DNA from: an uncultured Dehalococcoidia bacterium
GTDB taxonomy: Bacteria; Chloroflexota; Dehalococcoidia; SM23-28-2
DNA length: 64,000 bases
NCBI GenBank assembly: GCA_964512285.1
Contig: CAZEJO010000002.1
Location: 32,392-96,391 of the forward strand
Reading direction: 5' to 3'
How positions within the stretch are numbered: the first letter of the stretch is position 1; every line of letters starts with the position of its first letter. The position numbers were made by a program, and so were the translations under genes. Below the pieces are notes generated by a model. That model was given only the letters and a program-made list of their open reading frames with translations. It ran no database searches and was not told the DNA's origin. Of the stretch, positions 1-64,000 are shown piece after piece.

Positions 1-726
1 ACGCATAGGTAGTGGCGGTCTCGGCGGTGTGGGACACCTGCGCTGTGACCTCGCCGGTGTAGGCATCCGCGAAGGCCTCGCTCAACCCCTGGCCGTAAGC
101 GTTGTTGACGTACATCGTGCAGACACTGGCAAAGCCCAGTTCCTCCACCAAGTCGGCCAGAACTACGCCCTGGGCTGCGTCGGAGATCGGCGTGCGGAAC
201 AGGTAGTCGTCGTCTTCAACGTCGGTCAGAGCCGGCGAGGTCGAACAGTTGGATATCTGGAGGATCTTGTTAGGTATGGTGACTGATTCGGCTACCGGCA
301 AGGTCACGCCGCTGGCCGCCGCACCCACGATGGCCTGCACGCCTGCGATGTCCACCAGCCGCCGCGCTTCGGCCACGCCCTGCTCCGGTGCCGTTCCCGT
401 GTCTCCGACGACTAACTCAATCGGCTGGTTCAGCACACCCCCGGCCTCATTGATGTGCTCGAGCGCGAGGTTAGACGTATTGATGTAGTCTGGCCCAAAG
501 GGGGCAAGCGGTCCCGTAAGCGGCCCCAACAGGCCAATCTTCAGGGGACCTCCCACCGTCGGAGTCACCGCCGGAGTTTCACCCGGAGTCACCTCTGGGC
601 TGGCCGCCGGCGTCGCAGTCCCTTCCTCCTCCTCGTCCTCGCAGGCGGGAAGAAGAACCAGAGACGCAGCAGCAAGCAGTATCGCTAGCCCGAGCAGCCA
701 GAATCGCGCTACTCGAAACGTCCGCA
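1..726 (-). CDS. ABC transporter substrate-binding lipoprotein, LivJ/LivK (branched-chain amino acid) family. N-terminal part only; the 3' end lies beyond the window start.
   Basis: Manual translation of the minus strand from ATG at 727..725 (RBS AAGGAGG upstream) is open through to position 1. Translation: MRTFRVARFWLLGLAILLAAASLVLLPACEDEEEEGTATP...LKIGLLGPLTGPLAPFGPDYINTSNLALEHINEAGGVLNQPIELVVGDTGTAPEQGVAEARRLVDIAGVQAIVGAAASGVT. It has a signal peptide, an LLPAC lipobox and typical LivJ motifs. It is absent from the ORF track because it has no stop inside the window. Confidence 0.7.
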
Positions 727-911
727 TATATGCCTCCTTATGATCGCGGGCCCCCGCTGACCCGCCGCTAACTCACTAACCCATGCACACGGGCACAGGC
801 GAAACATCCACTTCTATCCCGCGGATTCTACATCCTAATATCCTATCCGTCAAGCGTTTTTGCCCCGCGTTGACGAACCCTTGAGAACAATGCAACACTT
901 AATAGAGAAGG

Positions 912-1649
912 ATGCCCGCAGCAGCCCTAGCAGCCATCTTCGCCACCTCATTTGGTGTGGGTTTCACTGGCGCCTTGATGCCGGGACCGCTCACCACTGT
1001 GGCCGTCCGCGAGAGCATGCAGCGCGGCTTCTGGGCCGGACCGCTGCTGGCCGCCGGCCACAGCCTGATCGAGTTGGCGCTAGTAATCGGGCTGGCTCTG
1101 GGCCTCAGCCGCTTCCTGACTGAGGATCCAGTTAAGGCCGGCGTTGGCATTGCCGGGGGGCTATTCCTCCTCTGGATAGGATTACACATCCTGACCAGAC
1201 CACCCGAACAGCCAGTTCCCCTCAGCCATCCGCCCTCGCCGGGCAATCCCGGCTCCGTCGCCTACAGCAACTCCTGGCGGCAGCGCTGGCTGCTTCCCCT
1301 GACTGGCAGAGCAACCGCCAGCGAATCCCTGCCGAGAACGGCGGCGGTGCTGATGTCTGCCGCCATCCTGGTGAGCGTCTTCAACCCGGCCTGGGTGGCC
1401 TGGTGGGCCAGTGTGGGCTCTGCTTTCATCAGCCAATCACTGGAGCAAGGCGCTGCCGGGGTAGCCTCCTTCTACGTCGGCCACATCCTGTCGGACATAC
1501 TCTGGCTCACTCTGCTGGCCTTCGTCCTGGCCAGCGGCAGACGCATGATGAGCGGGCTTGTCTACCGGGGCATTCTCGTTGTCTGCGGCCTCTTTCTCCT
1601 GGGGTTGGGCGCCTACTTCCTGGCCTCGGGCCTGGTGCTCGTTACCTGA
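912..1649 (+). CDS. LysE/RhtB-type translocator family membrane protein (putative amino-acid exporter).
   Basis: N-terminal GALMPGPLTTVAV...GFWAGPLLAAGHSLIE resembles the LysE family TPGP signature. Multiple hydrophobic segments. An atypical ~60-aa Pro/Ser-rich insertion mid-protein. Confidence 0.45.
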   Translation: MPAAALAAIFATSFGVGFTGALMPGPLTTVAVRESMQRGFWAGPLLAAGHSLIELALVIGLALGLSRFLTEDPVKAGVGIAGGLFLLWIGLHILTRPPEQPVPLSHPPSPGNPGSVAYSNSWRQRWLLPLTGRATASESLPRTAAVLMSAAILVSVFNPAWVAWWASVGSAFISQSLEQGAAGVASFYVGHILSDILWLTLLAFVLASGRRMMSGLVYRGILVVCGLFLLGLGAYFLASGLVLVT

Positions 1650-1708
1650 CCATCGCATCGGCGAGATATGGCGCAATTGCTGCCAACCTGCTAGAGTAAG
1701 CTGTTACT

Positions 1709-2890
1709 ATGCTCAGCCTTGGCCCTGACGTTTACGTTCTCGTCTTCGTGCTGGCCGCGGCAGGAGCCTGGAGCCTGACAGCCCTTCTTCCCCTCCACCG
1801 CCTGGCGCGGCCGGCTGAAGCCCGCCTGGGCAGGCGACGGGTGGGAGGCCTGGCAGTTTTCGCTGCCTTCCTCCTAGCGCCCCTCCTGGTCTGTCTGGTC
1901 TCGTCTGACCTCTCCGACCTCCTGGCCTCCCATAAGCGCGAGACAGCCGGTCTGCTGGGTGCCGCCTTGATGATCCTCCTCCTGGGCCTCCTAGACGACT
2001 TCCGGGAGGTGAATTTCAAGATCAAGTTCCTTGTGCAGATAGCAGCCGCTTCCTTGGTGTTCGTCATCGGCTACCGCATCGAGGACGTGTCCCTGCCCTG
2101 GGGCGCCACCTTTTCCCTGGGATGGTCGGCTCCCCTGCTGACCATCCTCTGGCTGGTGTTCCTCACCAACGCCATGAACCTCATCGATGGCAAGGACGGG
2201 ATAGCAGCGGGTGTAGCGATCATCGTGGCCCTCCCCCTCGCTTTCATCGCCGCCGATGTGAACAACCCCCTGGTGGCCGCTCAGTTGGTGGCGGTAGCGG
2301 GAGCCTGCGCTGGCTTCCTCCCCCTCAACCTACCGCGGGCCTCGCGCCTGCTGGGCGACTCAGGAGCGTTGCTGCTGGGCTTCCTGCTGGCGGCCCTGGC
2401 CATCGAGGGCTCCATCGGTGTCACCGGCAGCATGTTCATCAGCGTGCCCATTGTCGCCCTGGGCTTCCCCATCCTCGACACACTGCTCGCTTTTGTCAGG
2501 CGGCTGGCAGACCTGCGGCACCCCTTCGTTGCTGATCTCGATCACATCCAGCATCGGCTGGAGCAGAGAGGCCAGAGCGACAGGGCGGTCGTCCTCTCCC
2601 TCTATGCCCTCTGCATCCTCTTCTCGGGAGCAGCGCTCACGATCCACTATCTCGAGGCAACCGTAGCCGAGTTCCTGGCCTTCTTTGCATTCGGCGCTGC
2701 TATTACTGCTGTCCTCTTCCGGCTGGACTACGCCAGCACTCTGTGGAACAGCGCCTCGCTGGCGTTCCTACGAGGCGCCCTCGCCTCCGCCGTCGGTCTC
2801 CGACGCCAGCCTCCACCGCCCGAGTCGGACGAGCCGAAGATGCCCTACGAGGATCGCCCCCTGCCCGCCAGCAAGCGTCGCCCGTTCTGA
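1709..2890 (+). CDS. Polyprenyl-phosphate N-acetylhexosamine-1-phosphate transferase (WecA/MraY/TagO family), initiating glycosyltransferase.
   Basis: Polytopic membrane protein with the conserved NAMNLIDGKDGIAAG motif of the MraY/WecA family. Sits in a glycan biosynthesis locus. Confidence 0.8.
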   Translation: MLSLGPDVYVLVFVLAAAGAWSLTALLPLHRLARPAEARLGRRRVGGLAVFAAFLLAPLLVCLVSSDLSDLLASHKRETAGLLGAALMILLLGLLDDFREVNFKIKFLVQIAAASLVFVIGYRIEDVSLPWGATFSLGWSAPLLTILWLVFLTNAMNLIDGKDGIAAGVAIIVALPLAFIAADVNNPLVAAQLVAVAGACAGFLPLNLPRASRLLGDSGALLLGFLLAALAIEGSIGVTGSMFISVPIVALGFPILDTLLAFVRRLADLRHPFVADLDHIQHRLEQRGQSDRAVVLSLYALCILFSGAALTIHYLEATVAEFLAFFAFGAAITAVLFRLDYASTLWNSASLAFLRGALASAVGLRRQPPPPESDEPKMPYEDRPLPASKRRPF

Positions 2891-3726
2891 AGCACCAGTT
2901 GATAGCCACAGCGGACGCCAATGCCCGCCAGGGTCAGCCCATCCAGCAGAGGATTGCTGCGCATGTGCTTGCGGTAATAGCGCCACATGCTGCGGTGCCA
3001 CTGGAGGATGCTCCTGTTAGGCAGAGTATCGCTGCTCCTGCCGATGTGGTGGGTTACCGCTGCCTGGGGGAAGTAGACCACCCGATAGCCGCCCTGATGA
3101 GCCCGATAGCAGATGTCTACGTCCTCGATGTACATGAAGAAGCCCTCGTCCAGAAGGCCGATGTCCGCCAGCATCTGGCGGCGGAGGAGCGTGCAGGCCC
3201 CCGACAGCCAGTCCATCTCCGCGATGCTGTCGTGGTTCCAATCGGACATCAGGTAGCGGCTGGAGAAGCGATTGCGGGGGAAGAGACGGGTGAGGATGGA
3301 CTGGCGATTGAACAAGCCGGTCAGATGGCTGGGGAAGCGCCGACAGGAGAGCTGCAACGAGCCGTCGCTGTTGAGCAGCTTGGGGCCGAGGATGCCCACC
3401 TGCGGCTGCTCGCGGCAGTAGGCGACCATCGGCGCGAAAGCGTTGTCGGCGATCTCCGTGTCAGGGTTCAGGAGCAGGATGAACTCGCCCTTGGCCTGGG
3501 CGATGCCCAGATTGCAGGCGGCGGCGAAGCCCACGTTGGCGGGGCAGCGGATGAGGCTCGCCTGGGAGAACTCCTTCTCCACCATCTGGACGCTGTCGTC
3601 CCAGGAGGCGTTGTCCACCACGATCACCTCATAGGCGATGCCGTCCGTGTGCTCGTACAACGAGCCCAGGCAGCGTCGCAGGTAATCTCTGGCGTTGAAG
3701 CTGACGATGACGACCGATAGGTCCAC
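2845..3726 (-). CDS. Glycosyltransferase family 2 (WbbL-like, candidate dTDP-rhamnosyltransferase acting on the GlcNAc-PP-lipid primer).
   Basis: N-terminus LSVVIVSFNARDYLRRCLGSL...VIVVDNASWDDS...NPDTEI gives the GT2 DxD architecture. Adjacent to wecA-like and rml genes. 3' end overlaps the convergent wecA-like gene by 46 bp. Confidence 0.7.
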   Translation of the reverse strand: MDLSVVIVSFNARDYLRRCLGSLYEHTDGIAYEVIVVDNASWDDSVQMVEKEFSQASLIRCPANVGFAAACNLGIAQAKGEFILLLNPDTEIADNAFAPMVAYCREQPQVGILGPKLLNSDGSLQLSCRRFPSHLTGLFNRQSILTRLFPRNRFSSRYLMSDWNHDSIAEMDWLSGACTLLRRQMLADIGLLDEGFFMYIEDVDICYRAHQGGYRVVYFPQAAVTHHIGRSSDTLPNRSILQWHRSMWRYYRKHMRSNPLLDGLTLAGIGVRCGYQLVLQNGRRLLAGRGRSS

Positions 3727-3729
3727 CGG

Positions 3730-4863
3730 CTAGCCCCTCGTTGAGCTCAGAGCCGCCTCATAGGCGGTTACCGTCCCGCGCGCCGTCCGCTGCCAGGAGA
3801 ACCGGCTGGCCCGCTCCAGGCCCTGTTTGCGCAGACGAGAGCGCAGGCGTTTGTCCCGCAGCGCCTTGGCCGATGTCTCGGCCAGGGCGCTCACATCACA
3901 AGCGTCCACCAGCAGAGCGGCGCCGTCCAGCACCTCGACCAGCGCCGGCGCCCTGGAGGCCACCACCGGCAGGCCGCAGGCCATCGCCTCCAGGGGCGGC
4001 AGACCGAAACCTTCGTACAGCGACGGGAAGACGAACAGGTCGGCCATGTTGTAGACCGCCGCCAGATCGTCCTCGGGCAGGTGGCCGACGAAGCGCACCT
4101 CATCCCTCAGGCCCAGGCCATCCACCAGCCGAAACAGCTTCTCGTACATCCAGCCCTTCTGCCCCGCGATGACCAGCCCCTGCTCCACGCCCTGCTGCTT
4201 GAGCCTGTGGAAAGCACGCACCAGCGTCGCCTGATTCTTGCCCGGCTCCAGCGTGCCTACGTTGAGGATGAAACTGGGCGGCAGCCCATATCTTTCACGA
4301 ACCGCCTCCATCCTAGCCGAATCCTCCAGCGGGTGAAAGCCAGGCGCCGGCGCCAGGGGCACCGCCCGTACACTTTCGGCTGGCAGCCCCAGATGACGCA
4401 CGACATCGCCCTTCACCGTCTCGGAGACAGCGATGGCGAGATCGGCCAGGCGGGCGCCAGCGCGGCTCGCTCCCTGAAAGTAAAGCCGACGCAGGACGGG
4501 ATAGCGACGGGGCAGGAGGAAAAACGTAACGTCGTGGAAGGTGATCACCCGCCGCCAGCCAGCGGACGCCAGCGGCGTCGTGTAGTGAGGCGAATGGAGG
4601 ACGTCCACGCCCAGGCGGCTAAGCTGCAGGGGCAGCATCGCCTGCTCCCAGAGCATCCTGGCCAGCCGCGAGGATAAGCGCACGGGCACCAAGCGGAAGC
4701 CATCCCTCTGCAGGCTGCGGCCATCGAACGTCTCGCGCTTGGCGAAGACAAAGTAGGTGTTCTCTCTGTCCACCTGGGCCAGGGCCTGCACCAGGTTGTA
4801 GATGTAGGTGCCCGCACCCGCTCTCTGGCGGGGAACCGAGGTGGCGTCGATAGCGATACGCAC
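3730..4863 (-). CDS. Glycosyltransferase family 4 (GT-B, retaining).
   Basis: C-terminal EX7E-type motif FVFPSLYEGFGLPPLEAMACGLPVVAS. Confidence 0.8.
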   Translation of the reverse strand: MRIAIDATSVPRQRAGAGTYIYNLVQALAQVDRENTYFVFAKRETFDGRSLQRDGFRLVPVRLSSRLARMLWEQAMLPLQLSRLGVDVLHSPHYTTPLASAGWRRVITFHDVTFFLLPRRYPVLRRLYFQGASRAGARLADLAIAVSETVKGDVVRHLGLPAESVRAVPLAPAPGFHPLEDSARMEAVRERYGLPPSFILNVGTLEPGKNQATLVRAFHRLKQQGVEQGLVIAGQKGWMYEKLFRLVDGLGLRDEVRFVGHLPEDDLAAVYNMADLFVFPSLYEGFGLPPLEAMACGLPVVASRAPALVEVLDGAALLVDACDVSALAETSAKALRDKRLRSRLRKQGLERASRFSWQRTARGTVTAYEAALSSTRG

Positions 4864-4876
4864 GCTCCAATTCCCC

Positions 4877-5803
4877 CTAACGAAAATGGGCCAGCTCGCG
4901 CGTGCGCCCCAGGCGGCCGCGGAAGAAGTCGGCGATGCCCATAAGCATGGCCCTCAGTTGCCGCCCCTGACCCCTGGCGAGATACGACACGAAGTAGCCA
5001 ACACGAGTCGCCAGGAAGTAGGCCAGGAATAGCGCAAAGCGCGGGCGAGAGGAATGCTTCCTCATGAGGTAGAGTCGATTGCGGCTGGCATAGTAGAGCT
5101 TGAAGGGCGATTCCACACCGCCGCTGGAGGCTGCCTTACGGTGGTGGATGACCGCCGCCGGATTGAGGCGAAGGCGATAGCCTGCTGCCTTGGCCCGCGC
5201 TACGAAGTCGAAATCCTCGTAGTACATGAAGAAGCGCTCGTCCATGAGGCCCGCGTCGCGGAAGACAGCCGCGGGCACCAGCAGGCAGCAGAGGCTAGCC
5301 ATGCTCACCTCTCGCGGCCGCTCGAACCCAGGCGGCTCCGGCTTGCCGTAGAGCCAACCCCGCCAGACGCCTCGCCGCCAGTCGAAGTCGCCCACCGTAT
5401 CGTCGAGCAAGCCCGGCTGGCCGTGGAGATAGGTCTTGGGAGCAACCATCGTCCGCTCGCCGGCGCTCTCCACCAGGCGATCCAGGAAGTCCTGGCTCAC
5501 CACCGTATCGTTGTTCAGAAAGAGAACGTAGTCGAAGCGCTGCTCCAGGCAGTGGAGGATGCCCACGTTGTGGCCACCGCTCACCCCCAGGTTCTCTCCG
5601 TTGCGTATCAGCGCCGCCTGCGGGCACAGCCGCGATATCTGCTCGGGCGAGCCGTCGTCAGAGGCGTTGTCCACCACCACTAGCCTGTAGTTAGGATAAG
5701 CGACCGCCCGCAACGAGGCCAGGAAGTCCTCGATGTAGGGCGCGCTATTGTAGTTGATGGTCAGGATGGCTACAGAGGGAAGACCCCTGTCCTGAGCAGC
5801 CAC
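4877..5803 (-). CDS. Glycosyltransferase family 2. The track ORF extends to 5983, but that extension overlaps rmlD by 170 bp. GTG at 5803 proposed as start.
   Basis: VAILTINYNSAPYIEDFLASL...YRLVVVDNASDDGS GT2 motifs. The upstream 60 aa are low-complexity and overlap the rmlD 3' end. Confidence 0.65.
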   Translation of the reverse strand: MAAQDRGLPSVAILTINYNSAPYIEDFLASLRAVAYPNYRLVVVDNASDDGSPEQISRLCPQAALIRNGENLGVSGGHNVGILHCLEQRFDYVLFLNNDTVVSQDFLDRLVESAGERTMVAPKTYLHGQPGLLDDTVGDFDWRRGVWRGWLYGKPEPPGFERPREVSMASLCCLLVPAAVFRDAGLMDERFFMYYEDFDFVARAKAAGYRLRLNPAAVIHHRKAASSGGVESPFKLYYASRNRLYLMRKHSSRPRFALFLAYFLATRVGYFVSYLARGQGRQLRAMLMGIADFFRGRLGRTRELAHFR

Positions 5804-5813
5804 GGGCAGCCCC

Positions 5814-6665
5814 CTAGCGACCCGCCCTGGCCGGGGTGGTGAGGAAGTACTCCTGAAGAGCCTCCTGCCAGGGCCGCAGGACGATGCCCAGGGCAGCCGC
5901 CGCCCGATTGGCCAGCTCCGAATAGGGCGGCTTGCGATAGGGCAGGCCGCCCTCGGCCTGGACGACCGGTCGCAGCGCGACATCGCGGCGGCCCGCCAGC
6001 TCCAGAACCCGCTCGGCCCACTGGTAGCGAGAGCAACTGCCGTTATTGGTCAGGTGATAGATGGCGTAGGTCGGCCGACCGATGAGCTCAGCGATGGCTT
6101 GAGCCAGGTCGCGGGCCCAGGTGGGCGAGGCGACTTCGTCGGTCACGAGGCGCAGCTCGCCTTCGTTGGCGACAGCGCGCAGAACCTTGGCTGAGAAGTT
6201 GTTGCCCCCGGCGGCGTACAGCCAGGCGGTACGCACGATGTAGAAGCGATCGAGGATGGATTGGACGTGTCGCTCTCCGGCGAGCTTCGACCGACCGTAG
6301 GCGTTGATCGGCTTGGGCTCGTCCGATTCCAGATAGGGCTCGCCCTTCTGGCCGTCGAAGACCTCGTTGGTGCTCACGTACAGCATGGCGACATCGCTCT
6401 CGCGACACGCCAGGGCCACCTGCCGGCTGCCCTCGCCGTTGACCCGCATGGCCAGCTCAGGGTCCGCCTCGCAGCCTGCGGTATCGGTGTAGGCGGCGGC
6501 GTGGACGACCACCTGCGGCCGAAACTGGCCGATGGCCCTACCGACCGCCGCCGCATCGGTGATGTCCAGTTCCGGCAGATCCTGGGCCAGCACCGTCTCC
6601 GCAGATAGCGCCTGCTGGAGCTCGCGGCCTAGCTGGCCACGGCCGCCGGTGATGAGGATGCGCAC
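5814..6665 (-). CDS. rmlD: dTDP-4-dehydrorhamnose reductase.
   Basis: MRILITGGRGQLGRELQQAL Rossmann N-terminus and RmlD-like length (283 aa), within an rml cluster. Confidence 0.85.
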   Translation of the reverse strand: MRILITGGRGQLGRELQQALSAETVLAQDLPELDITDAAAVGRAIGQFRPQVVVHAAAYTDTAGCEADPELAMRVNGEGSRQVALACRESDVAMLYVSTNEVFDGQKGEPYLESDEPKPINAYGRSKLAGERHVQSILDRFYIVRTAWLYAAGGNNFSAKVLRAVANEGELRLVTDEVASPTWARDLAQAIAELIGRPTYAIYHLTNNGSCSRYQWAERVLELAGRRDVALRPVVQAEGGLPYRKPPYSELANRAAAALGIVLRPWQEALQEYFLTTPARAGR

Positions 6666-6677
6666 GCCACCACCCCC

Positions 6678-7133
6678 TCAGCCCATCTTGATGGCCCAAT
6701 CGTACGGTATCTGGTCGGTATCCCAGGGGAGACGGTATTCATCCGGCTGCTGTGGGTCGTAAGGCTCAGTGGGGAAGTTGATGAGGAGGGAGGGCTCGAC
6801 GCCCACCGTCTTGTAGCCGTGCATGACCCCCATCGGTATCTTCACCAGAATGTTGTTCTGCTCTCCCAGGAAGAACTCATCCACCTGGCCCTGGGTGGAC
6901 GAACCCTCGCGGGCGTCGTATAGGGCCACCTTAGCCATGCCCTTCACCACCGCGATGTGGTCGTCCTGCTTCTTGTGATAGTGCCAGCCCCGCACCACGC
7001 CTGGATAGTTCAAAGACACGTAGGCCTGACCGAACTTGCCGAAGATATCATCGTCGCAGCGCAGAAGCTCCATCAATGCGCCCCGCTCATCCGCGTGCTT
7101 GGTGAGTTGCTTGATCTCCACGCCCTCGATCAC
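6678..7133 (-). CDS. rmlC: dTDP-4-dehydrorhamnose 3,5-epimerase-related cupin (RmlC-like).
   Basis: Cupin with GWHYHKKQDDH...VKIPMGVMHGY, positioned between rmlD and rmlB. Proposed GTG start at 7133 gives a GTGA overlap with the rmlB stop (translational coupling). The track ORF starts at 7172. Confidence 0.6.
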   Translation of the reverse strand: MIEGVEIKQLTKHADERGALMELLRCDDDIFGKFGQAYVSLNYPGVVRGWHYHKKQDDHIAVVKGMAKVALYDAREGSSTQGQVDEFFLGEQNNILVKIPMGVMHGYKTVGVEPSLLINFPTEPYDPQQPDEYRLPWDTDQIPYDWAIKMG

Positions 7134-8167
7134 AGTTCTCCCTCCTGACGAGCAGCTGCCTCCAGCCGCCAACCGTACTGGCGCTGGTAGTAGTCCTGAT
7201 AGTCACCCGAACGTGCCTTCTGCCACCACGACTCGTTGTCCCCGTACCAGGCGACTGTCCTGGCCAGGGCCTCATCGAAGCCGTAGCGAGGAGCCCAGCC
7301 CAGGGCCCTTATCTTCGACCAGTCCAAACTGTAGCGCTTGTCGTGCCCCGGGCGATCCTCCACGTGGCGGATCAGACTGCGCGGCTTGCCCACCAGATCG
7401 AGGATGGCCTCGGCCACATGGATGTTGTGCCGATAGTTGTCGGCAGCGACATTGTACACCTCCCCCGCCGTCCCTTTGTGCAGAAGCAGGTCGAGGGCCT
7501 CACAGTGATCCTCCACAAAGAGCCAATCGCGCACCTGACAGCCGTCGCCATACAGGGGCAGAGGCTCATCGCGCAGGGCATTGGTGACAAATAAGGGGAT
7601 CATCTTCTCCGGGTACTGACAAGGCCCCAATGTGTTAGCGCCGCGGCTGACAACGACCGGCAGGCCGTAGGAGGCGAAGAAGGCCAGGCAGAGCATATCA
7701 GCGGCCGCCTTGCTGGCGGCGTAGGGGTTGCGGGGCTGAAGAGGATCCGTTTCGCCAAACGAGTATCCTTCGGGCGCCTCGCCGTAGACCTCATCCGTGG
7801 AGACGTAGACGAAACGCTCGATGCCATGCTCGCGCGCAGCACAGAGAAGCACGTAGGTTCCATGAACATCGGTCCTGATGAAAGCATCCGCTCCCAGGAG
7901 CGAGCGGTCAACATGGGTCTCGGCGGCCAGGCTGACGATGGCGTCGGCCTCGCTCACCAACTCGTCCACAAGCTGGCGGTCGCAGATGTCGCCCTTGACG
8001 AAGCGATAGCGGGGGTCGCCCTCTACGTCGCGCAGGTTGTCGCGGTTGCCGGCGTAGGTAAGCTTGTCGACGTTGATGACCTCATACTCAGGGTACTCTC
8101 GCAGCAAGCGGCGCACGAAGTGACTGCCGATGAACCCTGCCCCACCAGTGACTAGAATCCTGCGCAT
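7130..8167 (-). CDS. rmlB: dTDP-glucose 4,6-dehydratase.
   Basis: MRRILVTGGAGFIGSHFVRRLL...YxxxK SDR-extended family; 345 aa. Confidence 0.9.
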   Translation of the reverse strand: MRRILVTGGAGFIGSHFVRRLLREYPEYEVINVDKLTYAGNRDNLRDVEGDPRYRFVKGDICDRQLVDELVSEADAIVSLAAETHVDRSLLGADAFIRTDVHGTYVLLCAAREHGIERFVYVSTDEVYGEAPEGYSFGETDPLQPRNPYAASKAAADMLCLAFFASYGLPVVVSRGANTLGPCQYPEKMIPLFVTNALRDEPLPLYGDGCQVRDWLFVEDHCEALDLLLHKGTAGEVYNVAADNYRHNIHVAEAILDLVGKPRSLIRHVEDRPGHDKRYSLDWSKIRALGWAPRYGFDEALARTVAWYGDNESWWQKARSGDYQDYYQRQYGWRLEAAARQEGEL

Positions 8168-8176
8168 GAGAAGCCT

Positions 8177-9259
8177 CTAGACCGCCGTAATCTGGCTGTG
8201 ATCGCCCAGGGTGAGGACGCAACGGCGGCCCTCCATCCCACCCTCCCCTCTCAGCTCCACATAGCGGCCGATGAGGCTGTCCTCGATGCGGTAGCCCACA
8301 CGCTCGATCAGCGTGTGCTCCATGACCACGCTGTTGGCGATGCGGCTGCCCTCCACCTGGCAGTGATGATAGATGGACGTGCGGGGCCCTATTTGCGAAT
8401 CGACGATCCGGCTCTCCTCGCCAATGGTCAGTGGGCCCTCCAGGACGCTGTTGATCACCTGGACACCGCGCTCGACGATAACCTTACCCCGCACCCGCGA
8501 GGCGCTGTCGATGCTGCCCTCACTCCGCGCTGGCAAAGCATCGAGAACGGTCGCGTTGGCCTCTAAAATATCGCCCATCTTGCCGGTGTCCATCCAGTAT
8601 CGGTCCAGCTCCTGGGCCTGGACAGACAGCCCTTTGTCGATCAGGTACTGGATGGTGTCTGTGATCTCCAGCTCGCCCCGCGCCGAAGGCCGCAGCTGCT
8701 GCACCGCCTCGAACACATGCTGGTCGAAGATGTAGACGCCGATGACCGCCAGGTCACTGGTCGGCTGGCTTGGCTTCTCCACCACCCGTGCCACCCGGCC
8801 ATCCACCAGCTCGGCCACGCCGAAGCTCTGAGGCGTGTCCACCCGTCTCAGAAGAAGCTGGCAGTTACTGGAATCGCTGCGAAAGCGCTCCACGAAGGGG
8901 GCCACACCGCCCAGCACCAGGTTGTCGCCCAGGTAGAGGACGAAGGGCTGGCCAACTAAGAAATCGGCGGCGATCTTCACAGCGTGGGCGATGCCCAGGG
9001 GGGCATCCTGCTGGATGTAGGTCACCCTGGCACCGAAGCGATTGCCGTCGCCCACCGCTTCCTCCACCTGCGCCCGCGTATCGCCCACTACGATGCCGAT
9101 GTCGGTGATGCCGCAGCCCACCAGGTCCTCGATGGCGTAGAAGAGGACGGGCTTGTTAGCGATAGGCACTAGCTGCTTGGCGCCGGAATAAGTGAAGGGG
9201 CGCAAACGTTCGCCTTTGCCGCCGCTGAGGATGAGGCCCTTGAGCTTGTCCTTTGCCAT
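8177..9259 (-). CDS. rmlA: Glucose-1-phosphate thymidylyltransferase, long form (~360 aa, with C-terminal left-handed beta-helix).
   Basis: LILSGGKGERLRPFTYSGAKQLVPIANKPVLFYAIEDL nucleotidyltransferase motif. The long form is typical of archaea and actinobacteria. Confidence 0.85.
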   Translation of the reverse strand: MAKDKLKGLILSGGKGERLRPFTYSGAKQLVPIANKPVLFYAIEDLVGCGITDIGIVVGDTRAQVEEAVGDGNRFGARVTYIQQDAPLGIAHAVKIAADFLVGQPFVLYLGDNLVLGGVAPFVERFRSDSSNCQLLLRRVDTPQSFGVAELVDGRVARVVEKPSQPTSDLAVIGVYIFDQHVFEAVQQLRPSARGELEITDTIQYLIDKGLSVQAQELDRYWMDTGKMGDILEANATVLDALPARSEGSIDSASRVRGKVIVERGVQVINSVLEGPLTIGEESRIVDSQIGPRTSIYHHCQVEGSRIANSVVMEHTLIERVGYRIEDSLIGRYVELRGEGGMEGRRCVLTLGDHSQITAV

Positions 9260-9412
9260 AGACCTCGGCCTGAACTAGGCTACGGGTAATTCTACCTTCC
9301 CCTAGTATCCGAACGCAAGCGAGCCTGGAGGCAGCCGGTCGTTCCTTGATTTGTGACTTCTGGCCTGCTAGTCTACGGTCTGGGATTGTGACGGTTTTGG
9401 GGGGGGAATTCT

Positions 9413-10222
9413 GTGCGAGCAGTGTCTGTGGCTGCGCCGCGCCGTTTCGATCTGTCCCAGCTGGCCCGCACCTGGGAGCTGTTGCTGCTCCTGACGGTGC
9501 GGGATGTGAAGCTGCGCTACGAGGGCACCATCCTGGGCTTCCTGTGGACCCTTGCCAAGCCCCTACTCCTAGCGCTGGTCTTCTCCTTCGCCCTGAGCCG
9601 CGTGCTGAGGATAGACGTGGGAGATGCTCCCTACGTCCTGTTCCTGCTGTCAGCTCTGTTCCCCTGGACCTGGTTCCAATCCTCGATCCAGTTCTCCGCC
9701 GGCTCCTTCTCCAATAACGCTGCCCTGCTCAAGAAAGTCTACTTCCCCCGTTTCGTCTTGCCTTTCTCGGCCGTTACCAGCCAGCTTATTCACTTCCTCC
9801 TCTCGATTCCGATACTGGCGCTGCTTCTTTTGGCTGCGGGTTATCGCCCCGGCCCGGAGTGGCTGCTCGGCGTGCCCGTGCTCATGGCCATCCAGCTTCT
9901 GATGCTAGCTGGAGCCGTCCTGTTGGTGGCCTCCTTCAACGTCTTCCTGCGCGACCTGGAGCACTTGGTGGAGGTCCTGATGCTCCTATGGTTGTACGTC
10001 ACCCCTATTCTGTACCCGCTCTCCCTGGTGAAGGAGAGGGTCGGGGCAATCATATATCTCAACCCGATGGCCTCGCTCATTCAGGCCTGGCGGGACCTGT
10101 TTCTGTACGACCAGCTTCCCGGCGTCGACATCTGGCCGGCCCTGGTGTTCGCCGTCATCGCTTTAGTGGCCGGCAGCATCGCATTCAAGACTCTCGAGGG
10201 ACAGTTTGAAATCGTCCTATAA
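9413..10222 (+). CDS. wzm: ABC-2 type polysaccharide export permease (Wzm/TagG/KpsM family).
   Basis: LLLLTVRDVKLRYEGTILGFLWTLAKPLL signature; 6 predicted TM helices; GTG start; followed by an overlapping ATPase gene. Confidence 0.8.
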   Translation: MRAVSVAAPRRFDLSQLARTWELLLLLTVRDVKLRYEGTILGFLWTLAKPLLLALVFSFALSRVLRIDVGDAPYVLFLLSALFPWTWFQSSIQFSAGSFSNNAALLKKVYFPRFVLPFSAVTSQLIHFLLSIPILALLLLAAGYRPGPEWLLGVPVLMAIQLLMLAGAVLLVASFNVFLRDLEHLVEVLMLLWLYVTPILYPLSLVKERVGAIIYLNPMASLIQAWRDLFLYDQLPGVDIWPALVFAVIALVAGSIAFKTLEGQFEIVL

Positions 10223-11003
10223 CGGACAAGCGGTCATCATCCTGGAGAACGTTTCCAAGCGCTACTTCCTCCACCCGCACCGCGTGAGGGAGTTGAAAAG
10301 GGCCATTTTGCATCTGCCGACCTTCTTGAAGACCAATCGGGCCAGGCAGCCCTTCTGGGCGCTCAGAGATGTCTCTCTTACCATCCGCCGGGGCGAGAGT
10401 GTGGGGATCATCGGCCCCAACGGCGCCGGCAAGAGCACCCTGCTGCGGATCGTCTCCCGCCTTGCGCCTCTAACGAAGGGAAAGCTCTCGGTGCGGGGGC
10501 GCGTCTCGCCCCTACTAGAGCTCGGAGCGGGTTTCCATGCTCAGATCAGCGGACGGGATAATGCCGTGCTCAACGCCGTTCTCCTGGGCCTGTCACGTAA
10601 GGAGGCCCAGGAGAAACTGCCGGAGATAGTGGAGTTCTCGGAGCTGGGGAATTTCATCGACCAGCCCATGCGCACCTACTCGTCCGGAATGTACGTGCGC
10701 CTTGGCTTCGCCGTGGCCGTCCACGTCAAGCCGGAGATCCTGCTCGTCGACGAAGTGCTAGCGGTGGGCGACGCTGACTTCCAGCGCAAGTGCTTCGACC
10801 ACATCGAGAAGCTGCGCCAGAGCAAGGCCACCATCGTCCTGGTGAGCCACGACCTGGAGAACGTGAAGCGATTCTGCGACCGGGCTGTCCTCCTCAACCA
10901 CGGGGCCATCGCCGCCGAGGGGGAGCCGCAGGAGGTGGTGGACGAATACCTGTCGAGCCACTTCGAGTTCTCAGCAGGAGCACAGGAAGCCGGCGATGAG
11001 TGA
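10206..11003 (+). CDS. wzt: Polysaccharide ABC exporter ATP-binding protein (Wzt/TagH), short form without a C-terminal carbohydrate-binding domain.
   Basis: Walker A GPNGAGKST, ABC signature YSSGM, Walker B LLVDEVLAVGD; only 265 aa. Confidence 0.85.
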   Translation: MKSSYNGQAVIILENVSKRYFLHPHRVRELKRAILHLPTFLKTNRARQPFWALRDVSLTIRRGESVGIIGPNGAGKSTLLRIVSRLAPLTKGKLSVRGRVSPLLELGAGFHAQISGRDNAVLNAVLLGLSRKEAQEKLPEIVEFSELGNFIDQPMRTYSSGMYVRLGFAVAVHVKPEILLVDEVLAVGDADFQRKCFDHIEKLRQSKATIVLVSHDLENVKRFCDRAVLLNHGAIAAEGEPQEVVDEYLSSHFEFSAGAQEAGDE

Positions 11004-12090
11004 AGTAGAACTACCCGACGCTGGTGAGCGGATGATACCCGCTTTCCACCACGAAGCCGTGGTCTATGCCGAACATATTGTCCGTTATCTGTTCGCTACT
11101 CGATTCGTCAGAGGCAAGCGAGTCCTGGATGTGGCCAGCGGAGTTGGCTACGGAGCCGATCTCCTGAGGTCGGCTGGGGCAGCCGAGGTTGTGGCCATAG
11201 ATCGGTCGCCGGAAGCAATGAAATACGGGCAGAAGCACCATTCCAAGTTCCAACCAGCCTACGTGGTGGGAGATGTCGAATCGCTACCTGTTCGGAGTAG
11301 CCAATTTGACGTCGTCGTATCCTTTGAGACAATCGAGCACGTCCCTGATTATCAGCGTTTCTTGGCCGAAGTGAAACGCGCTCTGCGCCAGGACGGCCTG
11401 TGCATCGTTTCCACTCCCAATAGAGACGTCTACGTGGAGGGAAACCCGTTTCATACAAAGGAGTTCACGTTCGCCGAGTTTGAGCAAGCGCTGGCGAGCC
11501 ATTTCCGATATGTGGAGACCTTCACGCAAGATGACTGGATAGCGAGCGCTGTCTTCTTTCCCGAAGAGATGGAAGGAGCCGATAAACCGTTGGGGAGGCA
11601 GCCAAGTCTCTTCAAGGCTGTTGGCAAATCGCCATCAGAAACGCTATACATGGTGAGTCTTTGCTCTGACGTGCCCTTACCCGAGGCCGGCCAAGAAGTG
11701 GTGCTGACGAGTCTCTATGAGATGCGTTACTATCTTCAAGAGATCGCTCAACGTGATGCGGAGATCGAAAGGCTCAAGGCCGATCTATCTGAGCGGGTGG
11801 CTATGCTAGCCCAGCGCGACGCTGACCTCGCCGAACGTGACGCGTCACTGGTGGAAAAGGACGCCACCATCAGGGAGTTGAGGGAAGCCTACCAGGACAT
11901 CTGGCGACAAATGGGAGCTCTTCAACGGTCCTTCGGCTATCGCCTCTTGGCGGGATACCGGCGGGCGATACGCCGGCTGTTCCCGCCGGACTCACTGAGG
12001 GGCCGTACGTATCGAAGGTCCGTACAAGGGTTGGAAGCCATTGTGCATCAACTCGCATATCTGCCCCGCCCACGGAGGCCACAGCGGTAG
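10996..12090 (+). CDS. Class I SAM-dependent methyltransferase with a C-terminal coiled coil and basic tail (candidate glycan chain-terminating methyltransferase, WbdD-like logic).
   Basis: Motif I VLDVASGVGYGADLL. Residues ~245-300 form a heptad-like repeat (AQRDAEIERLKADLSERVAMLAQRDADLAERDASLVEKDATIRELREAYQD). Arg-rich C-terminus. Start overlaps the wzt stop. Confidence 0.7.
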   Translation: MSEVELPDAGERMIPAFHHEAVVYAEHIVRYLFATRFVRGKRVLDVASGVGYGADLLRSAGAAEVVAIDRSPEAMKYGQKHHSKFQPAYVVGDVESLPVRSSQFDVVVSFETIEHVPDYQRFLAEVKRALRQDGLCIVSTPNRDVYVEGNPFHTKEFTFAEFEQALASHFRYVETFTQDDWIASAVFFPEEMEGADKPLGRQPSLFKAVGKSPSETLYMVSLCSDVPLPEAGQEVVLTSLYEMRYYLQEIAQRDAEIERLKADLSERVAMLAQRDADLAERDASLVEKDATIRELREAYQDIWRQMGALQRSFGYRLLAGYRRAIRRLFPPDSLRGRTYRRSVQGLEAIVHQLAYLPRPRRPQR

Positions 12091-12101
12091 CCTAGGGGGA
12101 T

Positions 12102-14360
12102 ATGTCTATGCCTCAGAAGCCGGCGACGAACTCCCAGGCCCCTAAAGGCCAGCCGAGAACAGATTCCCGCGATGTGAGTCGCGCGGAACTGACCCGGCTT
12201 CGACGAGGGGTGCGGCTTAGGCAAGAAGAGATCGAGAGCCTGCGGCGCCGCCTAAAAGACGTCGAGAGCTCGACGAGCTGGCGGCTGGTCCAGAGCATGC
12301 GGTCGTTGGTTTGGTTTTTCGCGCCCCCGGGTAGCCTCCGCTATCGGTTAGCGATCCGAGCAGTGCGATGGGCGTATTCGGCTCTGAGTACCCCGCCCAG
12401 CAGGCTAGTGAAGCAGCCGCTGCGCTGGGCAACGCGAGTAGTACGCGGCCGTCCAGCGCCTCAGCCGGAGGAATCGGTCTTCGTGGCACCGCGGGTGCAG
12501 AAGCTACGAGTAGGCTGCTACGGCGAGCATTCCTGGTCAGTGGGAGGAGGCGCGGTGCACGTGCTGAAGTTCCTGCTGGCCCTCTCCGACTTCTACGACG
12601 TGGACCTGCTGCTTCCTCCTGGGACACCTCTGCGAGACAAGCGATGGTACCGGCAGAATTTGAACATCGATATCGGAAACGTTGAGGTTAAGAGGTACAC
12701 TGCGGGCGCGGAGGACAACTACGATATCTGGTTCTCGGCAGCCAATGAGAGCATCGTGCTTGCCAGAACGCCGAAAAGCTTCAACATAGTGTTCTTCCCC
12801 TTCGTCGCTCAGGATGGTAGCGGCATCACGCACATCGCCAACAGCAATTACACCGCTTCCCACGTTAGAGAGCGTTACGGAACTCAGGACGTGATGGTGA
12901 TCTACCCCTCCATCGCTCCTGACGAGCTACCCCCCGGCATAAAGGAGCCCATGATCCTGCACGTCAGCCGTTTCACGCTCCCTTCCGCGTTTGCAGACAA
13001 GGCTCATCTAGCGATGATCCAGGCGTTTAAGCGGTTGTGTAGTCGAGGGTTCGAAGGATGGCGACTGGTTCTCGTGGGAGCTACTCTGGATGAGGGCGAG
13101 GCAGTATACGCTTCCCATCTTGCCCGCCATGCCGGCGGCTTTCCCATCGACATCAGGCCCAACCTATCGGCCGCAGAGCTACGTGACTTGTATTCGAGGG
13201 CTTCGATCTACTGGCATGCCACGGGATTGTCGCTGTCGGAACCGGCGGCTCAGGAACACTTCGGGCTGACTATTCTAGAGGGGATGGCTGCCGGAGCGGT
13301 CCCGATCGTCTTCAACTCCGGAGGACCGCCGGAGATTGTGACCCACGGAGAGCATGGTTTTCTCTTCAATTCAGTTGAGGAGCTTGTGAACCTAACGTGG
13401 GAAGTGGCGACCCAACCTGCCCTCTGGAAGAAGCTCTCTCAACGGGCCAACCGACGCTCCTACGACTTCAGCGATGAGGTGATGAAGGACAAGTTGCTAT
13501 CCACGGTAGCCAAGTCGGAAAAAGTATCCGTTATTATCGGTACTCACAACAATTGCCAATATTTGAGGGGGACACTAGACACTCTCTTTCGCCACACGCC
13601 ACCTGGATTTGAGCTCATCATAGTGAACAACGCTAGTGACGATGGAACGAACATCCTTCTGCAATCTCTCAACTATCCCCACCTGAAGATAATCAACAAC
13701 AAGGCAAATCGTGGCTTTGCCGCATTCAATAATCAGGGCCTGCGCCTCGCCACAAGGCCATACGTTCTCTTCCTCAACGACGATGTGGAGCTTACGCCGG
13801 GGTGGCTGGAGCCATTGATTGAGATGCTAGACCTGCACCCCAAAGTTGGTGCTGTGGGGTCACGTCTCCTGTACCCAGATGGTCGGGTTCAGCATGATGG
13901 GAAGATGTTTCTCGCAAAGGACCGCCTGCCCTACCATGTCAACATCGGTGGACGCCCTGGCGAGGACGAAAGACCGGTGGAGGTCGATACGCTGACGGCG
14001 GCTTGCCTCCTTGGACGCAGAGAACTGGTCGGGTTCTCCGAGGACTACCGGCGCGGATACTATGAGGATACCGACATGTGCCTCCGGATCAAAGAGCAAG
14101 GGTATGGCTTGGTCCTACATCGTGGAAGCGTTGTCATACACTACCACGGGATATCGATGGGCAAGAATCAGAGCGCCACAGAACGGGCTCAGGCCAGGAA
14201 CCAACGCCTCTTTTTGAAGCAATGGTCTGCCAAATTCCCGTCGTTAGTCTACATGGCTACGGAAAAGGAGCTTGCCAGCGGCAAGGTGCGCAGCCGGCGG
14301 ATACTGCCCGCTGATGTTTTCTCTCAGAGCTGGCCACTGTCCCACCGCTTGGGGCGCTGA
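12102..14360 (+). CDS. Multidomain glycosyltransferase: N-terminal coiled coil + GT4 + GT2 (candidate polymerase of the ABC-transporter pathway).
   Basis: aa 25-60 coiled coil (RAELTRLRRGVRLRQEEIESLRRRLKDVESS). GT4 motif EHFGLTILEGMAAGAVPIVFNSGGPPEIV. GT2 motif VSVIIGTHNNCQYL...LIIVNNASDDGT...DDVELTPGW. Confidence 0.75.
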   Translation: MSMPQKPATNSQAPKGQPRTDSRDVSRAELTRLRRGVRLRQEEIESLRRRLKDVESSTSWRLVQSMRSLVWFFAPPGSLRYRLAIRAVRWAYSALSTPPSRLVKQPLRWATRVVRGRPAPQPEESVFVAPRVQKLRVGCYGEHSWSVGGGAVHVLKFLLALSDFYDVDLLLPPGTPLRDKRWYRQNLNIDIGNVEVKRYTAGAEDNYDIWFSAANESIVLARTPKSFNIVFFPFVAQDGSGITHIANSNYTASHVRERYGTQDVMVIYPSIAPDELPPGIKEPMILHVSRFTLPSAFADKAHLAMIQAFKRLCSRGFEGWRLVLVGATLDEGEAVYASHLARHAGGFPIDIRPNLSAAELRDLYSRASIYWHATGLSLSEPAAQEHFGLTILEGMAAGAVPIVFNSGGPPEIVTHGEHGFLFNSVEELVNLTWEVATQPALWKKLSQRANRRSYDFSDEVMKDKLLSTVAKSEKVSVIIGTHNNCQYLRGTLDTLFRHTPPGFELIIVNNASDDGTNILLQSLNYPHLKIINNKANRGFAAFNNQGLRLATRPYVLFLNDDVELTPGWLEPLIEMLDLHPKVGAVGSRLLYPDGRVQHDGKMFLAKDRLPYHVNIGGRPGEDERPVEVDTLTAACLLGRRELVGFSEDYRRGYYEDTDMCLRIKEQGYGLVLHRGSVVIHYHGISMGKNQSATERAQARNQRLFLKQWSAKFPSLVYMATEKELASGKVRSRRILPADVFSQSWPLSHRLGR

Positions 14361-14426
14361 GAAGGAGCGGCCACTGCCACGCCGACCGCAGCGGCGTTCG
14401 GTCGCCAGGATTGACGGGAGGGTAGC

Positions 14427-15707
14427 GTGAGGCTCTGCTTCCTCATGTACCACGGCAGCATGTACTCTGGCGGGCAGGGCATCTATCTTCATTACCTGAC
14501 CCGCGAACTGGCCCGCTTGGGCCACGAGGTGCACGTCATCGCCGGCCCTCCCTATCCCGTCATGGCCGAGGGTGTTCAGGTACACCCCCTGGAGAGCTTT
14601 AGCTGGCTCCGCTACCTGGAAGCGCGGCAGGAGTTCCTGGCCAGGTCCAACCCCCTGAAGTTCTTCTATCCGCTAAACCTGTTCGAGCTCACCACCACCC
14701 GCGTCGGCATCTTGCCCCTGATGTTCACCTTCAGCCTGCGGGCGGTGGCCAAGTTCCAGGAGCTGCACCGGCATGAGCCCTTCGACCTGGTTCACGACAA
14801 CCAGGGCCTGGGCATCGGCCTGTTGCTGATGAAGAGCTTCGGCGTGCCGATCGTGGCCACCATCCACCAGCCCTTGTCAGTAGACATGCGCAACGCAGTC
14901 GCCCAAGCTGAGGGTTCGCTCGAGAAGATCCGTCGCGCGGCCTACTACTACCCCCTCTTCATGCAGGAATTCGTCGCCCGCCGCCTGGACGAGATCATCA
15001 CCGTATCGGAGGCATCAGCCAGCATGGTGGAGCTCGCCTTCGGCATCCCTAGAGCACGGATGAAGGTGATCTACAACGGCATTGATACGGAGGTGTTCCG
15101 TCCCTTGAAGGTGTCGAAGGAGCGCAATAGCATTATCTACGTAGGCAATTCGGAGGACCGCAACAAGGGCGCCGTCTATCTCCTCCAGGCGTTGCGCCAC
15201 CTACGCGACAGCACCGACTACCACCTGACCCTTGTCGATCGGCCGCGCCAGGAGCTGAAGCTAGTTCCCCGCCTGTTGCGCCGCCACGACCTGAGCACTC
15301 GCGTTCGCTTCACCGGGCGCGTTACCACGCCCCAACTGGTGCGCCACTACTGCCGCGCTCAGATGAGTGTCTGCCCCTCCCTGTACGAAGGGTTTGGCCT
15401 GCCCGCCGCCGAGGCCATGGCCTGCGGCCTGCCGGTGGTAGCCACCTCCGGCGGGGCGCTGCCCGAGGTGGTAGAGGACGGCGTCACCGGCATCCTCGTG
15501 CCGCCAGCCGATGCCCGTGCCCTGGCCGAGGCCATGGACAACCTCATGAGAGACGCCCAACTGCGGCAGCGAATGGGGCAGGCGGGCAGGGAGAGGATCC
15601 TGGAGAAGTTCAGTTGGCGGAAGGCTGCTTTGCAGACCGAGGCCGTCTACCAGCAGGTGTGCCAGCCGAGTCCGGCTGCGGCGTCAAAGCCTGTAACCGC
15701 ATCGTAG
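14427..15707 (+). CDS. Glycosyltransferase family 4.
   Basis: EGFGLPAAEAMACGLPVVATSGGALPEVVEDGVTGILVPP. Confidence 0.8.
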   Translation: MRLCFLMYHGSMYSGGQGIYLHYLTRELARLGHEVHVIAGPPYPVMAEGVQVHPLESFSWLRYLEARQEFLARSNPLKFFYPLNLFELTTTRVGILPLMFTFSLRAVAKFQELHRHEPFDLVHDNQGLGIGLLLMKSFGVPIVATIHQPLSVDMRNAVAQAEGSLEKIRRAAYYYPLFMQEFVARRLDEIITVSEASASMVELAFGIPRARMKVIYNGIDTEVFRPLKVSKERNSIIYVGNSEDRNKGAVYLLQALRHLRDSTDYHLTLVDRPRQELKLVPRLLRRHDLSTRVRFTGRVTTPQLVRHYCRAQMSVCPSLYEGFGLPAAEAMACGLPVVATSGGALPEVVEDGVTGILVPPADARALAEAMDNLMRDAQLRQRMGQAGRERILEKFSWRKAALQTEAVYQQVCQPSPAAASKPVTAS

Positions 15708-15926
15708 CAAGGCTCCAGCCGATCCAGAAGGCCACCGAGAGAACCCCCAGGCTACCCACCAGAAGAGGGGCAGCCAGCGCCCAGTAGCTGCGCCTTCGCA
15801 CTCCCTCCAGCAAGGTGGCTGCGATAGCCAGAGTCGTCCCGCAGATGACGACCCCGTACAGGCGCGACCTGTCCGGCCTCGAACTTAGCCCTACCATCTC
15901 CGCCATAGCACCCTGAGATAGAAAAA

Positions 15927-15975
15927 GCTAGCGTCCCCAGTAGAACTCGAACCCACAATCGCCTGGTCCGAAGTA
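15927..15975 (-). pseudogene. Degenerate copy of the 3' half of tRNA-Arg (T-arm + acceptor 3' strand), with no matching 5' half.
   Basis: 49 bp are ~90% identical to 19741..19790 (ctagcgYccccRgYagRactcgaacccacaaYcgcctggtccgaag). The minus-strand sequence folds as a T-arm GTGGG/TTCGAGT/TCTAC plus TGGGGAC, but no complementary acceptor 5' strand is present upstream. Confidence 0.45.
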
Positions 15976-15977
15976 GG

Positions 15978-16011
15978 GTTGCTAACCAAATTGGCTAGCA
16001 GAATGTTAGCA
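15978..16011. repeat. Inverted repeat (8-bp perfect arms TTGCTAAC/GTTAGCAA, 18-nt loop) directly abutting the tRNA fragment.
   Basis: Read directly from the sequence: ttgctaac caaattggctagcagaat gttagcaa. Confidence 0.5.
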
Positions 16012-16246
16012 ACTTCAAGGCGAAATCGCAAGGCGAAAACCTACCACCGTCCCCTCCACGAGCCACTCGATGGCGTCTGGTTGCAGAGAGGGCAACCTAT
16101 CTCCTTTTGCGCTATACTTGGGGGAACGACGAGCGCAGCATGGTGCGCCCCTACAGCGTGGAGCCACCTGGAGCGGCTAGAGGGGGCCATCGGCGCCCAC
16201 GGCTCCGGCGAGACGCAGGAAGAATAGCAGGACCTGGGAGAAGACA

Positions 16247-17041
16247 ATGAAGCTGACATCCTTGTTACGCCGCGTCCGGAGAGCTACTCAGCGTCCTTCC
16301 GTGCATCCAGATTCCCCCTTGGACATCGACATCAAGGCCGAGGCCTCAAAACTGCACTGGTACCACTGCATCAAGCTCGCGCCGGGCTACACAACTCCGG
16401 GGATAGCAGGTTGGTCAGCGGATACATCCGGCTGGGAAAAGAAGTATCTGTTTCCCTCTGCCAAGGAGCTGCGCGGCAAATCTTTGCTGGACATCGGCAC
16501 CATGAACGGGTTCTTCGCCTTTGAAGCGGAGAGGAGAGGCGCCTCCCCTGTGGTGGCTATAGATCGGGATCCTCCCGGCTTCCCTGACGCGAGGGAGGCC
16601 TTCAATTTCGCCGCCCGAGCTCTCGAGTCCCGCGTCACCTATCGGGTACGCTCCGTCTACGACCTCGAACCCACAGATTCCGGCACGTTCGATTTCGTCC
16701 TAATGTACGGAGTCCTGTACCACTTGAAGTTCCCGTTGTATGGCCTGTACCGAGCGGCTAGCGTATGCCGTGACGTCTTTCTCCTCGAGACTCACGTCAC
16801 TTTGAAGGATGATTACTCAAGGCCGATGATGCTCTTCTACCCCGGCAATGAGCTTAACGACGAGCCGACAAACTGGTGGGGACCAAACACACGCTGCGTC
16901 GATGCCTTCGTGGAGCATCTGGGATTCCGCATTGAGAAGCGCCTCACTCATCAACAGGATGTCGCTGGCCTCGCGCCAGCTCGCTACACCGTGTGCTGTC
17001 GCCGTGTCCGGCCGACCCCTCCGCCCTTCAGCGAACTCTAG
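16247..17041 (+). CDS. Class I SAM-dependent methyltransferase-like protein.
   Basis: WYHCIKLAPGYTTPG...GKSLLDIGTMNGFFAFEA (glycine-rich motif I) ... FDFVLMYGVLYHLKFP. The last 9 codons lie inside a 135-bp repeat shared with the next gene. Confidence 0.5.
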   Translation: MKLTSLLRRVRRATQRPSVHPDSPLDIDIKAEASKLHWYHCIKLAPGYTTPGIAGWSADTSGWEKKYLFPSAKELRGKSLLDIGTMNGFFAFEAERRGASPVVAIDRDPPGFPDAREAFNFAARALESRVTYRVRSVYDLEPTDSGTFDFVLMYGVLYHLKFPLYGLYRAASVCRDVFLLETHVTLKDDYSRPMMLFYPGNELNDEPTNWWGPNTRCVDAFVEHLGFRIEKRLTHQQDVAGLAPARYTVCCRRVRPTPPPFSEL

Positions 17042-17150
17042 CGCCTATGGCGCGTCCTGGTCTAAGTGAGAAGGCATTCCTGAGATCGGGGTGGAGTTGC
17101 CAGCCCCAATCCTTAAGCAAAAAAGCCGCCTTGCGGCGGCAGCGGTAGGC
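17015..17150 (+). repeat. ~135-bp direct repeat, copy 1 (second copy at 19588..19727, ~95% identical).
   Basis: ccggccgacccctccgcccttcagcgaactctagcgcctatggcgcgtcctggtctaagtgagaaRgcaYtcctgagatcggggtggagYtgccagccccaatccttaagcaaWaaagccgccttgcggcggcag. Confidence 0.75.
17119..17140 (-). terminator. Rho-independent terminator-like hairpin oriented for the minus strand (GCCGCC-GCAA-GGCGGC + TTTTTT) inside repeat copy 1.
   Basis: Plus-strand aaaaaagccgccttgcggcggc. The T-run exists only on the minus strand. Confidence 0.45.
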
Positions 17151-17498
17151 AGCCAGACCTTAGTGTCGGCCCGCCAGACAGAGAAGGAGTGCCGTTGGCC
17201 ACGCTGAGGACCCCCGGCAGAGTCATGACGGCCAAAGCGGGCCCCTGGCTGGCGGTAGCTCTACTCTTCTCTGTGGCCGCCAGCGTCCAGCCCACGCTTG
17301 CCCTCATCGTCGCTCGCTGCAACGGGCGCGACACCGGCCGGCCCTGGTTGCCACCCCTGGTCGCCGCTGCTCTCAGGGAGTAAACTCTTGCCCGGTGACT
17401 CACCACAATCCCAATCCGCTTACACACTTAAGGCACCTCTTCCCCAGACGCAGAATCGATTGACATGGCGGGCGCCGGATGCCCTAATAAGCGTTGTT

Positions 17499-19652
17499 AT
17501 GCACGGCACACTCTCCAGCGTAGACGAGGTGCGACAGGCTGCATGGCGCCGGGCGTTATCCAACTTCGCTGTGCGGCTATCTCCGCAGCACCCGCTGGTC
17601 GGCCTGGATGCGTTAGTCTTGGGTTTGCTGGCCGCCCTCTCTGCCTATATCACCTATCGGCTGTACGCCTTCACCTACGACGACGTCTACCTGGCCTTCA
17701 CCTACGCACGCAACTTGGTCGAGGGCCATGGGTTCGTCTTCAACGGCGAGGAGATCCTCAGCACCCCTGCGCCCTTGTTCGTCCTCTTGTTGGCCCTGGG
17801 CAATATTGTGGTGCCCGACGTCAGCATTCCGGGCGTCGCCAGCCTCATCAATGGGGCTTCCCTCTTTGCTATGGCCGCCACTCTGTATCTGCTGGGCAGT
17901 CATCTATCGGGGCGGACCGTAGGGTTCGCCGTCGCTGTCCTCTCCCTTTTCAATCCACTGATACTCCATTCTTTTGGCAGCGAGACCCCGTTTTTCCTGG
18001 CCCTGGTCCTGGGCGCCTTCTACACATACCTGACCGGTAGGACGTACCTGCCGGCCTTTCTGCTGGCGATGGCGGCTCTGTGCAGAACGGAGGCGGTTAT
18101 CCCCGGCGTCATCATCCTGGCCCACCTCCTCTATACCAGACGCCGCGCCGCCTTACCTTTTGTGTCTGCTGGCCTTTTGTCGGTGGCGCCCTGGCTGGTC
18201 TTCTCAGGAGTCTATTTCGGCTCTCCTCTCACCAGCTCCTTCGCCGCCAAGCAGGCCCAGGTGAAAGCGGGAGCCGGCTTCGCATCCTTCCTGGAAGGGG
18301 CCAGGGATTGGGTCCCTAACATCATGCTAGATGGCGACGAAAGGTACCTTCTGGCGGCGCCCCTGGTGGGGCTGGGTCTCCTGGTGCTGGCCACTGGGGA
18401 CCGTCGCTGGCTCCTGGTGCTGGCCTGGCCCCTGGCCCAGGCTCTCTTTTATACCCAGCTGGGGATCCACTTCTACTGGTGGTACGCCGCCGCGCCGGGC
18501 CTCGGCCTCAGCATCGTCGCCGGCTTGGCCGTAGGAGTGATCCCCATGGCCTTGAAGATTGTCATCCCCTACGCCCGTGAGAGGGGGGGCAGATTGTTGG
18601 TGCTGCGCGTCGCACAGCCTCAAGAACGGGAATCCTCTCTGCTTCTGCTGGTGTCCATCGCTGGAGCCATCCTGGTGGCGGGCACCGTCGTGGCCTTGGT
18701 CTGGACGGGCCACCATCATCTGACCAGCTTCAAGGACCGGCAGAAAGGCATCAACGATCTCTACACTGCCACCGGCAAATGGCTGCAGGATAACACCCCT
18801 CCGAACGCCTCGCTGGCCTATGCGGAGATCGGCCAGATCTCCTTCTACTCCGACCGCCGGACTATCGACATCCTGGCAGTAGTGACCCCCTCGCAGGTAG
18901 ACCACTTGGCCAAGGCCGATTATCTCTGGCCGTACCTGTGCTACGAACCGGACTACATCCTTTACAACCCCGCGCTTTCCATCTGGAACGGGCAGATCAA
19001 GACCGAGTCGTGGTTCAAGCACTCCTACCGAGAGGTGGCAGCTGTCCGGGTCGCCACGTATCCCTTCCCTATGCATGTGTACGAAAGGCAGCCGGCGGCT
19101 GCGATCCCGTTGCCGGTGGAGGAGGTTGACGTACACCAGACCAAGCTAGACTTGGGCTTTTCCCCCGGGCAGATTGGGGGCGGGAACGTCGTGGGCCAGA
19201 CGTTCCGCTCAAGGCACGACAACCTCTCGGCGGTGGAGGTGGTGTTCGGCAATGTGGGGCTGGGCAACGCGGCCACCATCGTCTTCCACCTTAAGGCGTC
19301 TCCGGTAGGCGAAGACCTGGTGCGGATGGAGGTGGCGGCGGCCGACCTGGAGCCCAATGCCTATTACGCCTTTCGCTTCCCTGCGATTGCCCAGACCAAA
19401 GGGAAGGAGTTCTACTTCTACTTGGAGGCCGTTGAAGCAGCCCCGGGAAACGGCGTCACCGTCTTCGCTCAGTCCGGGAACCCCTATTCCGACGGCAGCC
19501 TCTTTCAAAACCACGGAGCCCGCGAAGGCGACCTCGCTTTCAAGACGCGCTATCGGCTGCCCGATTCAGCCATCGACAACGAATGCCGGGCCAGCCGACC
19601 CCTCCGCCCTTCAGCGAACTCTAGCGCCTATGGCGCGTCCTGGTCTAAGTGA
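17499..19652 (+). CDS. GT-C fold integral membrane glycosyltransferase (PMT/ArnT-like; candidate oligosaccharyl- or glycan-transferase) with a C-terminal soluble domain.
   Basis: ~11-13 TM segments in aa 30-400. First-loop acidic motif YAFTYDDVYLAFTYARNLVEGHGF, as in GT-C families GT39/GT83. ~300-aa hydrophilic C-terminal domain. The track ORF begins at 17298, but the first in-frame ATG preceding the first TM helix is 17499; the true start is uncertain. The last 21 codons lie in repeat copy 2. Confidence 0.6.
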   Translation: MHGTLSSVDEVRQAAWRRALSNFAVRLSPQHPLVGLDALVLGLLAALSAYITYRLYAFTYDDVYLAFTYARNLVEGHGFVFNGEEILSTPAPLFVLLLALGNIVVPDVSIPGVASLINGASLFAMAATLYLLGSHLSGRTVGFAVAVLSLFNPLILHSFGSETPFFLALVLGAFYTYLTGRTYLPAFLLAMAALCRTEAVIPGVIILAHLLYTRRRAALPFVSAGLLSVAPWLVFSGVYFGSPLTSSFAAKQAQVKAGAGFASFLEGARDWVPNIMLDGDERYLLAAPLVGLGLLVLATGDRRWLLVLAWPLAQALFYTQLGIHFYWWYAAAPGLGLSIVAGLAVGVIPMALKIVIPYARERGGRLLVLRVAQPQERESSLLLLVSIAGAILVAGTVVALVWTGHHHLTSFKDRQKGINDLYTATGKWLQDNTPPNASLAYAEIGQISFYSDRRTIDILAVVTPSQVDHLAKADYLWPYLCYEPDYILYNPALSIWNGQIKTESWFKHSYREVAAVRVATYPFPMHVYERQPAAAIPLPVEEVDVHQTKLDLGFSPGQIGGGNVVGQTFRSRHDNLSAVEVVFGNVGLGNAATIVFHLKASPVGEDLVRMEVAAADLEPNAYYAFRFPAIAQTKGKEFYFYLEAVEAAPGNGVTVFAQSGNPYSDGSLFQNHGAREGDLAFKTRYRLPDSAIDNECRASRPLRPSANSSAYGASWSK

Positions 19653-19727
19653 GAAAGCACTCCTGAGATCGGGGTGGAGCTGCCAGCCCCAATCCTTAAG
19701 CAATAAAGCCGCCTTGCGGCGGCAGAT
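19588..19727 (+). repeat. ~135-bp direct repeat, copy 2.
   Basis: See copy 1. Lies immediately 5' of tRNA-Arg on the plus strand, i.e. downstream of the minus-strand tRNA. Confidence 0.75.
19701..19723 (-). terminator. Hairpin terminator downstream of minus-strand tRNA-Arg (GCCGCC-GCAA-GGCGGC + TTTATTG).
   Basis: Plus-strand caataaagccgccttgcggcggc, 22 bp downstream of the tRNA 3' end. Confidence 0.45.
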
Positions 19728-19744
19728 CCGTATCTGAAAGCTAG

Positions 19745-19818
19745 CGCCCCCGGCAGGACTCGAACCCACAACCGCCTGGTCCGAAGCCAGGCGCTCTATC
19801 CAATTGAGCTACGGGGGC
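19745..19818 (-). tRNA. tRNA-Arg (anticodon TCG).
   Basis: Minus-strand GCCCCCG-TA-GCTC-AATTGGATA-GAGC-G-CCTGG-CTTCGGA-CCAGG-CGGTT-GTGGG-TTCGAGT-CCTGC-CGGGGGC-G. Cloverleaf folded by hand: 7-bp acceptor, U33, G37. CCA not encoded. Confidence 0.85.
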
Positions 19819-19980
19819 ACCTTCGACCCATTGACTGAGCCAACCCAAGCTACGGAGTGTTCAACAAGCCCTAGAAAGTTTATCATAGGCCTCGTACGGC
19901 CTCAACCGCGCTTATCTGTCGACAAGCACGCTAGCTCACAACCGCCTGAGGGAGCCAACGTGGAGCAAGACGCCGAGGTC

Positions 19981-21306
19981 ATGATCAAGACGGTAGAGGA
20001 TCTCCTACGGGGCGAGGCCCTGGAGGAGGCCGTCGACCTGGTATCCTCCATCCACCCAGCCGACCAGGCCGAGCTCTTCTGGCACCTGGAGCCGGAGCTA
20101 CGGGAGGCCTTTCTGGCCCTTCTCTCTGCGGAGGGCCTCGCTCACCTGCTGGAGTACCTGGACGACGACCAGCGCGCGATAGTGGTGGAGAAGATGCCAC
20201 GGGCGTCTCTCGCCCGCGTCCTGGACAGGATCGACAACGACGTCGCCGCCGACATTCTCCGTACGCTGCCCCCAGCGGAGGGCGCGCGGGTGCTCTCCAC
20301 CATGAGCACGGCCTCAGAGGTGGCTCCCCTCCTGGAGCATGCCGACGAGAGCGCCGGCGGCATCATGACCCGCGGCTTCGTGTCCCTCCACGGCGAGATG
20401 ACTACCCAGGACGCCATCAAGTACCTGCGCCTGCGTAAGCCCAACGTGGAGGAAGCTTACTACCTGTACGTCCTGGATGCCGCCAATCGCCTGGAGGGCG
20501 TGCTAAGCCTGCGCGAGCTGGTGGTGGCCCCCGCCGCAACCCTCATCCACAAAGTCATGAGCCGAGATGTGATCGCCGTCGGGCCGGAGACAGACCAAGA
20601 GGAGGTAGCTCGTGTGGTTCAGCGCTATCGTCTGCGCGCCCTACCGGTGGTAGACGAAGAGCGCCACCTGCTGGGCATCACCACCATGGACGACGCCCTG
20701 AACGTCGTCTCTGAAGAGGCCACCGAGGACATGTACAGCATTATCGGCCTGCCCGCCGAAGAGAGCGTTTACGACCCCGTCACCGTGTCGGCTCGCAGAC
20801 GCCTGCCCTGGTTGCTACTGAACCTTGTCCTCGCCTTCATAGCCGCTGGCGTCGTCAGTCGCTTTGTAGACACCATCGAAGAGATAGCGGCCCTGGCCGT
20901 GTTTATGCCCATCGTGGCTGGTCAGGGCGGCAATGCTGGTATTCAGACCATCACCCTGGTGGTACGAGAGATCGCCCTGGGAGAAGTAGAGCTCAAAGAT
21001 GCCAAGCGCGTCCTGATCAAAGAGGTGTCCGTGGGCGTGCTGAAAGGAATCGTCCTGGGGCTATTCGTTGGCCTGATAGCCTGGGCATGGTGGAGCAACG
21101 CCTGGCTGGGTCTGGTTGTCGGGCTGGCTATACTGCTGAACCTGATCGTGGCTGGCTTCTGGGGAGCGATAATACCGCTGGGCCTACGCTGGCTCCGCCT
21201 CGATCCCGCTGTCGCCTCGGGGGTCTTCCTGACCGGCTTCACCGACGTGCTGGGCTTCTTCTTCCTGCTGGGCCTGGCGACCCTTCTGCTCTCCCATCTC
21301 ACCTAG
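19981..21306 (+). CDS. mgtE: Magnesium transporter MgtE.
   Basis: MgtE N-domain, tandem CBS region, and TM domain with the PIVAGQGGNAG motif. Proposed start MIKTVEDLL at 19981. The track ORF 5' extension (from 19804) overlaps tRNA-Arg and is rejected. Confidence 0.85.
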   Translation: MIKTVEDLLRGEALEEAVDLVSSIHPADQAELFWHLEPELREAFLALLSAEGLAHLLEYLDDDQRAIVVEKMPRASLARVLDRIDNDVAADILRTLPPAEGARVLSTMSTASEVAPLLEHADESAGGIMTRGFVSLHGEMTTQDAIKYLRLRKPNVEEAYYLYVLDAANRLEGVLSLRELVVAPAATLIHKVMSRDVIAVGPETDQEEVARVVQRYRLRALPVVDEERHLLGITTMDDALNVVSEEATEDMYSIIGLPAEESVYDPVTVSARRRLPWLLLNLVLAFIAAGVVSRFVDTIEEIAALAVFMPIVAGQGGNAGIQTITLVVREIALGEVELKDAKRVLIKEVSVGVLKGIVLGLFVGLIAWAWWSNAWLGLVVGLAILLNLIVAGFWGAIIPLGLRWLRLDPAVASGVFLTGFTDVLGFFFLLGLATLLLSHLT

Positions 21307-21744
21307 CTACTGAGGAAGGTTGAGGGAAATACCGATCGTGGCGTATTGCCCGTTCCCCCGAATGATGCCGATAGCTACCGTCCCCCATTCCCCACCGTCA
21401 CCCACACGGGAGAAATCGATGACAACGACCTCGTCCTCCCCATCGGAGACATCCACCACGTCCACATTGTCCACCTGCCAGGGATCCTCATCCAGCACCC
21501 TCTCATAGAAAGCCTGCACCTGGTCACGGCTGTGCTCCGTGTCAATACTCACCAGGAAGCCGCCCTCCTCGGGGGTGAAGGTCTCCGCACGGGTAATGGC
21601 TTCCTCGTAGATAGGGAAGTCCCGCGGGAAGCCCTCCGGCAGCTCGATGCCGCCAGGCCCTCCTTCCTCGCCGCCACCACAGGCACCAGCCAGCGCAAGG
21701 GCCGCAAGAAGGACAAGGGCAATAACGATACCTGCCCGACTCAT
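21307..21744 (-). CDS. Hypothetical lipoprotein.
   Basis: MSRAGIVIALVLLAALALAGACGGGEEGG gives a signal peptide + lipobox. Acidic mature domain. No recognisable family. Confidence 0.45.
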   Translation of the reverse strand: MSRAGIVIALVLLAALALAGACGGGEEGGPGGIELPEGFPRDFPIYEEAITRAETFTPEEGGFLVSIDTEHSRDQVQAFYERVLDEDPWQVDNVDVVDVSDGEDEVVVIDFSRVGDGGEWGTVAIGIIRGNGQYATIGISLNLPQ

Positions 21745-21828
21745 CTCGTCACCACCAGACTCCCACGAAAAGCACCGCATGCAACGGCACCTTCAGGTTA
21801 GCAGGTCAATGGAGAGCAGGCAAGAAAC

Positions 21829-21905
21829 TGGGGTGGACGGAGGGATTTGAACCCTCGATCTCCAGGGCCACAACCTGGCGCGTTGACCGCTACGCTACGC
21901 CCACC
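21829..21905 (-). tRNA. tRNA-His (anticodon GTG), with encoded G-1 and 3' CCA.
   Basis: Minus-strand G(-1)-GTGGGCG-TA-GCGT-AGCGGTCA-ACGC-G-CCAGG-TTGTGGC-CCTGG-AGATC-GAGGG-TTCAAAT-CCCTC-CGTCCAC-C-CCA. Extra 5' G pairing with C73 is the His identity element. Confidence 0.85.
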
Positions 21906-21924
21906 ACGACAGGACAGCAGAAAC

Positions 21925-21945
21925 ACTGGCATCGTCGCAATGCCA
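21925..21945. promoter_or_regulatory. Perfect 7-bp inverted repeat CTGGCAT-N7-ATGCCAG between tRNA-His and the hyp operon (candidate operator).
   Basis: Read directly from the sequence. Confidence 0.3.
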
Positions 21946-22013
21946 GCACATGGAGTGTATCACGTTTGCCCAGATACGGTCAAGAATAGCGTAGGCTGGT
22001 TCCTCTTCCCCGT

Positions 22014-22042
22014 ATCGACAAGCTAGGGAACAGCTTGTAGAA
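22014..22042 (+). promoter_or_regulatory. Sigma70-like promoter candidate for the hyp operon (TCGACA-N17-TAGAAT).
   Basis: Hexamers and spacing read from the sequence, ~65 bp upstream of the hypA-like start; RBS GAGGAGG at -9. Confidence 0.35.
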
Positions 22043-22107
22043 TCGGAGGGCCAACGTTTGCGGTAAAAGATTACGCCATAGTAAAATTAACTAGCGAGGA
22101 GGCCTTC

Positions 22108-22347
22108 ATGCACGAGCTAGCGGCAGCCCAGGATGTCGTCAAGACTGCCCTGGCGACAGCCGAAGCGGAGGGCGCCAAGAGAATAGTAGCCATTGTCCTC
22201 GAGATTGGTGACCTTTACGGGGTTGACCAGATGCGAGAACTCATCGCGATGGAGGCGAAGGGGACAATAGCCGAGGGGGCCCGCTTGGACATCGAATCCG
22301 TGGCTGGTCCTAACATCCGGGTTGAGAGCATAGAGGTAGAACAGTAG
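22108..22347 (+). CDS. hypA: HypA-like [NiFe]-hydrogenase nickel chaperone lacking the zinc-finger module (79 aa, no cysteines).
   Basis: N-terminal MHE Ni-binding motif (MHELAAAQ...KRIVAIVLEIGDLYGV) and C-terminal strand IRVESIEVEQ match HypA. The ~35-aa CxxC...CxxC insert is absent. First gene of the hypFCDE cluster. Confidence 0.6.
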   Translation: MHELAAAQDVVKTALATAEAEGAKRIVAIVLEIGDLYGVDQMRELIAMEAKGTIAEGARLDIESVAGPNIRVESIEVEQ

Positions 22348-22353
22348 GTTGCC

Positions 22354-24663
22354 GTGGCTATCAGGGCGCAGGTGGTGGTGCGAGGGATCGTTCAGGGGGT
22401 TGGCTTCCGTCCCTTCGTCTATCGCCTCGCCCAAGAGCACCAGCTTAGCGGCTGGGTCCTCAACTCCACTCAGGGCGTGGTCATCGAGGTGGAGGGGCCG
22501 CAGCAACGAATAGCTGGCTTTATCGCCGGGCTCAAGGCCGATCCCCCTCCCCAGGCCGTCATCGAAAGAGTAGAGACCAACCTCCTTCCGCCTGTTGGCT
22601 ACTCGTCCTTCATCGTCGAGGCCAGCCGCGAGGGCGATGAGTTCGTCCTGATCTCCCCCGACATTTGCATCTGCGCCGACTGCCTCAATGAGCTCCGGAA
22701 CTCCCACGACCGCCGTTGGGCCTATCCCTTCATAAACTGCACCAACTGCGGCCCCCGCTTCACCATCATCAGCGACATCCCCTACGACCGACCCAAGACG
22801 ACAATGAGCGCCTTCACCATGTGTCCTCGCTGCGATGAGGAGTACCACAACCCCGCTGACAGGCGCTTCCACGCTCAGCCCAACGCCTGCGCCCTGTGCG
22901 GCCCCCGGCTGGAGCTGGCGACGAATGGCACTCGCCCCGCTGAAGCGCCGCCGCGAGAAGAGCCCATCGAGAGCGTCCGTCGCCTGCTGACGGAGGGGGC
23001 GATTGTGGCGGCGAAAGGGCTGGGGGGCTTCCACCTGGCCTGCGATGCCACGAATGCGGGCGCGGTGGCAACCCTGCGCGAGCGCAAGCAGCGCGTGGAC
23101 AAGCCCTTCGCCGTCATGTCCCTGGACGTGGACACCGTCCGCCGCTACTGCGAGGTCAGTGAAGGCGAGGCTCAGCTCCTCGAGTCGCCGGCGCGGCCCA
23201 TCGTGCTCCTGCGACGCAAGCCGGGCTCGCCCATCGCCGCTGAGGCAGCCCCCGCCAACAATAACCTGGGGGTCATGCTGCCCTACACGCCCCTGCACTA
23301 CCTCCTGCTGAGCGATGGCGCGACACCCGCGCCTCTGGCCCTGGTGATGACCAGCGGCAACATGAGCGAGGAGCCTATCGCCATTGGCAACCAGGAGGCG
23401 CTGGAGCGCCTGAGCCCCCTGGCCGACTACTTCCTTCTCCACGACCGCGATATCTACGTCCGCTGCGACGACTCAGTCACCCGCCTCTTTCGAGGCAGAG
23501 AGGCGATGCTCCGCCGCTCCCGCGGCTACGCGCCCTTCCCCGTCCGCCTGAACCTGGAGCTGAAGGAGATCCTGGCCTGCGGAGCTGATCTCAAGAACAC
23601 CTTCTGCCTCACCAAGGGCACCTATGCCTTCCTCAGCCAGCACATCGGCGACATGGAGAACTACGAGACCTTCGCCGGCTATCAAGCGGCCATCGAGCAC
23701 TTCCAGCGGCTCTTTCGGGTGAACCCGCGGGCGGTGGCCTATGACCTTCACCCCGATTATCTGGCCACCCGCTACGCCCTGGAGCTCGCGGAGACCCAGG
23801 GCTTACGGCTGGTGCCCGTGCAGCACCACCACGCCCACGTTGTGAGCTGCATGGCCGAGAACGGCGTGGACGGAGAGGTCATCGGCGTGGCCCTCGACGG
23901 CACCGGCTACGGCACGGACGGCCACATCTGGGGCGGCGAGTTCCTCCTGGCCGACTGCCGCCGCTTTCGCCGCCTAGGTCACCTCAAGTATGTGCCCCTG
24001 CCCGGCGGCGATGCAGCCACCAAACGGCCCTACCGTATGGCAGTAAGCCATCTTCTGAGCGCCTTCGGTGAGGAGGCCCTGGACCTGCCGCTGGAGCTGT
24101 GGAAGCAAATCGAACCGCCGGAGCTGGCCCTGATACGCCGCATGATGGCGGCGAAAGTGAACTGCCCTCTCACCTCTAGCTGCGGCCGCCTGTTCGACGC
24201 CGTATCGGCCCTGCTGGGCGTGCGCGGCGTGGTCAACTACGAAGGGCAGGCGGCCATCGAGCTGGAGATGCTGACCGCCGAAGGCGTGGATGAAGTCTAC
24301 GACTGGAGCCCACCTTCAAGCTATCCTATAATTATTGATCCGGCGCCTGTGCTGCAGGGAGTGGTTTCGGACCTGAGGCGAGGGGTGGATCGAGCTGTGA
24401 TCTCGGCCAAGTTCCACAACACCATCGCCGACGTCATTGTCGGCGTGAGCCGGGTTGCCAGAGAAAGGACGGGCATCAACCGAGTGGCCCTTAGCGGCGG
24501 CGTATTCCAGAATATGTACCTTCTTGGCCGCACCCTGGACGGACTGGAGAGCCGGGGCTTCGAGGCCCTCATCCACCACCAGGTGCCCACCAACGACGGC
24601 GGCATCGCCCTCGGCCAGGCGGTGATCGCCAACGCCCGTCTGTCACGGAGGAAGAAGCGCTAG
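22354..24663 (+). CDS. hypF: Carbamoyltransferase HypF ([NiFe] hydrogenase maturation).
   Basis: Acylphosphatase domain (VRGIVQGVGFRPFVYRLA), two CxxC-X18-CxxC zinc fingers, YrdC and Kae1-like domains; 769 aa. Confidence 0.9.
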   Translation: MAIRAQVVVRGIVQGVGFRPFVYRLAQEHQLSGWVLNSTQGVVIEVEGPQQRIAGFIAGLKADPPPQAVIERVETNLLPPVGYSSFIVEASREGDEFVLISPDICICADCLNELRNSHDRRWAYPFINCTNCGPRFTIISDIPYDRPKTTMSAFTMCPRCDEEYHNPADRRFHAQPNACALCGPRLELATNGTRPAEAPPREEPIESVRRLLTEGAIVAAKGLGGFHLACDATNAGAVATLRERKQRVDKPFAVMSLDVDTVRRYCEVSEGEAQLLESPARPIVLLRRKPGSPIAAEAAPANNNLGVMLPYTPLHYLLLSDGATPAPLALVMTSGNMSEEPIAIGNQEALERLSPLADYFLLHDRDIYVRCDDSVTRLFRGREAMLRRSRGYAPFPVRLNLELKEILACGADLKNTFCLTKGTYAFLSQHIGDMENYETFAGYQAAIEHFQRLFRVNPRAVAYDLHPDYLATRYALELAETQGLRLVPVQHHHAHVVSCMAENGVDGEVIGVALDGTGYGTDGHIWGGEFLLADCRRFRRLGHLKYVPLPGGDAATKRPYRMAVSHLLSAFGEEALDLPLELWKQIEPPELALIRRMMAAKVNCPLTSSCGRLFDAVSALLGVRGVVNYEGQAAIELEMLTAEGVDEVYDWSPPSSYPIIIDPAPVLQGVVSDLRRGVDRAVISAKFHNTIADVIVGVSRVARERTGINRVALSGGVFQNMYLLGRTLDGLESRGFEALIHHQVPTNDGGIALGQAVIANARLSRRKKR

Positions 24664-24665
24664 CC

Positions 24666-24896
24666 ATGTGCCTGGCCATACCGGCGCGGGTTGTCCAGAT
24701 CGACGAAGGTCTAGGCCTGGTGGAGCTAGGGGGAGTCGTGCGTGAAGCGAGCTTCATGCTCCTGCCCGATGCCCAGGTGGGCGACTACGTTCTCCTCCAC
24801 GCTGGCTACGCCCTCCAGAAAGTGGACGAGGCGGAGGCCGAGGAGACCATCCGTCTGTTGACCGAGCTGGCCGAGGACGGGAGGGCAGAAGCATAG
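24666..24896 (+). CDS. hypC: Hydrogenase maturation factor HypC.
   Basis: N-terminal MCLAIP motif; 76 aa. Confidence 0.85.
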   Translation: MCLAIPARVVQIDEGLGLVELGGVVREASFMLLPDAQVGDYVLLHAGYALQKVDEAEAEETIRLLTELAEDGRAEA

Positions 24897-25984
24897 TGGT
24901 GCGCTACGTGCGCGAGTTCCACGATCCTGCCGCCGCCCGCGGGCTGGCGGCGACGATCGAGCGCATAACCAACCGCTCGGTGAACCTGATGGAGGTATGT
25001 GGCACTCATACCGTGACCATCTTCCGCCACGGCATTCGCCAGCTCCTGCCGCCGCCGCTGAGCATGCTCTCGGGGCCCGGCTGCCCAGTCTGCGTCACCA
25101 CCAACGCCGATATCGACAAGGCCATCGCCCTGGCCGAGCAGTCGAAGGTAACCCTGGCCACCTTCGGCGACATGATGAAGGTGCCGGGGAGCTACCAGAG
25201 CCTCCAGCAGGTCAAGGCCGATGGCAGCGACGTGCGGGTCGTCTATTCTCCTCGCGATGCCGTCTGCATGGCCCGCGACAACCCCCGCCAGCCCGTCATA
25301 TTCTTCGCCGTGGGGTTCGAGACCACCGTCCCCACCATCGCCGCCGCGCTCCTGGAGGCCGAAGCGCTGGGGCTCAAGAACTTCTACCTGATCTCCGTGC
25401 ACAAGCTCATCCCGCCCGCCATGCTCGCTCTACTGGAGGCGCGGGAGGTGCGCATCGACGGCTTCATCTGCCCCGGCCACGTGAGCGTGGTCATCGGCTC
25501 GCAGCCCTACGAGTTCATCCCCCAACAGTACGGCGTTCCCTGCGTGATCACCGGCTTCGAGCCGTTGGACGTCCTCCAGGGCATCGAGATGCTGCTGCGC
25601 CAGATCGCCGAGGGCAGAGCAGAGGTGGAGATCCAGTATCGCCGAGGGGTGCGGCCGGAGGGTAATCCCCTGGCGCGCGAGCTAGTATCGCGGGCGTTCG
25701 AGACCAGCGACGCCGACTGGCGCGGGCTGGGCTGCATCCCCAACAGCGGGCTGAAGCTGCGAGCGGAGTACAAGCGCTTCGACGCCGAGCAGGCCTTCGC
25801 CATCAACCCTCCGCCCACCAAGGAGCACAAGGGCTGCCTCTGCGGCGATATCCTGCGGGGAGTCAAGACGCCGCCGGAGTGCCCCCTGTTCGCCGAAACC
25901 TGCACCCCCGAGAGGCCGGTAGGCCCCTGCATGGTCTCCAGCGAGGGCACCTGCGCCGGCTGGTATCAATACGGGTCGCGCTAA
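24896..25984 (+). CDS. hypD: Hydrogenase maturation factor HypD.
   Basis: CGTH, GPGCPVC and FETT motifs; C-terminal CxxC cluster; 362 aa. Confidence 0.9.
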   Translation: MVRYVREFHDPAAARGLAATIERITNRSVNLMEVCGTHTVTIFRHGIRQLLPPPLSMLSGPGCPVCVTTNADIDKAIALAEQSKVTLATFGDMMKVPGSYQSLQQVKADGSDVRVVYSPRDAVCMARDNPRQPVIFFAVGFETTVPTIAAALLEAEALGLKNFYLISVHKLIPPAMLALLEAREVRIDGFICPGHVSVVIGSQPYEFIPQQYGVPCVITGFEPLDVLQGIEMLLRQIAEGRAEVEIQYRRGVRPEGNPLARELVSRAFETSDADWRGLGCIPNSGLKLRAEYKRFDAEQAFAINPPPTKEHKGCLCGDILRGVKTPPECPLFAETCTPERPVGPCMVSSEGTCAGWYQYGSR

Positions 25985-25992
25985 GGAAGGCT

Positions 25993-27033
25993 ATGGCAAA
26001 GAGAAACGTGGCAGGAACCAGCAAGATCCTCCTGGCTCATGGCAGCGGCGGCCGCCTCAGCCACGAGCTGGTGGCCAAGGAGTTCGTTCCGCCCTGGGCC
26101 AACCCCATCCTCGACCAGCTCAACGACTCGGCCGTGTTCGCCTTGAGCCCGGATGGCACCGGCCCCCGCCTAGCTTTCACCACCGACTCCTACGTGGTGA
26201 AGCCCCTCTTCTTCAAAGGGGGCGACATCGGCCGCCTGGCGGTCTGCGGCACAGTCAACGACCTGGCCATGGTGGGAGCGAAGCCCCTGTACCTTTCGGC
26301 CAGCTTCGTCATCGAGGAGGGGCTGTCCCTGGCCAACATGAGAGCAGTGGTGAAGTCGATGCGCCAGGCGGCGGCTGAGGCGGGCGTGCAGATCGTGACC
26401 GGCGATACGAAGGTGGTGGAGGGAGGCGCCGCCGACGGCCTCTTCGTCAACACCGCCGGCCTGGGCCTGGTGCCGCCTGGGGTAGAGATCGGCGGCAGCA
26501 GGGCCCGCGTGGGCGACGCGATCATCCTCTCGGGCAGTATCGGCGACCACGGCATCGCCGTGATCTCTCAGCGGGAGGGACTGGAGTTCGAGGCGCCGGT
26601 GGACAGCGACGTCGCCCCCCTGAACGGTCTGGTGGCAGCCATGCTGGCGGTCAGCACCAACGTCCGCGTTCTGCGCGACCCCACTCGTGGCGGCCTGGCA
26701 ACCTCCCTCAACGAGATAGCCCAGCAGTCCGGGGTTGGCATCCAGATCGATGAACCAACGATCCCAGTCAAGGATGGCGTATGGGGTGCCTGCGAGATGC
26801 TGGGCTTCGACCCCCTGTACGTGGCCAACGAAGGCAAGCTGGTCACTATCGTCGAGCCTAAAGACGCTGAAAGAATCCTGAGCGTTATGCGAAAGACAAA
26901 GTATGGTGAAGAGGCAGCGATCATCGGGGAGGTAGTCGCCGAGCCGCAGGGCAAGGTTCTGATGAAGACAACTATCGGCGGCACGCGCATCGTCCACATG
27001 CTGGTGGGCGAGATGCTGCCGCGTATCTGTTGA
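25993..27033 (+). CDS. hypE: Hydrogenase maturation factor HypE (carbamoyl dehydratase).
   Basis: PurM-like fold; MAKRNVAGTSKILLAHGSGG start (RBS AAGGAAGG). The track ORF N-extension overlaps hypD. C-terminal ...PRIC. Confidence 0.9.
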   Translation: MAKRNVAGTSKILLAHGSGGRLSHELVAKEFVPPWANPILDQLNDSAVFALSPDGTGPRLAFTTDSYVVKPLFFKGGDIGRLAVCGTVNDLAMVGAKPLYLSASFVIEEGLSLANMRAVVKSMRQAAAEAGVQIVTGDTKVVEGGAADGLFVNTAGLGLVPPGVEIGGSRARVGDAIILSGSIGDHGIAVISQREGLEFEAPVDSDVAPLNGLVAAMLAVSTNVRVLRDPTRGGLATSLNEIAQQSGVGIQIDEPTIPVKDGVWGACEMLGFDPLYVANEGKLVTIVEPKDAERILSVMRKTKYGEEAAIIGEVVAEPQGKVLMKTTIGGTRIVHMLVGEMLPRIC

Positions 27034-27042
27034 GGAGCGGCG

Positions 27043-28380
27043 ATGACAACGCGCGAGAGGGGGAACCGGGCCGATACGGCCAGGCAGGACACGGAAGAGC
27101 TAGCCGCCCTGCTGGACATGTCCATGGCCTTCGCCCAGGCTACCGACCTGGACAGGGTAATGGAGACCGTTCTTGCCCGCAGCACCGCTCTCTATGAGGC
27201 GGCCGATGCCGGCGCTCTCTTCCTCTACAACCCTGATGAGGACTGCCTGGTAGCCAGGGCCTCCATTGGCTACGAGACAGAGCCTCTCTCCCGAGTGCGA
27301 CTGAGGCCGGGAGAGGCCATCGTGGGCAAGGTCTTCAAGCACAGACGAAGCCTGCTGTGCGCCACTCCAGAGCAGATAGCGCTTAACATGGCCAACCTGC
27401 GCAAGGAGAACGAAGCTCACTTCGAAGGGGCCCGCTCCGGCATAAGCCAGCCCCGCAGCGCCATGTGCGCTCCCCTGATTGCTAAGGACTCTGTCCTGGG
27501 AGCCCTGATCCTAGTGAGCCTTCGCCGTCAGGAAGCCTCTTCTCGCCGCCAGAAAGCATTCTCTGCCACCGACCTTCACTTTCTCCAGGGAGTAGCCAAC
27601 CAGATCGCCATTGCTCTCGAGAACGCCCGTCTCTGGTCGGAGGTCTGCCGCGGTCAGGCCGTAACCGAAGCAAACCGCTTCAAAGATGAGTTTCTGGCCA
27701 GCATCTCCCACCAGCTTCTCACCCCCATCACCTCCATCAGAGCTGCCGCCGACCTGCTTAAGGCTTCGCCGACCAAGGAGAGCGAGGCAGCGGACAGCCT
27801 GATAAGCAGCATTGCCCGCAACACCCAGCGCCTTCAGGGTCTAGTGCAGGAACTGCTGGACCTAGCCCGTCTGCAAAGGGGCGAGGCCGTACTCTCACTC
27901 AAGCCCTGGGACCTGAAGACGATCGTAACGGAGAGCGCGGCAGCCATCGAACCCCTCGCCGGGGGGAAGGAACAGGCGCTGGAGGTGGAAATCCCCTCTT
28001 CTTCCTGCCCGGTGCTGGCCGACCGGGGGCGACTGGAGCAAGCGCTGATGAACCTGCTCTCCAACTCCAGCAAATTCACCCCTCGCCACGGTCACATCAG
28101 GACGACCCTCCAGGACAAGGACCGAGAGTATTTGGTGAGTGTCACCGACGATGGTCCCGGCATCCCCCAGGCTGAGCAGAATCAGATCTTCGAGCGCTTC
28201 TATTCGAACTCCCGCGCGCCAGGCGAAAAGACGGGCGCTGGCTTGGGCTTAGCCATCGCCAAGACAGTGGTGGAGCTACACGGAGGGAAAATCTGGGTGA
28301 AGAGCCAGGGCGGCCACGGCAGCACCTTCTTTTTCACCCTTCCCAAGGGGGACAGTCTTGCGGATTCTAGTCGTCGATGA
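27043..28380 (+). CDS. Cytoplasmic sensor histidine kinase with N-terminal GAF domain.
   Basis: GAF region, H-box ISHQLLTPITSIRAAADLL, HATPase_c (GAGLGLAI...GGHGSTFFFTLP). No TM segments. Confidence 0.8.
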   Translation: MTTRERGNRADTARQDTEELAALLDMSMAFAQATDLDRVMETVLARSTALYEAADAGALFLYNPDEDCLVARASIGYETEPLSRVRLRPGEAIVGKVFKHRRSLLCATPEQIALNMANLRKENEAHFEGARSGISQPRSAMCAPLIAKDSVLGALILVSLRRQEASSRRQKAFSATDLHFLQGVANQIAIALENARLWSEVCRGQAVTEANRFKDEFLASISHQLLTPITSIRAAADLLKASPTKESEAADSLISSIARNTQRLQGLVQELLDLARLQRGEAVLSLKPWDLKTIVTESAAAIEPLAGGKEQALEVEIPSSSCPVLADRGRLEQALMNLLSNSSKFTPRHGHIRTTLQDKDREYLVSVTDDGPGIPQAEQNQIFERFYSNSRAPGEKTGAGLGLAIAKTVVELHGGKIWVKSQGGHGSTFFFTLPKGDSLADSSRR

Positions 28381-29080
28381 CGAGCCCGATGTGGTAGAGG
28401 TCATCGAGCTTACCTTCAGGCTTCAGTGGCCGGGGAGCGAGGTGATAGCGGCCGCCGATGGCGAGTCGGCTCTGAAGGTCTTTCAAACAGGACAGCCGGA
28501 CGTGGTTGTCTTGGACGTAGGCCTCCCAGGGATGAGCGGCTTCGAGATCTGCCGCCGCCTGCGGGCGATCTCCGACGTGCCTATCCTCATGCTCACCGTC
28601 AGGGGCGAGGAACTGGATCGCCTCAAGGGCCTCGATCTGGGGGCCGACGATTACATCGTCAAGCCCTTCAGCCCACTGGAACTGGTGGCACGCACCCGAG
28701 CCGTGCTGCGCCGCTCCCAGATAGCGCCCATGCTAACCACCTCCCGCATCATCGTCGATGAGGAGCTTACCCTGGACTTGGACAACCGCGAGGTTATCCT
28801 CCGTGGCCAGCCAGTGAAGCTGACACCCACCGAGAGCCGCATTCTCTCTCAGCTTGTAGCCAACGCCGGCCACGTCGTCACTCAGAAGATGCTCCTAGCC
28901 AAGGTGTGGGGATGGGAAAGCGAGGATGATATGCTCATGCTCAAGGTGCATATCGCTCGCTTGCGCGAAAAATTGGACGACGATGCCTACAACCCCCGCT
29001 ACATCTTCACCGAACGAGGCCTAGGCTACCGTTTCGTCAGACCAGCCACGGTTCCCTTCCCTCCTCCTTCCTCCCCATGA
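28358..29080 (+). CDS. OmpR/PhoB-family response regulator (receiver + winged helix).
   Basis: MRILVVDDEPDV...DVGLPGMSGFEI receiver domain; C-terminal ...HIARLREKLDD...GYRF winged helix. Confidence 0.85.
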   Translation: MRILVVDDEPDVVEVIELTFRLQWPGSEVIAAADGESALKVFQTGQPDVVVLDVGLPGMSGFEICRRLRAISDVPILMLTVRGEELDRLKGLDLGADDYIVKPFSPLELVARTRAVLRRSQIAPMLTTSRIIVDEELTLDLDNREVILRGQPVKLTPTESRILSQLVANAGHVVTQKMLLAKVWGWESEDDMLMLKVHIARLREKLDDDAYNPRYIFTERGLGYRFVRPATVPFPPPSSP

Positions 29081-29103
29081 CGCCGTGCCCCTCGATTGAC
29101 AGA

Positions 29104-29144
29104 ATGTAACCTTTCTGTTACCTGGTGTAACCCGCTATGTTACC
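29104..29144 (+). promoter_or_regulatory. Four direct repeats TGTAACC / TGTTACC / TGTAACC / TGTTACC at 10-12 bp spacing (candidate OmpR-family regulator binding array) upstream of the hdr-mvh operon.
   Basis: Read from the sequence: aaTGTAACCtttcTGTTACCtggTGTAACCcgctaTGTTACC. Located 24-64 bp after the regulator stop and 85 bp before the hdrD-like start. Confidence 0.4.
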
Positions 29145-29228
29145 TCTTTCGTGTAGGATTTCCCAGGGGAACCTTAGCTGAAGGCTCAGCCGGCTCCTGT
29201 CGGCTAGAGCGGAAATGGACGGCGATAA

Positions 29229-30380
29229 ATGGTAAGACAAATTGCTAACCCCTACAAAGAGGCGGTGGACATCGTCAAGGAGATGGGGGGTGAGGCACTC
29301 AGGCTGTGCTATCAGTGCGGCCTGTGTACCGGTGCCTGCCCCTGGAATGCCTTGAAGAGCTTCCCAGTCCGCAAGCTAATCCACGAGGTGCAACTGGGGC
29401 TTGTCGACTTCGAGAGCGAGGACATGTGGACGTGCGTCACCTGTGGCAACTGCGTCCAGCAATGCCCCCGCGGCGTCGAGATCATCGACGTGATGAGGGC
29501 CATGCGCCGCACCATCGTTGGCATGGGCGTCGGGCCGGTTCCCGACTCCTTACGCGTCACCATGAAGAACCTCGCTGGCACCGGCAATCCCTGGGGTGAA
29601 CCCCCGGAGAAGCGAGCTGACTGGGCTCAAGCCCTGAATGTCAAGCCGTTCAGCAACGGCACTCAGCTTCTGTACTTCCCCTGCTGTACCACCGCCTATG
29701 ACTCGAGCGTCAGTCGCATAGGCAAGGCTACGGCGACCATTCTTCAGAAGGCAGGGATAGATTTCGGTATCCTGGGCTCCAAGGAGACCTGCTGCGGCGA
29801 GAGCGCGCGCAAGGCGGGCGACGAGGAGCTGTTCCAACGGCTGGTCCAAGAGAACACGGCCGCCTTCGCCGAAAACGGCGTCAAGAACATAGTCGTTTCC
29901 TCGCCCCACTGCTACTACACCTTCAAGAACGAATACCCCATGGCGCAGAACGGCGTCCAGGTCATGCATTCCACCCAGTTCCTGGCCGGACTCATCCGAG
30001 AGGGCAAGATAAAATTCAGCAAAGAGATAAAGAAGAAGGTCGCCTATCACGACCCCTGCTACCTGGGACGCCACAGCGGCGTCTTTGACGAGCCACGCGA
30101 GATCCTGAGCAGCATTCCCGGCCTGGAGCTGGTGGAGATGGCCAATCATCACGAGAATAGCATCTGCTGCGGTGGTGGCGGCGGCCAGGTATGGATGGAG
30201 ACCAAGCCGGGCGAGAGGCTGGCCGAGGTGCGCGCGGAGCAGGCTCTGGACGTGGGTGCTGAGGTGCTGGCTCTGGCCTGCCCCTACTGCATGCTTATGT
30301 TTGAAGGCTGCCTGACGCAGGACGTGCTGGATCGGCTGGAGTTAAGGGATATCACCGAGTTGGTTGCGGAGGCTATGTAG
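29229..30380 (+). CDS. HdrD-like iron-sulfur protein (HdrC-HdrB fusion: 2x[4Fe-4S] ferredoxin motifs + two CCG domains), soluble.
   Basis: CYQCGLCTGACP and CVTCGNCVQQCP motifs. CCG domains CCTTAYD...CCGESARK and DPCYLGRH...CCGGGGG...CPYCMLMFEGC. Confidence 0.75.
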   Translation: MVRQIANPYKEAVDIVKEMGGEALRLCYQCGLCTGACPWNALKSFPVRKLIHEVQLGLVDFESEDMWTCVTCGNCVQQCPRGVEIIDVMRAMRRTIVGMGVGPVPDSLRVTMKNLAGTGNPWGEPPEKRADWAQALNVKPFSNGTQLLYFPCCTTAYDSSVSRIGKATATILQKAGIDFGILGSKETCCGESARKAGDEELFQRLVQENTAAFAENGVKNIVVSSPHCYYTFKNEYPMAQNGVQVMHSTQFLAGLIREGKIKFSKEIKKKVAYHDPCYLGRHSGVFDEPREILSSIPGLELVEMANHHENSICCGGGGGQVWMETKPGERLAEVRAEQALDVGAEVLALACPYCMLMFEGCLTQDVLDRLELRDITELVAEAM

Positions 30381-30382
30381 CC

Positions 30383-32365
30383 ATGGAAGAACCAAGGATC
30401 GGCGTATTTGTCTGCCACTGCGGGAGCAACATTGCGGACACCGTAGATGTTGACGAGGTGAGGGAGTTCGCCAGCGGCCTGCCCGGGGTTGCGTCAGCCC
30501 TGGACTATAAGTTCATGTGCTCCGAGCCCGGACAGCTCCTAATCAAGGAGAACATAGAGAAGCTGCATCTCAATCGGGTGGTGGTGGCTTCCTGTTCCCC
30601 CCGCATGCACGAGATTACCTTTCGCAAGGCCGTGGCTGAGGCGGGGATGAACCCCTACCTCTTTCAGATGGCCAACATCCGCGAGCATGATTCCTGGGTC
30701 CACAAGGACGGCGCCACTGAGAAGGCCAAAGCCCTGATCCACGCCGCCGTCGAGAGGGCTAGCGTGCTGGAGCCTCTGGAGAGAAAGGAAGTGCCGGTAA
30801 CTCCCACTGTGTTGATAGTGGGTGCCGGCATTGCCGGCATCCAGGCGGCCCTGAACATCGCTGAATCCGATCACAAAGTCTACCTGGTGGAGCGAGAGCC
30901 CTCCGTCGGCGGCCGCATGATCCAGCTAGACAAGACCTTCCCCACTCTGGACTGCTCATCCTGCATTCTCACGCCCAAGATGGCTTCCGTCGGATCCCAT
31001 CCCAACATCGAGCTTATGACCTACAGCGAGGTGGAGGAGGTCTCCGGTTACATCGGCAACTTCAAGGTCAAGGTCAGGAAGAAGCCTCGCTACGTGGACT
31101 CAGAGCTCTGCAACGGCTGCGGCCTTTGTATGGAGAAGTGCCCCTGGAAGACGGACAGCGAGTTCGATATGGGGCTGGGCAAGCGCAAGGCGATCTACAC
31201 ACCCTTCCCCCAGGCGGTACCCAACGTGCCGGTCATCGACACGGAGACCTGCGTCTACTTCAAGAAGGGGACCTGTAGGGCCTGCGAGAAGCTCTGTCCC
31301 ACGGGAGCCATCGCCTTCGATCAGAAGGAGGAGATCGTCGAGCTAGAGGTGGGGGCGATAATCGTGGCCACCGGCTACGACCTTTTCGACCCCTCTCCTA
31401 TAACTCAATACGGCTACAAGCGCCTGGACAACGTTATCACTAGCCTGGAGTTCGAGAGGATGTGCAGCGCCACCGGCCCTACCGGCGGTGAGCTGGTGCT
31501 GAAGGATGGCAGCACTCCCCAGAGCGTGGCCATCATCCACTGCGTGGGCAGCCGCGACAAGAACTACTATGAGTACTGCTCGCGCGTCTGCTGCATGTAT
31601 GCCCTCAAATACTCCCACCTGATAAAGGAGAAGACCGAGGCAGACGTATATCAGCTCTACATCGATATGCGCTGCTACGGAAAGGGCTTCGAGGAGTTCT
31701 ATCAGCGCCTGTCCGACGAGGGCGTCAACTTCGTGCGGGGCAAGGTTGCCCAGGTCACCGACCAGGCGATAAACGATGAAGAGAAGGGCAAGCTGGTGCT
31801 GGTCAGTGAGGACACCCTCCTGGGCAGGATGGTGCGCATCCCGGTGGACATGGTCATTCTCTGTCCGGCCATGGTGCCGCGGGCCGATGTCGAGGAAGTG
31901 GCCAGGCGTTTCCTCATCAGCCGAGGCGCCGATGGGTTCTTCTTGGAGAAGCACCCCAAACTGGAGCCGGTGGCCACCGCCAGTGCTGGTGTGTTCGTGG
32001 TCGGCTGTGCCCAGGGGCCCAAGGACATCCCGGACACCGTGGCTCAGGCCTCGGCGGGGGCAGCAGAGGCCCTGTCACTAATCGACAGAGGAACAGTGGA
32101 GGTCGAGGCCGCCACTGCCGTAGTGAATGAGGAGATCTGCTCTGGCTGCAAGATCTGTCTGAACCTCTGCCCCTACAATGCCATCGCCTTCGATGAGGAG
32201 AAGAAGGTGGCCGAGATCAACGACATTCTCTGCAAGGGGTGCGGCGTTTGCGTTGCCGCCTGTCCTTCCGCCGCCATTACCGGCCGCCACTTCACCGACA
32301 AGCAGATCTTCGCCGAGATCGAGGGTCTGCTAGCGGACATCAAGCTACCCTTGGTGGCAGTTTAA
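30383..32365 (+). CDS. hdrA: Heterodisulfide reductase subunit A-like flavoprotein (HdrA).
   Basis: N-terminal VCHCGSNI motif, FAD-binding GAGIAGIQAAL, inserted and C-terminal 2x[4Fe-4S] ferredoxin motifs (CSGCKICLNLCP...CKGCGVCVAACP); 660 aa. Confidence 0.85.
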   Translation: MEEPRIGVFVCHCGSNIADTVDVDEVREFASGLPGVASALDYKFMCSEPGQLLIKENIEKLHLNRVVVASCSPRMHEITFRKAVAEAGMNPYLFQMANIREHDSWVHKDGATEKAKALIHAAVERASVLEPLERKEVPVTPTVLIVGAGIAGIQAALNIAESDHKVYLVEREPSVGGRMIQLDKTFPTLDCSSCILTPKMASVGSHPNIELMTYSEVEEVSGYIGNFKVKVRKKPRYVDSELCNGCGLCMEKCPWKTDSEFDMGLGKRKAIYTPFPQAVPNVPVIDTETCVYFKKGTCRACEKLCPTGAIAFDQKEEIVELEVGAIIVATGYDLFDPSPITQYGYKRLDNVITSLEFERMCSATGPTGGELVLKDGSTPQSVAIIHCVGSRDKNYYEYCSRVCCMYALKYSHLIKEKTEADVYQLYIDMRCYGKGFEEFYQRLSDEGVNFVRGKVAQVTDQAINDEEKGKLVLVSEDTLLGRMVRIPVDMVILCPAMVPRADVEEVARRFLISRGADGFFLEKHPKLEPVATASAGVFVVGCAQGPKDIPDTVAQASAGAAEALSLIDRGTVEVEAATAVVNEEICSGCKICLNLCPYNAIAFDEEKKVAEINDILCKGCGVCVAACPSAAITGRHFTDKQIFAEIEGLLADIKLPLVAV

Positions 32366-32381
32366 GGAGGCGCAGTTAGCC

Positions 32382-32858
32382 ATGGTATCGGGCAACTACG
32401 AGCCGACGATCGTAGGGTTCCTGTGTAACTGGTGCGCCTACCAAGGAGCGGACCTAGCCGGCACGGCGCGCATGGAGTACCCCCCTAACGTGCGCCCGGT
32501 GCGGGTGATGTGCACCGGCCGTATTGACCCTACCTTTATCCTGAAGGCCTTCGCCGAAGGAGCCGACGGCGTGCTGGTTGGTGGCTGCCACCCGGGCGAC
32601 TGCCACTATCTGGAGGGCAACTACAAGGCCATCCGCCGCATCACTATGGTGCGCAGGATGCTGGAACAGTTCGGAATCGAGCCCGAGCGCTTCCGCCTGG
32701 AGTGGGTCTCCGCCAGTGAAGGAGCCAAGTGGGCCAAGGTAGTGAAGGAGATGACCGAGCAGGTGAGAGCCTTGGGCCCACTCCAGTGGTGGGAGAACGT
32801 TAGGGAGGCCCAAGATGCTGAGTCTGTGGCCTTGGGCTCGGCGGAAGGCCGACGATAA
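32382..32858 (+). CDS. mvhD: MvhD (methyl-viologen-reducing hydrogenase delta subunit, [2Fe-2S]).
   Basis: GFLCNWCAYQGADLAG...VMCTGRIDP...GGCHPGDCHY signature. Confidence 0.85.
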   Translation: MVSGNYEPTIVGFLCNWCAYQGADLAGTARMEYPPNVRPVRVMCTGRIDPTFILKAFAEGADGVLVGGCHPGDCHYLEGNYKAIRRITMVRRMLEQFGIEPERFRLEWVSASEGAKWAKVVKEMTEQVRALGPLQWWENVREAQDAESVALGSAEGRR

Positions 32859-32904
32859 GGCTGAGACGAAGGCCGAGAGCTCGAGGGCATCAGGGAGGCC
32901 TAGC

Positions 32905-33909
32905 ATGGCAAAACCTAAGATGGCTCTGTATTGGGCAGCTAGCTGTGGTGGCTGTGAGATAGCTGTGGTGCGGCTGTACGAGAAGATTCTAGACGTGGCC
33001 AACACCTTCGAGATCGTTCTCTGGCCGTGCATTATGGACTTCAAGTACAAGGACGTAGAGGCGCTGCCGGAGAAGAGCATTCTGATAACTCTCTTCAATG
33101 GCGCCATCAGGAACTCCGAGCAGGAGCACATGGCCCACATGCTACGGGAGAAGTCCCAGATTCTGGTCGCCTACGGGGCCTGCTCCCACCTGGGCGGCAT
33201 CCCCGGCCTGGGCAACGTCACCAACCGCCAGGGGGTTTTCGAGAGCAGCTACCGCGAGACGCCCTCTACCGTTAACGAGGAAGGCACCTATCCTCAGCTA
33301 AGCTTCCAGGTGCCCGAGGGAGAGCTTACACTGCCCGAGTTCTACGACACTGTCCGCGCCCTCAACCAGGTAGTGCCGGTCGATTACTACATCCCCGGCT
33401 GCCCACCAACGAAGGAGCAGACGGAAGCAGTGATCCAACTGCTGGTACAGGTGGTGACAGAGGGGGCGGAACTGCCTCCAGCCGGCTCGGTGATCGGGGC
33501 ATCAGGCAAGACGGTGTGCGCTGACTGCCCTCGCACCAGGGAGGAAAAGTCGATCAAAGCCATACACCGCACCTACCAGATCATCCCCGACCCCGAGAAG
33601 TGCCTTCTGGACCAGGGCATCCTCTGTGCCGGGCCCGCCACCCGTGGCGGCTGTAGCGCGCCCTGTCCCCAGGTGAACATGCCCTGCATCGGCTGCTACG
33701 GGCCAGCGCCGGGAGCGGTGGATCAGGGAGCCAAGCTTCTGAGCGCAGTGACATCTAATATCGATTCCAAGGATCCGGAAGAGATCGAACGAATACTGGA
33801 CGGCATTCCCGACTCCATCGCCGCCTTCTACATGTTCGGCTTGCCCTCATCGCTTCTGCGCCGCCGGAAGCTGGAGCGCGAGGCAGCGACGGCCGAGGCC
33901 TCGCGGTAG
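32905..33909 (+). CDS. [NiFe]-hydrogenase small subunit, group 3 (MvhG-like).
   Basis: MAKPKMALYWAASCGGCEIAVV... (NuoB/20-kDa-like proximal cluster motif), CxxC distal cluster motifs. Proposed start at 32905 with RBS GGGAGG; the track ORF starts at 32815. Confidence 0.8.
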   Translation: MAKPKMALYWAASCGGCEIAVVRLYEKILDVANTFEIVLWPCIMDFKYKDVEALPEKSILITLFNGAIRNSEQEHMAHMLREKSQILVAYGACSHLGGIPGLGNVTNRQGVFESSYRETPSTVNEEGTYPQLSFQVPEGELTLPEFYDTVRALNQVVPVDYYIPGCPPTKEQTEAVIQLLVQVVTEGAELPPAGSVIGASGKTVCADCPRTREEKSIKAIHRTYQIIPDPEKCLLDQGILCAGPATRGGCSAPCPQVNMPCIGCYGPAPGAVDQGAKLLSAVTSNIDSKDPEEIERILDGIPDSIAAFYMFGLPSSLLRRRKLEREAATAEASR

Positions 33910-33968
33910 CGTCCAGGGCTTTCTGAGGCCGTAACGTGGAGTGACAGGGAGCGAGGAGCAAAGAAGAG

Positions 33969-35453
33969 ATGACAGAGGCTAAGGTGGAGACGCGGCGAAT
34001 AAGCATTGACCCCATCACCCGGCTGGAGGGGCACGGCCGCATCGAGATCTTCCTCAACGATGAGGGGGACGTGCAAAACGCCTACTTCCAGGTGCCGGAG
34101 CTGCGGGGATTCGAGAAGTTCTGCGAGGGGCGGCCGGTGGAAACCCTCCCCGTCATTACCGCCCGCATCTGCGGAGTGTGCCCCGAGGCCCACCACATGT
34201 GCTCCACCAAGGCCCTCGATGCAGTCTTCAAGGTGGATCCCCCCTCTGCGGCCAAGAAGCTGCGAGAGCTTCTGTATAGCGCCTTCTACGTGGCCGACCA
34301 CGCCACCCATTTCTACGCCTTAGGCGGCCCCGACTTTGTGGTGGGGCCGGACGCCCCCGCCGCCGAACGCAACATCGTCGGCGTCATCGGCAAGGTGGGC
34401 ATGGAGATCGGCGGCCAGGTGCTGAAGGCTCTGGCTGCTACCCACGAAGTGGTGGCCATGCTCGGCGGCAAGTACATCCACCCTACCTGCGGCGTGCCCG
34501 GCGGCATAAGCAAGGGCCTCACCGAAGAAGAGCGGGCCAAGGTCGAGGAGATCGCCAAGGCTGCGATAGAGTTCGGCAAGCTGACCATCAAGATCGTGGA
34601 CGACGTAGTGCTGGCCAACAAGGCCTACGTGGACATGATTCTGAGTGACACCTTCGCCCATCAGACCTACTACATGGGCCTGGTGGACGAAAACAACCAC
34701 GTGAACTTCTACGACGGCCATCTGCGGGTGGTCAACCAGCAGGGCAAGGAAGTGGCCAAGTTCCACCCGTCTCAGTACCTGGACTACATTGGCGAGCACG
34801 TGGAGCCGTGGTCGTATCTCAAGTTCCCCTTCCTCAAGAAGGTCGGCTGGAACGGCCTGACGGACGGGCCGAATAGCGGCATCTACCGGGTGGCTCCCCT
34901 GGCCCGCCTCAACGCCGCCGACGGTATGGCTACTCCCCTCGCTCAAGCGGAGTACGAGCGGTTCTACTCCACCCTGGGCGGCAAGCCCGTTCACGCTACG
35001 CTGGCCACCCACTGGGCGCGCGTTATCGAGCTGGTGTACGCCGCCGAGCGCCTGATGGAGCTGGCCACTGATCCGGAGATAACCAGCACCGACATCCGCA
35101 CCATTCCCACGGAGACTCCAGGCGAAGGCGTGGGAGTGGTGGAGGCACCGCGGGGAGTCCTCATTCACCACTACTGGGCAGACGAGAATGCCTTGGCGAA
35201 GAAGGTCAACCTGATCGTAGGAACGGGTCACAACAACGGTGCCATCGCTATGTCCATCAACAAGGCGGCTAAGGGCCTGATCAAAAAGGGCACAGTGGTC
35301 ACCGATGGTCTCCTCAACACCATCGAGATGGCATTCCGGGCCTACGACCCCTGCTTGGCCTGCGCCACCCACTCCTTGCCCGGCCAGATGCCCCTAGTCG
35401 TCAGCATCTACGACAGCCAAGGGAACCTCGTCCAGCGCCTCAGAAGGGACTAG
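33969..35453 (+). CDS. [NiFe]-hydrogenase large subunit, group 3 (MvhA-like).
   Basis: N-terminal RICGVC and C-terminal DPCLACATH Ni-Fe ligand motifs, with a 26-aa C-terminal extension for protease processing. Confidence 0.9.
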   Translation: MTEAKVETRRISIDPITRLEGHGRIEIFLNDEGDVQNAYFQVPELRGFEKFCEGRPVETLPVITARICGVCPEAHHMCSTKALDAVFKVDPPSAAKKLRELLYSAFYVADHATHFYALGGPDFVVGPDAPAAERNIVGVIGKVGMEIGGQVLKALAATHEVVAMLGGKYIHPTCGVPGGISKGLTEEERAKVEEIAKAAIEFGKLTIKIVDDVVLANKAYVDMILSDTFAHQTYYMGLVDENNHVNFYDGHLRVVNQQGKEVAKFHPSQYLDYIGEHVEPWSYLKFPFLKKVGWNGLTDGPNSGIYRVAPLARLNAADGMATPLAQAEYERFYSTLGGKPVHATLATHWARVIELVYAAERLMELATDPEITSTDIRTIPTETPGEGVGVVEAPRGVLIHHYWADENALAKKVNLIVGTGHNNGAIAMSINKAAKGLIKKGTVVTDGLLNTIEMAFRAYDPCLACATHSLPGQMPLVVSIYDSQGNLVQRLRRD

Positions 35454-35456
35454 TGA

Positions 35457-35921
35457 TTGCGGACCCTCATCCTGGGTCTTGGCAATCCTATTCTCTGCGA
35501 CGACGCCGTCGGCCTTCAGGCTGCCCGCCAGCTATATGAACTGATAGGTGAAGAGGATGTCGATCTGGTGGAGGCGGCGGTAGCGGGAATGCAGACCGTT
35601 CAGCTTCTCTCTGGCTACGACCGGGCGGTGGTCATCGATGTGGTGCCAGACGAGACGAGAGTGGGCGAGGTCTGGCGCCTCGACACCGACGAGCTGGAAG
35701 ACGTCTCCTCAACATCCAGTCATGGCATCGGCCTGGGGCAGGCCCTGCGCCTGGCCCGGCTGATGGGCCTGCCCGTCCCTGAGCAGATCCTCATCTATGC
35801 TATCGCTGCTGCCGATACCCAGACCTTCGGCGAGACCCTGACGCCTAAGCTCGCGAAAGCCCTCCCCACCATCGTCCGCAGGATCGCCGCCGACCTGGAC
35901 CGCCCCCCGGACCAGGGCTAA
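35457..35921 (+). CDS. Hydrogenase maturation endopeptidase (HycI/FrhD family).
   Basis: MRTLILGLGNPILCDDAVG motif; 154 aa; directly follows the large subunit. Confidence 0.8.
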   Translation: MRTLILGLGNPILCDDAVGLQAARQLYELIGEEDVDLVEAAVAGMQTVQLLSGYDRAVVIDVVPDETRVGEVWRLDTDELEDVSSTSSHGIGLGQALRLARLMGLPVPEQILIYAIAAADTQTFGETLTPKLAKALPTIVRRIAADLDRPPDQG

Positions 35922-36050
35922 TCGTTAACCGCCTCAGATTCGAGAACCCGGGGCAAAGCCAGCGTGGATTTCGAGGGTCTGCAGGCGCCAGGGTTGGCAA
36001 GGAGAGAGCCTGGCGGCACCCCAACAGCCCTAATCCGCAACTGCTTGGGC

Positions 36051-36059
36051 TGGTATAAT
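36051..36059 (+). promoter_or_regulatory. Extended -10 element TGgTATAAT upstream of the 36146 ORF.
   Basis: Read from the sequence; no good -35. Confidence 0.25.
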
Positions 36060-36145
36060 ACTGAAAGCAGCCATCGGGCGCAGCGGCACTTCTCGCGCGC
36101 CCTTCGTGCAGCAAGCGTTGCAGTCCATAAACAGAAGGCCAAACG

Positions 36146-36844
36146 ATGACGTGGGATGACGAGGTCGAAAAGCACCCGCACGATGTCTCCTCATTCGACT
36201 TCAGGGTCATCGAGGCGGACAAAGCATCGGCGAAAGACCTCGAAGCCATCTCCTCCCTCTTCGAGATGAACTATCGCCAGGCCAACCGCGCCTATCTGGA
36301 GAAGTCGCTCGGAACGCTGCGACACCTCGCCCTGGCCAAGCACGAGGGCACAACGGTCGGCTTCGCTCTCGGCGACTCCCGGAGCATGGACCTGCCGCGC
36401 CTACCCGGACAGGTGGTCAACCTCGCCGGCATCTGCTGCATCGCACCCCAATTCCGGCGGCGAGGCCTCTTCGCCGGCCTAGAGTACCGCATCTTCTTGG
36501 CCGTCGACATGCCAGCGCATTCACGCCGGCTGACTTGCGGACGCATGGCTCACCCCGCCGGCATGCGAGGGCTTACCCGTATCCCGACGGTGGTCCCCAA
36601 GCCGGGAGTGCGACCGACACCCTGGCAGCAGGAGGTTGGTCAAGCCATCGCCGATGCCTTCGGCAGTCACGCATTCGACCCGGAGACGTTCGTCTGCATC
36701 GGATCGGGCGAGCCCATCGGCTACCCGATCATCGAGTTCCAGGTGGAGCCGATAGAGTGGGAGGTGTTCAGGCAGGTCAACCGGGATCGAGGCGATTCAC
36801 TGCTGGCCATGGCCTGGACACCGGACGCCCCGCCGGGCTGGTAG
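36146..36844 (+). CDS. Hypothetical protein, weakly GNAT-acyltransferase-like.
   Basis: No strong motif. Central ...GTTVGFALGD...RRRGLFAGLEY has an acetyltransferase-like feel. Confidence 0.3.
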   Translation: MTWDDEVEKHPHDVSSFDFRVIEADKASAKDLEAISSLFEMNYRQANRAYLEKSLGTLRHLALAKHEGTTVGFALGDSRSMDLPRLPGQVVNLAGICCIAPQFRRRGLFAGLEYRIFLAVDMPAHSRRLTCGRMAHPAGMRGLTRIPTVVPKPGVRPTPWQQEVGQAIADAFGSHAFDPETFVCIGSGEPIGYPIIEFQVEPIEWEVFRQVNRDRGDSLLAMAWTPDAPPGW

Positions 36845-36920
36845 CCGGCTCGCTGGCTTCCCTGTCCCCTGTGCGGCGGCATCATCGCACTCACCCTCCC
36901 TTCTACGCCCCGCGTCATCC

Positions 36921-36949
36921 TTGACACCGTCGGGCTCGCGTGGTATGTT
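36921..36949 (+). promoter_or_regulatory. Sigma70-like promoter TTGACA-N17-TGgTATGTT upstream of arsR-CDF.
   Basis: Consensus -35 and extended -10 with 17-bp spacer, ~33 bp upstream of the ArsR start. An AT-rich imperfect dyad TTGTGCAATAATGCAGTAA follows (possible operator). Confidence 0.4.
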
Positions 36950-36981
36950 TATTTGAGCAGTTGTGCAATAATGCAGTAATT

Positions 36982-37353
36982 ATGTCCCAGGCTAGAACCT
37001 CGTCTGATGCCTCAGGAGCCGGCTATCTGGATGCTAAGGCTGCCGCCCGGGTCAAAGCAGCCCTGATCGACCCGGCCATCGCTTCCCGCCTGGCCGAGAC
37101 CTTCAAGGTCCTGGGCGACCCCAGCAGGGTCAGGATCGTCCACGCTCTCTCGCTCGAAGAGCTGTGCACCCACGATCTGGCCTCGGTTCTGGGCATGAGC
37201 GAGTCGGCCGTTTCCCATCAACTGGGCCTGCTGCGCCTGCTGAGGCTGGTGAGGTTTCGCAGAGAGGGTCGCATCGTCTACTACTCTCTGGATGACGAAC
37301 ACATCCGTCAGCTATTCGAGGACTCTCTCAGACACGTCAAGGAACAACGATGA
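36982..37353 (+). CDS. ArsR/SmtB-family metalloregulator.
   Basis: HTH ...LGDPSRVRIVHALSLEELCTHDLASVLGMSESAVSHQL. Translationally coupled to the CDF transporter (ATGA overlap). Confidence 0.75.
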   Translation: MSQARTSSDASGAGYLDAKAAARVKAALIDPAIASRLAETFKVLGDPSRVRIVHALSLEELCTHDLASVLGMSESAVSHQLGLLRLLRLVRFRREGRIVYYSLDDEHIRQLFEDSLRHVKEQR

Positions 37354-38282
37354 CCTGGCAGCATCAGGCTTCACGTCCCGCCAGCCAGCGAGCCCTCCTC
37401 CTCGCCTTCGCCATAACCCTGTCCTTTCTGGTGGCGGAGGTAGTGGGCGGTGTGCTAACCAACAGCCTGGCCCTTCTGTCCGACGCCGGCCATATGCTTT
37501 CCGATGTGGCCGCGCTGGGGCTGGGCATCTTCGCCATCTGGATAGCCATGCGGCCGGCCACCGCTACCCGAACGTATGGCTTCCACCGAGTGGAGGTGCT
37601 GGCCGCCCTGGCCAATGGGGTCATGCTTGTCGCCATAGCCATCTACATCTTCTGGCAGGCCGGCCATCGCCTCCAAGAACCGCCGGAGGTGAGGAGCCTG
37701 CCGATGTTGCTGGTAGCGATGGCTGGTCTGGGCGCCAACGTCGCCAGCGGCTCCCTTCTCTACCGCCATAGCAAAGACAGCCTCAACGTCAGGGGCGCCT
37801 TCTTGCACGTGCTGGCCGACGCCCTGGGATCGGCAGGCGCCATCTGCGCCGGGGTCATCATGCTGACCACGGGCTGGTATCGGGCCGATGCCATCGCTAG
37901 CGTCTTCATTGGCGCCCTCGTCCTGGTCAGCTCGTGGCGGCTGCTCAAAGAGTCACTGGGGGTGCTGCTGGAGGCGGTTCCGCCGCACATGAACGCCAAT
38001 GAGATCGAGGGTGCCCTGAAAGAGGTGGCCGGAGTGGTGGGCGTGCATGACCTGCACGTCTGGACGGTGACCTCCGGCTTCGTCGCTCTGACCTGCCACG
38101 CCGAGCTCAACGATAGCTGCGATATCCAGCAGGTGCTGGAGGAGCTCTGTCAGATGCTCCACGAGCGGCACGGTATCCGGCACGTGACCATCCAGCCCGA
38201 GGTCACCGGGCAGCACAGTAGGACAGCTCACCGCCCACTGCCACGCTGCCACAGCGCCTCCGACAGCGGCTGCGAGGAATGA
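37350..38282 (+). CDS. Cation diffusion facilitator (CzcD/ZitB-type) metal efflux transporter.
   Basis: HMLSDVAALGLGIFA and HVLADALGS motifs, 6 TM + C-terminal cytoplasmic domain; His-rich tail. Confidence 0.85.
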   Translation: MTWQHQASRPASQRALLLAFAITLSFLVAEVVGGVLTNSLALLSDAGHMLSDVAALGLGIFAIWIAMRPATATRTYGFHRVEVLAALANGVMLVAIAIYIFWQAGHRLQEPPEVRSLPMLLVAMAGLGANVASGSLLYRHSKDSLNVRGAFLHVLADALGSAGAICAGVIMLTTGWYRADAIASVFIGALVLVSSWRLLKESLGVLLEAVPPHMNANEIEGALKEVAGVVGVHDLHVWTVTSGFVALTCHAELNDSCDIQQVLEELCQMLHERHGIRHVTIQPEVTGQHSRTAHRPLPRCHSASDSGCEE

Positions 38283-38462
38283 GGCAAATAACCGCGCCCG
38301 AGAAGCTGATCAGCGTCGTCTAGTTACATAGTGGCCGGCAACTATGCAACGCTGCGCTAGGGCACTTGAAGAACTAAGCCCCTCACCGCATCTCGAACAG
38401 CCGCAGCGGGGCAACTTGCGGTGCGCCTGAGCATGACTGACGGCAGCTAGTGAGCTGAAAGG

Positions 38463-39806
38463 TCAGTCCTCGGGCACTTCAATGAAGCCTTCTCGCATCA
38501 ACATTTGGGTCTGCTCACGGGCCATCTTGATCCTTGCAAACGCACTTTCGCGGAGTTCTTGTTCAGTAAGCTTTATCCTTGCAAGTCCCTGTTCTATGGC
38601 CTTCAAGCCAACCGCTGCTGCTTCACGGGGGAAGACTTCCCATTCGTCCATCGTAGGAACAATATGTTCCTCATGGATCCCCTTGTCCTCAGCACATCTA
38701 GCAAGCTCACTGGCAGCGGCGATACACATCTCATCGGTTATGTTTGTAGCCCTAACATCCAGCGCCCCCCTGAATATGCCGGGAAATCCCAGCGAGTTGT
38801 TAATCTGATTGGGGAAATCGCTGCGGCCGGTAGCGATAATCTTCGCCCCAGCTTCTTTGGCTTCCCAGGGAAATATCTCCGGAACCGGGTTCGCGCAGGC
38901 AAATACAATCGGCTCAGGAGCCATTTTGGCTATCCATTCCTGCTTGATGACGCCCGGTCCGGACTGTGAAAGGGCGATCAGGACATCTGCGCCTGCCATT
39001 GCATCAGGTACACCACCCTTGAGATTGTCGACGTTGGTCACCTTGGCCAGTTCCCACTTCTCCGGGTACTTGACTTGCAGGTCTGTTCGCTCTCGATGCA
39101 GTGTGCCTTTGCTGTCGCAGATTATGATGTTTTCCGGGCGAATGCCCGCAGCAATGATTAGCCAAGCGGCTCGAACACCCGAAGCTCCTGCCCCGGCCAT
39201 CGCTACCCTTGCTTCGCTCATCTTCTTGTTGACCACTTTCAGGGCATTGATAAGGCCAGCCAAGACAACTGTAGCTGTTCCTTGCTGATCATCGTGCCAA
39301 ATCGGGATACGGGCCGTGCTGCGAAGCGTCTCAAGGATTCTGAAGCACTTCGGCTGAGCGATGTCCTCCAGGTTGATTCCACCGAAGCTGGGCTGGAGCA
39401 GGAGAACCGTCTCGATGATCTTGTCGGGGTCCTTCGTATCCAGGCAGATAGGAAAGGCGTCCACACCGCCCAGGTACCTGTAGAGCAGAGCCTTGCCCTC
39501 CATCACTGGTAGTGCTGCTTCAGGGCCAATGTCACCAAGGCCCAACACCCTTGTTCCGTCGGAAACCACCGCTACAAGGTTAGACTTATTGGTATGGTCA
39601 AAGACTCTGTCGGGATGATCACGAATGTCCAAGCAGGGTTCGGCTACGCCTGGTGTATACCAGATGGCAAAGTCATTAAAATCGCGAACACAACACCTAG
39701 GGAGGGTCTGCATCTTCCCCTTATAGAAGGGGTGGAGCCTCATGGCATCCTTTCCCGGCTGTTCCGCCTTTTCAAGCAGCTCCTGTACCTTATCCGTAAC
39801 CGCCAT
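38463..39806 (-). CDS. NAD(P)-dependent malic enzyme.
   Basis: [42 protein letters not shown] and AGAGASGV motifs; 447 aa. Confidence 0.85.
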
Positions 39807-40101
39807 ACCTCAGCTTCCTCCCCTCTGGGGACTCTGCATATAGCCAATCAGGCAATTCCAACAGCGCTCCGCGTCGCTCGGGGATAAGAGCGTAGCTGGT
39901 GGACACAAGCAGCTCATATCCCCGCATGCTATTTCGATACAACTCCTATCGCGCAGACCGCTCAGTCTACGTTTTCCCATTATAACAGATGTCAATCAAA
40001 ATGCCACCTATTAATAAAAACAACCTTTAGACCCAAAGGTTAACCATCATGTGCGAACACTAGCCTAGAAGTTCGTCAGTCGAGGTAGCAGCGATGCCGG
40101 C

Positions 40102-41028
40102 TCAGGCCATGGCCCGCAACAGCCGGATCCGCTCCTCGATAGGCGGGTGGGTGGAGAAGAGGTTGTTCAGGAAGCTCTTGTGCTCGCGGAGAGGATTGTT
40201 GATGTAGAGGTGGGCAGTCGCCTTGTTGGCCACCTCCAACTGATCCGGATCGGCGGATATCTTCTCCAAGGCACGGGCCAGACCGTCCGGATAGCGAGTG
40301 AGTAGCGCCGCCGAGGCGTCGGCCAGGAACTCCCGCTGGCGCGAGATGGCGAAGCGAATGAGCTGAGCCGCGATGGGGGTGAGGATGATGGCCACCAGGG
40401 CGATGGCGTAGATGATTACCACCCCGGCGCCGCCACCACGCCCTCGATTGCTGGATCGGCGTCCGGCACCGAACAGGGTAAGGCGCAGGGCAAAGTCCGC
40501 CATCAGCGCCGTCAGGCCCACCAAAACCACGACGATGGTCATCATCCGGATATCGTAGTTGCCGATGTGGGAGAGCTCATGGGCAATGACCCCCTCGAGT
40601 TCGAGTTTGTCAAGCTTCTGGAGGAGGCCACGGGTGACGGCGATGGCCGCATGGTCGGGGTCGCGGCCGGTGGCGAAGGCGTTGGGGGAGCCGTCCTCGA
40701 TAACGTACACCTTGGGCATTGGCAGACCAGCGCCGATGCACAGATTCTCCACCGTGCGGTACAGCTCGGGCTCATCGTCCTTCGTCACCTCACGTGCCTG
40801 GGAGATGGCCAGCGCCACCTGCGGCGAGCGGTAGTACATTATCAAGGCGATGATCAGAAAGGGGATGATGAGCAGAGGGGCGAAGGGATACGGCAGCCCC
40901 AAGACGATTCCGATGGCGATGGATACGCCTGCCAGCAGTGCCACGAAGACGAACAGCATCAGGAATGTGTCCCTGCGGTTGCGGTCGATGCGGTCGTAGA
41001 TGAGGAGGGGCTGTTCGGTCTCAGCCAA
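40102..41028 (-). CDS. htpX: Zinc metalloprotease HtpX (M48).
   Basis: HExxH (IAHELSHIGNYD), 4 TM helices; followed by lemA as is common. Confidence 0.85.
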   Translation of the reverse strand: MAETEQPLLIYDRIDRNRRDTFLMLFVFVALLAGVSIAIGIVLGLPYPFAPLLIIPFLIIALIMYYRSPQVALAISQAREVTKDDEPELYRTVENLCIGAGLPMPKVYVIEDGSPNAFATGRDPDHAAIAVTRGLLQKLDKLELEGVIAHELSHIGNYDIRMMTIVVVLVGLTALMADFALRLTLFGAGRRSSNRGRGGGAGVVIIYAIALVAIILTPIAAQLIRFAISRQREFLADASAALLTRYPDGLARALEKISADPDQLEVANKATAHLYINNPLREHKSFLNNLFSTHPPIEERIRLLRAMA

Positions 41029-41040
41029 CGTGGGAACTCG

Positions 41041-41682
41041 CTATTCTTCGCTCGACGAGGCTGGCGGTTCAGGTGGCGCCGGTGGGCTGGCCGGCGGCGG
41101 CTCGGCAGGCGCTGGCGGCCGTGCGAAGCTGACCTTAGGAACCTCCCGCGCTTCCTCCGGTGCCTCGAAGAACTCGAATCGCTTGAAGCCGAACATGTTG
41201 GCTACTACTACGTTGGGAACCGTCTGGATGCTGGTGTTGTAGGTCGACACGTTGCGGTTGTAGAACTGGCGGGCGTAGGCGATCTTCTCCTCGATGTCCG
41301 ACAGCTCGTTCTGCAGGTCCAGGAAGTTCTGGTTCGCCTTGAGCTCGGGGTAGTTCTCCGCCACAGCGAACAAGGAACGCAACGTCTGGGTAAGGAAGTT
41401 GTTGGCCTGCGCCGCCTCCGCTGCCGTTCCCGCCTGCTGCAACATCGCCCGGGCACGAGTCACGTTTTCGAAGGTCTCGCGCTCGTGGGCAGCATAGCCC
41501 TTGACCGTTTCGACCAGGTTGGGGATCAGGTCGGCACGCCGCTTCAACTGGACATCGATGCCCGACCAGGCCTCGCGTGTGCGGACCCGCGCTCGCACGA
41601 GCCCGTTGTACATGCCTACCAGCACGAGCACAGCGAGCACGACGATGCCGACGATGACTCCGATAGCGATTACCGCTGCCAT
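41041..41682 (-). CDS. lemA: LemA family protein.
   Basis: N-terminal TM segment followed by [44 protein letters not shown]...[12 protein letters not shown], characteristic of LemA. Confidence 0.8.
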
Positions 41683-41799
41683 GTTGTCCTCCCTCGACCG
41701 CCTGCCCACAATCGGGCAGTTCCAAGCCCTGTCAGCACCCCAATTCTAGCATGCCCCACCAGTGTGAGCTCCTAGTACCTCGGTCTGAATGTCTTATCA

Positions 41800-42819
41800 T
41801 CAAGCGCTGTAGGTCCTGATCGCCTGGTCGATGAAATCCGCGAAGAGGGGGCCGATGGTCCGGTTGGCCAGTTCGTTGGGGTGGGCATCGTACTCATCGG
41901 TTTGATAGTCGGTCCGGAGCACATTAGTGGATGGGTCGGCCAGCAGGTCGAAGAAGTTGAAGGTGAACACGTTCGGGTGGCCGCTCAGGTATTCATCCGA
42001 GGCCAGCCAGTTGCTGAAAGCGCGCGCCCTTGCTGCGGCCTCGGGTTCGGTGTATTCGGCTACCTGCGGCGGTGGGCTGACGACAATGAAGATCTTGTTA
42101 GGATACTGATCCATCCGGTCGCGGATAGAGAGGTAGTAGGACTTGTACTCAGCCAACTGATCGTCGCTCTGGATATCGCTTACCGGAAAGCAGGACTTGA
42201 AAGCGATGACGTCGTACTCCATCAGGTGGCTGAAAGTGTTATCCGACGGATCGTGCAACGGCTGGGCAAAGATATCAGCGAACCCATCAGGATCGGTATT
42301 GTCATCGGGAACATCGAAGTTGCGACCGGTCCAGGTGCCGTCGGCGAGAACCAGTCCATCATCGTTGTAGCCGTGATCGTAGAACTCGTAGCCCAGACCG
42401 GTGAGGCGCTGGCGTACGTCTCCCTCCTCAATGAGGCTGGCGCCAGTGGAGTGGTGCAGGAAGATGACGCGGCGGAAGTCGACTTCAGGCGCGAGCGTTG
42501 GCGTTGGCGTCGCCGCTGGCGTGAGCGTTGGTGCGAGCGTAGGGGTAGGCGTAGCCGCGGCAGTGGGAGTCTCGGCTGCGGCTGTGGGTGTCACTGCGGG
42601 GGGCGACGGCCTTGCCGCGGGCGTCGCAGTGGGGCTGGTGGTGGCGACCAGTGTCGCGCTTGGCGTTGCGGCTGGTTCGTCTTCACCGTCCTCGCAGGCC
42701 ACCGCCAGTACCAGCAGCAGCGCTGCTAAGGCCAGGAAGATCAGCCAGGATTCGCCTAGCTTCCGCACGACCGCGTCAGGCCCTTTTCTCCATCCCCTTG
42801 TTCTCGACATGCTGGACAA
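41800..42819 (-). CDS. Secreted/lipoprotein with Thr/Pro/Ala-rich linker and a C-terminal globular domain; function unknown.
   Basis: Signal peptide ...LLLVLAVACEDGED (lipobox), ~70-aa TPTA-repeat low-complexity linker, then a conserved-looking domain (VIFLHHSTGASLIEEGD...). Start uncertain. Confidence 0.4.
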   Translation of the reverse strand: MSSMSRTRGWRKGPDAVVRKLGESWLIFLALAALLLVLAVACEDGEDEPAATPSATLVATTSPTATPAARPSPPAVTPTAAAETPTAAATPTPTLAPTLTPAATPTPTLAPEVDFRRVIFLHHSTGASLIEEGDVRQRLTGLGYEFYDHGYNDDGLVLADGTWTGRNFDVPDDNTDPDGFADIFAQPLHDPSDNTFSHLMEYDVIAFKSCFPVSDIQSDDQLAEYKSYYLSIRDRMDQYPNKIFIVVSPPPQVAEYTEPEAAARARAFSNWLASDEYLSGHPNVFTFNFFDLLADPSTNVLRTDYQTDEYDAHPNELANRTIGPLFADFIDQAIRTYSA

Positions 42820-43040
42820 TCAGGATAGCCCTATGCTAACCGCAGGCACAAGGGTTGGCAAGGAGGAGAGCAGGCTTACTATCATCGCCCGGTTGCGGCT
42901 GTCCAACGTGGCAAGATACTTGACGCAATTCGGGAATCTGACTAGTCTGAGTCTCACGAGGGCTACTATCTTTCTTACGGCATCGACAGCCCGACGTGAG
43001 GAATTGCAGCTGGTCTGCTGCCAAATCTGCAGTGGAGGGT

Positions 43041-44012
43041 GTGAGAGTGTATAAGAGGGTGCTCGTTCCGTTGGACGGCTCCGAGCTTGCCGAAGTAGTT
43101 TTCTCTTACGCAAAAGAGCTTGCTGCAGGACTGGGGTTGGATTTGGTCTTGCTGCACGTTGCTAGCCCGCACGAACGCGACTTGATCCCCTTGCATCGAG
43201 CCTATGTGGAGCGGGCGGCTGGAATCTTGAGGCGTGAATCGGAAGAGCTTCAGAAGAAAGCTGGCATTCAACCAAAAGGCGGAGGAGTGTCGGCGGAAGG
43301 TGAACTCGCGGTGGGCCATGCTGCTGAGGAAATCCTTAGTTGCGCTCTGAAACACAATATCGACTTGATCCTCATGGCAACCCATGGCCGCTCTGGCATC
43401 AAACGCTGGGCCCTTGGGAGCGTCGCTGACAAGGTTCTCCGTGTGTCGAAGATCCCTGTTTGCCTTGTTCGAGTGTGCCTTCGCGAAGAGATTATTCATG
43501 ACAAATGGTCAGCTAGAACGATGCTAGTCCCACTAGATGGCTCAGAGTTGGCTGAATCGGTGATTCCCCATGTTGAAGCGCTGGCGAAGCAACAAGGTTC
43601 CAAGCCGGTGAATGTGGTTCTGCTCCGAGTTTGCGAACCGCCAATCGTCCCGTCAGATTACCCTCCTACAGCAGGCTTGACGTGGAAGGAACATGAAGCG
43701 CGCGAAATGGCCAGGCCCACGATCGTCTGTGAGGAATACCTGGCTGGAGTACAGAGGCGGCTTAAAGGTGCGGGACTTGAAACTCGGTCAGTGGTGCTGA
43801 AGGGCAAGCCCGCTGATGAGATTACGGATTATGCCAACAAGAATCCCGTTAGCCTGATCGTGATGTCAACCCACGGGCGCTCTGGGATCAGCCGCTGGGC
43901 CTATGGGAATGTTGCCGACAAGGTTCTGCTAGGAGTCTCCAGCCCGGTCTTTCTTATTAGGCCACCGTCAGACGACAAGACCTCGTCTGCATCTGCGGAC
44001 TTGCCATGCTGA
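43041..44012 (+). CDS. Universal stress protein, tandem UspA domains.
   Basis: Two repeats of ...LVPLDGSELAE...THGRSGI..WALGSVADKVL. Proposed GTG start at 43041 with GGAGGG RBS. Confidence 0.75.
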   Translation: MRVYKRVLVPLDGSELAEVVFSYAKELAAGLGLDLVLLHVASPHERDLIPLHRAYVERAAGILRRESEELQKKAGIQPKGGGVSAEGELAVGHAAEEILSCALKHNIDLILMATHGRSGIKRWALGSVADKVLRVSKIPVCLVRVCLREEIIHDKWSARTMLVPLDGSELAESVIPHVEALAKQQGSKPVNVVLLRVCEPPIVPSDYPPTAGLTWKEHEAREMARPTIVCEEYLAGVQRRLKGAGLETRSVVLKGKPADEITDYANKNPVSLIVMSTHGRSGISRWAYGNVADKVLLGVSSPVFLIRPPSDDKTSSASADLPC

Positions 44013-44028
44013 GGTATCTGGATCGGCC

Positions 44029-44538
44029 TTAAGATACTGAGTCGTTAGGGTCGCACCGAAGGTCTTCAAGCACACGCTCCACCACTTCACGCGCTGCCTT
44101 CTCAACCTCCGGGGAGAGCCCTAGGCCAGCCTCGAAGGTCTTCCCTTCAACGCCGTAGACAACAAGCCGCGGCGGAAGCCGGCCGAGCGCCCGCGCAAGT
44201 TCGATGGCCTCAGCAGTGCTAAAGGCGTGAGTGGAGCAATGGGAAAACTCTGTCGGGATGGGCTGCCTGTGGGCATCGAGCCGGTGAAGGATTCCCGGTT
44301 CTGCGCCGGAATGAACCGCATCGATCAGGATAACTGCATCAGCATCCTTCCACGACTCCATCAATGCCGTGCCCTCGCTGCTCTCCTCCAGAACCCGCAC
44401 ATGCTCAGGCGCCCGTTCTCTCAGGCATCGAGCAACGATGAGTCCCACCGCATCATCGTGCCGGTACCGATTGCCGAGGCCGATGACGAGCGTGCCCGAT
44501 CTGCCAGGCGGCATGGCGATTCCTTCAGTCCCGTTCAA
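44029..44538 (-). CDS. Hydrogenase maturation endopeptidase (HoxW/HyaD family), second copy.
   Basis: [16 protein letters not shown]...HSGAEPG motifs. A possible alternative start (44514) would avoid the 14-bp overlap with hydA. Confidence 0.75.
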
Positions 44539-45814
44539 TATGGAGCTTCAAGAAGTGCGCGGAGCAAGAGATGCACGGGTCGTAGTTGCGTATCACCTGC
44601 TCGCACTGCCACGTGAGCTGGTCAGACGGCAGATCCATGTGCTTCGGGACGAACTGCCAGAGGTCGCTTTCGACGCTCTTCTGATTCTGGGAGGTCGGCG
44701 CAACGATCTTCGCGTCGAGGATCACTCCCTGATCATCAACACGGTAGCGATGGTACAAACTGCCGCGCGGCGCCTCGGTGCAGCCGTAGCACGTGGCAGC
44801 GCGCGGCTGAACCTCCACAGCTGGTTTCTCCGGCATCTCGTATTCATCAATGATGCGCAGTGCCTCGTCATAGGCGTAAAGAGTCTCCACACTGCGCACA
44901 ATGATGCTCTTGAACTGATTGCGACAGACGGGCCCAAGCCCGGCATCGCGGGCGGCCTGTTGCGCCAGTGGAGAAAGCTTGTCGAAGTTCAGGTTGTAGC
45001 GCGCCAGGGGACCGACAAGGTAGCTGCCGCGTTCCTTGAGCACAGAGTGCAACGCATTGGTATACGGCACGTGCTCTTCGACGAAGTGGTCATCGTATTC
45101 GCTAAGGGCGATGTCCAACCCCTTGTTGGAAACAAGTCGGCCTTCGGTGATGGCGTATTCGTCTGGGTGGCGCAGGGCGACGAACTCGTAGTCCTGCTCA
45201 AAGTCCGGAAAGGGTAGCGTTGCCGTCCAGCGAACAGTCTCAAGAGCGGCATCGCGCCCCCACTTGAGTTTCTCTATGAAAGGGGCAAGCTCGCGCTTGG
45301 TCGGCGCTCTGTACAATCCACCCACGCGTATGTTGATCGGGTGAACCTCTCTGCCGCCAAGGAGTGCCATAAGCTCATTGCCCACCTTCTTCAACTGCAG
45401 CCCCTTCTGGACGACCTCGGCATGATCCTTCGCCATCTGGATGCCATCGTCGTAGCCGAGGAAGTCGGGGGCATGGAGCAAAAACACATGCAGGGCATGG
45501 CTCTCGATCCATTCACCGCAGTAGATCAGCCGGCGGAGGGCACGGATCTGGGGATCCACAGTCACCCCAAAGGCGCTCTCCATCGCATGGGCCGAGCTCA
45601 TCTGATAGGCGATAGGGCATATGCCGCAGATGCGGGCTGTGATGTCGGGTGCTTCGTTGTACTTGCGGCCGCGCAGGAAGGCCTCGAAGAGACGTGGTGG
45701 TTCCCAAATCTTGAACTTGACGTCCGTCACCGTGTTGTTGCTGATCTTCACATGCAGCGCGCCCTCGCCTTCGACGCGGGCGAGGTAGTTCACCTTTATC
45801 GTCCTACTTTTCAT
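44525..45814 (-). CDS. hydA: [NiFe]-hydrogenase large subunit, group 3b (sulfhydrogenase alpha-like).
   Basis: RICGICP and DPCISCSAH motifs; 429 aa with a short 9-aa C-terminal extension; gene order hydBGDA. Confidence 0.85.
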
Positions 45815-46583
45815 GAGCTACGCTCTCCTCACGAAATGCTTCAGCCCAGGCATTGAATGTACGGAACGCGCGCACTAGGTCCTGTTCCTCCACCCCTAGG
45901 TAGCTCCACCGCCTGCTCAACGAATCCGTATTCGGCGTCTCCATCGGCCCGAAGCACCCGTAACAGCCGCGATAATACGCCGGACAGATAGCGCCACAGC
46001 CGGCCTGGGTTACGGGTCCAAGGCAAGGCGTGCCGTGCGCAACCATCACGCAGACAGTTCCGCGTCTCTTGCACTCGATGCAGACGCTATACAGCGGTAA
46101 GTTTGGTTTGCGTCCATTGAGGAAAGCACTGACGACCTCAAGGAGTTGCTCCTTGTTGATGGGACAGCCGCGTAGCTCAAAATCAACCTGGACGTGGTCG
46201 GCGATGGGCGTTGATGTGGCCAGCGTCTCAATGTATTCCGGCGCGGCGTATACAATGGAGACGAACTCCTGCACGTCCTTGAAGTTACGCAGCGCTTGAA
46301 TGCCACCAGCGGTGGCACAGGCCCCGATGGTAACCAGACACTTCGACCGCCGGCGTATCTGTTGAATCAGCTCAACGTCGTGGGGCGTCGTAATGGAACC
46401 CTCAACCAACGAAAGGTCATAGGGGCCCCTTACCACGGCCCTCGACGCCTCAACAAAGTGGGCGATGTCGACCTGGCCTGCCACAGCGAGCAGTTCGTCT
46501 TCACAGTTGAGAAGGGTCAACTGACAGCCGCTGCAGGAGGCGAATTTCCAGACGGCAAGTTTCGGTTTGCGACTCGGAGGCAA
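45804..46583 (-). CDS. hydD: [NiFe]-hydrogenase small subunit (sulfhydrogenase delta-like).
   Basis: [17 protein letters not shown]...[10 protein letters not shown] (20-kDa NuoB-like fold). Confidence 0.8.
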
Positions 46584-46585
46584 TG

Positions 46586-47461
46586 CTAGACCTCCCGCTT
46601 TGCGAAAAATGGCTGAATCTCAGCGTAGCGGAACACAGGACCGTCTCTACAGACGAAAACGGAGCCAAACTGACAGTGCCCGCAGAAACCAACGCCGCAT
46701 CTCATGTTGCGCTCCATGGAGATGAAGATGTTTTCCGGCTCCACACCCCGGTGCTCTAGCTCGCGCACCGTGAAGCGCATCATCACCTCGGGGCCACAGA
46801 CCAGGGCCACTGTCTGGAAGGGGTCAAACTGGACTCTGGGTATGAGCGTTGTCACAACCCCCACATTGCCGCGGTAACTGGCTGGGGCGGTATCCACCGT
46901 GACATCCACTTCAAGGTCTAATTGGCTGCGCCACTGCTCAAGTTCACGTTTGTAGAGCATGTCCTGGAGCGTTCGCGCACCGTAGACGAGGACGATTCTG
47001 CCGTATTTCTCCCGGTTGGAGAGAAGATGGTACAGCGCTGGGCGCAGCGGCGCCAGCCCGATTCCGCCGGTCACGATCACCACGTCGCTTCCGACGGCTT
47101 CCTCAACGGGCCAGTGATTGCCAAACGGACCGCGCACCCCCAGTACCTCCCCACGCTTCAGCTTGCATAGCGCCTGCGTCACTGTCCCGACCGCGCGCAC
47201 CGTGTGCACGAGCGTCTGAGGTTTGCTGGGGTCGCCACTGATGGAGATCGGCACCTCGCCTACTCCGAACGCATAGAGCATGTTGAACTGCCCGGCGGCA
47301 AATGAGAACTCGCCAGCGCCGTTTGCCGGCTCAAGTTCAAGGGTGAACGTATCGTATGTTTCCTTCCGCACCCTTTGAAGGCAAAAGGGGCTTGGCAGCA
47401 TCGGATCGGAGAGGCCAGCCATTATCGCCTGCTTTTCAAGAGCGAACGCCATCATAGACAT
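46586..47461 (-). CDS. hydG: Sulfhydrogenase gamma-like FAD/NAD(P)-binding [2Fe-2S] oxidoreductase (PyrK-like).
   Basis: FAD/NAD-binding region ...[15 protein letters not shown]...; C-terminal [12 protein letters not shown] cluster motif. Start uncertain: the track ORF begins at 47512, while alternative starts at 47461/47422 reduce the overlap with the upstream cNMP gene. Confidence 0.75.
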
Positions 47462-47906
47462 CCAGAAGCTGCAATCGCGTTGCCTGAAGCCGTTTCTCGA
47501 TGACGTGGGCAATACGCTTCATGAGTTCGTAGCCGAGTTCGTGATCTTCTTCGCATTTGCCGCGAAGGCATGTCCCATCGAGAGCAACAGCCCGTGTCAA
47601 TTCAACCGCTCGGGCTTCGAAACGCCAGCGGTACGGCTCAATGAGCCACGACCAGCCCAGAATATCGCCTTCTCCAAGGGTCTGAATGATGACAGCGCCG
47701 CGATTGGGAGCGAACGTCTCCACTGCCACCGTGCCGTGCCGAATGAGATAGAACAGGTTAGCGGGCTCGCCCTCTCGGAAGATAACCTCCCCTGCTTTGA
47801 ACCGTACATTCGATGCACACCCGGTGAGCAGTTGAAGGTGGGACCTTTCCAGATCCTTGAAGAACGGGTGCTCCCCCAGGATACGTTCAGCATTCTCTAT
47901 AGTCAT
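47436..47906 (-). CDS. Stand-alone cyclic-nucleotide-binding (CAP/Crp effector) domain protein, no HTH.
   Basis: [48 protein letters not shown]...[11 protein letters not shown] gives a cNMP-binding beta-barrel. 156 aa, so too short for a DNA-binding domain. Embedded between hydB and hydG. Confidence 0.6.
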
Positions 47907-47925
47907 CGGTCCTTCCCCTTTTTTG

Positions 47926-49065
47926 TTAGCTCTTACCTACGCTCAGCCGGATCGCGTTCACTTCCTCTGTTATGTCGATTCCAACCGGGCACCAGGTGAT
48001 GCAACGCCCGCAACCCACACAACCCGATGTGCCAAATTGGTCGATCCACGTAGCCAATTTGTGCGTCAGCCACTGGCGATAACGGGCCATCGCTGAGGAA
48101 CGGACGCTGCCGCCGTGGATGTACGAGAAGTCCATAGTGAAGCAGGAGTCCCACTTGCGCCAGCGTTCGGCGTGCTCGCCAGTCAGATCGGTGACATCTT
48201 CCACAGTGGTGCAGAAACAGGTCGGACAGACCATCGTGCAGTTGCCGCATGTTAGGCAGCGCTTGGCGACTTCGTCCCAGTGTGGGCTTTCATAGCTGCG
48301 GTACAGCAAGTTCTCGATGTCCCGCGTGTACATCTTCCGGCCCATTTCGCTGGCGGTTTTCGCCACGATACGTTCGGCTGCCGTCTTTTGCTCTTCACTT
48401 GCCGCTTCATGGGGAACCTCACGGAGAACCTCTGCGCCCAGCTCCGTGCCAACCTCCGCTACGAAGTAGTGGCGGCCTGCCTCCAGCACTTCCGTCAGTG
48501 CAAGATCAAACCCGAACTTCGCCTCCGGCCCGGTATTCATGGAAGCGCAAAAACAGGTGCCGCCAGCATGACCACAGTTAACCGCAACTATGAAGAGACC
48601 TTGGCGCCGTGCTTGGTAGAAGGGGTCCCTGTATTCTCCGCTCAAGAAGATTTTGTCCTGAATGGCGATGGCGTGGATCTCACACGGCCGGACGCCGATA
48701 AACGCAGACTTAGGTACTTCCTCATCCTCTTCCATGATCTGGAACCCGTTACCGCCGGGCTTGGCTCGCCACAGGCGCACGATCGGCGGGTGGAGAAACT
48801 TCTTCCAGGAGTCGGGTCCGACGGTGTAGCCAAAGAGTGCCTCATCGTTGCGTCTCTTGAGACGGTAGGTACCACCGTCCTGCTCGTCTGTCCATCCGAC
48901 AGGCAGATCCGCAACGGAGGTTAGATCGTCGTACACGATAGCACGGTCGCGAACTGTTGGCCCCCTGACCCGATAGCCTCTCTTCTCCAGAGTATCAAGC
49001 AACTGCTGGAGATGATCACGCTCCAAAGCGGCCAACTCCCTGCCCTGTGGAGAGAGCCCTGTCAT
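47926..49065 (-). CDS. hydB: Sulfhydrogenase beta-like / AsrA-like iron-sulfur subunit.
   Basis: Two C-rich [4Fe-4S] motifs ([28 protein letters not shown]). Proposed start MTGLS at 49065 with AAGAGGTG RBS; the track ORF starts at 49140. Confidence 0.75.
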
Positions 49066-49234
49066 ACTGACGCACCTCTTATCCTGAAGATGAGGCCTGC
49101 ACCTGTGGCAGAGAGCAAGAGCATGGCCCGCAAAAGCCAAGAATGTAGACTACGGACAATTCCTAGCGCCGGTCCCAATAGCTGCATAGCCATCTACAAC
49201 CCTCGCACACCCAGAGGAGAAAAGCGAGGATTCA

Positions 49235-49927
49235 TCACGGCGTATCCTCCAGTCTGAACCAGCCTCTTCTTAGCCCGTAAAGTATAGCCTCCGTACGCGA
49301 ACCAACGCCCAGTTTGTGGAAGATGCTCCCGAGGTGGGCTTGAACCGTGCGCACGCTGAGGCAGAGCCCGTTGGCAATATCCTTGTTGGCCATTCCCTTG
49401 GCGACCAGACGCAGCACTTCCATCTCACGCTCCGTAAGAGACTCGTCCGGCTGCTCCTCGCCAGGCTTGCCCTGGAGCGTCCTGAAGCGATCTATGACCC
49501 TGCGGGCGATCGCCGGATGAAGCACAGACTCGCCGGCGTGCACAGCTCGGATGGCCCCGATCAGTTCGCGAGCACGCACGTTCTTCAGCAAGTAGCCCGC
49601 CGCCCCTGCCTCCAAGAGAGCGAAGATATACTGGTCGCTGTCATAGGCGCTGAGTACGAGAACAGCGATGGCTGGACAGTGAGCTTTGATCTGTCTGGTG
49701 GCTTCGATCCCGTTAAGCTTGGGCATGGCGATGTCCATCAGTACTACGTCCGGTCGCAGCTCCACGGCTAGCTTGGCGGCCTCCTCGCCATCGTCAGCCT
49801 CGCCAATCACCTCCATGTCCCGTTCGCGCTGAATGAGTTCGCGGGTGCCCTCTCGCACTACGACGTGATCGTCAGCAAGCAGAACCCTGATCTCATCCAT
49901 GGGGCGCTCCTCCAGCACCTTAGCCAC
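49235..49927 (-). CDS. NarL/FixJ (LuxR-type HTH) response regulator.
   Basis: [20 protein letters not shown] receiver domain + C-terminal LuxR HTH ([36 protein letters not shown]). Paralog of 55973..56662. Confidence 0.8.
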   Translation of the reverse strand: MAKVLEERPMDEIRVLLADDHVVVREGTRELIQRERDMEVIGEADDGEEAAKLAVELRPDVVLMDIAMPKLNGIEATRQIKAHCPAIAVLVLSAYDSDQYIFALLEAGAAGYLLKNVRARELIGAIRAVHAGESVLHPAIARRVIDRFRTLQGKPGEEQPDESLTEREMEVLRLVAKGMANKDIANGLCLSVRTVQAHLGSIFHKLGVGSRTEAILYGLRRGWFRLEDTP

Positions 49928-50348
49928 TGATCATCATAACCCTCCCTAGGAATTCCTTCAATTAGCAGAACGGCGTAGGCAGAATGGCGTACGCCACTGC
50001 TGAAGGACTGATCGTGGTTGTTTCTGAGCCACTCGAGGGCGGGGCTGCTTTTTGCCCGAGTTGCTGGCGCTGGCGACCATCTTCACCATAGAGGAAGCCG
50101 CGAATTGCCGGTGCTCCGGCCAGCTTCCGCGCTGGCCGCTGCTCTGGAGACAAGCCCTCCGGAGATGGGCGAGCTCAGGCTTGGAGCGCTCACTGCTCGC
50201 GCAAGATGGCAATCGGCCAGTGTTTTGGCTGATGGATGCTGATTCTGTTCTCATGCTTTCCTCGTAGGGCATTTGCTGATTGGAGCTAGGCTTTTCTCCC
50301 GATGAAAGGGGCCGCGCTGGCGTCTACCATGGACTCAGGAGGTGCGAA

Positions 50349-50708
50349 ATGACTACTGCATATCTGCTGGTCAAGGCCAAAGAGGAAGCCCGACAGAACG
50401 GCCTCAGGAGCCAGATGGAGGAGCTGCTGGCGTTGCCCGAGGTCGAATCTGTCCAACCAGTCGAGGGCCTGTACGACTGCGTGGCCCAGGTGGACACTCC
50501 CATGACCACCATCTTCGTGACCCACAAAGTCATGAAGATGGGTTGGGTGGCCAGGGTCCACCTGCTGAGAGTGGCCAAGCAGGTCCTGACAACCGCGGAG
50601 ACCGAACAGGAACGCGCAGCCAGGCTGGCCAAGCAGCGCGAGATCATCGGGCGCCACTGGAGCCATGGACGAACATCCTCGGACGGGCCCGCTGAACGTG
50701 CCGCTTGA
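50349..50708 (+). CDS. Small protein with a stand-alone AsnC/Lrp-type RAM (ligand-binding) domain and one C-terminal ARLAKQREII repeat.
   Basis: MTTAYLLVKAKEE...LALPEVESVQPVEGLYDCVAQVD matches the AsnC C-terminal domain signature. Paralog of 59198..59713. RBS GGAGG. Confidence 0.55.
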   Translation: MTTAYLLVKAKEEARQNGLRSQMEELLALPEVESVQPVEGLYDCVAQVDTPMTTIFVTHKVMKMGWVARVHLLRVAKQVLTTAETEQERAARLAKQREIIGRHWSHGRTSSDGPAERAA

Positions 50709-50931
50709 CGATTCGCTCAGCAAACCTACTGTGCAGCCCAGCAGGCAAACAAACGGCTGCAGACAGAACCTCGAACACCGGAGGTGACGCCTATGCTCAC
50801 GTCACCCCCAGGAGGACCCAGACGATGGCACTGGCCGGGTGCAGAAAAGGGGCCCTAGGGTACAGCGGATGACCGAGGTGTTTACGCCCGAGGGTCAGCC
50901 ATGTGGGGCACAGCGATGGGAGTGGGAATGG

Positions 50932-52293
50932 TCAGGAGTTCCCCTCCGTGGGTCTTCCTTCGCTGACATCTCGAGCGATAACTTGAAAGGCCTTGGGGTG
51001 ACCATCCCTGGTGATCAGGATTGCGCTCAGCCTGAGATGAACCTCCGACCCGTCCTCTTTTTTCAACCCCTGCTCATAAGACCCGCCCAAAGCTTCGCCC
51101 CGCAGTAGCTTGCGTCTCGCCTCTCTGGCCCGCTTGAGGTCCTCTTTGGAAAGGAAGTCCTTGACATTCATACCGATGAGCTTTTCTCGGGAATAGCCGG
51201 TAAGTTCGACACAGGCCCTGTTGACAGCGATGATCTCGCCCTCTAAGTCATGAAATAGGATCGCCTCTGTAGCGTTCTCAAGCAGGCCGCGATAGTTCTC
51301 TTCCGACCGTTGAAGCCAAGCCGCGATTCCTCGCTCCTTCTCATAGAGACGAGCATTCTCAACTGCGATGCCGATGACTCTGCCGCTGGCGCAAAGCAGA
51401 TCTGTTTCCTCGCGGGCAAACCCTCTGGCGTGACGTGTGGCCACGCAAAGCGTCCCCAAGACCTTCCCCTTCGACTCCAAAGGGGCGATAAACTCCGCTA
51501 CAATCTTTTCCTGGGCAATCATCGGCTTCGTAAGCCTGGGATCATGGGAAGCATCTTCTACCACCAGTGGCTCGCCGGTCTGGGCCACTAGTCCATTGAA
51601 GCCCTCGCCAACCTTCATTCTCTTCAGGCTGGCAGCGGTTATTTCAGATATTCCCTGATAAGTTTCGAGCACGAGCTCGTGGCCCCCTTCATCAACCAGG
51701 GATATCAAAACGGCATCCACGTTCGCCACTTCCATTACCTTGCCGGCGGCCAGGTTCAGGATGTCCCGCAGCTCCAGGGACTGGCTGACGATATTGGAGA
51801 TGCCATTGACGGCGGCGAGCTGCCTCTCACTCATCTGGATGACTTCTAGCTGCGCCTGAAGCTGCTGCTGGGCCGCTTGCAGTCTCGAAAGCACCTCTTC
51901 GCGGCGCCCTCTTTCGGCCCGGAGTCGCTCAAAGCCAACGTTGATCACGGCACCCGCAGCGATAACGCCACCCACCTCCACCAGGGCATCGGAGCGATAG
52001 TCGGAGATAGCGAGGGCCCTTGGCAGCATGATGGCGAGAGCCAATGCCGAGGCAGCTAGCCCCGCCCTCATCCCGAACAGGAAGCCGACATAGGTGATGG
52101 GTAGCAGCATGAAGACGCGCTCGATTGCGTGCCGCTCTAGACCCAGCACAGAGCCCGGGTCCTCTATGTGCAGGAAGGGGAGCAACTCATCCGGGTAGTG
52201 CATGGGGATAGCCACTAGGAACATGACCACCGCAACCCAGAGTTCCACGCTCCCCATGGCTTCTGATATCCGGCCTGTGGCCTGCCGCTTCAT
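50932..52293 (-). CDS. Membrane-anchored GAF-PAS sensor protein lacking a kinase domain (truncated paralog of 56719..58725).
   Basis: N-terminal 3-4 TM helices (VELWVAVVMFLVAIPMHYPDELLPFL...), coiled linker, GAF and PAS domains. It ends where the paralog continues into the HisKA_3/HATPase domains. Proposed start MKRQATG at 52293 (RBS GGAGG). The track ORF N-extension is a regulator remnant. Confidence 0.65.
   Translation of the reverse strand: MKRQATGRISEAMGSVELWVAVVMFLVAIPMHYPDELLPFLHIEDPGSVLGLERHAIERVFMLLPITYVGFLFGMRAGLAASALALAIMLPRALAISDYRSDALVEVGGVIAAGAVINVGFERLRAERGRREEVLSRLQAAQQQLQAQLEVIQMSERQLAAVNGISNIVSQSLELRDILNLAAGKVMEVANVDAVLISLVDEGGHELVLETYQGISEITAASLKRMKVGEGFNGLVAQTGEPLVVEDASHDPRLTKPMIAQEKIVAEFIAPLESKGKVLGTLCVATRHARGFAREETDLLCASGRVIGIAVENARLYEKERGIAAWLQRSEENYRGLLENATEAILFHDLEGEIIAVNRACVELTGYSREKLIGMNVKDFLSKEDLKRAREARRKLLRGEALGGSYEQGLKKEDGSEVHLRLSAILITRDGHPKAFQVIARDVSEGRPTEGNS
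51803..52227. repeat. ~430-bp tract nearly identical (about 99% over the first 290 bp, about 95% beyond) to 58235..58659, within the paralogous sensor genes.
   Basis: Direct comparison of the two regions; the identical 183-bp antisense ORFs 51877..52059 and 58309..58491 in the track are a by-product. Confidence 0.85.
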
Positions 52294-52521
52294 GTCCGCC
52301 TCCTCTGGGGATGGGGCCCAGCTGAGGGGTTCCTCAAACTCGTCCTGCAGGCTGAACCAGCCTCCTCCTAGTCCACGAAGTACGGCCTCGCTGCGCGCAC
52401 CTCCAGAACGTCCCCCGTTGCCTATGATAGTCCCCTTTGGTGATCGCTTCAATCGCAGGAATCGCCTAGGGAGAATAGCGGATGCCCCCTTCGGAAAACG
52501 CTGGGCACTCCAGTTTGTCAT
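52294..52521 (-). pseudogene. Remnant C-terminal fragment of a LuxR-type response regulator fused in-frame upstream of the sensor gene.
   Basis: ...SEAVLRGLGGGWFSLQDEFEEP resembles regulator C-termini ([15 protein letters not shown] at 55973; ILYGLRRGWFRLED at 49235). Analogous to the remnant at 58750..58947. Confidence 0.4.
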
Positions 52522-52669
52522 AGGCGTTTGCCCTGGGCAGACCTACGTGCTTTATCGAGGGCGAAATTAGGCCATGCCTCAGATGGCAGATGACGGGCAG
52601 AGCTGTACCTTGAAGCTGGATCGAGGAGGTTAGCCCGAAGAAAGTTCTACGAGAGAGGAGGTTAGCGAG

Positions 52670-52996
52670 ATGACAACGATCGCTTCCAAGGGGTTCGTTT
52701 CCATCTCCGAGGAGTCGGTTCAAGCAGCCCCGGAGTCAGAGACAGCTTGGATCGCCAGGCTGAAGCGGCAGCGGGAGATCATCAAGGCTTACCGTGCCGG
52801 CCTTCCGCGTCCGCCGGGTCCGGAGCCACAGCTTCATTTTGGCCATGCTGGCCCTCCTGGCTGGGAGGAAGCTTGGTTTGCCAGGCTGAAGAGGCAGCGG
52901 CAGATCATCAAGGCTCACTACGAGAAGCGCCGCGCGGCGACGGAGGCTGTCCCTCTTCCAGTGAGGGAACGGCAGGACCTCGCCAAGGCCGCCTAA
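52670..52996 (+). CDS. Small protein consisting only of the tandem AWxARLKRQREIIKAY / AWFARLKRQRQIIKAHY repeats, with a -LAKAA C-terminus (RAM domain absent).
   Basis: C-terminal 75 aa align with the C-terminal half of the 59198..59713 protein (same repeats, same DxAKAA end). RBS GAGAGGAGG. Confidence 0.45.
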   Translation: MTTIASKGFVSISEESVQAAPESETAWIARLKRQREIIKAYRAGLPRPPGPEPQLHFGHAGPPGWEEAWFARLKRQRQIIKAHYEKRRAATEAVPLPVRERQDLAKAA

Positions 52997-53062
52997 AGCT
53001 CATTCGAATGGCCGGGGGCGTGCTACGCAGAAGGCAAGACAGCTGATTACGCAAGGAGCCGA

Positions 53063-54379
53063 TTGAAAGCCATGCAAGGTTCTCGCCTAGGTCCGACGCG
53101 ACATCATCTCTGCTCCTTTTGTGGCAAGAGCGAGGAGCAGGTACGCCACCTTATTGATGGCCCCGGCTCTGTCTACATATGCGACGAGTGCGTCCAGCTT
53201 TGCCAACAGATTCTACAGGAGAAGATGATTCAGCGACCCAGCGCTAGGGTGGCCCTGCAACGGGTGCCGCCCCCTAAGATCATCTATGATCAGCTCGGTG
53301 AGTACGTGGTGGGCCAGGAGCAGGCCAAGAAGGTGCTGTCGGTGGCCGTCTATAGACACTACAAGCGCATCTCCAACAGCGAACGACTCGAGGACATCGA
53401 ACTGGAGAAAAGCAATATCCTGCTTCTGGGCCCCACCGGCTGCGGCAAGACCCTTCTCGCCCGCACCCTGGCCAAGATTCTCGATGCCCCCTTCACCATC
53501 GCCGATGCCACTACCTTGACCGAGGCGGGCTATGTGGGCGAGGACGTGGAGAACATTCTCCTGCCCCTTATCCGGGCGGCAGACTACGATATCACGCGCG
53601 CCGAGCGGGGAATCGTCTACATCGACGAGATCGACAAGATCGCCCGCAAGAGCGGCTACAACCCCTCCATCACCCGCGACGTGTCAGGAGAGGGAGTCCA
53701 GCAGGCGCTGCTGAAGATCATCGAGGGGTATGTGGCCAATGTGCCGCCTCAGGGTGGTCGGAAGCATCCTCAACAGGACTTCATCCAGATCAACACGGCC
53801 AACATCCTCTTCATATGCGGTGGCGCCTTCCTAGAACTGGATGCAATCATCGATAGGCGCGTGGGCGCAAGCAGACGCTCCCTGGGCTTCCGGGCGGGCC
53901 TCGCTCAAGAGGACTCGACTAAGACCCGCGATGAGATCCTCACTCATGTGGCGCCTGATGACCTCTTGGAGTACGGCCTTATCCCCGAGTTCGTGGGACG
54001 CCTGCCGGTGATTGCGCCTCTGCAATCGCTGGACAAGCAGGCCATGATGGCTATCCTTACCGAGCCCAAGAACGCCCTGGTGAAGCAGTTCCAGCGCTTC
54101 TTCGCTCTGGACGGGGTAGAGCTAGTATTCACCGAGGATGCGCTGGAGGCGGCGGCTGAGGAGGCCATGCGGCACAAGATGGGCGCCCGCGGCCTGCGCA
54201 CGGTGGTGGAGGACACCCTGTTGGACGTGACGTACGAGATCCCCTCCCACCCCAACATCAAGAAGTGTGTGGTCAATGCTGAAGCCATACTGGGTCACCG
54301 GAAGCCTATCCTACTTAGCGCTGACGGCCAGGCGGTGGAGCCGTCGGAGGAAGAGGAAGCCCGCGCCGAGACAGCCTAG
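53063..54379 (+). CDS. clpX: ATP-dependent Clp protease ATP-binding subunit ClpX.
   Basis: N-terminal zinc-binding CSFCGK...CDEC, Walker [15 protein letters not shown], pore loop GYVGEDVEN, sensor motifs; 438 aa. Confidence 0.9.
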
Positions 54380-54623
54380 GCTGGCTCCCCTAGCCATTTA
54401 GCCACCCGCCCTACCACGTAGCTCTGACTCCGCTCAGATCTTGAGGGGATAACCCTACGGCACAGTCGTCAAGTGCTGATTCCAGTAGCTCATAGACCAC
54501 ATCCCTTGCCCCCAGCAATTGTATGCTCGACCGCTGAGCGAACCCCGACAGCCTGTCTGAGAAGCAAGAGGCCGCCCATTCGGCGGCCTTCGCCTTGCAT
54601 GCGTTGTGACTGTTAGTCAGAGA

Positions 54624-54901
54624 TGGAGCGGGAGACGGGGATCGAACCCGCGACAACCTGCTTCGAAGGAAGAAGGTCATCTGATTGGGCAGCGCTAATT
54701 GCTAAGCCCCCAGATTCGAAGATCGGGGTGAAAACGGGGCAAAAGCAGGGTGCAAATGAGCTCTCACCGAAACGGGCGGCAGGTCCTGACCCTGCTCCAT
54801 CGGCAATCGAGCGACCCCATACAGCCCTCGAAGGGATGTCAGGTGCCTTTCGCCGGCTTCCTCGGTTTCGCGTCGAACAATCTAAGCACCCGCGGCTGCC
54901 A
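54624..54901 (-). ncRNA. ssrA: tmRNA-like (ssrA) gene, ~278 nt; atypical, and the tag reading frame is unresolved.
   Basis: Minus strand 5' GCGGGUGCUUAGAUUGUUCGACGCGAAACCGAGG... resembles the tmRNA 5' end / helix 2 (E. coli GGGGCUGAUUCUGGAUUCGACGGGAUUUGCGAAACCCAAGG). 3' end ...GCGGG-UUCGAUC-CCCGU-CUCCCGC-U-CCA is a tRNA-like T-arm + acceptor with encoded CCA. Located next to clpX. Short length, a U-U mismatch, G3-C rather than G3-U in the proposed acceptor, and no clean ...LAA* tag frame lower confidence. Confidence 0.5.
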
Positions 54902-55025
54902 GGCCCATAATGAGGGCGGCTCGCCCTCGCCGCAGGCACGTGGCACGCCAGGAGGCGGTGGCTGGTAGGCCTTGCCGACGCCCTGCATGCGGTTACCCCG
55001 CCGGACATGGTAGTATCTCTCTGAG

Positions 55026-55226
55026 ATGCCGATCTACGAGTACGTCTGCTCCTCATGCGGCTACCGCTTCGAGAAGCTGGTGCGGAGCATTGGTTCCGGA
55101 CAGCCGAAGACGCGTTGCCCCCAGTGTCACAAGGACAACGCGCAACGGGCCGTCTCATCCTTCGCCGTAGGCGGCGGGGCATCGCCGGGCTTGCCAGTCG
55201 AACCTGGCCCAGTTGGCGGCGGTTGA
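55026..55226 (+). CDS. FmdB-family zinc-ribbon regulatory protein.
   Basis: [16 protein letters not shown]...TRCPQCH CxxC...CxxC zinc ribbon typical of the FmdB family; 66 aa. Confidence 0.7.
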
Positions 55227-55386
55227 AGCCTGACCCGATGCTGATCCCGTGGGGATCGGGTCGCTGGCCAACGCCATGGTGTGCTTCGTGGTGGCGATGG
55301 GTGCGGGTAACAGTGCCAGCCAGGGTGATGCCCAAAGATCTCATAAAGCTTCTGACACTGAAAGGTGCCAAGTGGCGCAGATAGAT

Positions 55387-55659
55387 GTGCGAACGACGCC
55401 TGAGGGTGAAGGCTGGGCCTTCCAGGTGACTGTGTCAGGGGGCGGCGGCCAAACTAGCCACCGCGTCACTATGAGCCGCAACACCTACCAGCAGCTAACC
55501 GGCGAGGTGTGCACTCCAGAGGAACTTGTGCGGAGATCGTTTGAGTTCCTCCTAGAACGCGAGCCTAGGGAATCCATCCTCCGCGAGTTCGAGATCACGG
55601 TCATTTCGCGGTACTTCCCAGACTACGAACGCGAGATCAGCAAACGCATTCGCCCTTGA
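55387..55659 (+). CDS. Hypothetical small protein.
   Basis: Open frame with GTG start; no recognisable motif; weak RBS. Confidence 0.3.
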   Translation: MRTTPEGEGWAFQVTVSGGGGQTSHRVTMSRNTYQQLTGEVCTPEELVRRSFEFLLEREPRESILREFEITVISRYFPDYEREISKRIRP

Positions 55660-55972
55660 CGCTGGTCGAGGCTCCTGCCTCACGGGGCCGCACACTATGT
55701 CTTCTCTGTTATTGATAGGCTGAGCGAAGCGAGCACGGAAAGTACTAGTCCGTGTCTGTGAACTCGAAAGCCTCGAGGCGACGTACTGCGAGGAGGAGAG
55801 CGAGGACAGCGGTGAGTGGTCTTGCGACTTGCCCTGACAGGGCCAAACCTGCAAAGCGTGGCGCTAGGCCTCATCACCTAGAGTGCCACGCAGCGATTCC
55901 TCAAGACAATGGGAACGGATCTGCCCAGCCGATCCCCCTGTTTAACCGTCAGATGACGTAGTAGACTAGTAG

Positions 55973-56662
55973 TTGGAGACAAGGGAGGACTCGATGGAGA
56001 AGATTCGCGTTCTGCTGGCCGAGGACCATGTAGTGGTGCGTGAGGGCACGCGCGAACTGATACAGCAAGAGCAGGATATGGAAGTGGTGGGCGAGGCCGG
56101 GGACGGGGAAGAAGCCATAGAACTGGCCGCCGAGCTTCGCCCAGACGTGGTGATAATGGATATCGCCATGCCCAAGGTCAACGGCATCGAGGCAACCAAG
56201 CGGATCAAGGAACTCTACCCGGCCACCGCCGTATTGATACTGACCGCCTACGATAATGAGCAGTACATCTTTGCCCTTCTTGAGGCGGGGGCGGCAGGGT
56301 ACTTGCTGAAGAATGTGCGCCGCAGCGAGCTCATTGATGCCGTGCGCGCAGTGCGCGCGGGCGAGTCAGTCCTTCATCCCGTGGTAACCCAAAAGGTCCT
56401 AGAGCGGCTCCGGAGCGGTGAAGGTAGGCCAGGTGAAAAGGGAGGGAGTGGATACATCCTCAGTGAACGGGAGATGGAGGTCCTCCGCCTGGCGAGCAAA
56501 GGCATCAGCAACAAGGACATTGCCAGAGAACTTGTGGTTAGCGTGCGGACGGTTCAGGCTCACCTGGGTAATATTTTCAACAAGCTGGGGGTGGGTTCGC
56601 GAACGGAGGCTGTGCTGCACGCGTTGAGACGAGGCTGGTTCAGCCTGGACAAGGAGATCTAA
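55973..56662 (+). CDS. NarL/FixJ (LuxR-type) response regulator, paralog of 49235..49927.
   Basis: [41 protein letters not shown] receiver domain; C-terminal Lux[40 protein letters not shown]. Confidence 0.8.
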
Positions 56663-56718
56663 GAAGCTCCCCGGTCATGGCTGGTCTGCCTAAACTGGCT
56701 TGAGTGATCCCCTTCCGC

Positions 56719-58725
56719 CTAAGCTGGCACCTCGACAGTTACCGTTGTGCCTTTGTCCAATTCCGACTCTAGTGTCAGCTTGCCACCGACAAGGCGAACT
56801 CGCTCTTCCATCCCGGCCAGGCCAAGCTTGCCAACGTTGGTCAGGTCTGCCGTGTTTCGAGGAGCCTTGAAGCCCTTGCCATTGTCTCTGACGCTGAGGG
56901 TGGTCTTGCCGTGATCGAATTCCAGCGTAACCCAAGCCCGCGAGGCCTCGGAGTGTTTCCAAACGTTCCTTAGCGCTTCCTGAGCGACGCGGAAAAGGAC
57001 CAGCTCCACCTCGGGGGAGAAGCGGCGCTCCGCGCCCATCACCGCCATGCCGATAGTTATGTCGAAATGCTTTTCCAGGTCAGAGATGAGCCACTCTAGG
57101 GCAGGCAACAGGCCCAGATCATCTAGTACGGACGGACGCAGGTCCTGGCTGAAGCGACGCACACCTTCCAGTATCTTGTCGACCCGTGCCTGTATCTCCT
57201 CCAGAAGCTTGAGGTCTTGCTTTGACAGTTTCCTCGGTACGGAAGTCAAACCGTCCAGCTGACGGGACAGGGCCACCAGTTCTTGAGCTGTCTCGTCATG
57301 AAGCTCACGGGCGATGCGCTTGCGCTCTTCTTCTTGGGCTTTGGTGACCTGGTGAAGGAAAAAGCGCAGGTTCGCCTGCATCCGCTTTTCCTCGGTGATA
57401 TCGCGGGCGATAAGCTGATAGGCTCTGGACTGACCATCGCCAGTAATCAGGCTTGCGCTCAGACTGAGACTGGCCTGCGAGCCGTCCTTTCTTCTGATTT
57501 CGCCTTCATAACGCCTGTTTACCATCCCGCCTATGAGCAGCTTGCGCCGAACCTCCCTTGTCCGCTGAAGAGCCTCCCCGGAGAGAAAATCCTCGACGTT
57601 CATGCCAACGAGTTCTTCTCGCGAATAGCCGGTCAGCTTGACACAGGCCTCATTGGCCATGATGATCTCGCCATCTAGATTCTGAACCCAGATGGCATCC
57701 TCGGCGCTTTCAAACAGGTCGCGATAGTTCTTCTCCGATATTCGCAGCTGTTCGGCCATCAACCGCTCTTCCTGATAGAGGCGGGCATTCTCCACGGCGA
57801 TGGCGACAACGTTTCCGCCAGCACAAAGGAGATCTATCTCCTCAGCAGGAAAGCGTCTGGGATGACGTGCGGCCACGCAGAGAGTGCCCAACACCCTCCC
57901 TTTGGACTTGAGAGGGACGATAAGCTGAGCTTGAATCCCCTCCTGACTCACTGCCGCCCTCGTCAGTCTAGGGTCTTGAGAGGCATCTTCTACCACTAGT
58001 GGCTCGCCGGTCTGAGCCACTAGTCCATTGAAACCCTCGCCCACCTTCATCCTCTTCACGCTGGCAGCGGATATCTCAGATATGCCTCGATAGGTTTCCA
58101 GGACAAGCTCATCGGTCGCCTCATCGATCAGGAATACCAAGATGGTCTCTAGGTTCGCCACTTCCATCACCTTGTCGGCGGCCAGATTCAGGATATCTGG
58201 CAGCTCCAGAGACTGGCTCACTATGCTAGAGATGGCATTGACGGCGGCGAGCTGCCTCTCACTCATCTGGATGACTTCTAGCTGCGCCTGAAGCTGCTGC
58301 TGGGCCGCTTGCAGTCTCGAAAGCACCTCTTCGCGGCGCCCTCTTTCGGCCCGGAGTCGCTCAAAGCCAACGTTGATCACGGCACCCGCAGCGATAACGC
58401 CACCCACCTCCACCAGGGCATCGGAGCGATAGTCGGAGATAGCGAGGGCCCTTGGCAGCATGATGGCGAGAGCCAATGCCGAGGCAGCTAGCCCCGCCCT
58501 CATCCCGAACAGGAAGCCGACGTAGGTGATGGGTAGCAGCATGAAGACGCGCTCGATTGCGTGCCGCTCCAGGCCCAGCACAGAACCCGGGTCCTCTATG
58601 TGCAGGAAGGGGAGCAACTCATCCGGGTAATGCATGGGGATAGCCACTAAGAACATGGCTACCGCAAGCAAGAGTTCGAAGCTGCGGATACCCTGTGCCA
58701 CCTGGTCTGTGGACTGCCGTCTCAT
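56719..58725 (-). CDS. Membrane-anchored GAF-PAS sensor histidine kinase (HisKA_3/NarX-type + HATPase_c).
   Basis: N-terminal TM helices nearly identical to the 50932 paralog, then GAF, PAS, H-box ARELHDETAQELVAL (HisKA_3) and HATPase (GKGF...GLAGMEERV...GGKLT). Confidence 0.8.
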   Translation of the reverse strand: MRRQSTDQVAQGIRSFELLLAVAMFLVAIPMHYPDELLPFLHIEDPGSVLGLERHAIERVFMLLPITYVGFLFGMRAGLAASALALAIMLPRALAISDYRSDALVEVGGVIAAGAVINVGFERLRAERGRREEVLSRLQAAQQQLQAQLEVIQMSERQLAAVNAISSIVSQSLELPDILNLAADKVMEVANLETILVFLIDEATDELVLETYRGISEISAASVKRMKVGEGFNGLVAQTGEPLVVEDASQDPRLTRAAVSQEGIQAQLIVPLKSKGRVLGTLCVAARHPRRFPAEEIDLLCAGGNVVAIAVENARLYQEERLMAEQLRISEKNYRDLFESAEDAIWVQNLDGEIIMANEACVKLTGYSREELVGMNVEDFLSGEALQRTREVRRKLLIGGMVNRRYEGEIRRKDGSQASLSLSASLITGDGQSRAYQLIARDITEEKRMQANLRFFLHQVTKAQEEERKRIARELHDETAQELVALSRQLDGLTSVPRKLSKQDLKLLEEIQARVDKILEGVRRFSQDLRPSVLDDLGLLPALEWLISDLEKHFDITIGMAVMGAERRFSPEVELVLFRVAQEALRNVWKHSEASRAWVTLEFDHGKTTLSVRDNGKGFKAPRNTADLTNVGKLGLAGMEERVRLVGGKLTLESELDKGTTVTVEVPA
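58235..58659. repeat. Second copy of the near-identical ~430-bp tract (see 51803..52227).
   Basis: Direct comparison of the two regions. Confidence 0.85.
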
Positions 58726-58749
58726 CTCGGCCTCTTCTGCGGATGGGGC

Positions 58750-58947
58750 CTAGGCGGAGGGTTCTTCAAGCTCGTCGTGCAAGTCGAGCCATCCCGTCTT
58801 GAGCCCATAGAGCACAGACTCGCCAATCGCATCCATGTCCCGTTCGCGCCGAATGAGTTCGCGGGTGCCTTCCCGCACCACAATACTATCCTCAGCAAGC
58901 AGAACGCTGATCTTCTCCATGGCGCCTTCCTCCAGCACCTCAGCCAC
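58750..58947 (-). pseudogene. In-frame internal-deletion remnant of a LuxR-type response regulator (N-terminal 43 aa joined to the C-terminal ~20 aa).
   Basis: [43 protein letters not shown] | SVLYGLKTGWLDLHDELEEP. Compare with the intact regulator at 49235: [43 protein letters not shown]...EAILYGLRRGWFRLEDTP. Confidence 0.55.
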
Positions 58948-59197
58948 TGACCATCATAACCCTCTCTAGAGATCGCTTCAATTGGCAGGACAGCGTAGGC
59001 AGAATCGCCTACATCCCTGCCAAAGAGACGTAGGTGACCCCGCTTCTCATAGGCATTTGCTCAGAAGAGAGACAGGTGCTTTCTCCGAGAGGAGATTAGG
59101 CCTTCGCTCGGATGGCAGGTGGTTGGCACAAGTATAGGCTGAAATTGGATCGAGGAGATTGGCCCGGAGAAGGTCCAGCAGACAGGAGGTTAGGAAG

Positions 59198-59713
59198 ATG
59201 GCAACGACGGCTTACTTGCTGATTAGAGCGTCGGAAGCTATCCGGAACAACGGGTATCTCAAGGCGCTCGAAGACTTATGGGCACTCCCTGAGGTCGAGT
59301 ACGTGGAGCCAGTATCGGGCCTGTATGACTGTGTGGCGAGGGTAGAGGCACCGATAAGGCTCATCTTTCTGGTCCACAAGATCATGGCGAAGAGCTGGAT
59401 CGAGCGTGTGCACGTCCTCAGGGTTGACCAGCCAGTCGCAACAGCCCTGGAGTCCGAGGAAGCTCGGACGGCGAGACTGATGCGGCAGCGCGAGATCATC
59501 AAGGCTTACCTTGCTGGCCTTCCGCGTCCGACCGGACCAGAGCCAGAGCTCCATGCTGGTCATGCTGGTCCTCCTGGCTGGGAGAAGGCCTGGATGACCA
59601 GACTGAAGCGGCAGCGCGAGATCATCAAGGCTCACTACCGGGAGCGCCGCGCGGCGTCGCAGGCTGACACTCCTCCAGCGGAGGAAGGGCAGGACATCGC
59701 CAAAGCCGCCTAA
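59198..59713 (+). CDS. Small protein: stand-alone AsnC/Lrp-type RAM domain + tandem ARLMRQREIIKAY / TRLKRQREIIKAHY repeats, with a -IAKAA C-terminus.
   Basis: MATTAYLLIRASE...LWALPEVEYVEPVSGLYDCVARVEAP is a RAM-domain signature. The C-terminal half duplicates the 52670 protein. RBS AGGAGG. Confidence 0.55.
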   Translation: MATTAYLLIRASEAIRNNGYLKALEDLWALPEVEYVEPVSGLYDCVARVEAPIRLIFLVHKIMAKSWIERVHVLRVDQPVATALESEEARTARLMRQREIIKAYLAGLPRPTGPEPELHAGHAGPPGWEKAWMTRLKRQREIIKAHYRERRAASQADTPPAEEGQDIAKAA

Positions 59714-59723
59714 AGCTCATTCG

Positions 59724-60290
59724 ATGGAGGCGATGGAGATGAGGGTAAGAAGCTTCGAAACAGCGCTCCGGACTAAAGTGGAGACGGAAGGAGGCGGCAG
59801 CATGACACCTGTTCATCCGCCACGGAGGATGAGAGCGGTGGGTTACGTGAGACAAGGCTTCGGGGAGATGGACAGGAAGCGGACCAGCCCCGAGGAGCAA
59901 AAAGCAAGGATAGCTGGCTGCGCCGATGCCCATGGCTGGCACCTCGTCCAGACCTATGAAGACATTGGCTGGTCAGGAGGCGACCTGAGCAGACCGGGCC
60001 TACCTGAGCTGCTCTCCAGGTCAGACTTCGAGATCCTGATAGTAGATAGGACGGATCGCCTGACGGGCAAGAAGAAGGACCTGGACTTCTTACTCGCCCT
60101 GCTCGAGAAGCGCGGCATCACTTGTGTGCCTGCCACCTGGTCGTGGGAGCCTCTGGCTCAGTACATGAGATGCTGGTACCGCCTGAAGGCCGATCCTGTA
60201 TATGCCTTGCTCGACTCATCGCCTGTAGTAACTGACTCGGCCCTGGCCAAAGACGATGCGTCTGCAGGTGCAGCGAAGGCCGCAGCCTAA
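59724..60290 (+). CDS. Serine-recombinase (resolvase/invertase) catalytic-domain-like protein, probably degenerate; no DNA-binding domain.
   Basis: RAVGYVRQ...TSPEEQKARIAGCADAHGWHLVQTYEDIGWSGGDLSRPGLPELL...FEILIVDRTDRLTG parallels the resolvase N-domain (YARVSTxxQ...cadahGw.lv..y.D.g.SG....RPgl..ll........d.liV...DRL.R). The catalytic Ser region is disrupted by an insertion. 188 aa. Confidence 0.35.
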   Translation: MEAMEMRVRSFETALRTKVETEGGGSMTPVHPPRRMRAVGYVRQGFGEMDRKRTSPEEQKARIAGCADAHGWHLVQTYEDIGWSGGDLSRPGLPELLSRSDFEILIVDRTDRLTGKKKDLDFLLALLEKRGITCVPATWSWEPLAQYMRCWYRLKADPVYALLDSSPVVTDSALAKDDASAGAAKAAA

Positions 60291-60356
60291 GGAGCCTAGC
60301 CCTTCACAGAAGATGCCGAGGACTCGGTGAATGGACTGTAGGGTGCAGAGGAGAAG

Positions 60357-62510
60357 GTGATGGCTTCCAGGGAGATTTTCTGGAACATTCAATTCGGCGA
60401 GATCGTCTATCTGCTTGCGTTCATAGTAGTAGCTATTGCCGCCTACGCAGTGTACCGACGTGTTCGGCTCTGGCGGCTCGGCAGCAAGGACGACAGGCTA
60501 AGCAACCTACCGAACAGGATATGGACGGTCTTCGTCAAGACGATGGCCGATGGCCTATGGCACAAACGCATTGTACGCGCTCGCTATGCAGGGATAATGC
60601 ACCTGCTCATCTTCGGCGGGTTTGCTCTCCTTCTGATCGGACCGCTCCTGGACTTCACCAGCGATCACTTCGTCCACTTCCTAAAAGGGAATGTCTACTT
60701 AGGGGTCTCTCTAATGCTAGACGTGGGCGGGCTGCTAGTCCTTGCCGGACTCGGCATGGCCGCCTACCGCAGGTATGTCATCAAGCCAGCGAAACTGGAT
60801 AACCTGCTAGACGATGCCCTTACCCTGACGCTGCTCGCCGTAATCATCATCACCGGTTACGCCGTGGAGGGGCTGCGAATCGCCACAACCGAACTGGACA
60901 CCCACTCTGACTGGGCAGTGTGGTCGCCTGTAGGATTCGTCTTCGCCAAAGCGTTCAGCGGCCTTGGAGAGGACGTGAACTTGAGCTTGCACAAGGGGCT
61001 GTGGTGGGGCCACATGCTGATATCCCTTGGGACCATCGGCTACGTCTTCCTCAGCTTCTCGAGACTGGCCCACATCTTTGTCGCCCCGCTGAACATGTTC
61101 CTACGGTCTACGGACGGCAAGGGCGTCCTCAAACCTATCGAGATTAGCGAGGAGACCGTTGAGACCCTTGGAGCAGCAAAGCTCCAAGACCTGACCTGGA
61201 AGGATCTGCTCGACCTCGACGCTTGTACGCGGTGTGGCCGGTGTCAGGAGGTCTGCCCCGCCTATCTCAGTGGCAAGCCGCTTTCGCCCAAGAAACTAAT
61301 GCAGAAGCTGAAGACTCACTTGGTCGAGCAGGGACCCGCCCTACTCCGAGGCAAGAGCAACGGACAGCCTGAAGCAGACGATGGTTGTCCCGCCCTAATT
61401 GGTGACGTGGTAACCGAAGATGAGTTATGGGCATGCACCACATGCGGTGCCTGCGAGGAGGCGTGCCCTGTCTTCCTAGATCCCATCGGCAAGATCATTG
61501 CCATGCGTCGGAACCTGGTGCTGGAACAAGGCAAGATCTCCGGCACTGTCATGGCGAGTCTCAGATCAACTCAAGACAGGGGCTGTCCCTGGAAGGGGGC
61601 ATCAGCCTCACGAACGGATTGGGCTTCCGGCTTGCCTGTGAAAACTCTTTCCGACAATGGTCATGTCAAGCTCCTATTCTGGGTAGGATGCACCGAAGCC
61701 GTCGTCGAGCAGACTATGAACATACCCATCGCCATGACAAAGATCCTGGATGCGGCAGGGGTAGACATCGGCTTCCTTGGCTATGAGGAATCGTGCTGCG
61801 GCCACTTCGCACGCCGTCTCGGTGACGAGTACCTGTTCCAGTGCCTAGCGAAGCAAAACATCGAGACTCTAAAGCGCTACAACGTGGAGAAGATCGTTAC
61901 CGCCTGCCCGCATTGCTACCACACCCTGAAGTATGAATACCCGCAGTTCGGGGGAAAGTTTGAGGTGGTTCACCACACGGAGCTGCTCCTTGAGCTGATC
62001 AATGAGGGCAAGCTGAAATTCAACAGGGAACTCAACAAGACGGTGGCCTATCAGGACCCCTGCTATCTCGGCCGATACCATAACATGTACGAGGCCCCGA
62101 GGAAGATCCTCGCAGCCATCCCGGGTATCAAAGTAGTGGAAATGTCCCGCTCTCGCTCTGAGAGCCTATGCTGCGGCGCCGGCGGAGGCCGCATGTGGAT
62201 CGAGGAAGAACCCGATCAGAGAGTGAACCGATTGCGCAGCCAAGATGCGATCGCAACAGGGGCGGACATAGTCGTTACAGCCTGCCCCTATTGCCTCCAG
62301 ATGCTCCAGGATGGAATAGGTGGACTGGAACTGGAGAAGCCTGTGGAGGTGCTCGACCTGGTGCAGTTGTTAGAGGACTTAGTGACGGTTCCGGTGGAGC
62401 CTGCGCCTGCCTTGGAAGTTGACGCCGCCACTGATGGCCAGCAGTCGAGTGCCGCTGGCAGCAGCCAAGGCGATCAAGAGAGCGTAGGGGTCGAAAGGTC
62501 GGGGAGTTGA
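60357..62510 (+). CDS. Membrane-bound heterodisulfide-reductase-like fusion: N-terminal NarI/HdrE/DsrM-type di-haem cytochrome b domain + C-terminal HdrD-like domain (2x[4Fe-4S] + two CCG domains).
   Basis: aa 1-250 has 5-6 TM helices with conserved His (IMHLLIFGGF, WWGHMLISLG, FSRLAHIFVAPLNMF). It also has CTRCGRCQEVCP and CTTCGACEEACP ferredoxin motifs. CCG domains VGCTEAV...CCGHFARR and DPCYLGRYH...CCGAGGG...CPYCLQMLQDG. 717 aa. Confidence 0.7.
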   Translation: MMASREIFWNIQFGEIVYLLAFIVVAIAAYAVYRRVRLWRLGSKDDRLSNLPNRIWTVFVKTMADGLWHKRIVRARYAGIMHLLIFGGFALLLIGPLLDFTSDHFVHFLKGNVYLGVSLMLDVGGLLVLAGLGMAAYRRYVIKPAKLDNLLDDALTLTLLAVIIITGYAVEGLRIATTELDTHSDWAVWSPVGFVFAKAFSGLGEDVNLSLHKGLWWGHMLISLGTIGYVFLSFSRLAHIFVAPLNMFLRSTDGKGVLKPIEISEETVETLGAAKLQDLTWKDLLDLDACTRCGRCQEVCPAYLSGKPLSPKKLMQKLKTHLVEQGPALLRGKSNGQPEADDGCPALIGDVVTEDELWACTTCGACEEACPVFLDPIGKIIAMRRNLVLEQGKISGTVMASLRSTQDRGCPWKGASASRTDWASGLPVKTLSDNGHVKLLFWVGCTEAVVEQTMNIPIAMTKILDAAGVDIGFLGYEESCCGHFARRLGDEYLFQCLAKQNIETLKRYNVEKIVTACPHCYHTLKYEYPQFGGKFEVVHHTELLLELINEGKLKFNRELNKTVAYQDPCYLGRYHNMYEAPRKILAAIPGIKVVEMSRSRSESLCCGAGGGRMWIEEEPDQRVNRLRSQDAIATGADIVVTACPYCLQMLQDGIGGLELEKPVEVLDLVQLLEDLVTVPVEPAPALEVDAATDGQQSSAAGSSQGDQESVGVERSGS

Positions 62511-63616
62511 CCATGACGAAGGAAGAGAGTTGGGTCTCAAGCAGATACTCGCCGGACGATGCTGAGGATTGCCTAGGGCTTCTGGCCAAGATCTGGGGCG
62601 ACAGCGAGCTCGCGTCCCCAGCCTATCATGACTGGCAGTGCCAGCGAAGCCCGGCGGGCGCAGGTATCGCCACCCTGGCGCGAGGAGTGGAAACGGGCCG
62701 ACTTGTTGGCCAGGCAGTAACGATACCTGTCAGTGTAAGGCTTTCCGGCAAGGCACGCACCGCTGGGCTTTCCTTGAACCCAGTGGTGGATCCCGGCTAC
62801 GAAAACGGTGACATCTTCGTCGGTCTAATGAGGGATGCCTGTGCCTTCTCAGCGGAGGCGGGTATCGCCTATTCCTATGGCTTCCCTGACCAACTATCCT
62901 ATTCGAAGTTTGTGAACAAGGCTGGGTTCAGGGATATCGGCTCGGTTCCCCTCCTCATCAGGCCGCTGAACCCAGAGCGCCTGGCTTCGAAGGCAACACA
63001 CAGCCTCGTTCTAGGAAAGACGGCCTCCGTTGCCAGGAAGATCTGGCGCACTCCTGCACCCGCTCCGCGACAAGAGGTTCCACCCGATCTGGAGATATCG
63101 GAGGTTGGCTCCTTCGACGACTCCTTTGCCGTCTTCTGGGACAGAATCCAGCACCGATTCCCCGTCATGGTGGTCAGGGATCCCGCCTACCTCAATTGGC
63201 GGTTCAGCGACGCGCCGACAAGACAGTACATGACCTTCGTCGGCAGATCGGACGGGAAGATCCGAGGATTTGCCGTCCTTCGCATTGCGCCGCTGGGCCC
63301 ATTCTCGGCAGGCCTGATCGTGGATCTGATGGTGGAGACCAGCGCAGAGGGCCGCCTGGTGGGCCGCCTCCTGATCGACCGAGCGTACTCGTATTCAAGA
63401 GACCACGATTTGGACCTCGTCGCCAGCCTGGCCCTGCGCCACACCGATGAATTTCGACTTCTCCGGTCAAAGGGCTTCTGGGTATGTCCAAAATTCCTGC
63501 AGCCTCAGCCCTACCGCCTCGTTGTTCGCTGCCACGATGAGGAGGCCAGCCCCAGCCGCCTGGCCTATGACCTACGGAACTGGTTCGTCACGATGGGGGA
63601 CTACGATGCAGTGTAG
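62507..63616 (+). CDS. GNAT-like acyltransferase family protein (FemAB/BioF2-like duplicated GNAT fold), function unknown.
   Basis: Two GNAT-like halves (GFRDIGSVPLLIRPL...; KIRGFAVLRIAPLGPFSAGLIVDLMV...). Start overlaps the preceding gene (ATGA). Confidence 0.4.
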   Translation: MTMTKEESWVSSRYSPDDAEDCLGLLAKIWGDSELASPAYHDWQCQRSPAGAGIATLARGVETGRLVGQAVTIPVSVRLSGKARTAGLSLNPVVDPGYENGDIFVGLMRDACAFSAEAGIAYSYGFPDQLSYSKFVNKAGFRDIGSVPLLIRPLNPERLASKATHSLVLGKTASVARKIWRTPAPAPRQEVPPDLEISEVGSFDDSFAVFWDRIQHRFPVMVVRDPAYLNWRFSDAPTRQYMTFVGRSDGKIRGFAVLRIAPLGPFSAGLIVDLMVETSAEGRLVGRLLIDRAYSYSRDHDLDLVASLALRHTDEFRLLRSKGFWVCPKFLQPQPYRLVVRCHDEEASPSRLAYDLRNWFVTMGDYDAV

Positions 63617-63716
63617 GCAGGGCAAATTAGGTTGTTCCCTCCTAGCTAGGAGGACGGTGGAGCAAGATCGAGAAAAGAGCAAATCGGCATTACCGAGGCG
63701 AAGAAGGGGGACAGCC

Positions 63717-64000
63717 ATGCAGGACATGGGAGATTATCAAGTACTGGCGCACGTAGAGACACCAGAGTTCAGCATGCTCCTCTTCAGTCTTGGGGAGAGA
63801 GACTATGTCGCTCCCCACTATCACGACCATAGCAAGCAGCTCTACGCCATCCTCGAGGGAGTGGTCGAGGTCACGCTAGACGATCGCACTTTTCGTCTCC
63901 GCCCCTATGGGACGACACACATCGAGAAGCAGACCGTCCACAACGTTCGGTCTGTGGACGGGCGAGCGCTCGTCGTCAGCATACACACTCCTCCGTTGAA
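63717..64000 (+). CDS. Cupin-domain protein, partial (3' end beyond the window).
   Basis: ...YVAPHYHDHSKQLYAILEGVVEVTLDDRTFRL...TTHIEKQTVHNV gives two-His cupin motifs. No stop before the window end. Confidence 0.5.
   Translation, partial: MQDMGDYQVLAHVETPEFSMLLFSLGERDYVAPHYHDHSKQLYAILEGVVEVTLDDRTFRLRPYGTTHIEKQTVHNVRSVDGRALVVSIHTPPL

Follow-up and report, generated by a model that had tools for sequence, protein, structure and literature searches.

The region 1709–15707 of the window (the whole 64-kb stretch of DNA that was analyzed) contains a WecA/TagO-type initiator gene, genes for five glycosyltransferase (GT) proteins, rmlA(long)-rmlB-(RmlC-like cupin)-rmlD, the exporter genes wzm and wzt, and a methyltransferase gene (Table 1). 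They are arranged as two divergent, tightly packed operons with overlapping or nearly abutting genes. A sigma-70 consensus scan of the divergent intergenic region gave no match, this consensus being uninformative for the phylum. HMM domain annotation recovered, in place and with strong profile support, every gene class named in the initial annotation. That gene list omitted 10996–12090, a gene central to the mechanism that encodes a methyltransferase with a coiled coil, and its "five GTs" is correct for proteins but not for GT modules, of which there are six. The region is a real and fairly ordinary cluster for a rhamnose-containing, methylated sugar polymer, built on a lipid carrier and exported by an ABC transporter.

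Table 1. Features of the locus and its right flank.
Feature	Position	Strand	Description	Support or remark
PNPT	1709..2890	+	Polyprenyl-phosphate HexNAc-1-P transferase, WecA/TagO-like	393 aa, polytopic; PF00953 E 1.3e-34
GT2a	2845..3726	-	Soluble family-2 GT, last gene of minus-strand operon	PF00535 E 2.6e-24
GT4a	3730..4863	-	GT-B family-4 GT	PF00534 E 6.7e-40
GT2b	4877..5803	-	Family-2 GT, candidate rhamnosyltransferase	PF00535
RmlD	5814..6665	-	dTDP-4-dehydrorhamnose reductase	TIGR01214, 285 bits (cut-off 224)
RmlC-like cupin	6678..7133	-	Presumed dTDP-4-keto-6-deoxyglucose epimerase	151 aa; divergent subfamily
RmlB	7130..8167	-	dTDP-glucose 4,6-dehydratase	TIGR01181, 441 bits (cut-off 365)
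RmlA, long form	8177..9259	-	Nucleotidyltransferase + C-terminal left-handed beta-helix	TIGR01208 rmlA_long, 420 bits (cut-off 320)
Divergent intergenic region	9260..9412	.	Between rmlA and wzm operons; presumed promoters	153 bp; from gene coordinates
Wzm	9413..10222	+	ABC-2 type permease	PF01061 (ABC2_membrane) E 1.4e-12
Wzt	10206..11003	+	ABC nucleotide-binding subunit	265 aa; PF00005
MT-CC	10996..12090	+	SAM-dependent methyltransferase + coiled-coil helix + basic C-terminal helices	PF08241 E 6e-23
CC-GT4-GT2	12102..14360	+	N-terminal coiled-coil/amphipathic segment + two GT modules	PF00534, PF00535
GT4b	14427..15707	+	ManT-like retaining GT4, candidate alpha-hexosyl/mannosyl transferase	ManT match
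tRNA-Arg 3'-half copy	15927..15973	-	att-like scar, 47 nt	Right edge of core locus
MT2	16247..17041	+	Second SAM methyltransferase, outside 1709–15707	Methyltransf_9/23/11 matches
Direct repeat, left copy	17008..17142	+	135 nt; brackets GT-C cassette
GT-C	17499..19652	+	GT-C fold membrane GT + C-terminal beta-sandwich domain, outside 1709–15707	717 aa; AF2/Foldseek
Direct repeat, right copy	19591..19725	+	135 nt
tRNA-Arg(TCG)	19744..19818	-	Integration landmark

The closest relative, CP070630.1, shares ~92% amino-acid identity and an identical gene order. The order is kept in at least 14 related contigs (L001–L014), indicating that the cluster is not a chance assortment. Thirteen of these are labelled Dehalococcoidia, Chloroflexota, Chloroflexi, or Chloroflexia; the remaining one (L004, 12 kb) is labelled Acidobacteriota, yet it is 81–96% identical to Dehalococcoidia/Chloroflexota/Chloroflexi loci and is probably mis-binned. 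The core persisting at ~55% identity comprises rmlA/B(/C/D), GT2b, MT-CC-GT4-GT2, MT2, and Wzt/Wzm.

The host had been pictured as an anaerobe unlikely to make LPS, which agrees with the labels of the closest loci and with the gene context. The hydrogenase/Hdr genes include hypF/D/E, an HdrBC-like protein, HdrA, MvhD, and NiFe hydrogenase subunits at 22–36 kb, and more hydrogenase and Hdr-like genes lie at 44–49 kb and 60–62 kb. Since CP070630.1 points to a Dehalococcoidia host, the monoderm, non-LPS reading holds. Monoderm is the prevailing view of Chloroflexota genomes, and outer-membrane genes are reported missing in Tepidiformales (PMC10284905). The gene content formally equals that of ABC-transporter-dependent O-antigen loci, but the reading as a classical O-antigen cluster, serving LPS in a diderm bacterium, is largely refuted and exceedingly improbable: but for L004, the close homologous loci are all labelled Dehalococcoidia, Chloroflexota, or Chloroflexi, waaL, lpx, and lpt are absent from the 64 kb, the best match of no GT is LPS-specific, and outer-membrane genes are regarded as missing from Chloroflexota genomes (PMC10284905).

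Just outside 1709–15707, a small islet at tRNA-Arg holds a second methyltransferase (MT2) and a strain-variable GT-C enzyme. The 47-nt tRNA-Arg fragment at the right edge of the core locus also occurs in L001 (13871–13920), and the direct repeats around the GT-C cassette are 96% identical with a spacing of 2583 nt. MT2 scored 101 bits against TIGR04290, below the cut-off; in L009, L011, and L013, copies with 66–70% identity are neighbors of the polymerase gene, and MT2 co-occurs with the cluster in relatives. The GT-C protein had no match in Pfam or NCBIfam. Its AF2 model (pLDDT 84.5) matched ALG12, ArnT, AftB, EmbC, and STT3/PglB/AglB in Foldseek (E 4e-8 to 1e-4), residues D61 and D62 are invariant, and some homologues are named "arabinofuranosyltransferase" by JGI. 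The gene is absent in L001 and L004 and present in L021 and L022, and the distant loci L011 and L009 also carry GT-C genes.

Initiator, Sugar Genes, Glycosyltransferases, and Exporter

WecA-type initiation, as proposed earlier, is supported by PNPT. This protein has ~11 hydrophobic segments and the motifs LLDDF, NAMNLIDGKDGI, and DLDHIQHRL; its best NCBIfam match was TIGR02380 ECA_wecA (80 bits; cut-off 326), with MraY models scoring lower.

RmlA, RmlB, and RmlD passed their equivalog cut-offs, and RmlA proved to be the long form, as annotated. The start of the RmlC-like cupin was refined to GTG 7133, which is preceded by AGGAGG and overlaps the rmlB stop. The protein scored 66 bits with PF00908, above the gathering score, and 53 bits with TIGR01221 (cut-off 156); its best PDB match was 3EJK. 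When aligned to RmlC 1EP0, it keeps the RGxH histidine, while the canonical Lys and Tyr are replaced by Asp and Phe, respectively. The cupin is atypical, and the claim of a full dTDP-rhamnose pathway stands for three enzymes but falls short at the RmlC step. Because the cupin is below the equivalog cut-off and lacks both residues, the 6-deoxyhexose is possibly not L-rhamnose.

GT2a, which has no TM segment, and GT2b matched the TIGR01556 rhamnosyltransferase model with 68 and 74 bits, GT2b over its full length (5–280 of 281); the resemblance behind the "WbbL-like GT2" label exists but is sub-threshold (cut-off 200). We moved the GT2b start from 5983 to GTG at 5803, which lies 8 nt past the stop codon of rmlD. 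Even distant relatives keep GT2b next to rml (32–36% identity in L009–L014); GT2a occurs in close relatives only (L001, L003, and L012). The PDB matches of GT4a were all to generic GT4 enzymes.

GT4b resembles, over its full length, M. hassiacum ManT (PDB 7QSG; 39% identity over 402 aa, E 3.5e-72), the α-1,4-mannosyltransferase of the pathway to MMP (3-O-methylmannose polysaccharide), with equivalents of K240, E313, and E321, including the catalytic Lys and Glu, conserved (PMC9883506). This likeness suggests a rhamnose/hexose heteropolymer. Given GT4b and the divergent cupin, "rhamnose glycan" is probably too narrow a name, even with RmlA/B/D confirmed. As in the ManT context, a methyltransferase gene follows GT4b (PMC9883506), and the rml genes, GT4b, and the methyltransferases could in principle serve an intracellular product, either an MMP-like polymethylated polysaccharide or a glycosylated secondary metabolite. 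We regard this as very unlikely. MMP is cytoplasmic, and its synthesis involves neither a lipid primer nor an exporter, whereas these genes share one operon with Wzm/Wzt and adjoin PNPT, an arrangement implying a product that is lipid-linked and exported. Furthermore, counterparts of MeT1 and of the MmpH hydrolase, PKS, NRPS, and other secondary-metabolite machinery were not found in the window, and MT2 matched none of the solved methyltransferases of the MMP pathway specifically.

The exporter assignment is likewise profile-supported for both subunits. Wzm has ~6 hydrophobic segments and best matched the galactan-export Wzm model of NCBIfam, below the cut-off; Wzt scored ~195–199 bits against the TagH and galactan Wzt models, also below the cut-off. 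Wzt consists of the nucleotide-binding domain only, with no C-terminal carbohydrate-binding module, and its orthologues span 254–265 aa. Export would therefore not be gated by a cap-binding module of the transporter. In the E. coli O8/O9a prototypes, such a Wzt module goes with the terminal caps; its absence here means that the methyltransferase might modify internal residues rather than cap the chain. The bare Wzt, the cupin without the canonical Lys/Tyr, and the ManT-like GT4b are the three atypical points of the locus.

Fusion and Fission of the Methyltransferase and Candidate Polymerase Genes

In the AF2 model of MT-CC, a Rossmann methyltransferase domain is joined to a single helix (240–311), which forms a 72-residue coiled coil. 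The gene downstream encodes CC-GT4-GT2, the candidate polymerase, whose N-terminus is paralogous to the MT-CC C-terminus. In the fused homologue P0064 (990 aa), MT-CC aligns to residues 6–338 and CC-GT4-GT2 to 269–990, so that residues 269–338 are matched by both. Many fused homologues of 980–1050 aa (MT-CC-GT-GT) were found, including those of L009–L014, and the window carries the split form. These alignments show a fusion/fission relationship, in which an ancestral fused MT-CC-GT4-GT2 gene appears to have split, with both halves keeping the coiled-coil/amphipathic segment.

The pair has the known terminator-plus-polymerase "molecular ruler" layout of WbdD/WbdA, K. pneumoniae O7 ORF6, and Geobacillus WsaE, and by this analogy MT-CC is a candidate for terminating the chain and measuring its length. 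Published examples of the layout have a methyltransferase at the N-terminus, then a coiled coil and two GT modules, in loci that also hold rml, wzm, and wzt (PMC11231755; WsaE, PMC2943079), and a coiled-coil terminator protein marks ABC-transporter-dependent glycan assembly (PMC11231755). This hallmark, together with a domain content that fits priming by a WecA/TagO-like enzyme, cytoplasmic assembly, and Wzm/Wzt export, supports the ABC-transporter-dependent pathway originally proposed; neither Wzx nor Wzy is among the locus genes. MT-CC is not strictly required, as it is absent from the close relatives L002, L004, L005, L021, and L022, all of which keep the polymerase.

Among the coiled-coil systems of E. 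coli and Klebsiella, WbdD-WbdA (E. coli O8/O9a; K. pneumoniae O5/O3), O12 WbbB, and O7 ORF6 share with this locus PNPT priming on polyprenol phosphate, cytoplasmic polymerization, Wzm/Wzt export, and an extended coiled coil between the terminating methyltransferase and the multi-module GTs. The fused layout of L009–L014 is O7 ORF6-like, and the split layout of the window is WbdD/WbdA-like. Unlike those systems, the Chloroflexota host is regarded as monoderm and offers no lipid A-core as acceptor, Wzt is without the cap-binding module, there is no kinase domain, both split halves retain a copy of the coiled-coil/amphipathic segment, and the polymerase combines GT4 with GT2 instead of 2×GT4 or 2×GT2. 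Neither sequence homology nor a specific fold match between MT-CC and WbdD was detected.

Proposed Assembly Pathway

We infer every substrate and linkage of the following pathway. From its family and motifs, PNPT would load HexNAc-1-phosphate, probably GlcNAc-1-P, onto polyprenyl phosphate at the cytoplasmic face. RmlA(long), RmlB, the RmlC-like cupin, and RmlD would make dTDP-L-rhamnose or a close 6-deoxyhexose, with the epimerase step assigned to the cupin from its context. GT2a, GT4a, and GT2b would build an adaptor, on which CC-GT4-GT2 with GT4b may extend a repeat that contains rhamnose plus a second hexose, which may be mannose. MT-CC, by analogy with WbdD, WbbB, O7 ORF6, and WsaE, would O-methylate the non-reducing end, so that the coiled coil determines the length at which growth stops; its contact with the polymerase is probably made via the paralogous segment of both proteins. 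Wzm/Wzt would then carry the finished lipid-linked chain across the membrane. Outside, the strain-variable GT-C enzyme could decorate the glycan, and an enzyme encoded elsewhere would transfer it to the final acceptor.

Destination of the Glycan

The product in this Dehalococcoidia host, a class regarded as monoderm and LPS-free, is likely an ABC-transporter-dependent, polyprenol-linked cell-surface heteroglycan. Candidates for its final acceptor are the wall, an S-layer protein, or a lipid; the cell-wall or S-layer destination suggested initially is plausible. We slightly favor peptidoglycan, reached via an LCP-type ligase and a HexNAc-1-P linkage unit, with an S-layer protein or a lipid anchor nearly as likely. 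No LCP ligase, Wzy_C O-oligosaccharyltransferase, or S-layer gene was found in the 64-kb window or the relatives' loci.

Two wall-glycan systems resemble the locus. The streptococcal Group A carbohydrate, a rhamnose cell-wall polysaccharide (GacO, GacB, GacC/F/G, GacDE, GacI/L; LCP attachment), shares a WecA/TagO-type initiator, an ABC exporter, dTDP-rhamnose-dependent GT2/GT4 enzymes, a HexNAc-1-P linkage unit in a monoderm, and optional extracytoplasmic GT-C decoration (PMC6802508, PMC8035078). It differs in that the window has no RgpF-type polymerase, no LCP gene, and no polyprenyl-P-sugar synthase adjoining the GT-C gene, and in that the GAC locus contains no equivalent of the coiled-coil methyltransferase. 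Mycobacterial arabinogalactan (WecA, WbbL, GlfT1/2, Wzm/Wzt Rv3781/3783, Aft/Emb) likewise combines WecA-type priming, a rhamnosyl linker step, an ABC exporter, and GT-C enzymes acting after export; the galactan-export models are the best or near-best NCBIfam matches for Wzm/Wzt, and the fold matches of the GT-C protein include AftB, EmbC, and AftA. However, all scores are far below equivalog cut-offs, the WbbL relationship is sub-threshold, and galactofuranosyl or arabinose-donor genes are missing from the window.

An O-glycan on Ser, Thr, or Tyr of an S-layer or other surface protein, as made by the Geobacillus stearothermophilus wsa cluster, is a tentative alternative. In the wsa/slg cluster of strain NRS 2004/3a, also from a monoderm with rmlABCD, wzm-wzt is directly followed, in overlapping frames, by a methyltransferase with two GT modules (WsaE), an order mirrored here, and a 2-O-methyl cap terminates the poly-L-rhamnan (PMC2943079). 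In the distant relative L011, the initiating enzyme is a Bac_transf protein of the WsaP/WbaP type, and S-layers occur in all cultivated Dehalococcoidia examined (PMC10284905). Transfer would need an oligosaccharyltransferase encoded elsewhere or the GT-C enzyme in that role, whose model also matched STT3, PglB, and AglB; its best matches, however, are ALG12, ArnT, and AftB, and the closest relatives with the whole cluster lack the gene. Moreover, neither a WsaB/PglL-type Wzy_C enzyme nor an adjacent S-layer gene is present, initiation is by PNPT instead of the Gal-1-P transferase WsaP, and the cluster GC is, unlike that of wsa, not lower than the surrounding genome overall. None of the homologue hits was a close sequence homologue named WsaE. 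The analogy drawn initially with wsa holds for gene order and architecture but not for membership.

A product left lipid-anchored, either as a polyprenol-borne lipoglycan or as a glycolipid, or released as capsule/EPS is rather unlikely. It would fit a peptidoglycan-less lineage, and many Dehalococcoidia orders have lost peptidoglycan genes (PMC10284905); neither the locus nor its surroundings encode any kind of ligase, and Wzm and Wzt score alike against capsule, teichoic-acid, and galactan exporter models. Against it, KpsC/S-type or lipid-anchor genes are absent, and in monoderms, priming with HexNAc-1-P is typically followed by attachment to the wall through LCP enzymes, as established for WTA, streptococcal RhaPS, and mycobacterial AG.

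The cluster probably belongs to the known coiled-coil terminator/ABC-transporter glycan class, here in a Chloroflexota host regarded as monoderm.

Gene content and layout of the locus

Using an open reading frame listing and profile searches, we found a contiguous glycan-biosynthesis locus spanning exactly the 1709-15707 claimed in the initial annotation. The gene inventory given there was otherwise correct, having overlooked one gene that encodes a methyltransferase with a coiled coil (MT-CC). Five glycosyltransferase (GT) proteins were expected and five were identified, together carrying six GT modules. A minus-strand operon departs from a 153-bp divergent intergenic region, with gene gaps of 3-13 nt or overlaps, and a second operon runs in the opposite direction, in which the consecutive reading frames of wzm, wzt, and the MT-CC gene overlap. 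Two starts were refined: GT2b to a GTG at 5803, just past the rmlD stop, and the cupin to a GTG at 7133, with AGGAGG upstream and overlapping the rmlB stop.

Features of the glycan locus and the neighboring islet (positions in the window)
Feature	Coordinates	Strand	Profile match or context
PNPT (WecA/TagO-like initiating transferase)	1709-2890	+	PF00953; convergent with GT2a
GT2a	2845-3726	-	minus-strand operon
GT4a	3730-4863	-	minus-strand operon
GT2b	4877-5803	-	minus-strand operon
rmlD	5814-6665	-	TIGR01214, 285 bits, cut-off 224
Short RmlC-like cupin	6678-7133	-	PF00908, 66 bits, above gathering score
rmlB	7130-8167	-	TIGR01181, 441 bits, cut-off 365
rmlA, long form	8177-9259	-	TIGR01208, 420 bits, cut-off 320
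Divergent intergenic region	9260-9412		153 bp
wzm	9413-10222	+	second operon, PF01061
wzt	10206-11003	+	second operon, PF00005
Methyltransferase gene (MT-CC)	10996-12090	+	second operon, PF08241
GT4-GT2 fusion (CC-GT4-GT2)	12102-14360	+	second operon
GT4b	14427-15707	+	second operon
Copy of tRNA-Arg 3' half	15927-15973		47 nt, between GT4b and MT2
MT2 (second methyltransferase)	16247-17041		islet, outside 1709-15707
135-nt direct repeat, first copy	17008-17142		96% identical to second copy, spacing 2583 nt; flanks GT-C gene
GT-C gene	17499-19652		717-aa membrane protein
135-nt direct repeat, second copy	19591-19725		flanks GT-C gene
tRNA-Arg, intact	19744-19818

The Rfam scan of the window returned two tRNAs only; near the locus it detected no regulatory RNA. 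A scan for sigma-70 promoters and terminators gave counts at the shuffle level and left the divergent intergenic region empty; it pointed to a repeated hairpin, which led to the discovery of the 135-nt repeat. The GC content is 0.58-0.59 across wzt, the methyltransferase gene, and GT4-GT2 (window 10000-14000), whereas the rml and GT genes on either side have 0.62-0.65. GC values in the window's second half are similar to those of this dip, which is therefore no clear sign of horizontal transfer. A look-up of the 752-aa GT4-GT2 protein in public assemblies yielded no exact record.

The initiating transferase has the PNPT fold with about 10-11 transmembrane segments and contains the DD and NxxNxxDGxDG motifs. 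Its loop motif reads HIQH, a variant of the HIHH found in WecA. The protein scores 80 bits against the WecA equivalog model TIGR02380, whose cut-off is 326, although this is still its top PNPT model, above MraY. Because of this low score and the HIQH motif, GlcNAc remains a putative substrate.

RmlA, in the long form previously claimed, RmlB, and RmlD each exceed their equivalog cut-offs, which bears out that part of the proposed dTDP-rhamnose pathway. The 151-aa cupin is more divergent, scoring 53 bits on TIGR01221 (cut-off 156). Aligned with 1EP0, a genuine RmlC, it retains the RGxH His and has Asp in place of the catalytic Lys and Phe in place of the catalytic Tyr; its closest solved relative is the uncharacterised 3EJK. 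Based on the position of its gene between rmlB and rmlD, we infer an epimerase role.

The transporter, the methyltransferase, and the candidate polymerase

In the locus, an ABC-2 permease (Wzm) is encoded next to a nucleotide-binding subunit (Wzt), and an initiating transferase and a coiled-coil methyltransferase are also present; a scan of the likely genes over the 64 kb turned up neither a Wzx flippase nor a Wzy polymerase. These observations agree with the ABC-transporter-dependent pathway proposed in the initial annotation. In chain-length-controlled glycan assembly of this type, the published hallmark is a coiled coil that has a terminator at its distal end and polymerising GT modules at its proximal end, with Wzm/Wzt alongside (PMC11231755). 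In E. coli O8/O9a, WbdD recruits WbdA, and WbbB is the K. pneumoniae O12 example; ORF6 of K. pneumoniae O7 combines a methyltransferase, a coiled coil, and two GT modules beside rml, wzm, and wzt, and some of its orthologues have the GT modules whereas others do not (PMC11231755). Geobacillus WsaE, encoded directly after wzm-wzt, consists of a methyltransferase and two rhamnosyltransferase domains and adds a 2-O-methyl cap to a poly-rhamnan (PMC2943079).

MT-CC (364 aa) has three parts: a class-I SAM methyltransferase domain (PF08241, E 6e-23), a heptad-rich segment, and a basic tail. In its AlphaFold model, the Rossmann domain is accompanied by a single uninterrupted helix at 240-311 (72 residues) and two short helices; basic helices are predicted at residues 313-354. 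The 752-aa CC-GT4-GT2, the candidate polymerase, begins with a shorter N-terminal coiled-coil/amphipathic stretch, followed by the GT4 and GT2 modules. By analogy with the published systems, MT-CC is a candidate coiled-coil chain terminator of ABC-transporter-dependent assembly, and we propose a mechanism that would follow the precedent of WbdD, WbbB, ORF6, and WsaE.

The window proteins share the layout of these four systems but are not family members by sequence or fold. The fold search with MT-CC retrieved generic class-I methyltransferases only, RebM and AtmM (which act on sugar hydroxyls) among them, with no WbdD in the top 50, and no WbdD chain was found among its PDB sequence matches. 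Membership in the WbdD family was rejected on these grounds; MT-CC may nevertheless work like WbdD. No named homologue surfaced. The previously claimed likeness to the Geobacillus wsa locus applies in part: wzm-wzt followed by a methyltransferase and two GT modules, together with rmlABCD, is found here, whereas neither a Wzy_C O-oligosaccharyltransferase of the wsa type (WsaB) nor a linked S-layer gene was found in the window or in the relatives' loci.

Wzt is a bare nucleotide-binding domain of 265 aa (254-265 aa in the orthologues of relatives), and the C-terminal carbohydrate-binding module, a feature of the terminator-using subtype, is absent from the window and all relatives. This differs from the O8/O9a prototypes, in which the module of Wzt reads the cap. 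Without a cap-reading module, either capping only sets the chain length, or the methyltransferase modifies internal residues.

In distant relatives, the two genes form one ORF of ~990 aa (L011 9197-12169; L009 3624-6608), and many fused proteins of 980-1050 aa were found. By BLASTP, MT-CC aligns to residues 6-338 and CC-GT4-GT2 to residues 269-990 of the fused 990-aa homologue P0064; therefore, both window proteins carry the same ~70-residue segment, a coiled-coil/'S-x-x-W-R-L...P-P-x-S-L-R' element. The C-terminal copy in MT-CC and the N-terminal copy in the polymerase are paralogous, with 29% identity over 52 aa. The split genes are thus the product of gene fission with a duplicated junction, which would readily allow the halves to bind each other. 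MT-CC is missing in L002, L004, L005, L021, and L022, close relatives that retain the polymerase.

At the same position, some related loci encode alternative terminator-polymerases, methyltransferase-coiled coil-GT2-GT2 proteins of ~935 aa (L012 7964-10783 and 10784-12421; L010 5994-8795 and 8948-12094); L010 has two multi-module proteins in tandem. This looks like a serotype-style cassette exchange.

A variable islet and the probable composition of the polymer

Downstream of GT4b, the copy of the 3' half of tRNA-Arg and the intact tRNA-Arg gene enclose a segment containing MT2 and the GT-C gene. The same pairing of tRNA fragment and intact tRNA gene occurs in the close relative L001 (13871-13920 versus 15101-15177), and the intervening segment is therefore an att-like islet; no integrase gene was found inside it. 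Homologues of MT2 adjoin the polymerase gene in distant relatives, with 66-70% identity, higher than that of the other core genes.

The 135-nt direct repeats bracket a 2.58-kb cassette within this islet. Both copies include the 3' end of an ORF together with a terminator-like hairpin that they share; the final ~20 codons of the GT-C gene thus duplicate the 3' end of MT2. The cassette is present in L021 and L022 and missing from the closest relatives, L001 and L004, where its site is empty. This distribution suggests that the cassette has been gained or lost by recombination.

The 717-aa GT-C protein has no Pfam or NCBIfam match. Its AlphaFold model (pLDDT 84.5) comprises a GT-C fold with a polytopic N-terminal domain and an extracytoplasmic C-terminal beta-sandwich domain, and Foldseek matched it to ALG12, ArnT, AftB, EmbC, and STT3/PglB/AglB. 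An invariant DD (D61, D62) lies in the first external loop. On these features, the protein is predicted to be a GT-C glycosyltransferase. On the simplest reading, the enzyme would decorate the glycan outside the cytoplasm as an optional step, in the manner of GacL or the mycobacterial Aft enzymes (PMC8035078); the matches to ALG12, ArnT, AftB, and EmbC are compatible with such a transferase. Those to STT3/PglB/AglB are compatible with the alternative that it acts as an oligosaccharyltransferase. Distant loci embed other GT-C types, GT87-like and PIG-V-like, between the methyltransferases and wzt, and versions such as L011 initiate with a Bac_transf enzyme (WbaP/WsaP-type) where the window has PNPT. 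The Bac_transf initiator and small GT-C enzymes were located at L011 3841-4815 and 13763-14965 and at L009 8194-9387.

Among the remaining transferases, GT4b resembles M. hassiacum ManT (39% identity over 402 residues, E 3.5e-72), with the catalytic Lys and Glu conserved; ManT is the alpha-1,4-mannosyltransferase of the 3-O-methylmannose polysaccharide (PMC9883506). Sequence searches of the PDB with PNPT, GT4a, GT2b, and MT2 gave generic or weak matches only. With GT4b being ManT-like and GT4a generic, the sequences make a methylated rhamnose/hexose heteroglycan more likely than a pure rhamnan.

Host, acceptor, and meaning

With the 752-aa GT4-GT2 protein as the query, a search covering one genome per species retrieved 14 related loci at 54-92% identity, the best being CP070630.1 ('Dehalococcoidia bacterium bin98', 92%). 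Thirteen of the 14 come from metagenome-assembled genomes labelled Dehalococcoidia, Chloroflexota, Chloroflexi, or Chloroflexia. One 12-kb contig (L004, JAIVWR010000021.1) is labelled Acidobacteriota; its proteins are 81-96% identical to those of Dehalococcoidia loci, and it is probably a binning error. A tblastn search with all window proteins revealed a fully conserved gene order in L001. At ~55% identity, L009-L014 keep a core of rmlA/B(/C/D), GT2b, the methyltransferase-GT4-GT2, the second methyltransferase, and Wzt/Wzm, and also hold extra methyltransferases and alternative terminator-polymerases. Large proteins with BACON_2 domains, which may be surface or carbohydrate-binding proteins, adjoin distant clusters (L009 11082-12578; L014 3269-5743).

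The anaerobic lifestyle suggested earlier is supported by hypF/D/E, an HdrBC-like protein, HdrA, MvhD, and NiFe hydrogenases elsewhere in the window. These hydrogenase/Hdr regions (22354-35921, 44525-49140, and 60357-62510) lie outside the glycan locus and include two separate NiFe modules. The first comprises hypF/D/E, a sensor kinase and response regulator, the HdrBC-like protein, HdrA, MvhD, small and large subunits, and a protease; the second is of the FAD/NAD-binding oxidoreductase type, and a further CCG-domain Hdr-like protein is encoded as well. The modules look like Mvh/Hdr-type energy metabolism.

For Chloroflexota genomes, a monoderm envelope is the current paradigm, and Tepidiformales are reported to lack key outer-membrane genes; S-layers are present in the cultured Dehalococcoidia examined, and peptidoglycan is ancestral in the class and lost in many orders (PMC10284905). 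The monoderm, non-LPS assignment of the initial annotation was therefore right. An LPS O-antigen locus is essentially excluded by the lack of WaaL ligase, Lpt, and lipid A genes in the 64 kb and by the Dehalococcoidia relatives. Secondary-metabolite glycosylation is likewise essentially excluded, as PKS and NRPS genes are missing from the likely genes across the 64 kb; lipid A, Lpt, PKS, and NRPS genes were also absent from the fetched relatives. An intracellular MMP-like polymer is essentially excluded as well.

Three acceptors were weighed. No LCP gene, Wzy_C/WaaL-type ligase or O-OTase, or S-layer gene was found among the likely genes across the 64 kb or in the fetched relatives' loci, the distant L009-L014 likewise having no ligase or S-layer gene, and the literature offered nothing specific on rhamnose or wall glycans of Dehalococcoidia. 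We slightly favor attachment of the polymer to the wall by an LCP enzyme that would be encoded elsewhere, on the model of other HexNAc-1-P-primed polymers of monoderms. A close rival is that an S-layer protein carries the glycan, as S-layers of cultivated members would allow. Another close rival is a lipid-anchored or released glycan. A broader reading, which we regard as unlikely, is that the locus makes the main envelope glycan of a Dehalococcoidia lineage with no LPS and possibly no peptidoglycan. The glycan would be a rhamnose/hexose polymer of controlled length with a methyl cap, carried by an S-layer protein or a lipid. Between strains, its antigenic type would change through swaps of terminator-polymerase cassettes (split MT-CC plus GT4-GT2, fused MT-CC-GT4-GT2, or MT-CC-GT2-GT2) and through acquisition or loss of the repeat-flanked GT-C cassette at tRNA-Arg. 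If true, an uncultured monoderm phylum would have a 'serotype' system, with a terminator working without a cap-reading transporter.

Overall, the observation in the initial annotation is confirmed and its interpretation supported; our additions are the overlooked coiled-coil methyltransferase, its fission/fusion with the polymerase, the ManT-like GT, the divergent cupin, and the strain-variable GT-C islet. The type of system is already well described, and the mechanism is not conceptually new. The coiled-coil terminator/polymerase logic of Gram-negative O-antigens would, by analogy, also be present in Chloroflexota, where the fused as well as the split form occurs. Expression of the compact gene set at 1709-15707 in E. 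coli could yield the glycan, built on Und-PP-GlcNAc. Almost nothing is known of the envelope glycans of Dehalococcoidia, a class abundant in the subsurface and the sea with few cultured members, and the locus, which is conserved, is a specific candidate for the source of their surface polysaccharide and a useful handle on envelope biology in an under-studied phylum.

Follow-up and report, generated by a model that had tools for sequence, protein, structure and literature searches.

Several described pathways for glycan export pair a multi-module polymerase with a chain terminator carried on a coiled-coil stalk. In Escherichia coli O8, where the gene order is wzm-wzt-wbdD-wbdA with a 1-nt overlap, the 425-aa terminator WbdD is methyltransferase-only (PMC3482155). 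It consists of an N-terminal class I methyltransferase (MT) domain of ~220 aa, a heptad region of ~70 residues and a basic helix of the S-x-S-W-R type, and the membrane-proximal part of E. coli WbdD is known to recruit the polymerase WbdA (PMC3482155, PMC11231755). Terminator and polymerase are joined in two proteins of Klebsiella pneumoniae, namely O7 ORF6 (an MT-kinase, a coiled coil and a GT2-GT2 glycosyltransferase pair) and O12 WbbB (terminator, coiled coil, polymerase). Terminators are always placed at the coiled coil's distal end, and relatives of ORF6 are known both with and without attached glycosyltransferase (GT) modules (PMC11231755). In the monoderm Geobacillus stearothermophilus NRS 2004/3a, the S-layer glycan protein WsaE is one soluble polypeptide with three functions, and its N-terminal MT domain adds the 2-O-methyl group that caps a rhamnan (PMC2943079).

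We analysed a 64,000-nt stretch of DNA (the window) from a Dehalococcoidia-like host, in which the products of two adjacent genes are probably the polymerase and chain terminator of a pathway that makes a lipid-linked cell-surface glycan for Wzm/Wzt export. We assign this reading a probability of about 0.6; it is well supported by sequence comparison rather than by experiment. An initial annotation had presented the locus as an analogous but simpler, methyltransferase-only counterpart of the O9a pair and as a compact ruler system outside the Enterobacteriaceae. Neither is new, the first because O8 WbdD is already built in this way, and the second since the strategy is widespread: WsaE (PMC2943079) and the fused and split relatives of Klebsiella O7 ORF6 (PMC11231755) place it beyond E. 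coli and beyond that family. The likeness to a WbdD-type terminator on a coiled-coil stalk, acting with a multi-module polymerase and Wzm/Wzt, is strongly supported by comparison of fusions, heptad quantisation, association with Wzt and the match to O8 WbdD.

Architecture of the two proteins

Both open reading frames, 10996-12090 (MT protein, 364 aa) and 12102-14360 (GT protein, 752 aa), were confirmed. They and their surroundings contain the following features.

1709..2890, + strand: WecA/MraY-family polyprenyl-phosphate sugar-phosphate transferase (Pfam Glycos_transf_4, E 1.3e-34), a candidate initiating enzyme
5814..9259, - strand: dTDP-sugar genes rmlD, rmlC-like cupin, rmlB and rmlA-like nucleotidyltransferase (Pfam)
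9413..10222, + strand: wzm, ABC-2 type permease of the glycan exporter (Pfam ABC2_membrane, E 1.4e-12)
10206..11003, + strand: wzt, nucleotide-binding subunit, 265 aa (Pfam)
10996..11667, + strand: class I SAM-dependent MT domain, aa 1-224 (Pfam Methyltransf_11, E 6e-23)
11716..11928, + strand: continuous heptad-patterned helix of 71 residues, aa 241-311 (AF2, heptad scan and table)
11932..12087, + strand: Arg-rich MT tail (AF2 helices, hydrophobic moment, composition)
12165..12269, + strand: coil stub of the GT protein, a 35-residue N-terminal helix, aa 22-56 (AF2, heptad scan)
12273..12386, + strand: second amphipathic module (STSWRLVQSMRSLVWFFAPPGSLRYRLAIRAV...), helices aa 58-73 and 79-95 (BLASTP, AF2)
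12507..13511, + strand: GT4-type module of GT-B fold, aa 136-470 (Pfam Glycos_transf_1, Glyco_trans_1_4)
13524..14246, + strand: GT2-type module of GT-A fold, aa 475-715 (Pfam Glycos_transf_2, E 4e-28; AF2)
14427..15707, + strand: single-module GT4 in the same operon as the pair (Pfam)
16247..17041, + strand: MT2, a second methyltransferase (Pfam Methyltransf_9/23/11)

The cluster thus combines genes for a WecA-like initiator and several single GTs with rml, wzm and wzt. For wzm and the 1709..2890 product, the closest NCBIfam models are the galactan-export Wzm/RfbD permease and WecA, respectively, each under the model cut-off. The glycan is probably rhamnose-containing; a terminal O-methyl-rhamnose would be a guess prompted by the rml genes. 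MT2 is conserved beside the system in relatives, with orthologues in loci L001, L002 and L003, and either methyltransferase might therefore be the one that caps the chain. The MT gene was initially annotated as translationally coupled to wzt, and the two genes do overlap: the MT ATG at 10996 lies within the final wzt codons, giving an overlap of 8 nt with the stop at 11001-11003 (junction ...GGCGATGAGTGA), and AGGAAG lies upstream of the start.

Pfam models Methyltransf_11/25/23 cover aa 25-158 of the MT protein. Its SAM motif is VLDVASGVGYG, and D45, G49, G53 and D69 are invariant among 56 homologues. AlphaFold2 (AF2) models most of the domain with pLDDT >90 and the whole protein with pLDDT 89. 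The solved structures most like it are those of generic class I methyltransferases. Most of these act on small molecules, but RebM and AtmM have sugar substrates; O9a WbdD was not among the top structural matches. We propose that this domain is the chain-capping enzyme.

The predicted coiled coil after this domain is present by heptad scan and AF2, but at 71 residues it is longer than the ~55 originally given, and would extend ~10.5 nm if straight. In the AF2 model it links the confidently predicted MT domain to the amphipathic helices, with block-mean pLDDT of 93-96 for aa 251-300 and 86 for aa 301-310. The heptad scan picks out aa 236-319, one heptad position is hydrophobic in 10/10 heptads, and the hydrophobicity power at period 3.5 is equalled by 1.5% of shuffles. 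The central heptads (AxRDAxL) offer a single bulky hydrophobic position and Arg/Lys at the other core position, so that the helix need not form a canonical dimeric or trimeric coil. No DNA tandem repeat was found in the MT coil region of the window. We propose that this helix serves as the ruler stalk.

The remaining tail (aa 312-364) is indeed Arg-rich, with 13 Arg, no Lys and 2 Asp/Glu over 53 residues. An amphipathic helix at aa 313-328 (SFGYRLLAGYRRAIRRL; net charge +5; hydrophobic moment 0.74, equalled by 2.6% of shuffles) is followed by a PP break, a helix at aa 334-354 and a basic end, and we propose that the tail is both a membrane anchor and a partner-docking region. The N-terminus of the GT protein resembles it in sequence (BLASTP E 0.003) and has an identical three-helix layout by AF2.

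The GT4-GT2 protein likewise bears out its first description, including the N-terminal coil, which has a net charge of +4. Its amphipathic module runs into a disordered basic linker ending at aa 127, and aa 57-135 contain 14 Arg/Lys and 2 Asp/Glu. Glycos_transf_1 spans aa 283-449 of the GT4 module, in which the EX7E-type pair E385/E393 is invariant and AF2 with Foldseek yields matches to GT4 enzymes at E about 1e-16. Glycos_transf_2 spans aa 476-641 of the GT2 module, where N559, D560 and D561 are nearly invariant.

The plan is shared with WbdD of E. coli O8 and Klebsiella O5, where the genes again run wzm-wzt-MT-polymerase and the MT start again overlaps the end of wzt, and the O8 and window terminators both have a multi-module GT partner. 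An hhalign comparison of the MT family profile with O8 WbdD gives a probability of 98.5% (E 3e-15) over the MT domain; pairwise sequence similarity between the two proteins is not significant. The coil meets the S-x-S-W-R helix at 'NSRSWRITQPLRW' (position 308) in O8 WbdD and at 'RSFGYRLLAGYRR' (position 312) in the window protein, after which 117 and 52 residues follow, respectively. The window system differs in three ways: its polymerase has a coil stub, whereas the 1213-aa multi-module WbdA has no N-terminal coil; its Wzt lacks a carbohydrate-binding module (CBM), whereas the 404-aa O8 protein falls in the length class with a C-terminal extension; and its host is Dehalococcoidia-like rather than a proteobacterium. 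Its sugars are also probably dTDP-derived, in place of GDP-mannose.

Fused relatives, heptad steps and possible coil pairing

At least 19 Chloroflexota orthologues (980-1050 aa) are single MT-coil-amphipathic helix-GT4-GT2 polypeptides, and the five aligned directly are 43-53% identical to the window MT and 54-60% identical to the window GT. Their clusters contain rml genes, MT2 and a CBM-less Wzt. The window pair is the split form of this protein. The fused proteins resemble O7 ORF6 and O12 WbbB in placing the terminator at the coil's distal end and the polymerase GTs proximally (PMC11231755), and the O7 glycan contains rhamnose, as the window glycan probably does. Unlike those two proteins, the window system is split, with the coil end and helix module kept in both halves, has no kinase domain, combines GT4 with GT2 rather than GT2 with GT2, and is served by a Wzt without a CBM. 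Compared by description, the WsaE locus is similar in its overlapping wzm, wzt and wsaE and its rml genes (PMC2943079), and the window system differs in being split and in carrying membrane-binding modules.

Measured between the close of the MT domain (LYMVSLCS) and the helix motif (S-x-G-[WY]-R), the spacer is 80, 87, 94, 101 or 115 residues long in split forms and 73, 80 or 87 in fused forms. Each of these lengths leaves a remainder of 3 on division by 7, with two exceptions, 83 and 90, that are shifted by 3. Stalk length is thus quantised in whole heptads between 73 and 115 residues, although the heptad-sized indels could in part be due to 21-nt repeats slipping and not to structural selection (P0015 versus P0016).

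These features suggest a mechanism in which the basic amphipathic module would hold the GT4-GT2 protein at the cytoplasmic face of the membrane while it extends the chain. The equivalent module would anchor the MT protein, with the helical stalk holding its catalytic domain roughly 10 nm away. A chain would be O-methylated at the non-reducing end only once it had grown long enough to contact that domain, the cap would stop elongation, and chain length could be tuned by stalk length, altered over evolution in whole heptads.

Whether the two coils also pair is a separate question. The GT stub, orthologous to the final ~35 coil residues of the fused proteins, and the base of the MT coil have the same heptad register when counted from the helix motif, so that a basic stub would lie in register with an acidic base. 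Over the 35 residues before the motif, split MTs average a charge of -2.2, split GTs +2.2 and fused proteins +0.2, a pattern that fits heteromeric pairing. Identical register and opposite charge are what speak for pairing in these sequences, and recruitment of WbdA by WbdD points the same way. Alternatively, each protein might self-associate and bind the membrane through its own amphipathic module, the two sharing only surface and substrate. In favour of this view, the stub is simply the conserved last part of the fused-protein coil, O8 WbdA has no N-terminal coil, and in other phyla the GT adjoining the MT lacks a coil and is held by a transmembrane helix or basic N-terminus. We regard this arrangement as a serious contender, falling somewhat short of an even chance.

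Export, possible decoration and the two-gene split

In the window Wzt, Pfam matches ABC_tran only and no cap-binding module, and an HMM of Wzt C-terminal extensions had no match in six frames of the window, whereas positive controls L016 and L019 were matched. The orthologues in L001-L003 have just 1-10 residues after the nucleotide-binding domain, and Wzt is CBM-less throughout the Chloroflexota clade. Across phyla, the MT family is associated with CBM-bearing transporters. A wzt gene lies within 10 kb in 49 of 78 related loci (directly before the MT in 25), 39 of these 49 have a Wzt extension of ≥139 aa, and all seven extensions sampled are Pfam Wzt_C. This module reads terminal caps, and a CBM is present in all characterised terminated systems (PMC11231755). 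Because the window exporter lacks such a module, its export is probably not gated by a cap. Cap-gated export, the defining feature of the O9a paradigm to which the locus had been likened, is therefore not reproduced.

The same observation suits a different account, in which the MT decorates the glycan within the chain or without terminating it, the helix is an oligomerisation device or scaffold, and length follows from the exporter:polymerase ratio with export coupled to elongation. Klebsiella O2a is the precedent: its Wzt is also a nucleotide-binding domain only, and how long its chains grow depends on the ratio of transporter to biosynthesis complex and not on a terminating cap (PMC11231755). 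MT2 implies more than one methylation, methylation by WsaE in vitro does not depend on how long the chain is (PMC2943079), and the Pseudomonas aeruginosa CPA methyltransferases, similar to O8 WbdD, are needed for synthesis and yet are not WbdD-type length regulators (PMC3560663). We nevertheless consider decoration unlikely. The window, unlike O2a, has a terminator-like MT on a coil, and in split and fused forms alike the catalytic domain is distal on a long stalk with the anchor opposite, an arrangement ill suited to modifying each residue as it is made at the membrane. The variation of the stalk by heptad steps and the cap-reading Wzt proteins adjoining most MT relatives also favour the ruler and terminator.

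Finally, the existence of fused orthologues and the position of the two reading frames, 11 nt apart and in different frames, might suggest one gene broken by a frameshift in assembly or sequencing, but this is effectively refuted: each half has a full copy of the coil end and amphipathic module where fused proteins have one, the summed lengths (1116 aa) exceed those of fused proteins, and a Shine-Dalgarno-like GGGGGA precedes the GT start within the spacer. The split is real: a matching pair (364 aa and roughly 768 aa), also with an 11-nt spacer, recurs in the independent Dehalococcoidia MAG CP070630.1. Metagenomic MT homologues of 70-90% identity fall in the same length class and have a C-terminal end of like kind.

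The methyltransferase and GT4-GT2 proteins and their fused relatives

A glycan biosynthesis cluster occupies approximately 1.7-19.7 kb of the window. Within it, wzm and wzt, which encode the permease and ATPase of a glycan exporter, lie together with the genes for a methyltransferase that carries a long helix (MT, 364 aa) and a two-module glycosyltransferase (GT, 752 aa), and are flanked by rml, WecA-like and glycosyltransferase genes:

1709-2890, + strand: WecA/MraY-family initiating transferase
2845-5983, - strand: three single-module glycosyltransferases
5814-9259, - strand: rmlD, rmlC-like cupin, rmlB and rmlA-like nucleotidyltransferase
9413-10222, + strand: wzm
10206-11003, + strand: wzt (265 aa)
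10996-12090, + strand: MT, methyltransferase-coil protein
12102-14360, + strand: GT, GT4-GT2 protein
14427-15707, + strand: single GT4
16247-17041, + strand: MT2, second methyltransferase (Methyltransf_9/23-like; TIGR04290-family match below cut-off)
17298-19652, + strand: polytopic membrane protein (784 aa)

The end of wzt contains the start codon of MT (GGCGATGAGTGA), which produces an 8-nt overlap between the two genes. The MT stop and the GT start are separated by 11 nt and lie in different frames, with GGGGGA preceding the GT start. Gene order and spacing are identical in the closest genome, the Dehalococcoidia MAG CP070630.1, whose MT is 89% identical.

An AlphaFold2 model of the MT monomer (56 homologues, pLDDT 89) places a class I methyltransferase domain at aa 1-224, in which the SAM motif is conserved among homologues. 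Beyond this domain lie a single unbroken helix of 71 residues (aa 241-311) and two shorter helices, at aa 313-328 (16 residues) and aa 334-354, with a Pro-Pro break between the two. The catalytic domain thus sits at one end of the coil and basic amphipathic helices (313-354) at the other, an order that recurs in fused orthologues. The first short helix has a hydrophobic moment of 0.74 and a net charge of +5, and the tail contains 13 Arg in 53 residues. Coiled-coil character was judged by our own heptad scoring: one heptad position of the long helix is occupied by Leu, Ile, Tyr, Met or Phe in 10 of 10 heptads, and the second core position has hydrophobic residues at the two helix ends and Arg or Lys in the central AxRDAxL repeats.

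The GT model (AlphaFold2, pLDDT 88) begins with a disordered N-terminus and then repeats the three-helix layout of MT on a smaller scale (aa 22-56, 58-73 and 79-95). The stretch up to aa 127 is a basic, disordered linker, and the two catalytic modules follow, GT-B (GT4) at aa 136-470 and GT-A (GT2) at aa 475-715, with conserved catalytic signatures (E385/E393 and N559-D560-D561, respectively). The first of the three helices, 35 residues long, is the N-terminal coil proposed for this protein. BLASTP detects homology between the tail of MT and the N-terminus of GT (E 0.003), with a shared ...S-x-x-[WY]-R...PP-x-SLR-x-R pattern. The initial observation was therefore correct except for the length of the MT stalk, which is approximately 71 residues rather than the 55 or so first estimated. 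Foldseek searches with the GT model returned only generic GT4 and GT2 enzymes, from which no donor or linkage could be assigned; the top match, a mycobacterial methylmannose-polysaccharide mannosyltransferase, was discounted because its score was no better than that of BshA.

Among the GT homologues recovered by search, approximately 25 from Chloroflexota bear methyltransferase domains as well, and at least 19 are 980-1050 aa long. In these orthologues the terminator and polymerase modules share one polypeptide, whereas in the window they occupy separate ORFs. In the five fusions that were aligned directly, identity is 43-53% between the N-terminal part and the window MT and 54-60% between the C-terminal part and the window GT. 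The two window proteins align on one segment of the fusion, the approximately 80 residues that comprise the coil end and the amphipathic helix, and thus by alignment the pair is a split form of an MT-coil-helix-GT4-GT2 enzyme in which the junction module is doubled. A frameshift or sequencing artefact is excluded, since each half has its own junction module, the two halves together are longer than the fusions, and independent assemblies show the same split. Clusters with the fused gene share the rml genes and MT2 with the window and encode a short Wzt. In a crude neighbour-joining tree of the GT part, the fused forms make up one clade nested among split forms.

Stalk length and an exporter without a cap-reading module

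We measured the spacer between the end of the methyltransferase domain (LYMVSLCS) and the helix motif. It is 80, 87, 94, 101 or 115 residues in 19 split homologues and 73, 80 or 87 residues in fused proteins. All values equal 3 modulo 7 save two (83 and 90), which are shifted by three residues, and this phase is common to fused and split proteins despite their dissimilar coil sequences. Heptad-stepped lengths of this kind suggest that the helix serves as a spacer whose length is selected, and give indirect support to a coil that sets chain length. The near-identical homologues P0015 and P0016 are one DKDAALA unit apart within a run of perfect heptad repeats; some length differences are hence exact copies of a seven-residue unit, and repeat slippage seems to contribute to them. 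DNA tandem repeats as the origin of the heptads in this genome were dropped, as none was found at a score of 30 or more in the stalk region of the window. In the wider family, our own scan found heptad-patterned regions of approximately 20 to nearly 300 residues.

The short GT coil corresponds to the well-conserved coil end of the fused proteins (RLRR-x-L-x-x-RQGELE-x-LRRRL-x-x-IE-x-S-x-GWR), and, measured from the helix motif, its heptad register is the same as that of the MT stalk base. Net charge over the 35 residues before the motif averages -2.2 for split MTs, +2.2 for split GTs and +0.2 for the fused proteins. Opposite charges and a common register fit in-register heteromeric pairing of the two proteins but do not prove it, as the sequences compared are related. 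In other phyla, the GT that adjoins MT has no coil stub, and a transmembrane helix or a basic N-terminus anchors it instead.

To place the MT family, we surveyed 80 loci in many phyla, using one genome per species (including Solirubrobacterales, Cellulomonas, Saccharibacteria, Bryobacteraceae, Lachnospiraceae, Paraburkholderia, Pseudoxanthomonas and a few archaea). With the addition of L001 and L002, two related loci that encode the fused enzyme, 78 loci have a scorable MT ORF. A Wzt-type ATPase is encoded within 10 kb of MT in 49 of the 78, and MT immediately follows wzt in 25. Proteins of this family are, by genomic association, glycan-pathway enzymes. The PDB was searched with the protein (phmmer), the family profile (hmmsearch) and the AlphaFold2 model (Foldseek), and only generic class I methyltransferases matched. 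The initial annotation had treated grouping with unrelated small-molecule enzymes as evidence against its proposal, and the survey answers this point: similarity to solved structures groups the domain with generic, mostly small-molecule methyltransferases, whereas its genomic association is that of a glycan-pathway enzyme.

Many Wzt proteins carry a C-terminal carbohydrate-binding module (CBM; Wzt_C), which recognizes terminal caps and is present with all characterized terminated O-antigens (PMC11231755). At least 139 residues extend beyond the nucleotide-binding domain of Wzt in 39 of the 49 loci, and all seven of the extensions sampled are Pfam Wzt_C. This association is evidence that the MT family works on the ends of exported glycans. 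The window Wzt matches ABC_tran alone and ends with its nucleotide-binding domain, as it does in L001, L002 and a further close relative, L003. Wzt_C-like sequence is absent from all six frames of the 64-kb window and of L001-L003, although controls matched, which rules out a CBM encoded elsewhere in these regions. Overall, CBM-less Wzt proteins occur in 10 of the 49 loci. Multi-domain MT proteins are found in 6 of these 10, compared with 7 of the 39 CBM-bearing loci (Fisher p = 0.014 across L001-L082, a small sample in which kinship is ignored). If MT is a terminator, then capping in this system is not tied to export through the known mechanism.

Comparison with known terminators and models of chain-length control

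The capping of sugar chains by coiled-coil rulers is a textbook mechanism, established almost wholly in E. coli and Klebsiella. In every characterized case known to us, the cap doubles as an export ticket that is read by a module of the transporter. In E. coli O9a, wbdD mutants are blocked in export. We used the O8 cluster of E. coli IAI1 as the prototype for comparison. Its order is wzm, wzt (404 aa), the terminator O8 WbdD (a 425-aa class I methyltransferase) and the polymerase WbdA (1213 aa), and the O8 WbdD gene overlaps wzt by 1 nt; both systems therefore share a wzm-wzt-MT-polymerase arrangement with overlapping wzt stop and MT start. O8 WbdD comprises a methyltransferase domain of approximately 220 aa, a heptad region at about 240-307 and 'NSRSWRITQPLRW' (SRSWR) at residue 308, and the window MT likewise places 'RSFGYRLLAGYRR' (SFGYR) at 312, so that both have a coil that passes into a basic helix around residue 310. 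The partners differ, since O8 WbdA lacks the N-terminal coil stub of the window GT4-GT2 protein. The family profile aligns with the O8 WbdD methyltransferase domain (hhalign probability 98.5%, E 3e-15, 144 columns), whereas pairwise BLASTP is not significant (E 1.7), and O9a WbdD was not among the top PDB matches of phmmer, hmmsearch or Foldseek. On these comparisons, kinship between MT and WbdD is at the superfamily level only.

The 'analogous but simpler', methyltransferase-only architecture has the layout of O8 WbdD and is therefore the O8 WbdD design, in which a simple methyltransferase is enough for chain-length control (PMC3482155). Nor would this be the first compact ruler system outside the Enterobacteriaceae: Geobacillus WsaE, a monoderm precedent, combines a methyltransferase with two rhamnosyltransferase domains, forms a 2-O-methyl cap and is encoded by overlapping wzm-wzt-wsaE (PMC2943079). 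The fused Chloroflexota relatives have counterparts in Klebsiella O7 ORF6 (methyltransferase-kinase, coil and GT2-GT2; rhamnose-containing) and O12 WbbB, ORF6 relatives exist with and without attached glycosyltransferase modules, and the strategy is widespread (PMC11231755). The system is accordingly of a known kind, and a useful comparative case rather than a surprise. What sets it apart is the CBM-less exporter, the split enzyme with a doubled junction module, the Chloroflexota host and the natural heptad series.

We consider it probable (roughly 0.6), by analogy, that MT and GT form a terminator/ruler pair. Following the WbdD/WbbB/ORF6 paradigm, amphipathic modules would keep both proteins at the cytoplasmic face of the membrane, where GT4-GT2 would polymerize a lipid-linked chain. 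MT, at a distance of approximately 10 nm (71 residues of about 0.15 nm), would methylate the non-reducing end once the chain was long enough, and growth would stop. The capped chain would then leave through Wzm/Wzt with its cap unread. The functional analogy with WbdD and WbdA that the initial annotation drew is the best available explanation. The resemblance fails at the exporter, because in the class of WbdD, WbbB, KpO4 ORF7 and KpO7 ORF6 the CBM of Wzt reads the cap.

The missing CBM also favours the main alternative, in which MT merely decorates the chain and the stoichiometry of exporter to polymerase sets its length, as in the CBM-less Klebsiella O2a system. Pseudomonas aeruginosa CPA offers a precedent (PMC3560663), and the cluster encodes a second methyltransferase, MT2, which is kept beside the system in L001, L002 and L003. 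This conservation implies that the glycan probably bears methyl groups at positions of more than one kind. We regard decoration without length control as rather improbable.

A more specific form of the terminator/ruler model is tentative, and we judge it somewhat improbable. In such a bipartite ruler, the basic 35-residue GT stub would zip in register, Fos/Jun-like, with the acidic MT stalk base and restore from two polypeptides the terminator-polymerase complex of the fused relatives. With no cap-reading exporter, stalk geometry alone would set chain length, with no export checkpoint, and the stalk would be tuned across Chloroflexota by single heptads (approximately 1 nm).

To our knowledge, the envelope glycans of Chloroflexota are essentially uncharacterized. 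If the terminator/ruler model is correct, this locus and its relatives extend the mechanism to that phylum and provide a natural case in which to test whether a ruler-terminator functions in the absence of an export checkpoint. The close relatives, whose stalks differ by exact heptads and which include fused and split forms, offer a ready set for experiments on the ruler hypothesis. What is gained is incremental and not conceptual, as the architecture, its methyltransferase-only version and fused/split variability have already been described.

Further features of the locus and its relatives

The end of the coil is marked by a junction motif, S-x-[SGA]-[WY]-[RK], followed by a basic helix (window 11929-11979 and 12270-12320; 4457-5734, - strand, of locus L084). 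This motif is covered by no Pfam model and is found in methyltransferases and fused MT-GT proteins of many phyla, with variants that include NSRSWRITQPLRW in E. coli O8 WbdD, SFGYR and STSWR in the window, and SRAWK, SKSWR and SLSWK in other phyla. Among further fused relatives (P0148, P0140, P0150 and P0159), some carry another methyltransferase domain on the same coil-GT4-GT2 chassis (P0148, only 24% identical), and others have approximately 300 extra N-terminal residues, for a total of about 1300 aa. These differences suggest swapping of the terminator module.

None of the eight proteins compared with curated NCBIfam models reached the cut-offs. The assignments of rmlB and rmlD are clear. 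The gene labelled rmlC (6678-7172, - strand) encodes a short cupin of 164 aa that matches both dTDP_sugar_isom and FdtA (isomerases) and overlaps rmlB by 43 nt, and that labelled rmlA (8177-9259, - strand) encodes a 360-aa protein with a C-terminal left-handed beta-helix. The 6-deoxy-sugar product may not be plain L-rhamnose.

The 784-aa protein (17298-19652) has at least eight predicted transmembrane segments within its first 470 residues. It has no match in NCBIfam, and its sole Pfam match is a weak one to PIG-U (GT-C-like); possible functions are those of a GT-C glycosyltransferase or of a ligase that works outside the membrane. A GT87-like membrane protein occupies a comparable position in L001, with no detectable homology between the two. 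The G+C content is 0.58-0.59 over wzt, MT and GT (window 10001-14000), compared with 0.62-0.65 in the flanks (1-8 kb and 22-28 kb). An MgtE transporter gene (19804-21306) follows the glycan cluster, and hydrogenase maturation genes (hypF, hypD and neighbours; 22354-27033, + strand) lie beyond it.

Follow-up and report, generated by a model that had tools for sequence, protein, structure and literature searches.

What does the large membrane protein encoded at the end of a rhamnose/ABC-exporter glycan locus in an uncultured Dehalococcoidia bacterium do, and on which molecule does it act? The gene lies in a 64-kb stretch of DNA (64,000 nucleotides), referred to here as the window, meaning the whole stretch analysed. 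A first-pass annotation had described its product as a GT-C membrane enzyme that would transfer a finished lipid-linked glycan to an acceptor, with a PMT/ArnT-like activity as the alternative. Our analyses indicate that the gene is an uncharacterised member of a well-known enzyme kind and a distant relative of mycobacterial AftB, and that its most likely role is single-sugar addition to an exported rhamnose-containing surface polymer.

The gene and its glycan locus

17499-19652, + strand: GT-C glycosyltransferase gene, AftB-like, 717 aa (ORF, homologues, AF2 model, Foldseek, AftB profile match)

The ATG at 17499 is the start common to close homologues of the gene. An alternative, longer ORF that starts with TTG at 17298 shows no coding conservation, since a related locus (L001) carries a stop 22 codons upstream. 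With 26 word-indexed homologues and, at E≤1e-3, matches to the representatives of 24,579 (~24,600) clusters at 50% identity, the ORF did not arise by chance. No Pfam or NCBIfam model covers this family. Direct scans with the protein gave sub-threshold matches to PIG-U (E 0.003, below the cut-off) and AZOBR_p60025 (E 0.001), which do not amount to membership and which we read as echoes of the common fold. A literature search on the family or on AZOBR_p60025 found nothing, a plasmid collection held only two weak matches (both annotated "hypothetical protein"), a second homologue search returned no informative names, and a scan of GTDB genomes for relatives gave only 4 loci. A second 717-aa ORF in the window (60357-62510), considered as a paralogue, was found to encode an HdrD-like Fe-S protein instead.

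The gene is the last of a conserved rhamnose/ABC-exporter locus with the order WecA-like, GT2/GT4, rml, Wzm/Wzt, GT4-GT2, and GT4, and this gene order bears out its earlier placement directly downstream of an ABC-pathway glycan locus. The locus and the neighbouring tRNA gene comprise the following features:

1709-2890, + strand: WecA/MraY-type initiating transferase (Pfam)
2845-3726, - strand: GT2, no membrane helices (Pfam)
3730-4863, - strand: GT4, no membrane helices (Pfam)
4877-5983, - strand: GT2, no membrane helices (Pfam)
5814-9259, - strand: four dTDP-rhamnose pathway genes, rmlD, C, B, and A-like (83% nucleotide identity to the L001 genes)
9413-10222, + strand: Wzm-like ABC-2 permease (Pfam ABC2_membrane)
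10206-11003, + strand: Wzt-like ATPase (Pfam ABC_tran)
10996-12090, + strand: coiled-coil methyltransferase (Pfam; coiled-coil tail resembling the L001 methyltransferase)
12102-14360, + strand: GT4-GT2 fusion, 752 aa (Pfam)
14427-15707, + strand: GT4 (Pfam)
19744-19818, - strand: tRNA-Arg(TCG), the conserved downstream neighbour of the GT-C gene (ARAGORN)

The L001 rml products carry RmlD_sub_bind, dTDP_sugar_isom, Epimerase/GDP_Man_Dehyd, and NTP_transferase domains. The synteny rml-Wzm-Wzt-GT-GT-C is preserved in L001 and L002, and relatives at about 35-40% identity occupy similar loci, those at 35-38% identity having Wzm/Wzt beside the gene in L004 and Wzt in L025 and L026. Overall, linkage of the family to ABC-exporter and rml loci was observed in at least four lineages and down to 35% identity. 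Among the scanned ORFs of the 64-kb window we found no polyprenyl-phosphate sugar synthase (GtrB/DPM1-like or UbiA-like), no GtrA/MATE-type flippase, no DprE1/E2-like gene, and no ligase (LCP, Wzy_C/WaaL/PglL), and the window holds only the one GT-C gene.

The sequence between the GT4 gene and the tRNA gene also contains a methyltransferase gene, a duplicated repeat, and a fragment of a tRNA gene:

15924-15973, - strand: degraded, partial copy of tRNA-Arg covering its 3' half (90% identity to 19737-19786)
16247-17041, + strand: class-I SAM methyltransferase, 264 aa, strain-variable cassette gene (Pfam, NCBIfam)
17008-17142, + strand: copy R1 of the repeat, where the methyltransferase cassette ends on its 3' side
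19591-19725, + strand: repeat copy R2, which gives the GT-C gene its last 20 codons, stop codon, and terminator hairpin

The gene at 16247-17041 had been proposed as a partner of the GT-C gene. Its product is a genuine class-I methyltransferase, yet the gene is no conserved partner: strains whose GT-C proteins are at least 95% identical carry unrelated methyltransferases in the slot, and other methyltransferases fill it in L001, L019, L020, and L029. Nor do the methyltransferases near family members form a single partner family, as they have only generic class-I similarity in common. A variable slot beside a nearly identical GT-C gene points to strain-level diversification of surface glycans in uncultured Dehalococcoidia/Anaerolineae.

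Alignments of the relatives end at 19597, and the R2-encoded tail of the protein was modelled with pLDDT <50. The repeat was also considered as a structured RNA and rejected, as there was no Rfam match and the fold z-score was -0.5. The methyltransferase and GT-C genes are together bracketed by the full tRNA-Arg and its partial copy; the latter was not called by ARAGORN and is absent from L019. The idea that the GT-C gene is part of a genomic island between these copies was rejected because relatives without the partial copy retain the gene between the GT4 gene and the tRNA-Arg.

Fold, topology, and relationship to AftB

An AF2 model of the protein (pLDDT 80.4, pTM 0.78) was compared to the PDB with Foldseek. 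All of the 27 top matches were GT-C enzymes (E 7e-9 to 4e-5) and none was a non-glycosyltransferase, in agreement with the fold claimed in the first-pass annotation. The best match was ALG12 and the second-best ArnT (E 3e-8); EmbA/B/C, AftA, and OST catalytic subunits were also among the fold matches, and WaaL- or PglL-type structures were absent from the 50 matches listed. Of these top 27, AftB had the lowest rmsd (6.1-7.7 Å) and, at 16-17%, the highest identity. Since ALG12 and ALG9 usually count as GT-C_B, the fold search does not by itself settle the subclass. The protein is a member of the GT-C superfamily, and its class, GT-C_A, is assigned via its homology to AftB. The main parts of the protein are as follows, where A1 is the alignment of the close family and A5 is a profile of 28 diverse relatives:

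17598-18707, + strand: membrane module, residues 34-403, 11 predicted transmembrane helices (DSSP of the model, hydropathy, loop charges)
17679-17684, + strand: DD motif (TYDDV, D61-D62) opening the first outside loop, D62 putatively catalytic (alignments A1 and A5)
17982-18251, + strand: region with E162 (GSET), R196 and E198, and K251 (FGSP..AAKQAQ loop) (invariant columns)
18753-19088, + strand: conserved outside alpha/beta "cap" domain, ~residues 419-530 (invariant columns, domain model)
19116-19568, + strand: C-terminal beta-sandwich, lectin/CBM-like, ~residues 540-690 (Foldseek)

The model and hydropathy give 11 transmembrane helices, like AftB, and the earlier count of 13 was too high. 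The other topological claims held. Directly after TM1 comes the DD motif, which alignment pairs with the catalytic DD of AftB on the periplasmic side; in A1 both of its aspartates are invariant, and of the two only D61 varies, slightly, in A5. The N-terminus and the loops at 212-216 and 356-378 are arginine-rich, which fits an N-in orientation with the motif on the outside. The extracytoplasmic C-terminal domain of ~300 aa that had been described corresponds to a region of ~310 aa (~residues 404-717). Its cap domain (model pLDDT 85) has the motif AYxEIGQI..R..IDxLGLVTP..PDY, in which Y441, E443, R453, D457, and D485 are invariant in A1. Foldseek matches of the beta-sandwich were to the Cwp84 lectin-like domain, phage baseplate and fibre proteins, BcsB, and a phloem lectin. 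The sandwich is missing in one relative (P0016), and many family members of ~500 aa align to the first ~520 profile positions only.

Searches of the PDB with the single sequence or the A1 profile gave nothing relevant. When the A5 profile was searched against 177,635 PDB sequences there was one significant match, to AftB (9dlf_C, E 1.1e-4, AftB residues 36-323). This match is weak, at 24 bits and with membrane-protein composition bias, and stops short of AftB R372; there was a weak second aligned stretch between the cap domain and the AftB periplasmic domain (residues 538-596). D62, E162, R196, and K251 are the membrane-core residues that are invariant across the 28 diverse members, and E198 is invariant within the close subfamily. 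Alignment with hmmalign paired residues of the GT-C protein and AftB as D61/D61, D62/D62, E162/E172, R196/R221, E198/E223, K251/K278, and D457/D541, equivalences which derive from a profile alignment and not a structural superposition. In the same weak alignment, AftB T91 and T274 fall beside the conserved T89 and T245/S247, and R372 is outside the aligned region. AftB cannot do without D62 for catalysis, and it contacts the donor through R221 at the phosphate and E172 at the sugar (PMC12041299). The NCBIfam equivalog model for AftB, NF041481 (cut-off 1050 bits), did not match the window protein at E≤1, and matched two relatives (P0040, 25 bits; P0056, 19 bits) locally at the DD region. Judged by these profile-level similarities, the GT-C protein is a remote homologue of mycobacterial AftB.

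Possible roles at the outer face of the membrane

We hypothesize that the protein works on the outer side of the membrane, drawing on a polyprenyl-phosphate sugar as donor to decorate or lengthen an exported polymer, as AftB, GT136, and GacL do, and we regard this as probable. Fold, AftB homology, residue conservation, and synteny are shown by the analyses above; from them we infer the class of donor, the nature of the acceptor, and what each residue would do. A rhamnose-containing polymer would be built on a polyprenyl carrier at the cytoplasmic face by the WecA-like initiator, the GT2/GT4 enzymes, and the rml gene products, and then exported by Wzm/Wzt. At the outer leaflet the GT-C protein would pick up a polyprenyl-monophosphate sugar, its phosphate held by R196 and K251 and its sugar by E162 and the T245-S247 loop. 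D62 may act as base or nucleophile in moving a single sugar onto the exported polymer. The membrane core and the conserved cap domain would hold this polymer between them, and the lectin-like beta-sandwich may help to bind it. That the donor is likely a lipid-phosphate-linked sugar is suggested by the conservation of the AftB phosphate (R221) and sugar (E172) residues. The distribution of homologues across Chloroflexota, Bdellovibrionota, and one contig binned as archaeal fits an acceptor that is carried by the locus and is not envelope-specific. Points against this reading are that the scanned window ORFs include neither a donor synthase nor a flippase, that the AftB match is weak, and that several distant family members are encoded away from glycan loci.

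Transfer of a finished polymer is an unlikely role. In that reading the protein would be an en-bloc ligase or oligosaccharyltransferase that moves the polyprenyl-PP-linked polymer, after ABC export, to a secreted protein, such as one of the S-layer, or else to a membrane lipid. Consistent with this are its place as the final gene of the locus, the lack of a ligase, donor synthase, or flippase among the scanned window ORFs, and the OST catalytic subunits among its fold matches. In addition, a secreted beta-rich protein of ~600 aa, a possible acceptor, adjoins homologues in four loci (L004, L008, L025, and L030), but it is absent from the window. The specific features of such enzymes are also lacking. 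The WWDxG motif is in 0 of 28 family members, and a search of the window protein for W[WY]D.G found none, the lone WW (residue 327) being within a membrane helix. At E≤0.01 there was no Pfam match to STT3 (PF02516), Wzy_C (PF04932), PMT (PF02366), or PMT_2 (PF13231), and the archaeal STT3 model TIGR04154 reached only E 0.19. On these Pfam/NCBIfam scans and the motif search, membership of the OST, Wzy_C, PMT, and ArnT families was rejected. Further, the sole sequence-level relative with a solved structure, AftB, is a single-sugar transferase whose donor-binding residues are kept here; close homologues occur across organisms of differing envelope types; and the tandem paralogue in L004, the second family member on the L026 contig, and the extra GT-C genes found within these same loci would be unusual for a ligase. 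The PglB/PglL/WsaB-like transfer favoured by the first-pass annotation thus found no specific supporting feature.

A bolder version, which we consider a long shot, is that the AftB-like family is the missing outside "ligase" for ABC-exported polysaccharides where the usual acceptors and ligases are absent; the hosts could be Chloroflexota without LCP or WaaL and some archaea. If true, whole polymers would be transferred to the secreted beta-rich protein or a membrane lipid by a new class of polysaccharyl-transferase on an AftB scaffold.

Similarly doubtful is an ArnT/PMT-like role, in which one polyprenyl-phosphate sugar would be transferred to a membrane lipid or to Ser/Thr of a secreted protein, and the position in a glycan locus would reflect co-regulation or chance. 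The donor class and mechanism would be the same as for decoration of a polymer, and in that respect the first-pass alternative was closer than its main proposal. ArnT ranked second in the fold search, and some distant family members (L014, L015, and L018) are outside glycan loci. The likeness to ArnT is at the fold level only, however, and there was no match to PMT, PMT_2, or MIR; the conserved linkage to exporter and rml genes across lineages also argues against chance placement. The lectin-like C-terminal domain, moreover, resembles the carbohydrate-binding modules of polysaccharide-modifying GT-Cs (PMC11127046).

In a sub-variant of the main reading, the enzyme would go beyond simple decoration and, like AftA or Emb, prime a second glycan domain on the exported polymer or extend it processively. 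This is consistent with the Emb and AftA fold matches and with the several GT-C genes clustered in L004, L007, L008, and L025 (GT87 neighbours occur in L008 and L025), as in arabinan synthesis, but it is improbable for the window, where a single GT-C gene without a local donor pathway argues for limited modification.

Comparison with known systems

The oligosaccharyltransferases STT3, PglB, and AglB (GT66) resemble the window protein in their GT-C_A fold, in the acidic motif that follows TM1, and in the large domain that their C-terminal part forms outside the membrane. They differ in the fold of that domain, the WWDxG motif, and the STT3 Pfam match, and the donor-site residues of the window protein match the AftB pattern.

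GacL/Gtr-type GT-Cs act in three-component systems on streptococcal rhamnose polysaccharides and in O-antigen glucosylation in Shigella and Salmonella. Their logic is the one proposed here: outside the membrane, a GT-C takes sugar from an undecaprenyl-phosphate carrier and attaches it to the rhamnan product of an ABC-dependent pathway. In those systems, however, a GtrB-like synthase and a flippase are in or near the locus, whereas in our family such partners were found only for a distant member (L013), in an operon with a GtrB-like GT2 (with two C-terminal membrane helices) and a 7-TM protein; in L010, synthase/flippase-type partners adjoin a different GT-C, a DUF6541 protein. A sequence relationship between GacL/Gtr and the window protein was not detectable.

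GT136 ORF12 of Citrobacter youngae O1 carries out a three-component pentofuranose addition, decorating the polymer of an ABC-transporter-type O-antigen locus (PMC11127046). By description its architecture is like that of the window protein: the number of membrane helices is 11, TM1 is followed by a small helical domain and has a catalytic Asp beside it, and the C-terminal part is a beta-rich carbohydrate-binding module. Its key residues, D31, E34, H106, R349, and Y350, form a pattern other than D62/E162/R196/K251 (PMC11127046). Its gene has those for a phosphoribose synthase and a MATE flippase as neighbours, unlike in the window.

The closest system is AftB (GT89; PDB 9dlf/9dlh), the terminal beta-(1->2)-arabinofuranosyltransferase of Mycobacteriales (PMC12041299). 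It differs in that the similarity is at the profile level only (E 1e-4) with no R372 equivalent identified, in the additional lectin-like beta-sandwich of the window protein, and in the host, here Chloroflexota, with decaprenyl-phospho-arabinose pathway genes absent from the scanned window ORFs. Both have the GT-C_A fold, 11 membrane helices, a C-terminal outside cap domain with the motif RxxID..GL..P / PD[WY], and a DD motif with the catalytic (here putative) Asp directly after TM1, and the window protein has equivalents of E172, R221, E223, and K278. AftB takes its sugars one at a time from a polyprenyl-monophosphate donor, and the polymer that receives them is ABC-exported and WecA/rhamnose-primed. 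GT-Cs that face outward and elaborate ABC-exported glycans are a well-known kind of enzyme; this large family is itself without a characterised member. The link to AftB by sequence, fold, and active-site residues provides thousands of membrane proteins now labelled "hypothetical" with an annotation that can be tested, names D62, E162, R196, and K251 as candidate residues, and suggests that AftB-type chemistry is widespread beyond Mycobacteriales.

Gene context of the GT-C protein

The gene for the GT-C protein closes the glycan locus, and is followed by a tRNA-Arg gene and mgtE. The genes of the locus are as follows.

1709-2890: WecA/MraY-type initiator
2845-5983 (-): GT2, GT4 and GT2 genes
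5814-9259 (-): four rml-type genes
9413-11003: Wzm and Wzt
10996-12090 (+): coiled-coil methyltransferase
12102-14360: GT4-GT2 fusion
14427-15707: GT4
16247-17041: methyltransferase, 264 aa
17499-19652 (+): GT-C, ATG start, 717 aa

The first-pass annotation had tied the GT-C gene to this locus, and that connection is upheld by its terminal position and by L001, the locus of an 87%-identical relative, which keeps the order rml, Wzm, Wzt, GTs, methyltransferase, GT-C, tRNA-Arg, mgtE. A longer, TTG-initiated frame also exists, from 17298 (+). The ATG at 17499 is the likely start, because this Met is common to close homologues and L001 has a stop 22 codons upstream. Judged from its sequence, the gene is real given its homologues: 26 were found by word index, six of them, at 84-94% identity, from Dehalococcoidia/Anaerolineae metagenome bins, and an exhaustive profile search reached 24,579 cluster representatives at E ≤ 1e-3, with 1,876 of them passing E ≤ 1e-30.

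Contexts were also compared for relatives at 33-40% identity (L004, L005, L008, L010, L025 and L026). L004 has rml genes, Wzm/Wzt and a tandem GT-C paralogue, and a Wzt gene is nearby in L025 and L026, and the L026 contig carries another member of the family. The GT-C homologue has a GT87 gene directly upstream in L008 and L025, and adjoins a double-GT2 protein in L005 and L010. A distant member (L013) shares its operon with genes for a 7-TM protein, a methyltransferase and a GtrB-like GT2 that has two membrane helices at its C-terminus, the arrangement of a three-component system for glycosylation outside the membrane. Among the window ORFs that were scanned, there was no GtrB-like synthase, flippase, UbiA-like enzyme or second GT-C.

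Several features of these regions were noted in passing. A beta-rich protein of ~600 aa adjoins the GT-C homologue in L004 (12163-13917), L008 (7557-9359), L025 (6859-8691) and L030 (7497-9392). It is secreted or N-terminally anchored, has an internal duplication and lacks a Pfam match; the L004 and L008 proteins are 41% identical. The window encodes nothing that corresponds to it. The protein could serve as an acceptor or as a partner that binds the glycan. The L010 homologue (10004-11860, 40% identical) is on a 132-kb contig of GC 31-38% binned as a Candidatus Methanoperedenaceae archaeon, a placement that could reflect horizontal transfer or a binning error. Its neighbours include a 2,281-aa multi-domain glycosyltransferase as well as the double GT2, and a separate set comprises a DUF6541 protein, a GtrB-like GT2 and an LPG_synthase_TM protein. 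Elsewhere in the window, 22354-35453 and 44525-49140 hold HypF, HypD, a HypE-like AIR-synthase-type protein, two NiFe hydrogenase large-subunit genes and Hdr/CCG-type Fe-S proteins. These are ordinary anaerobe energy metabolism, unrelated to the GT-C; the Fe-S protein at 60357-62510 is also of 717 aa, by coincidence.

Fold, topology and relationship to AftB

The AlphaFold2 model of the GT-C protein, built with 17 sequences, had a mean pLDDT of 80.4 and a pTM of 0.78. The GT-C fold proposed from sequence was confirmed by its best 27 Foldseek matches to solved structures, all 27 of which were GT-C enzymes (ALG12, ArnT, STT3, AftB, EmbA/B/C, AglB, PglB and ALG9); DPY19, AftA, PimE and PIG-U ranked lower. 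By DSSP assignment of the model and by hydropathy, there are 11 membrane helices, in place of the 13 counted earlier. By charge counts, the N-terminus and loops 212-216 (YTRRR) and 356-378 are Arg-rich and the first long loop is acidic, which supports a predicted N-in, C-out topology. The TYDDV motif (D61-D62), invariant in the 17 closer sequences, comes right after helix 1; this position, the N-in charge pattern and alignment with the periplasmic DD of AftB all favor the outward-facing DD motif that had been suggested. Four membrane-core residues, D62, E162, R196 and K251, are invariant across 28 diverse members.

Beyond helix 11 the chain forms an alpha/beta domain of strong conservation (about residues 419-530), with the motif AYxEIGQI..R..IDxLGLVTP..PDY, and then a beta-sandwich (about residues 540-690). 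Modelled on their own, the last 291 residues had a pLDDT of 85.4. Structural matches of the sandwich were the lectin-like domain of Cwp84, phage baseplate and fibre proteins, BcsB and phloem lectin. This domain is optional in the family, being absent from family protein P0016, and many members of ~500 aa match only the first ~520 profile positions.

For the window protein and ten diverse relatives, no Pfam or NCBIfam model covered the sequence and matches were sub-threshold only, and neither a single-sequence query nor a close-family profile retrieved anything relevant from the PDB sequence set. A profile of the 28 diverse members, searched against 177,635 distinct PDB sequences, gave one significant match, residues 36-323 of Mycobacterium chubuense AftB (9dlf_C, E 1.1e-4). 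Re-alignment in hmmalign gave the residue equivalences below.

Residue equivalences (hmmalign), window protein to AftB
D61, D62: D61, D62
E162: E172
R196: R221
E198: E223
K251: K278
D457, P464, P484 (cap domain): D541, P548, P569

AftB combines 11 membrane helices with a periplasmic cap. Its DD motif contributes D62, which is essential for catalysis and lies at the periplasmic tip of the first juxtamembrane helix; the phosphate of the donor is bound by R221 together with R372, and the arabinofuranose is in contact with E172 and T274 (PMC12041299). Three lines agree: the fold search, in which AftB had the lowest rmsd and highest identity among the GT-C structure matches, the profile match, and local matches of the NCBIfam AftB model on family proteins P0040 and P0056. 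The window protein is therefore a GT-C_A enzyme remotely related to AftB, and its DD motif faces outward. It is not an AftB orthologue. The AftB equivalog model did not match it, and no counterpart was found for R372, which lies beyond the aligned part of AftB.

The methyltransferase slot and the direct repeat

The 264-aa gene at 16247-17041 encodes a class-I methyltransferase. It had been considered a partner of the GT-C, a role contradicted by strains that have a GT-C of at least 95% nucleotide identity but carry other genes in the slot separating GT4 from GT-C. Three unrelated methyltransferase genes occupy it in these strains.

16057-17133 (window): slot with the 264-aa methyltransferase gene
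399-1548 (L019): coiled-coil methyltransferase
1136-2224 (L020): coiled-coil methyltransferase
1848-2705 (L029): unrelated 285-aa methyltransferase

The coiled-coil proteins are of 358-390 aa and also fill the slot in L001, a more distant relative than L019 and L020 (about 83% nucleotide identity). The slot is a strain-variable, hypervariable cassette site, which suggests strain-level variation in glycan methylation. The window's own coiled-coil methyltransferase, right after wzt, is of 364 aa with a long C-terminal coiled coil, a layout presumably like that of WbdD-type chain terminators. Its 26%-identical counterpart in relatives is located elsewhere, just upstream of the GT-C. The final ~55 residues of the 364-aa protein are similar to the N-terminus of the 752-aa GT4-GT2 protein. 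A 98-aa ORF (15610-15906, -) with two predicted membrane helices and no Pfam match runs convergently to the GT4 gene and overlaps its end; this ORF is kept in L019 (29-406, -) and L020 (689-1042, -) with mostly conservative substitutions.

A direct repeat of 135 nt (17008-17142 and 19591-19725, 96% identical) forms the 3' end and terminator hairpin of both the methyltransferase and GT-C genes, which read it in different frames. Since alignments of relatives end at 19597 and restart at 19697, the second copy took the place of the original 3' end of the GT-C gene. The native tail ends in ...RRSR; here there are 20 different residues, modelled as disordered. The ~80-nt repeat core is also in L029 (about 2840-2917), between the unrelated methyltransferase and the GT-C. 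The repeat had no Rfam match, and its predicted fold stability was not unusual. Separately, a decayed partial copy of the 3' half of tRNA-Arg(TCG) at 15924-15973 (-), 90% identical over 50 nt to the full gene at 19744-19818, is missing in L019, a nearly identical relative. It has the appearance of an att-type duplication, but the GT-C that the two copies enclose is ancestral to the locus.

Probable function of the GT-C protein

Our preferred reading, which we consider reasonably probable, is that the GT-C glycosylates the Wzm/Wzt-exported polymer outside the membrane, using a polyprenyl-monophosphate sugar. The polymer would be built inside and then exported. The fold, homology, residue conservation and synteny are shown by the data, and the donor class, acceptor and residue roles are inferred. 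D62 would serve as the base or nucleophile; the phosphate of the donor would be bound by R196 and K251, and its sugar by E162 and the T245-S247 loop. The acceptor polymer would be held by the cap and lectin-like domains.

The first-pass annotation had preferred en-bloc transfer of the finished glycan, as by an oligosaccharyltransferase. The gene's place at the end of the locus fits such a role, as do the lack of ligase or donor genes seen in the window and the secreted beta-rich neighbour in four loci. However, none of the 28 members contains WWDxG, STT3 and Wzy_C models gave no match, the active site follows the AftB pattern, related loci carry a tandem paralogue and extra GT-C genes, and homologues are spread over Chloroflexota, Bdellovibrionota and a contig binned as archaeal, and we regard this role as unlikely. 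That the enzyme instead modifies a lipid or protein with no connection to the locus, in the manner of ArnT or PMT, appears similarly doubtful. Some distant members outside glycan loci might point that way, but the lectin-like domain and the conservation of linkage to ABC/rml loci argue against it. A variant of the preferred reading, in which the enzyme primes or processively extends a second glycan domain, seems quite improbable.

The GT-C is best read as an AftB-like single-sugar transferase on an exported polymer, not an oligosaccharyltransferase, and as an unannotated member of an already known enzyme kind. The outside glycosylation proposed for it is the mode of AftB, the Emb proteins, GT136 ORF12 and GacL, and the plan of GT136 ORF12, 11 helices with a C-terminal carbohydrate-binding module (PMC11127046), resembles that of the window protein.
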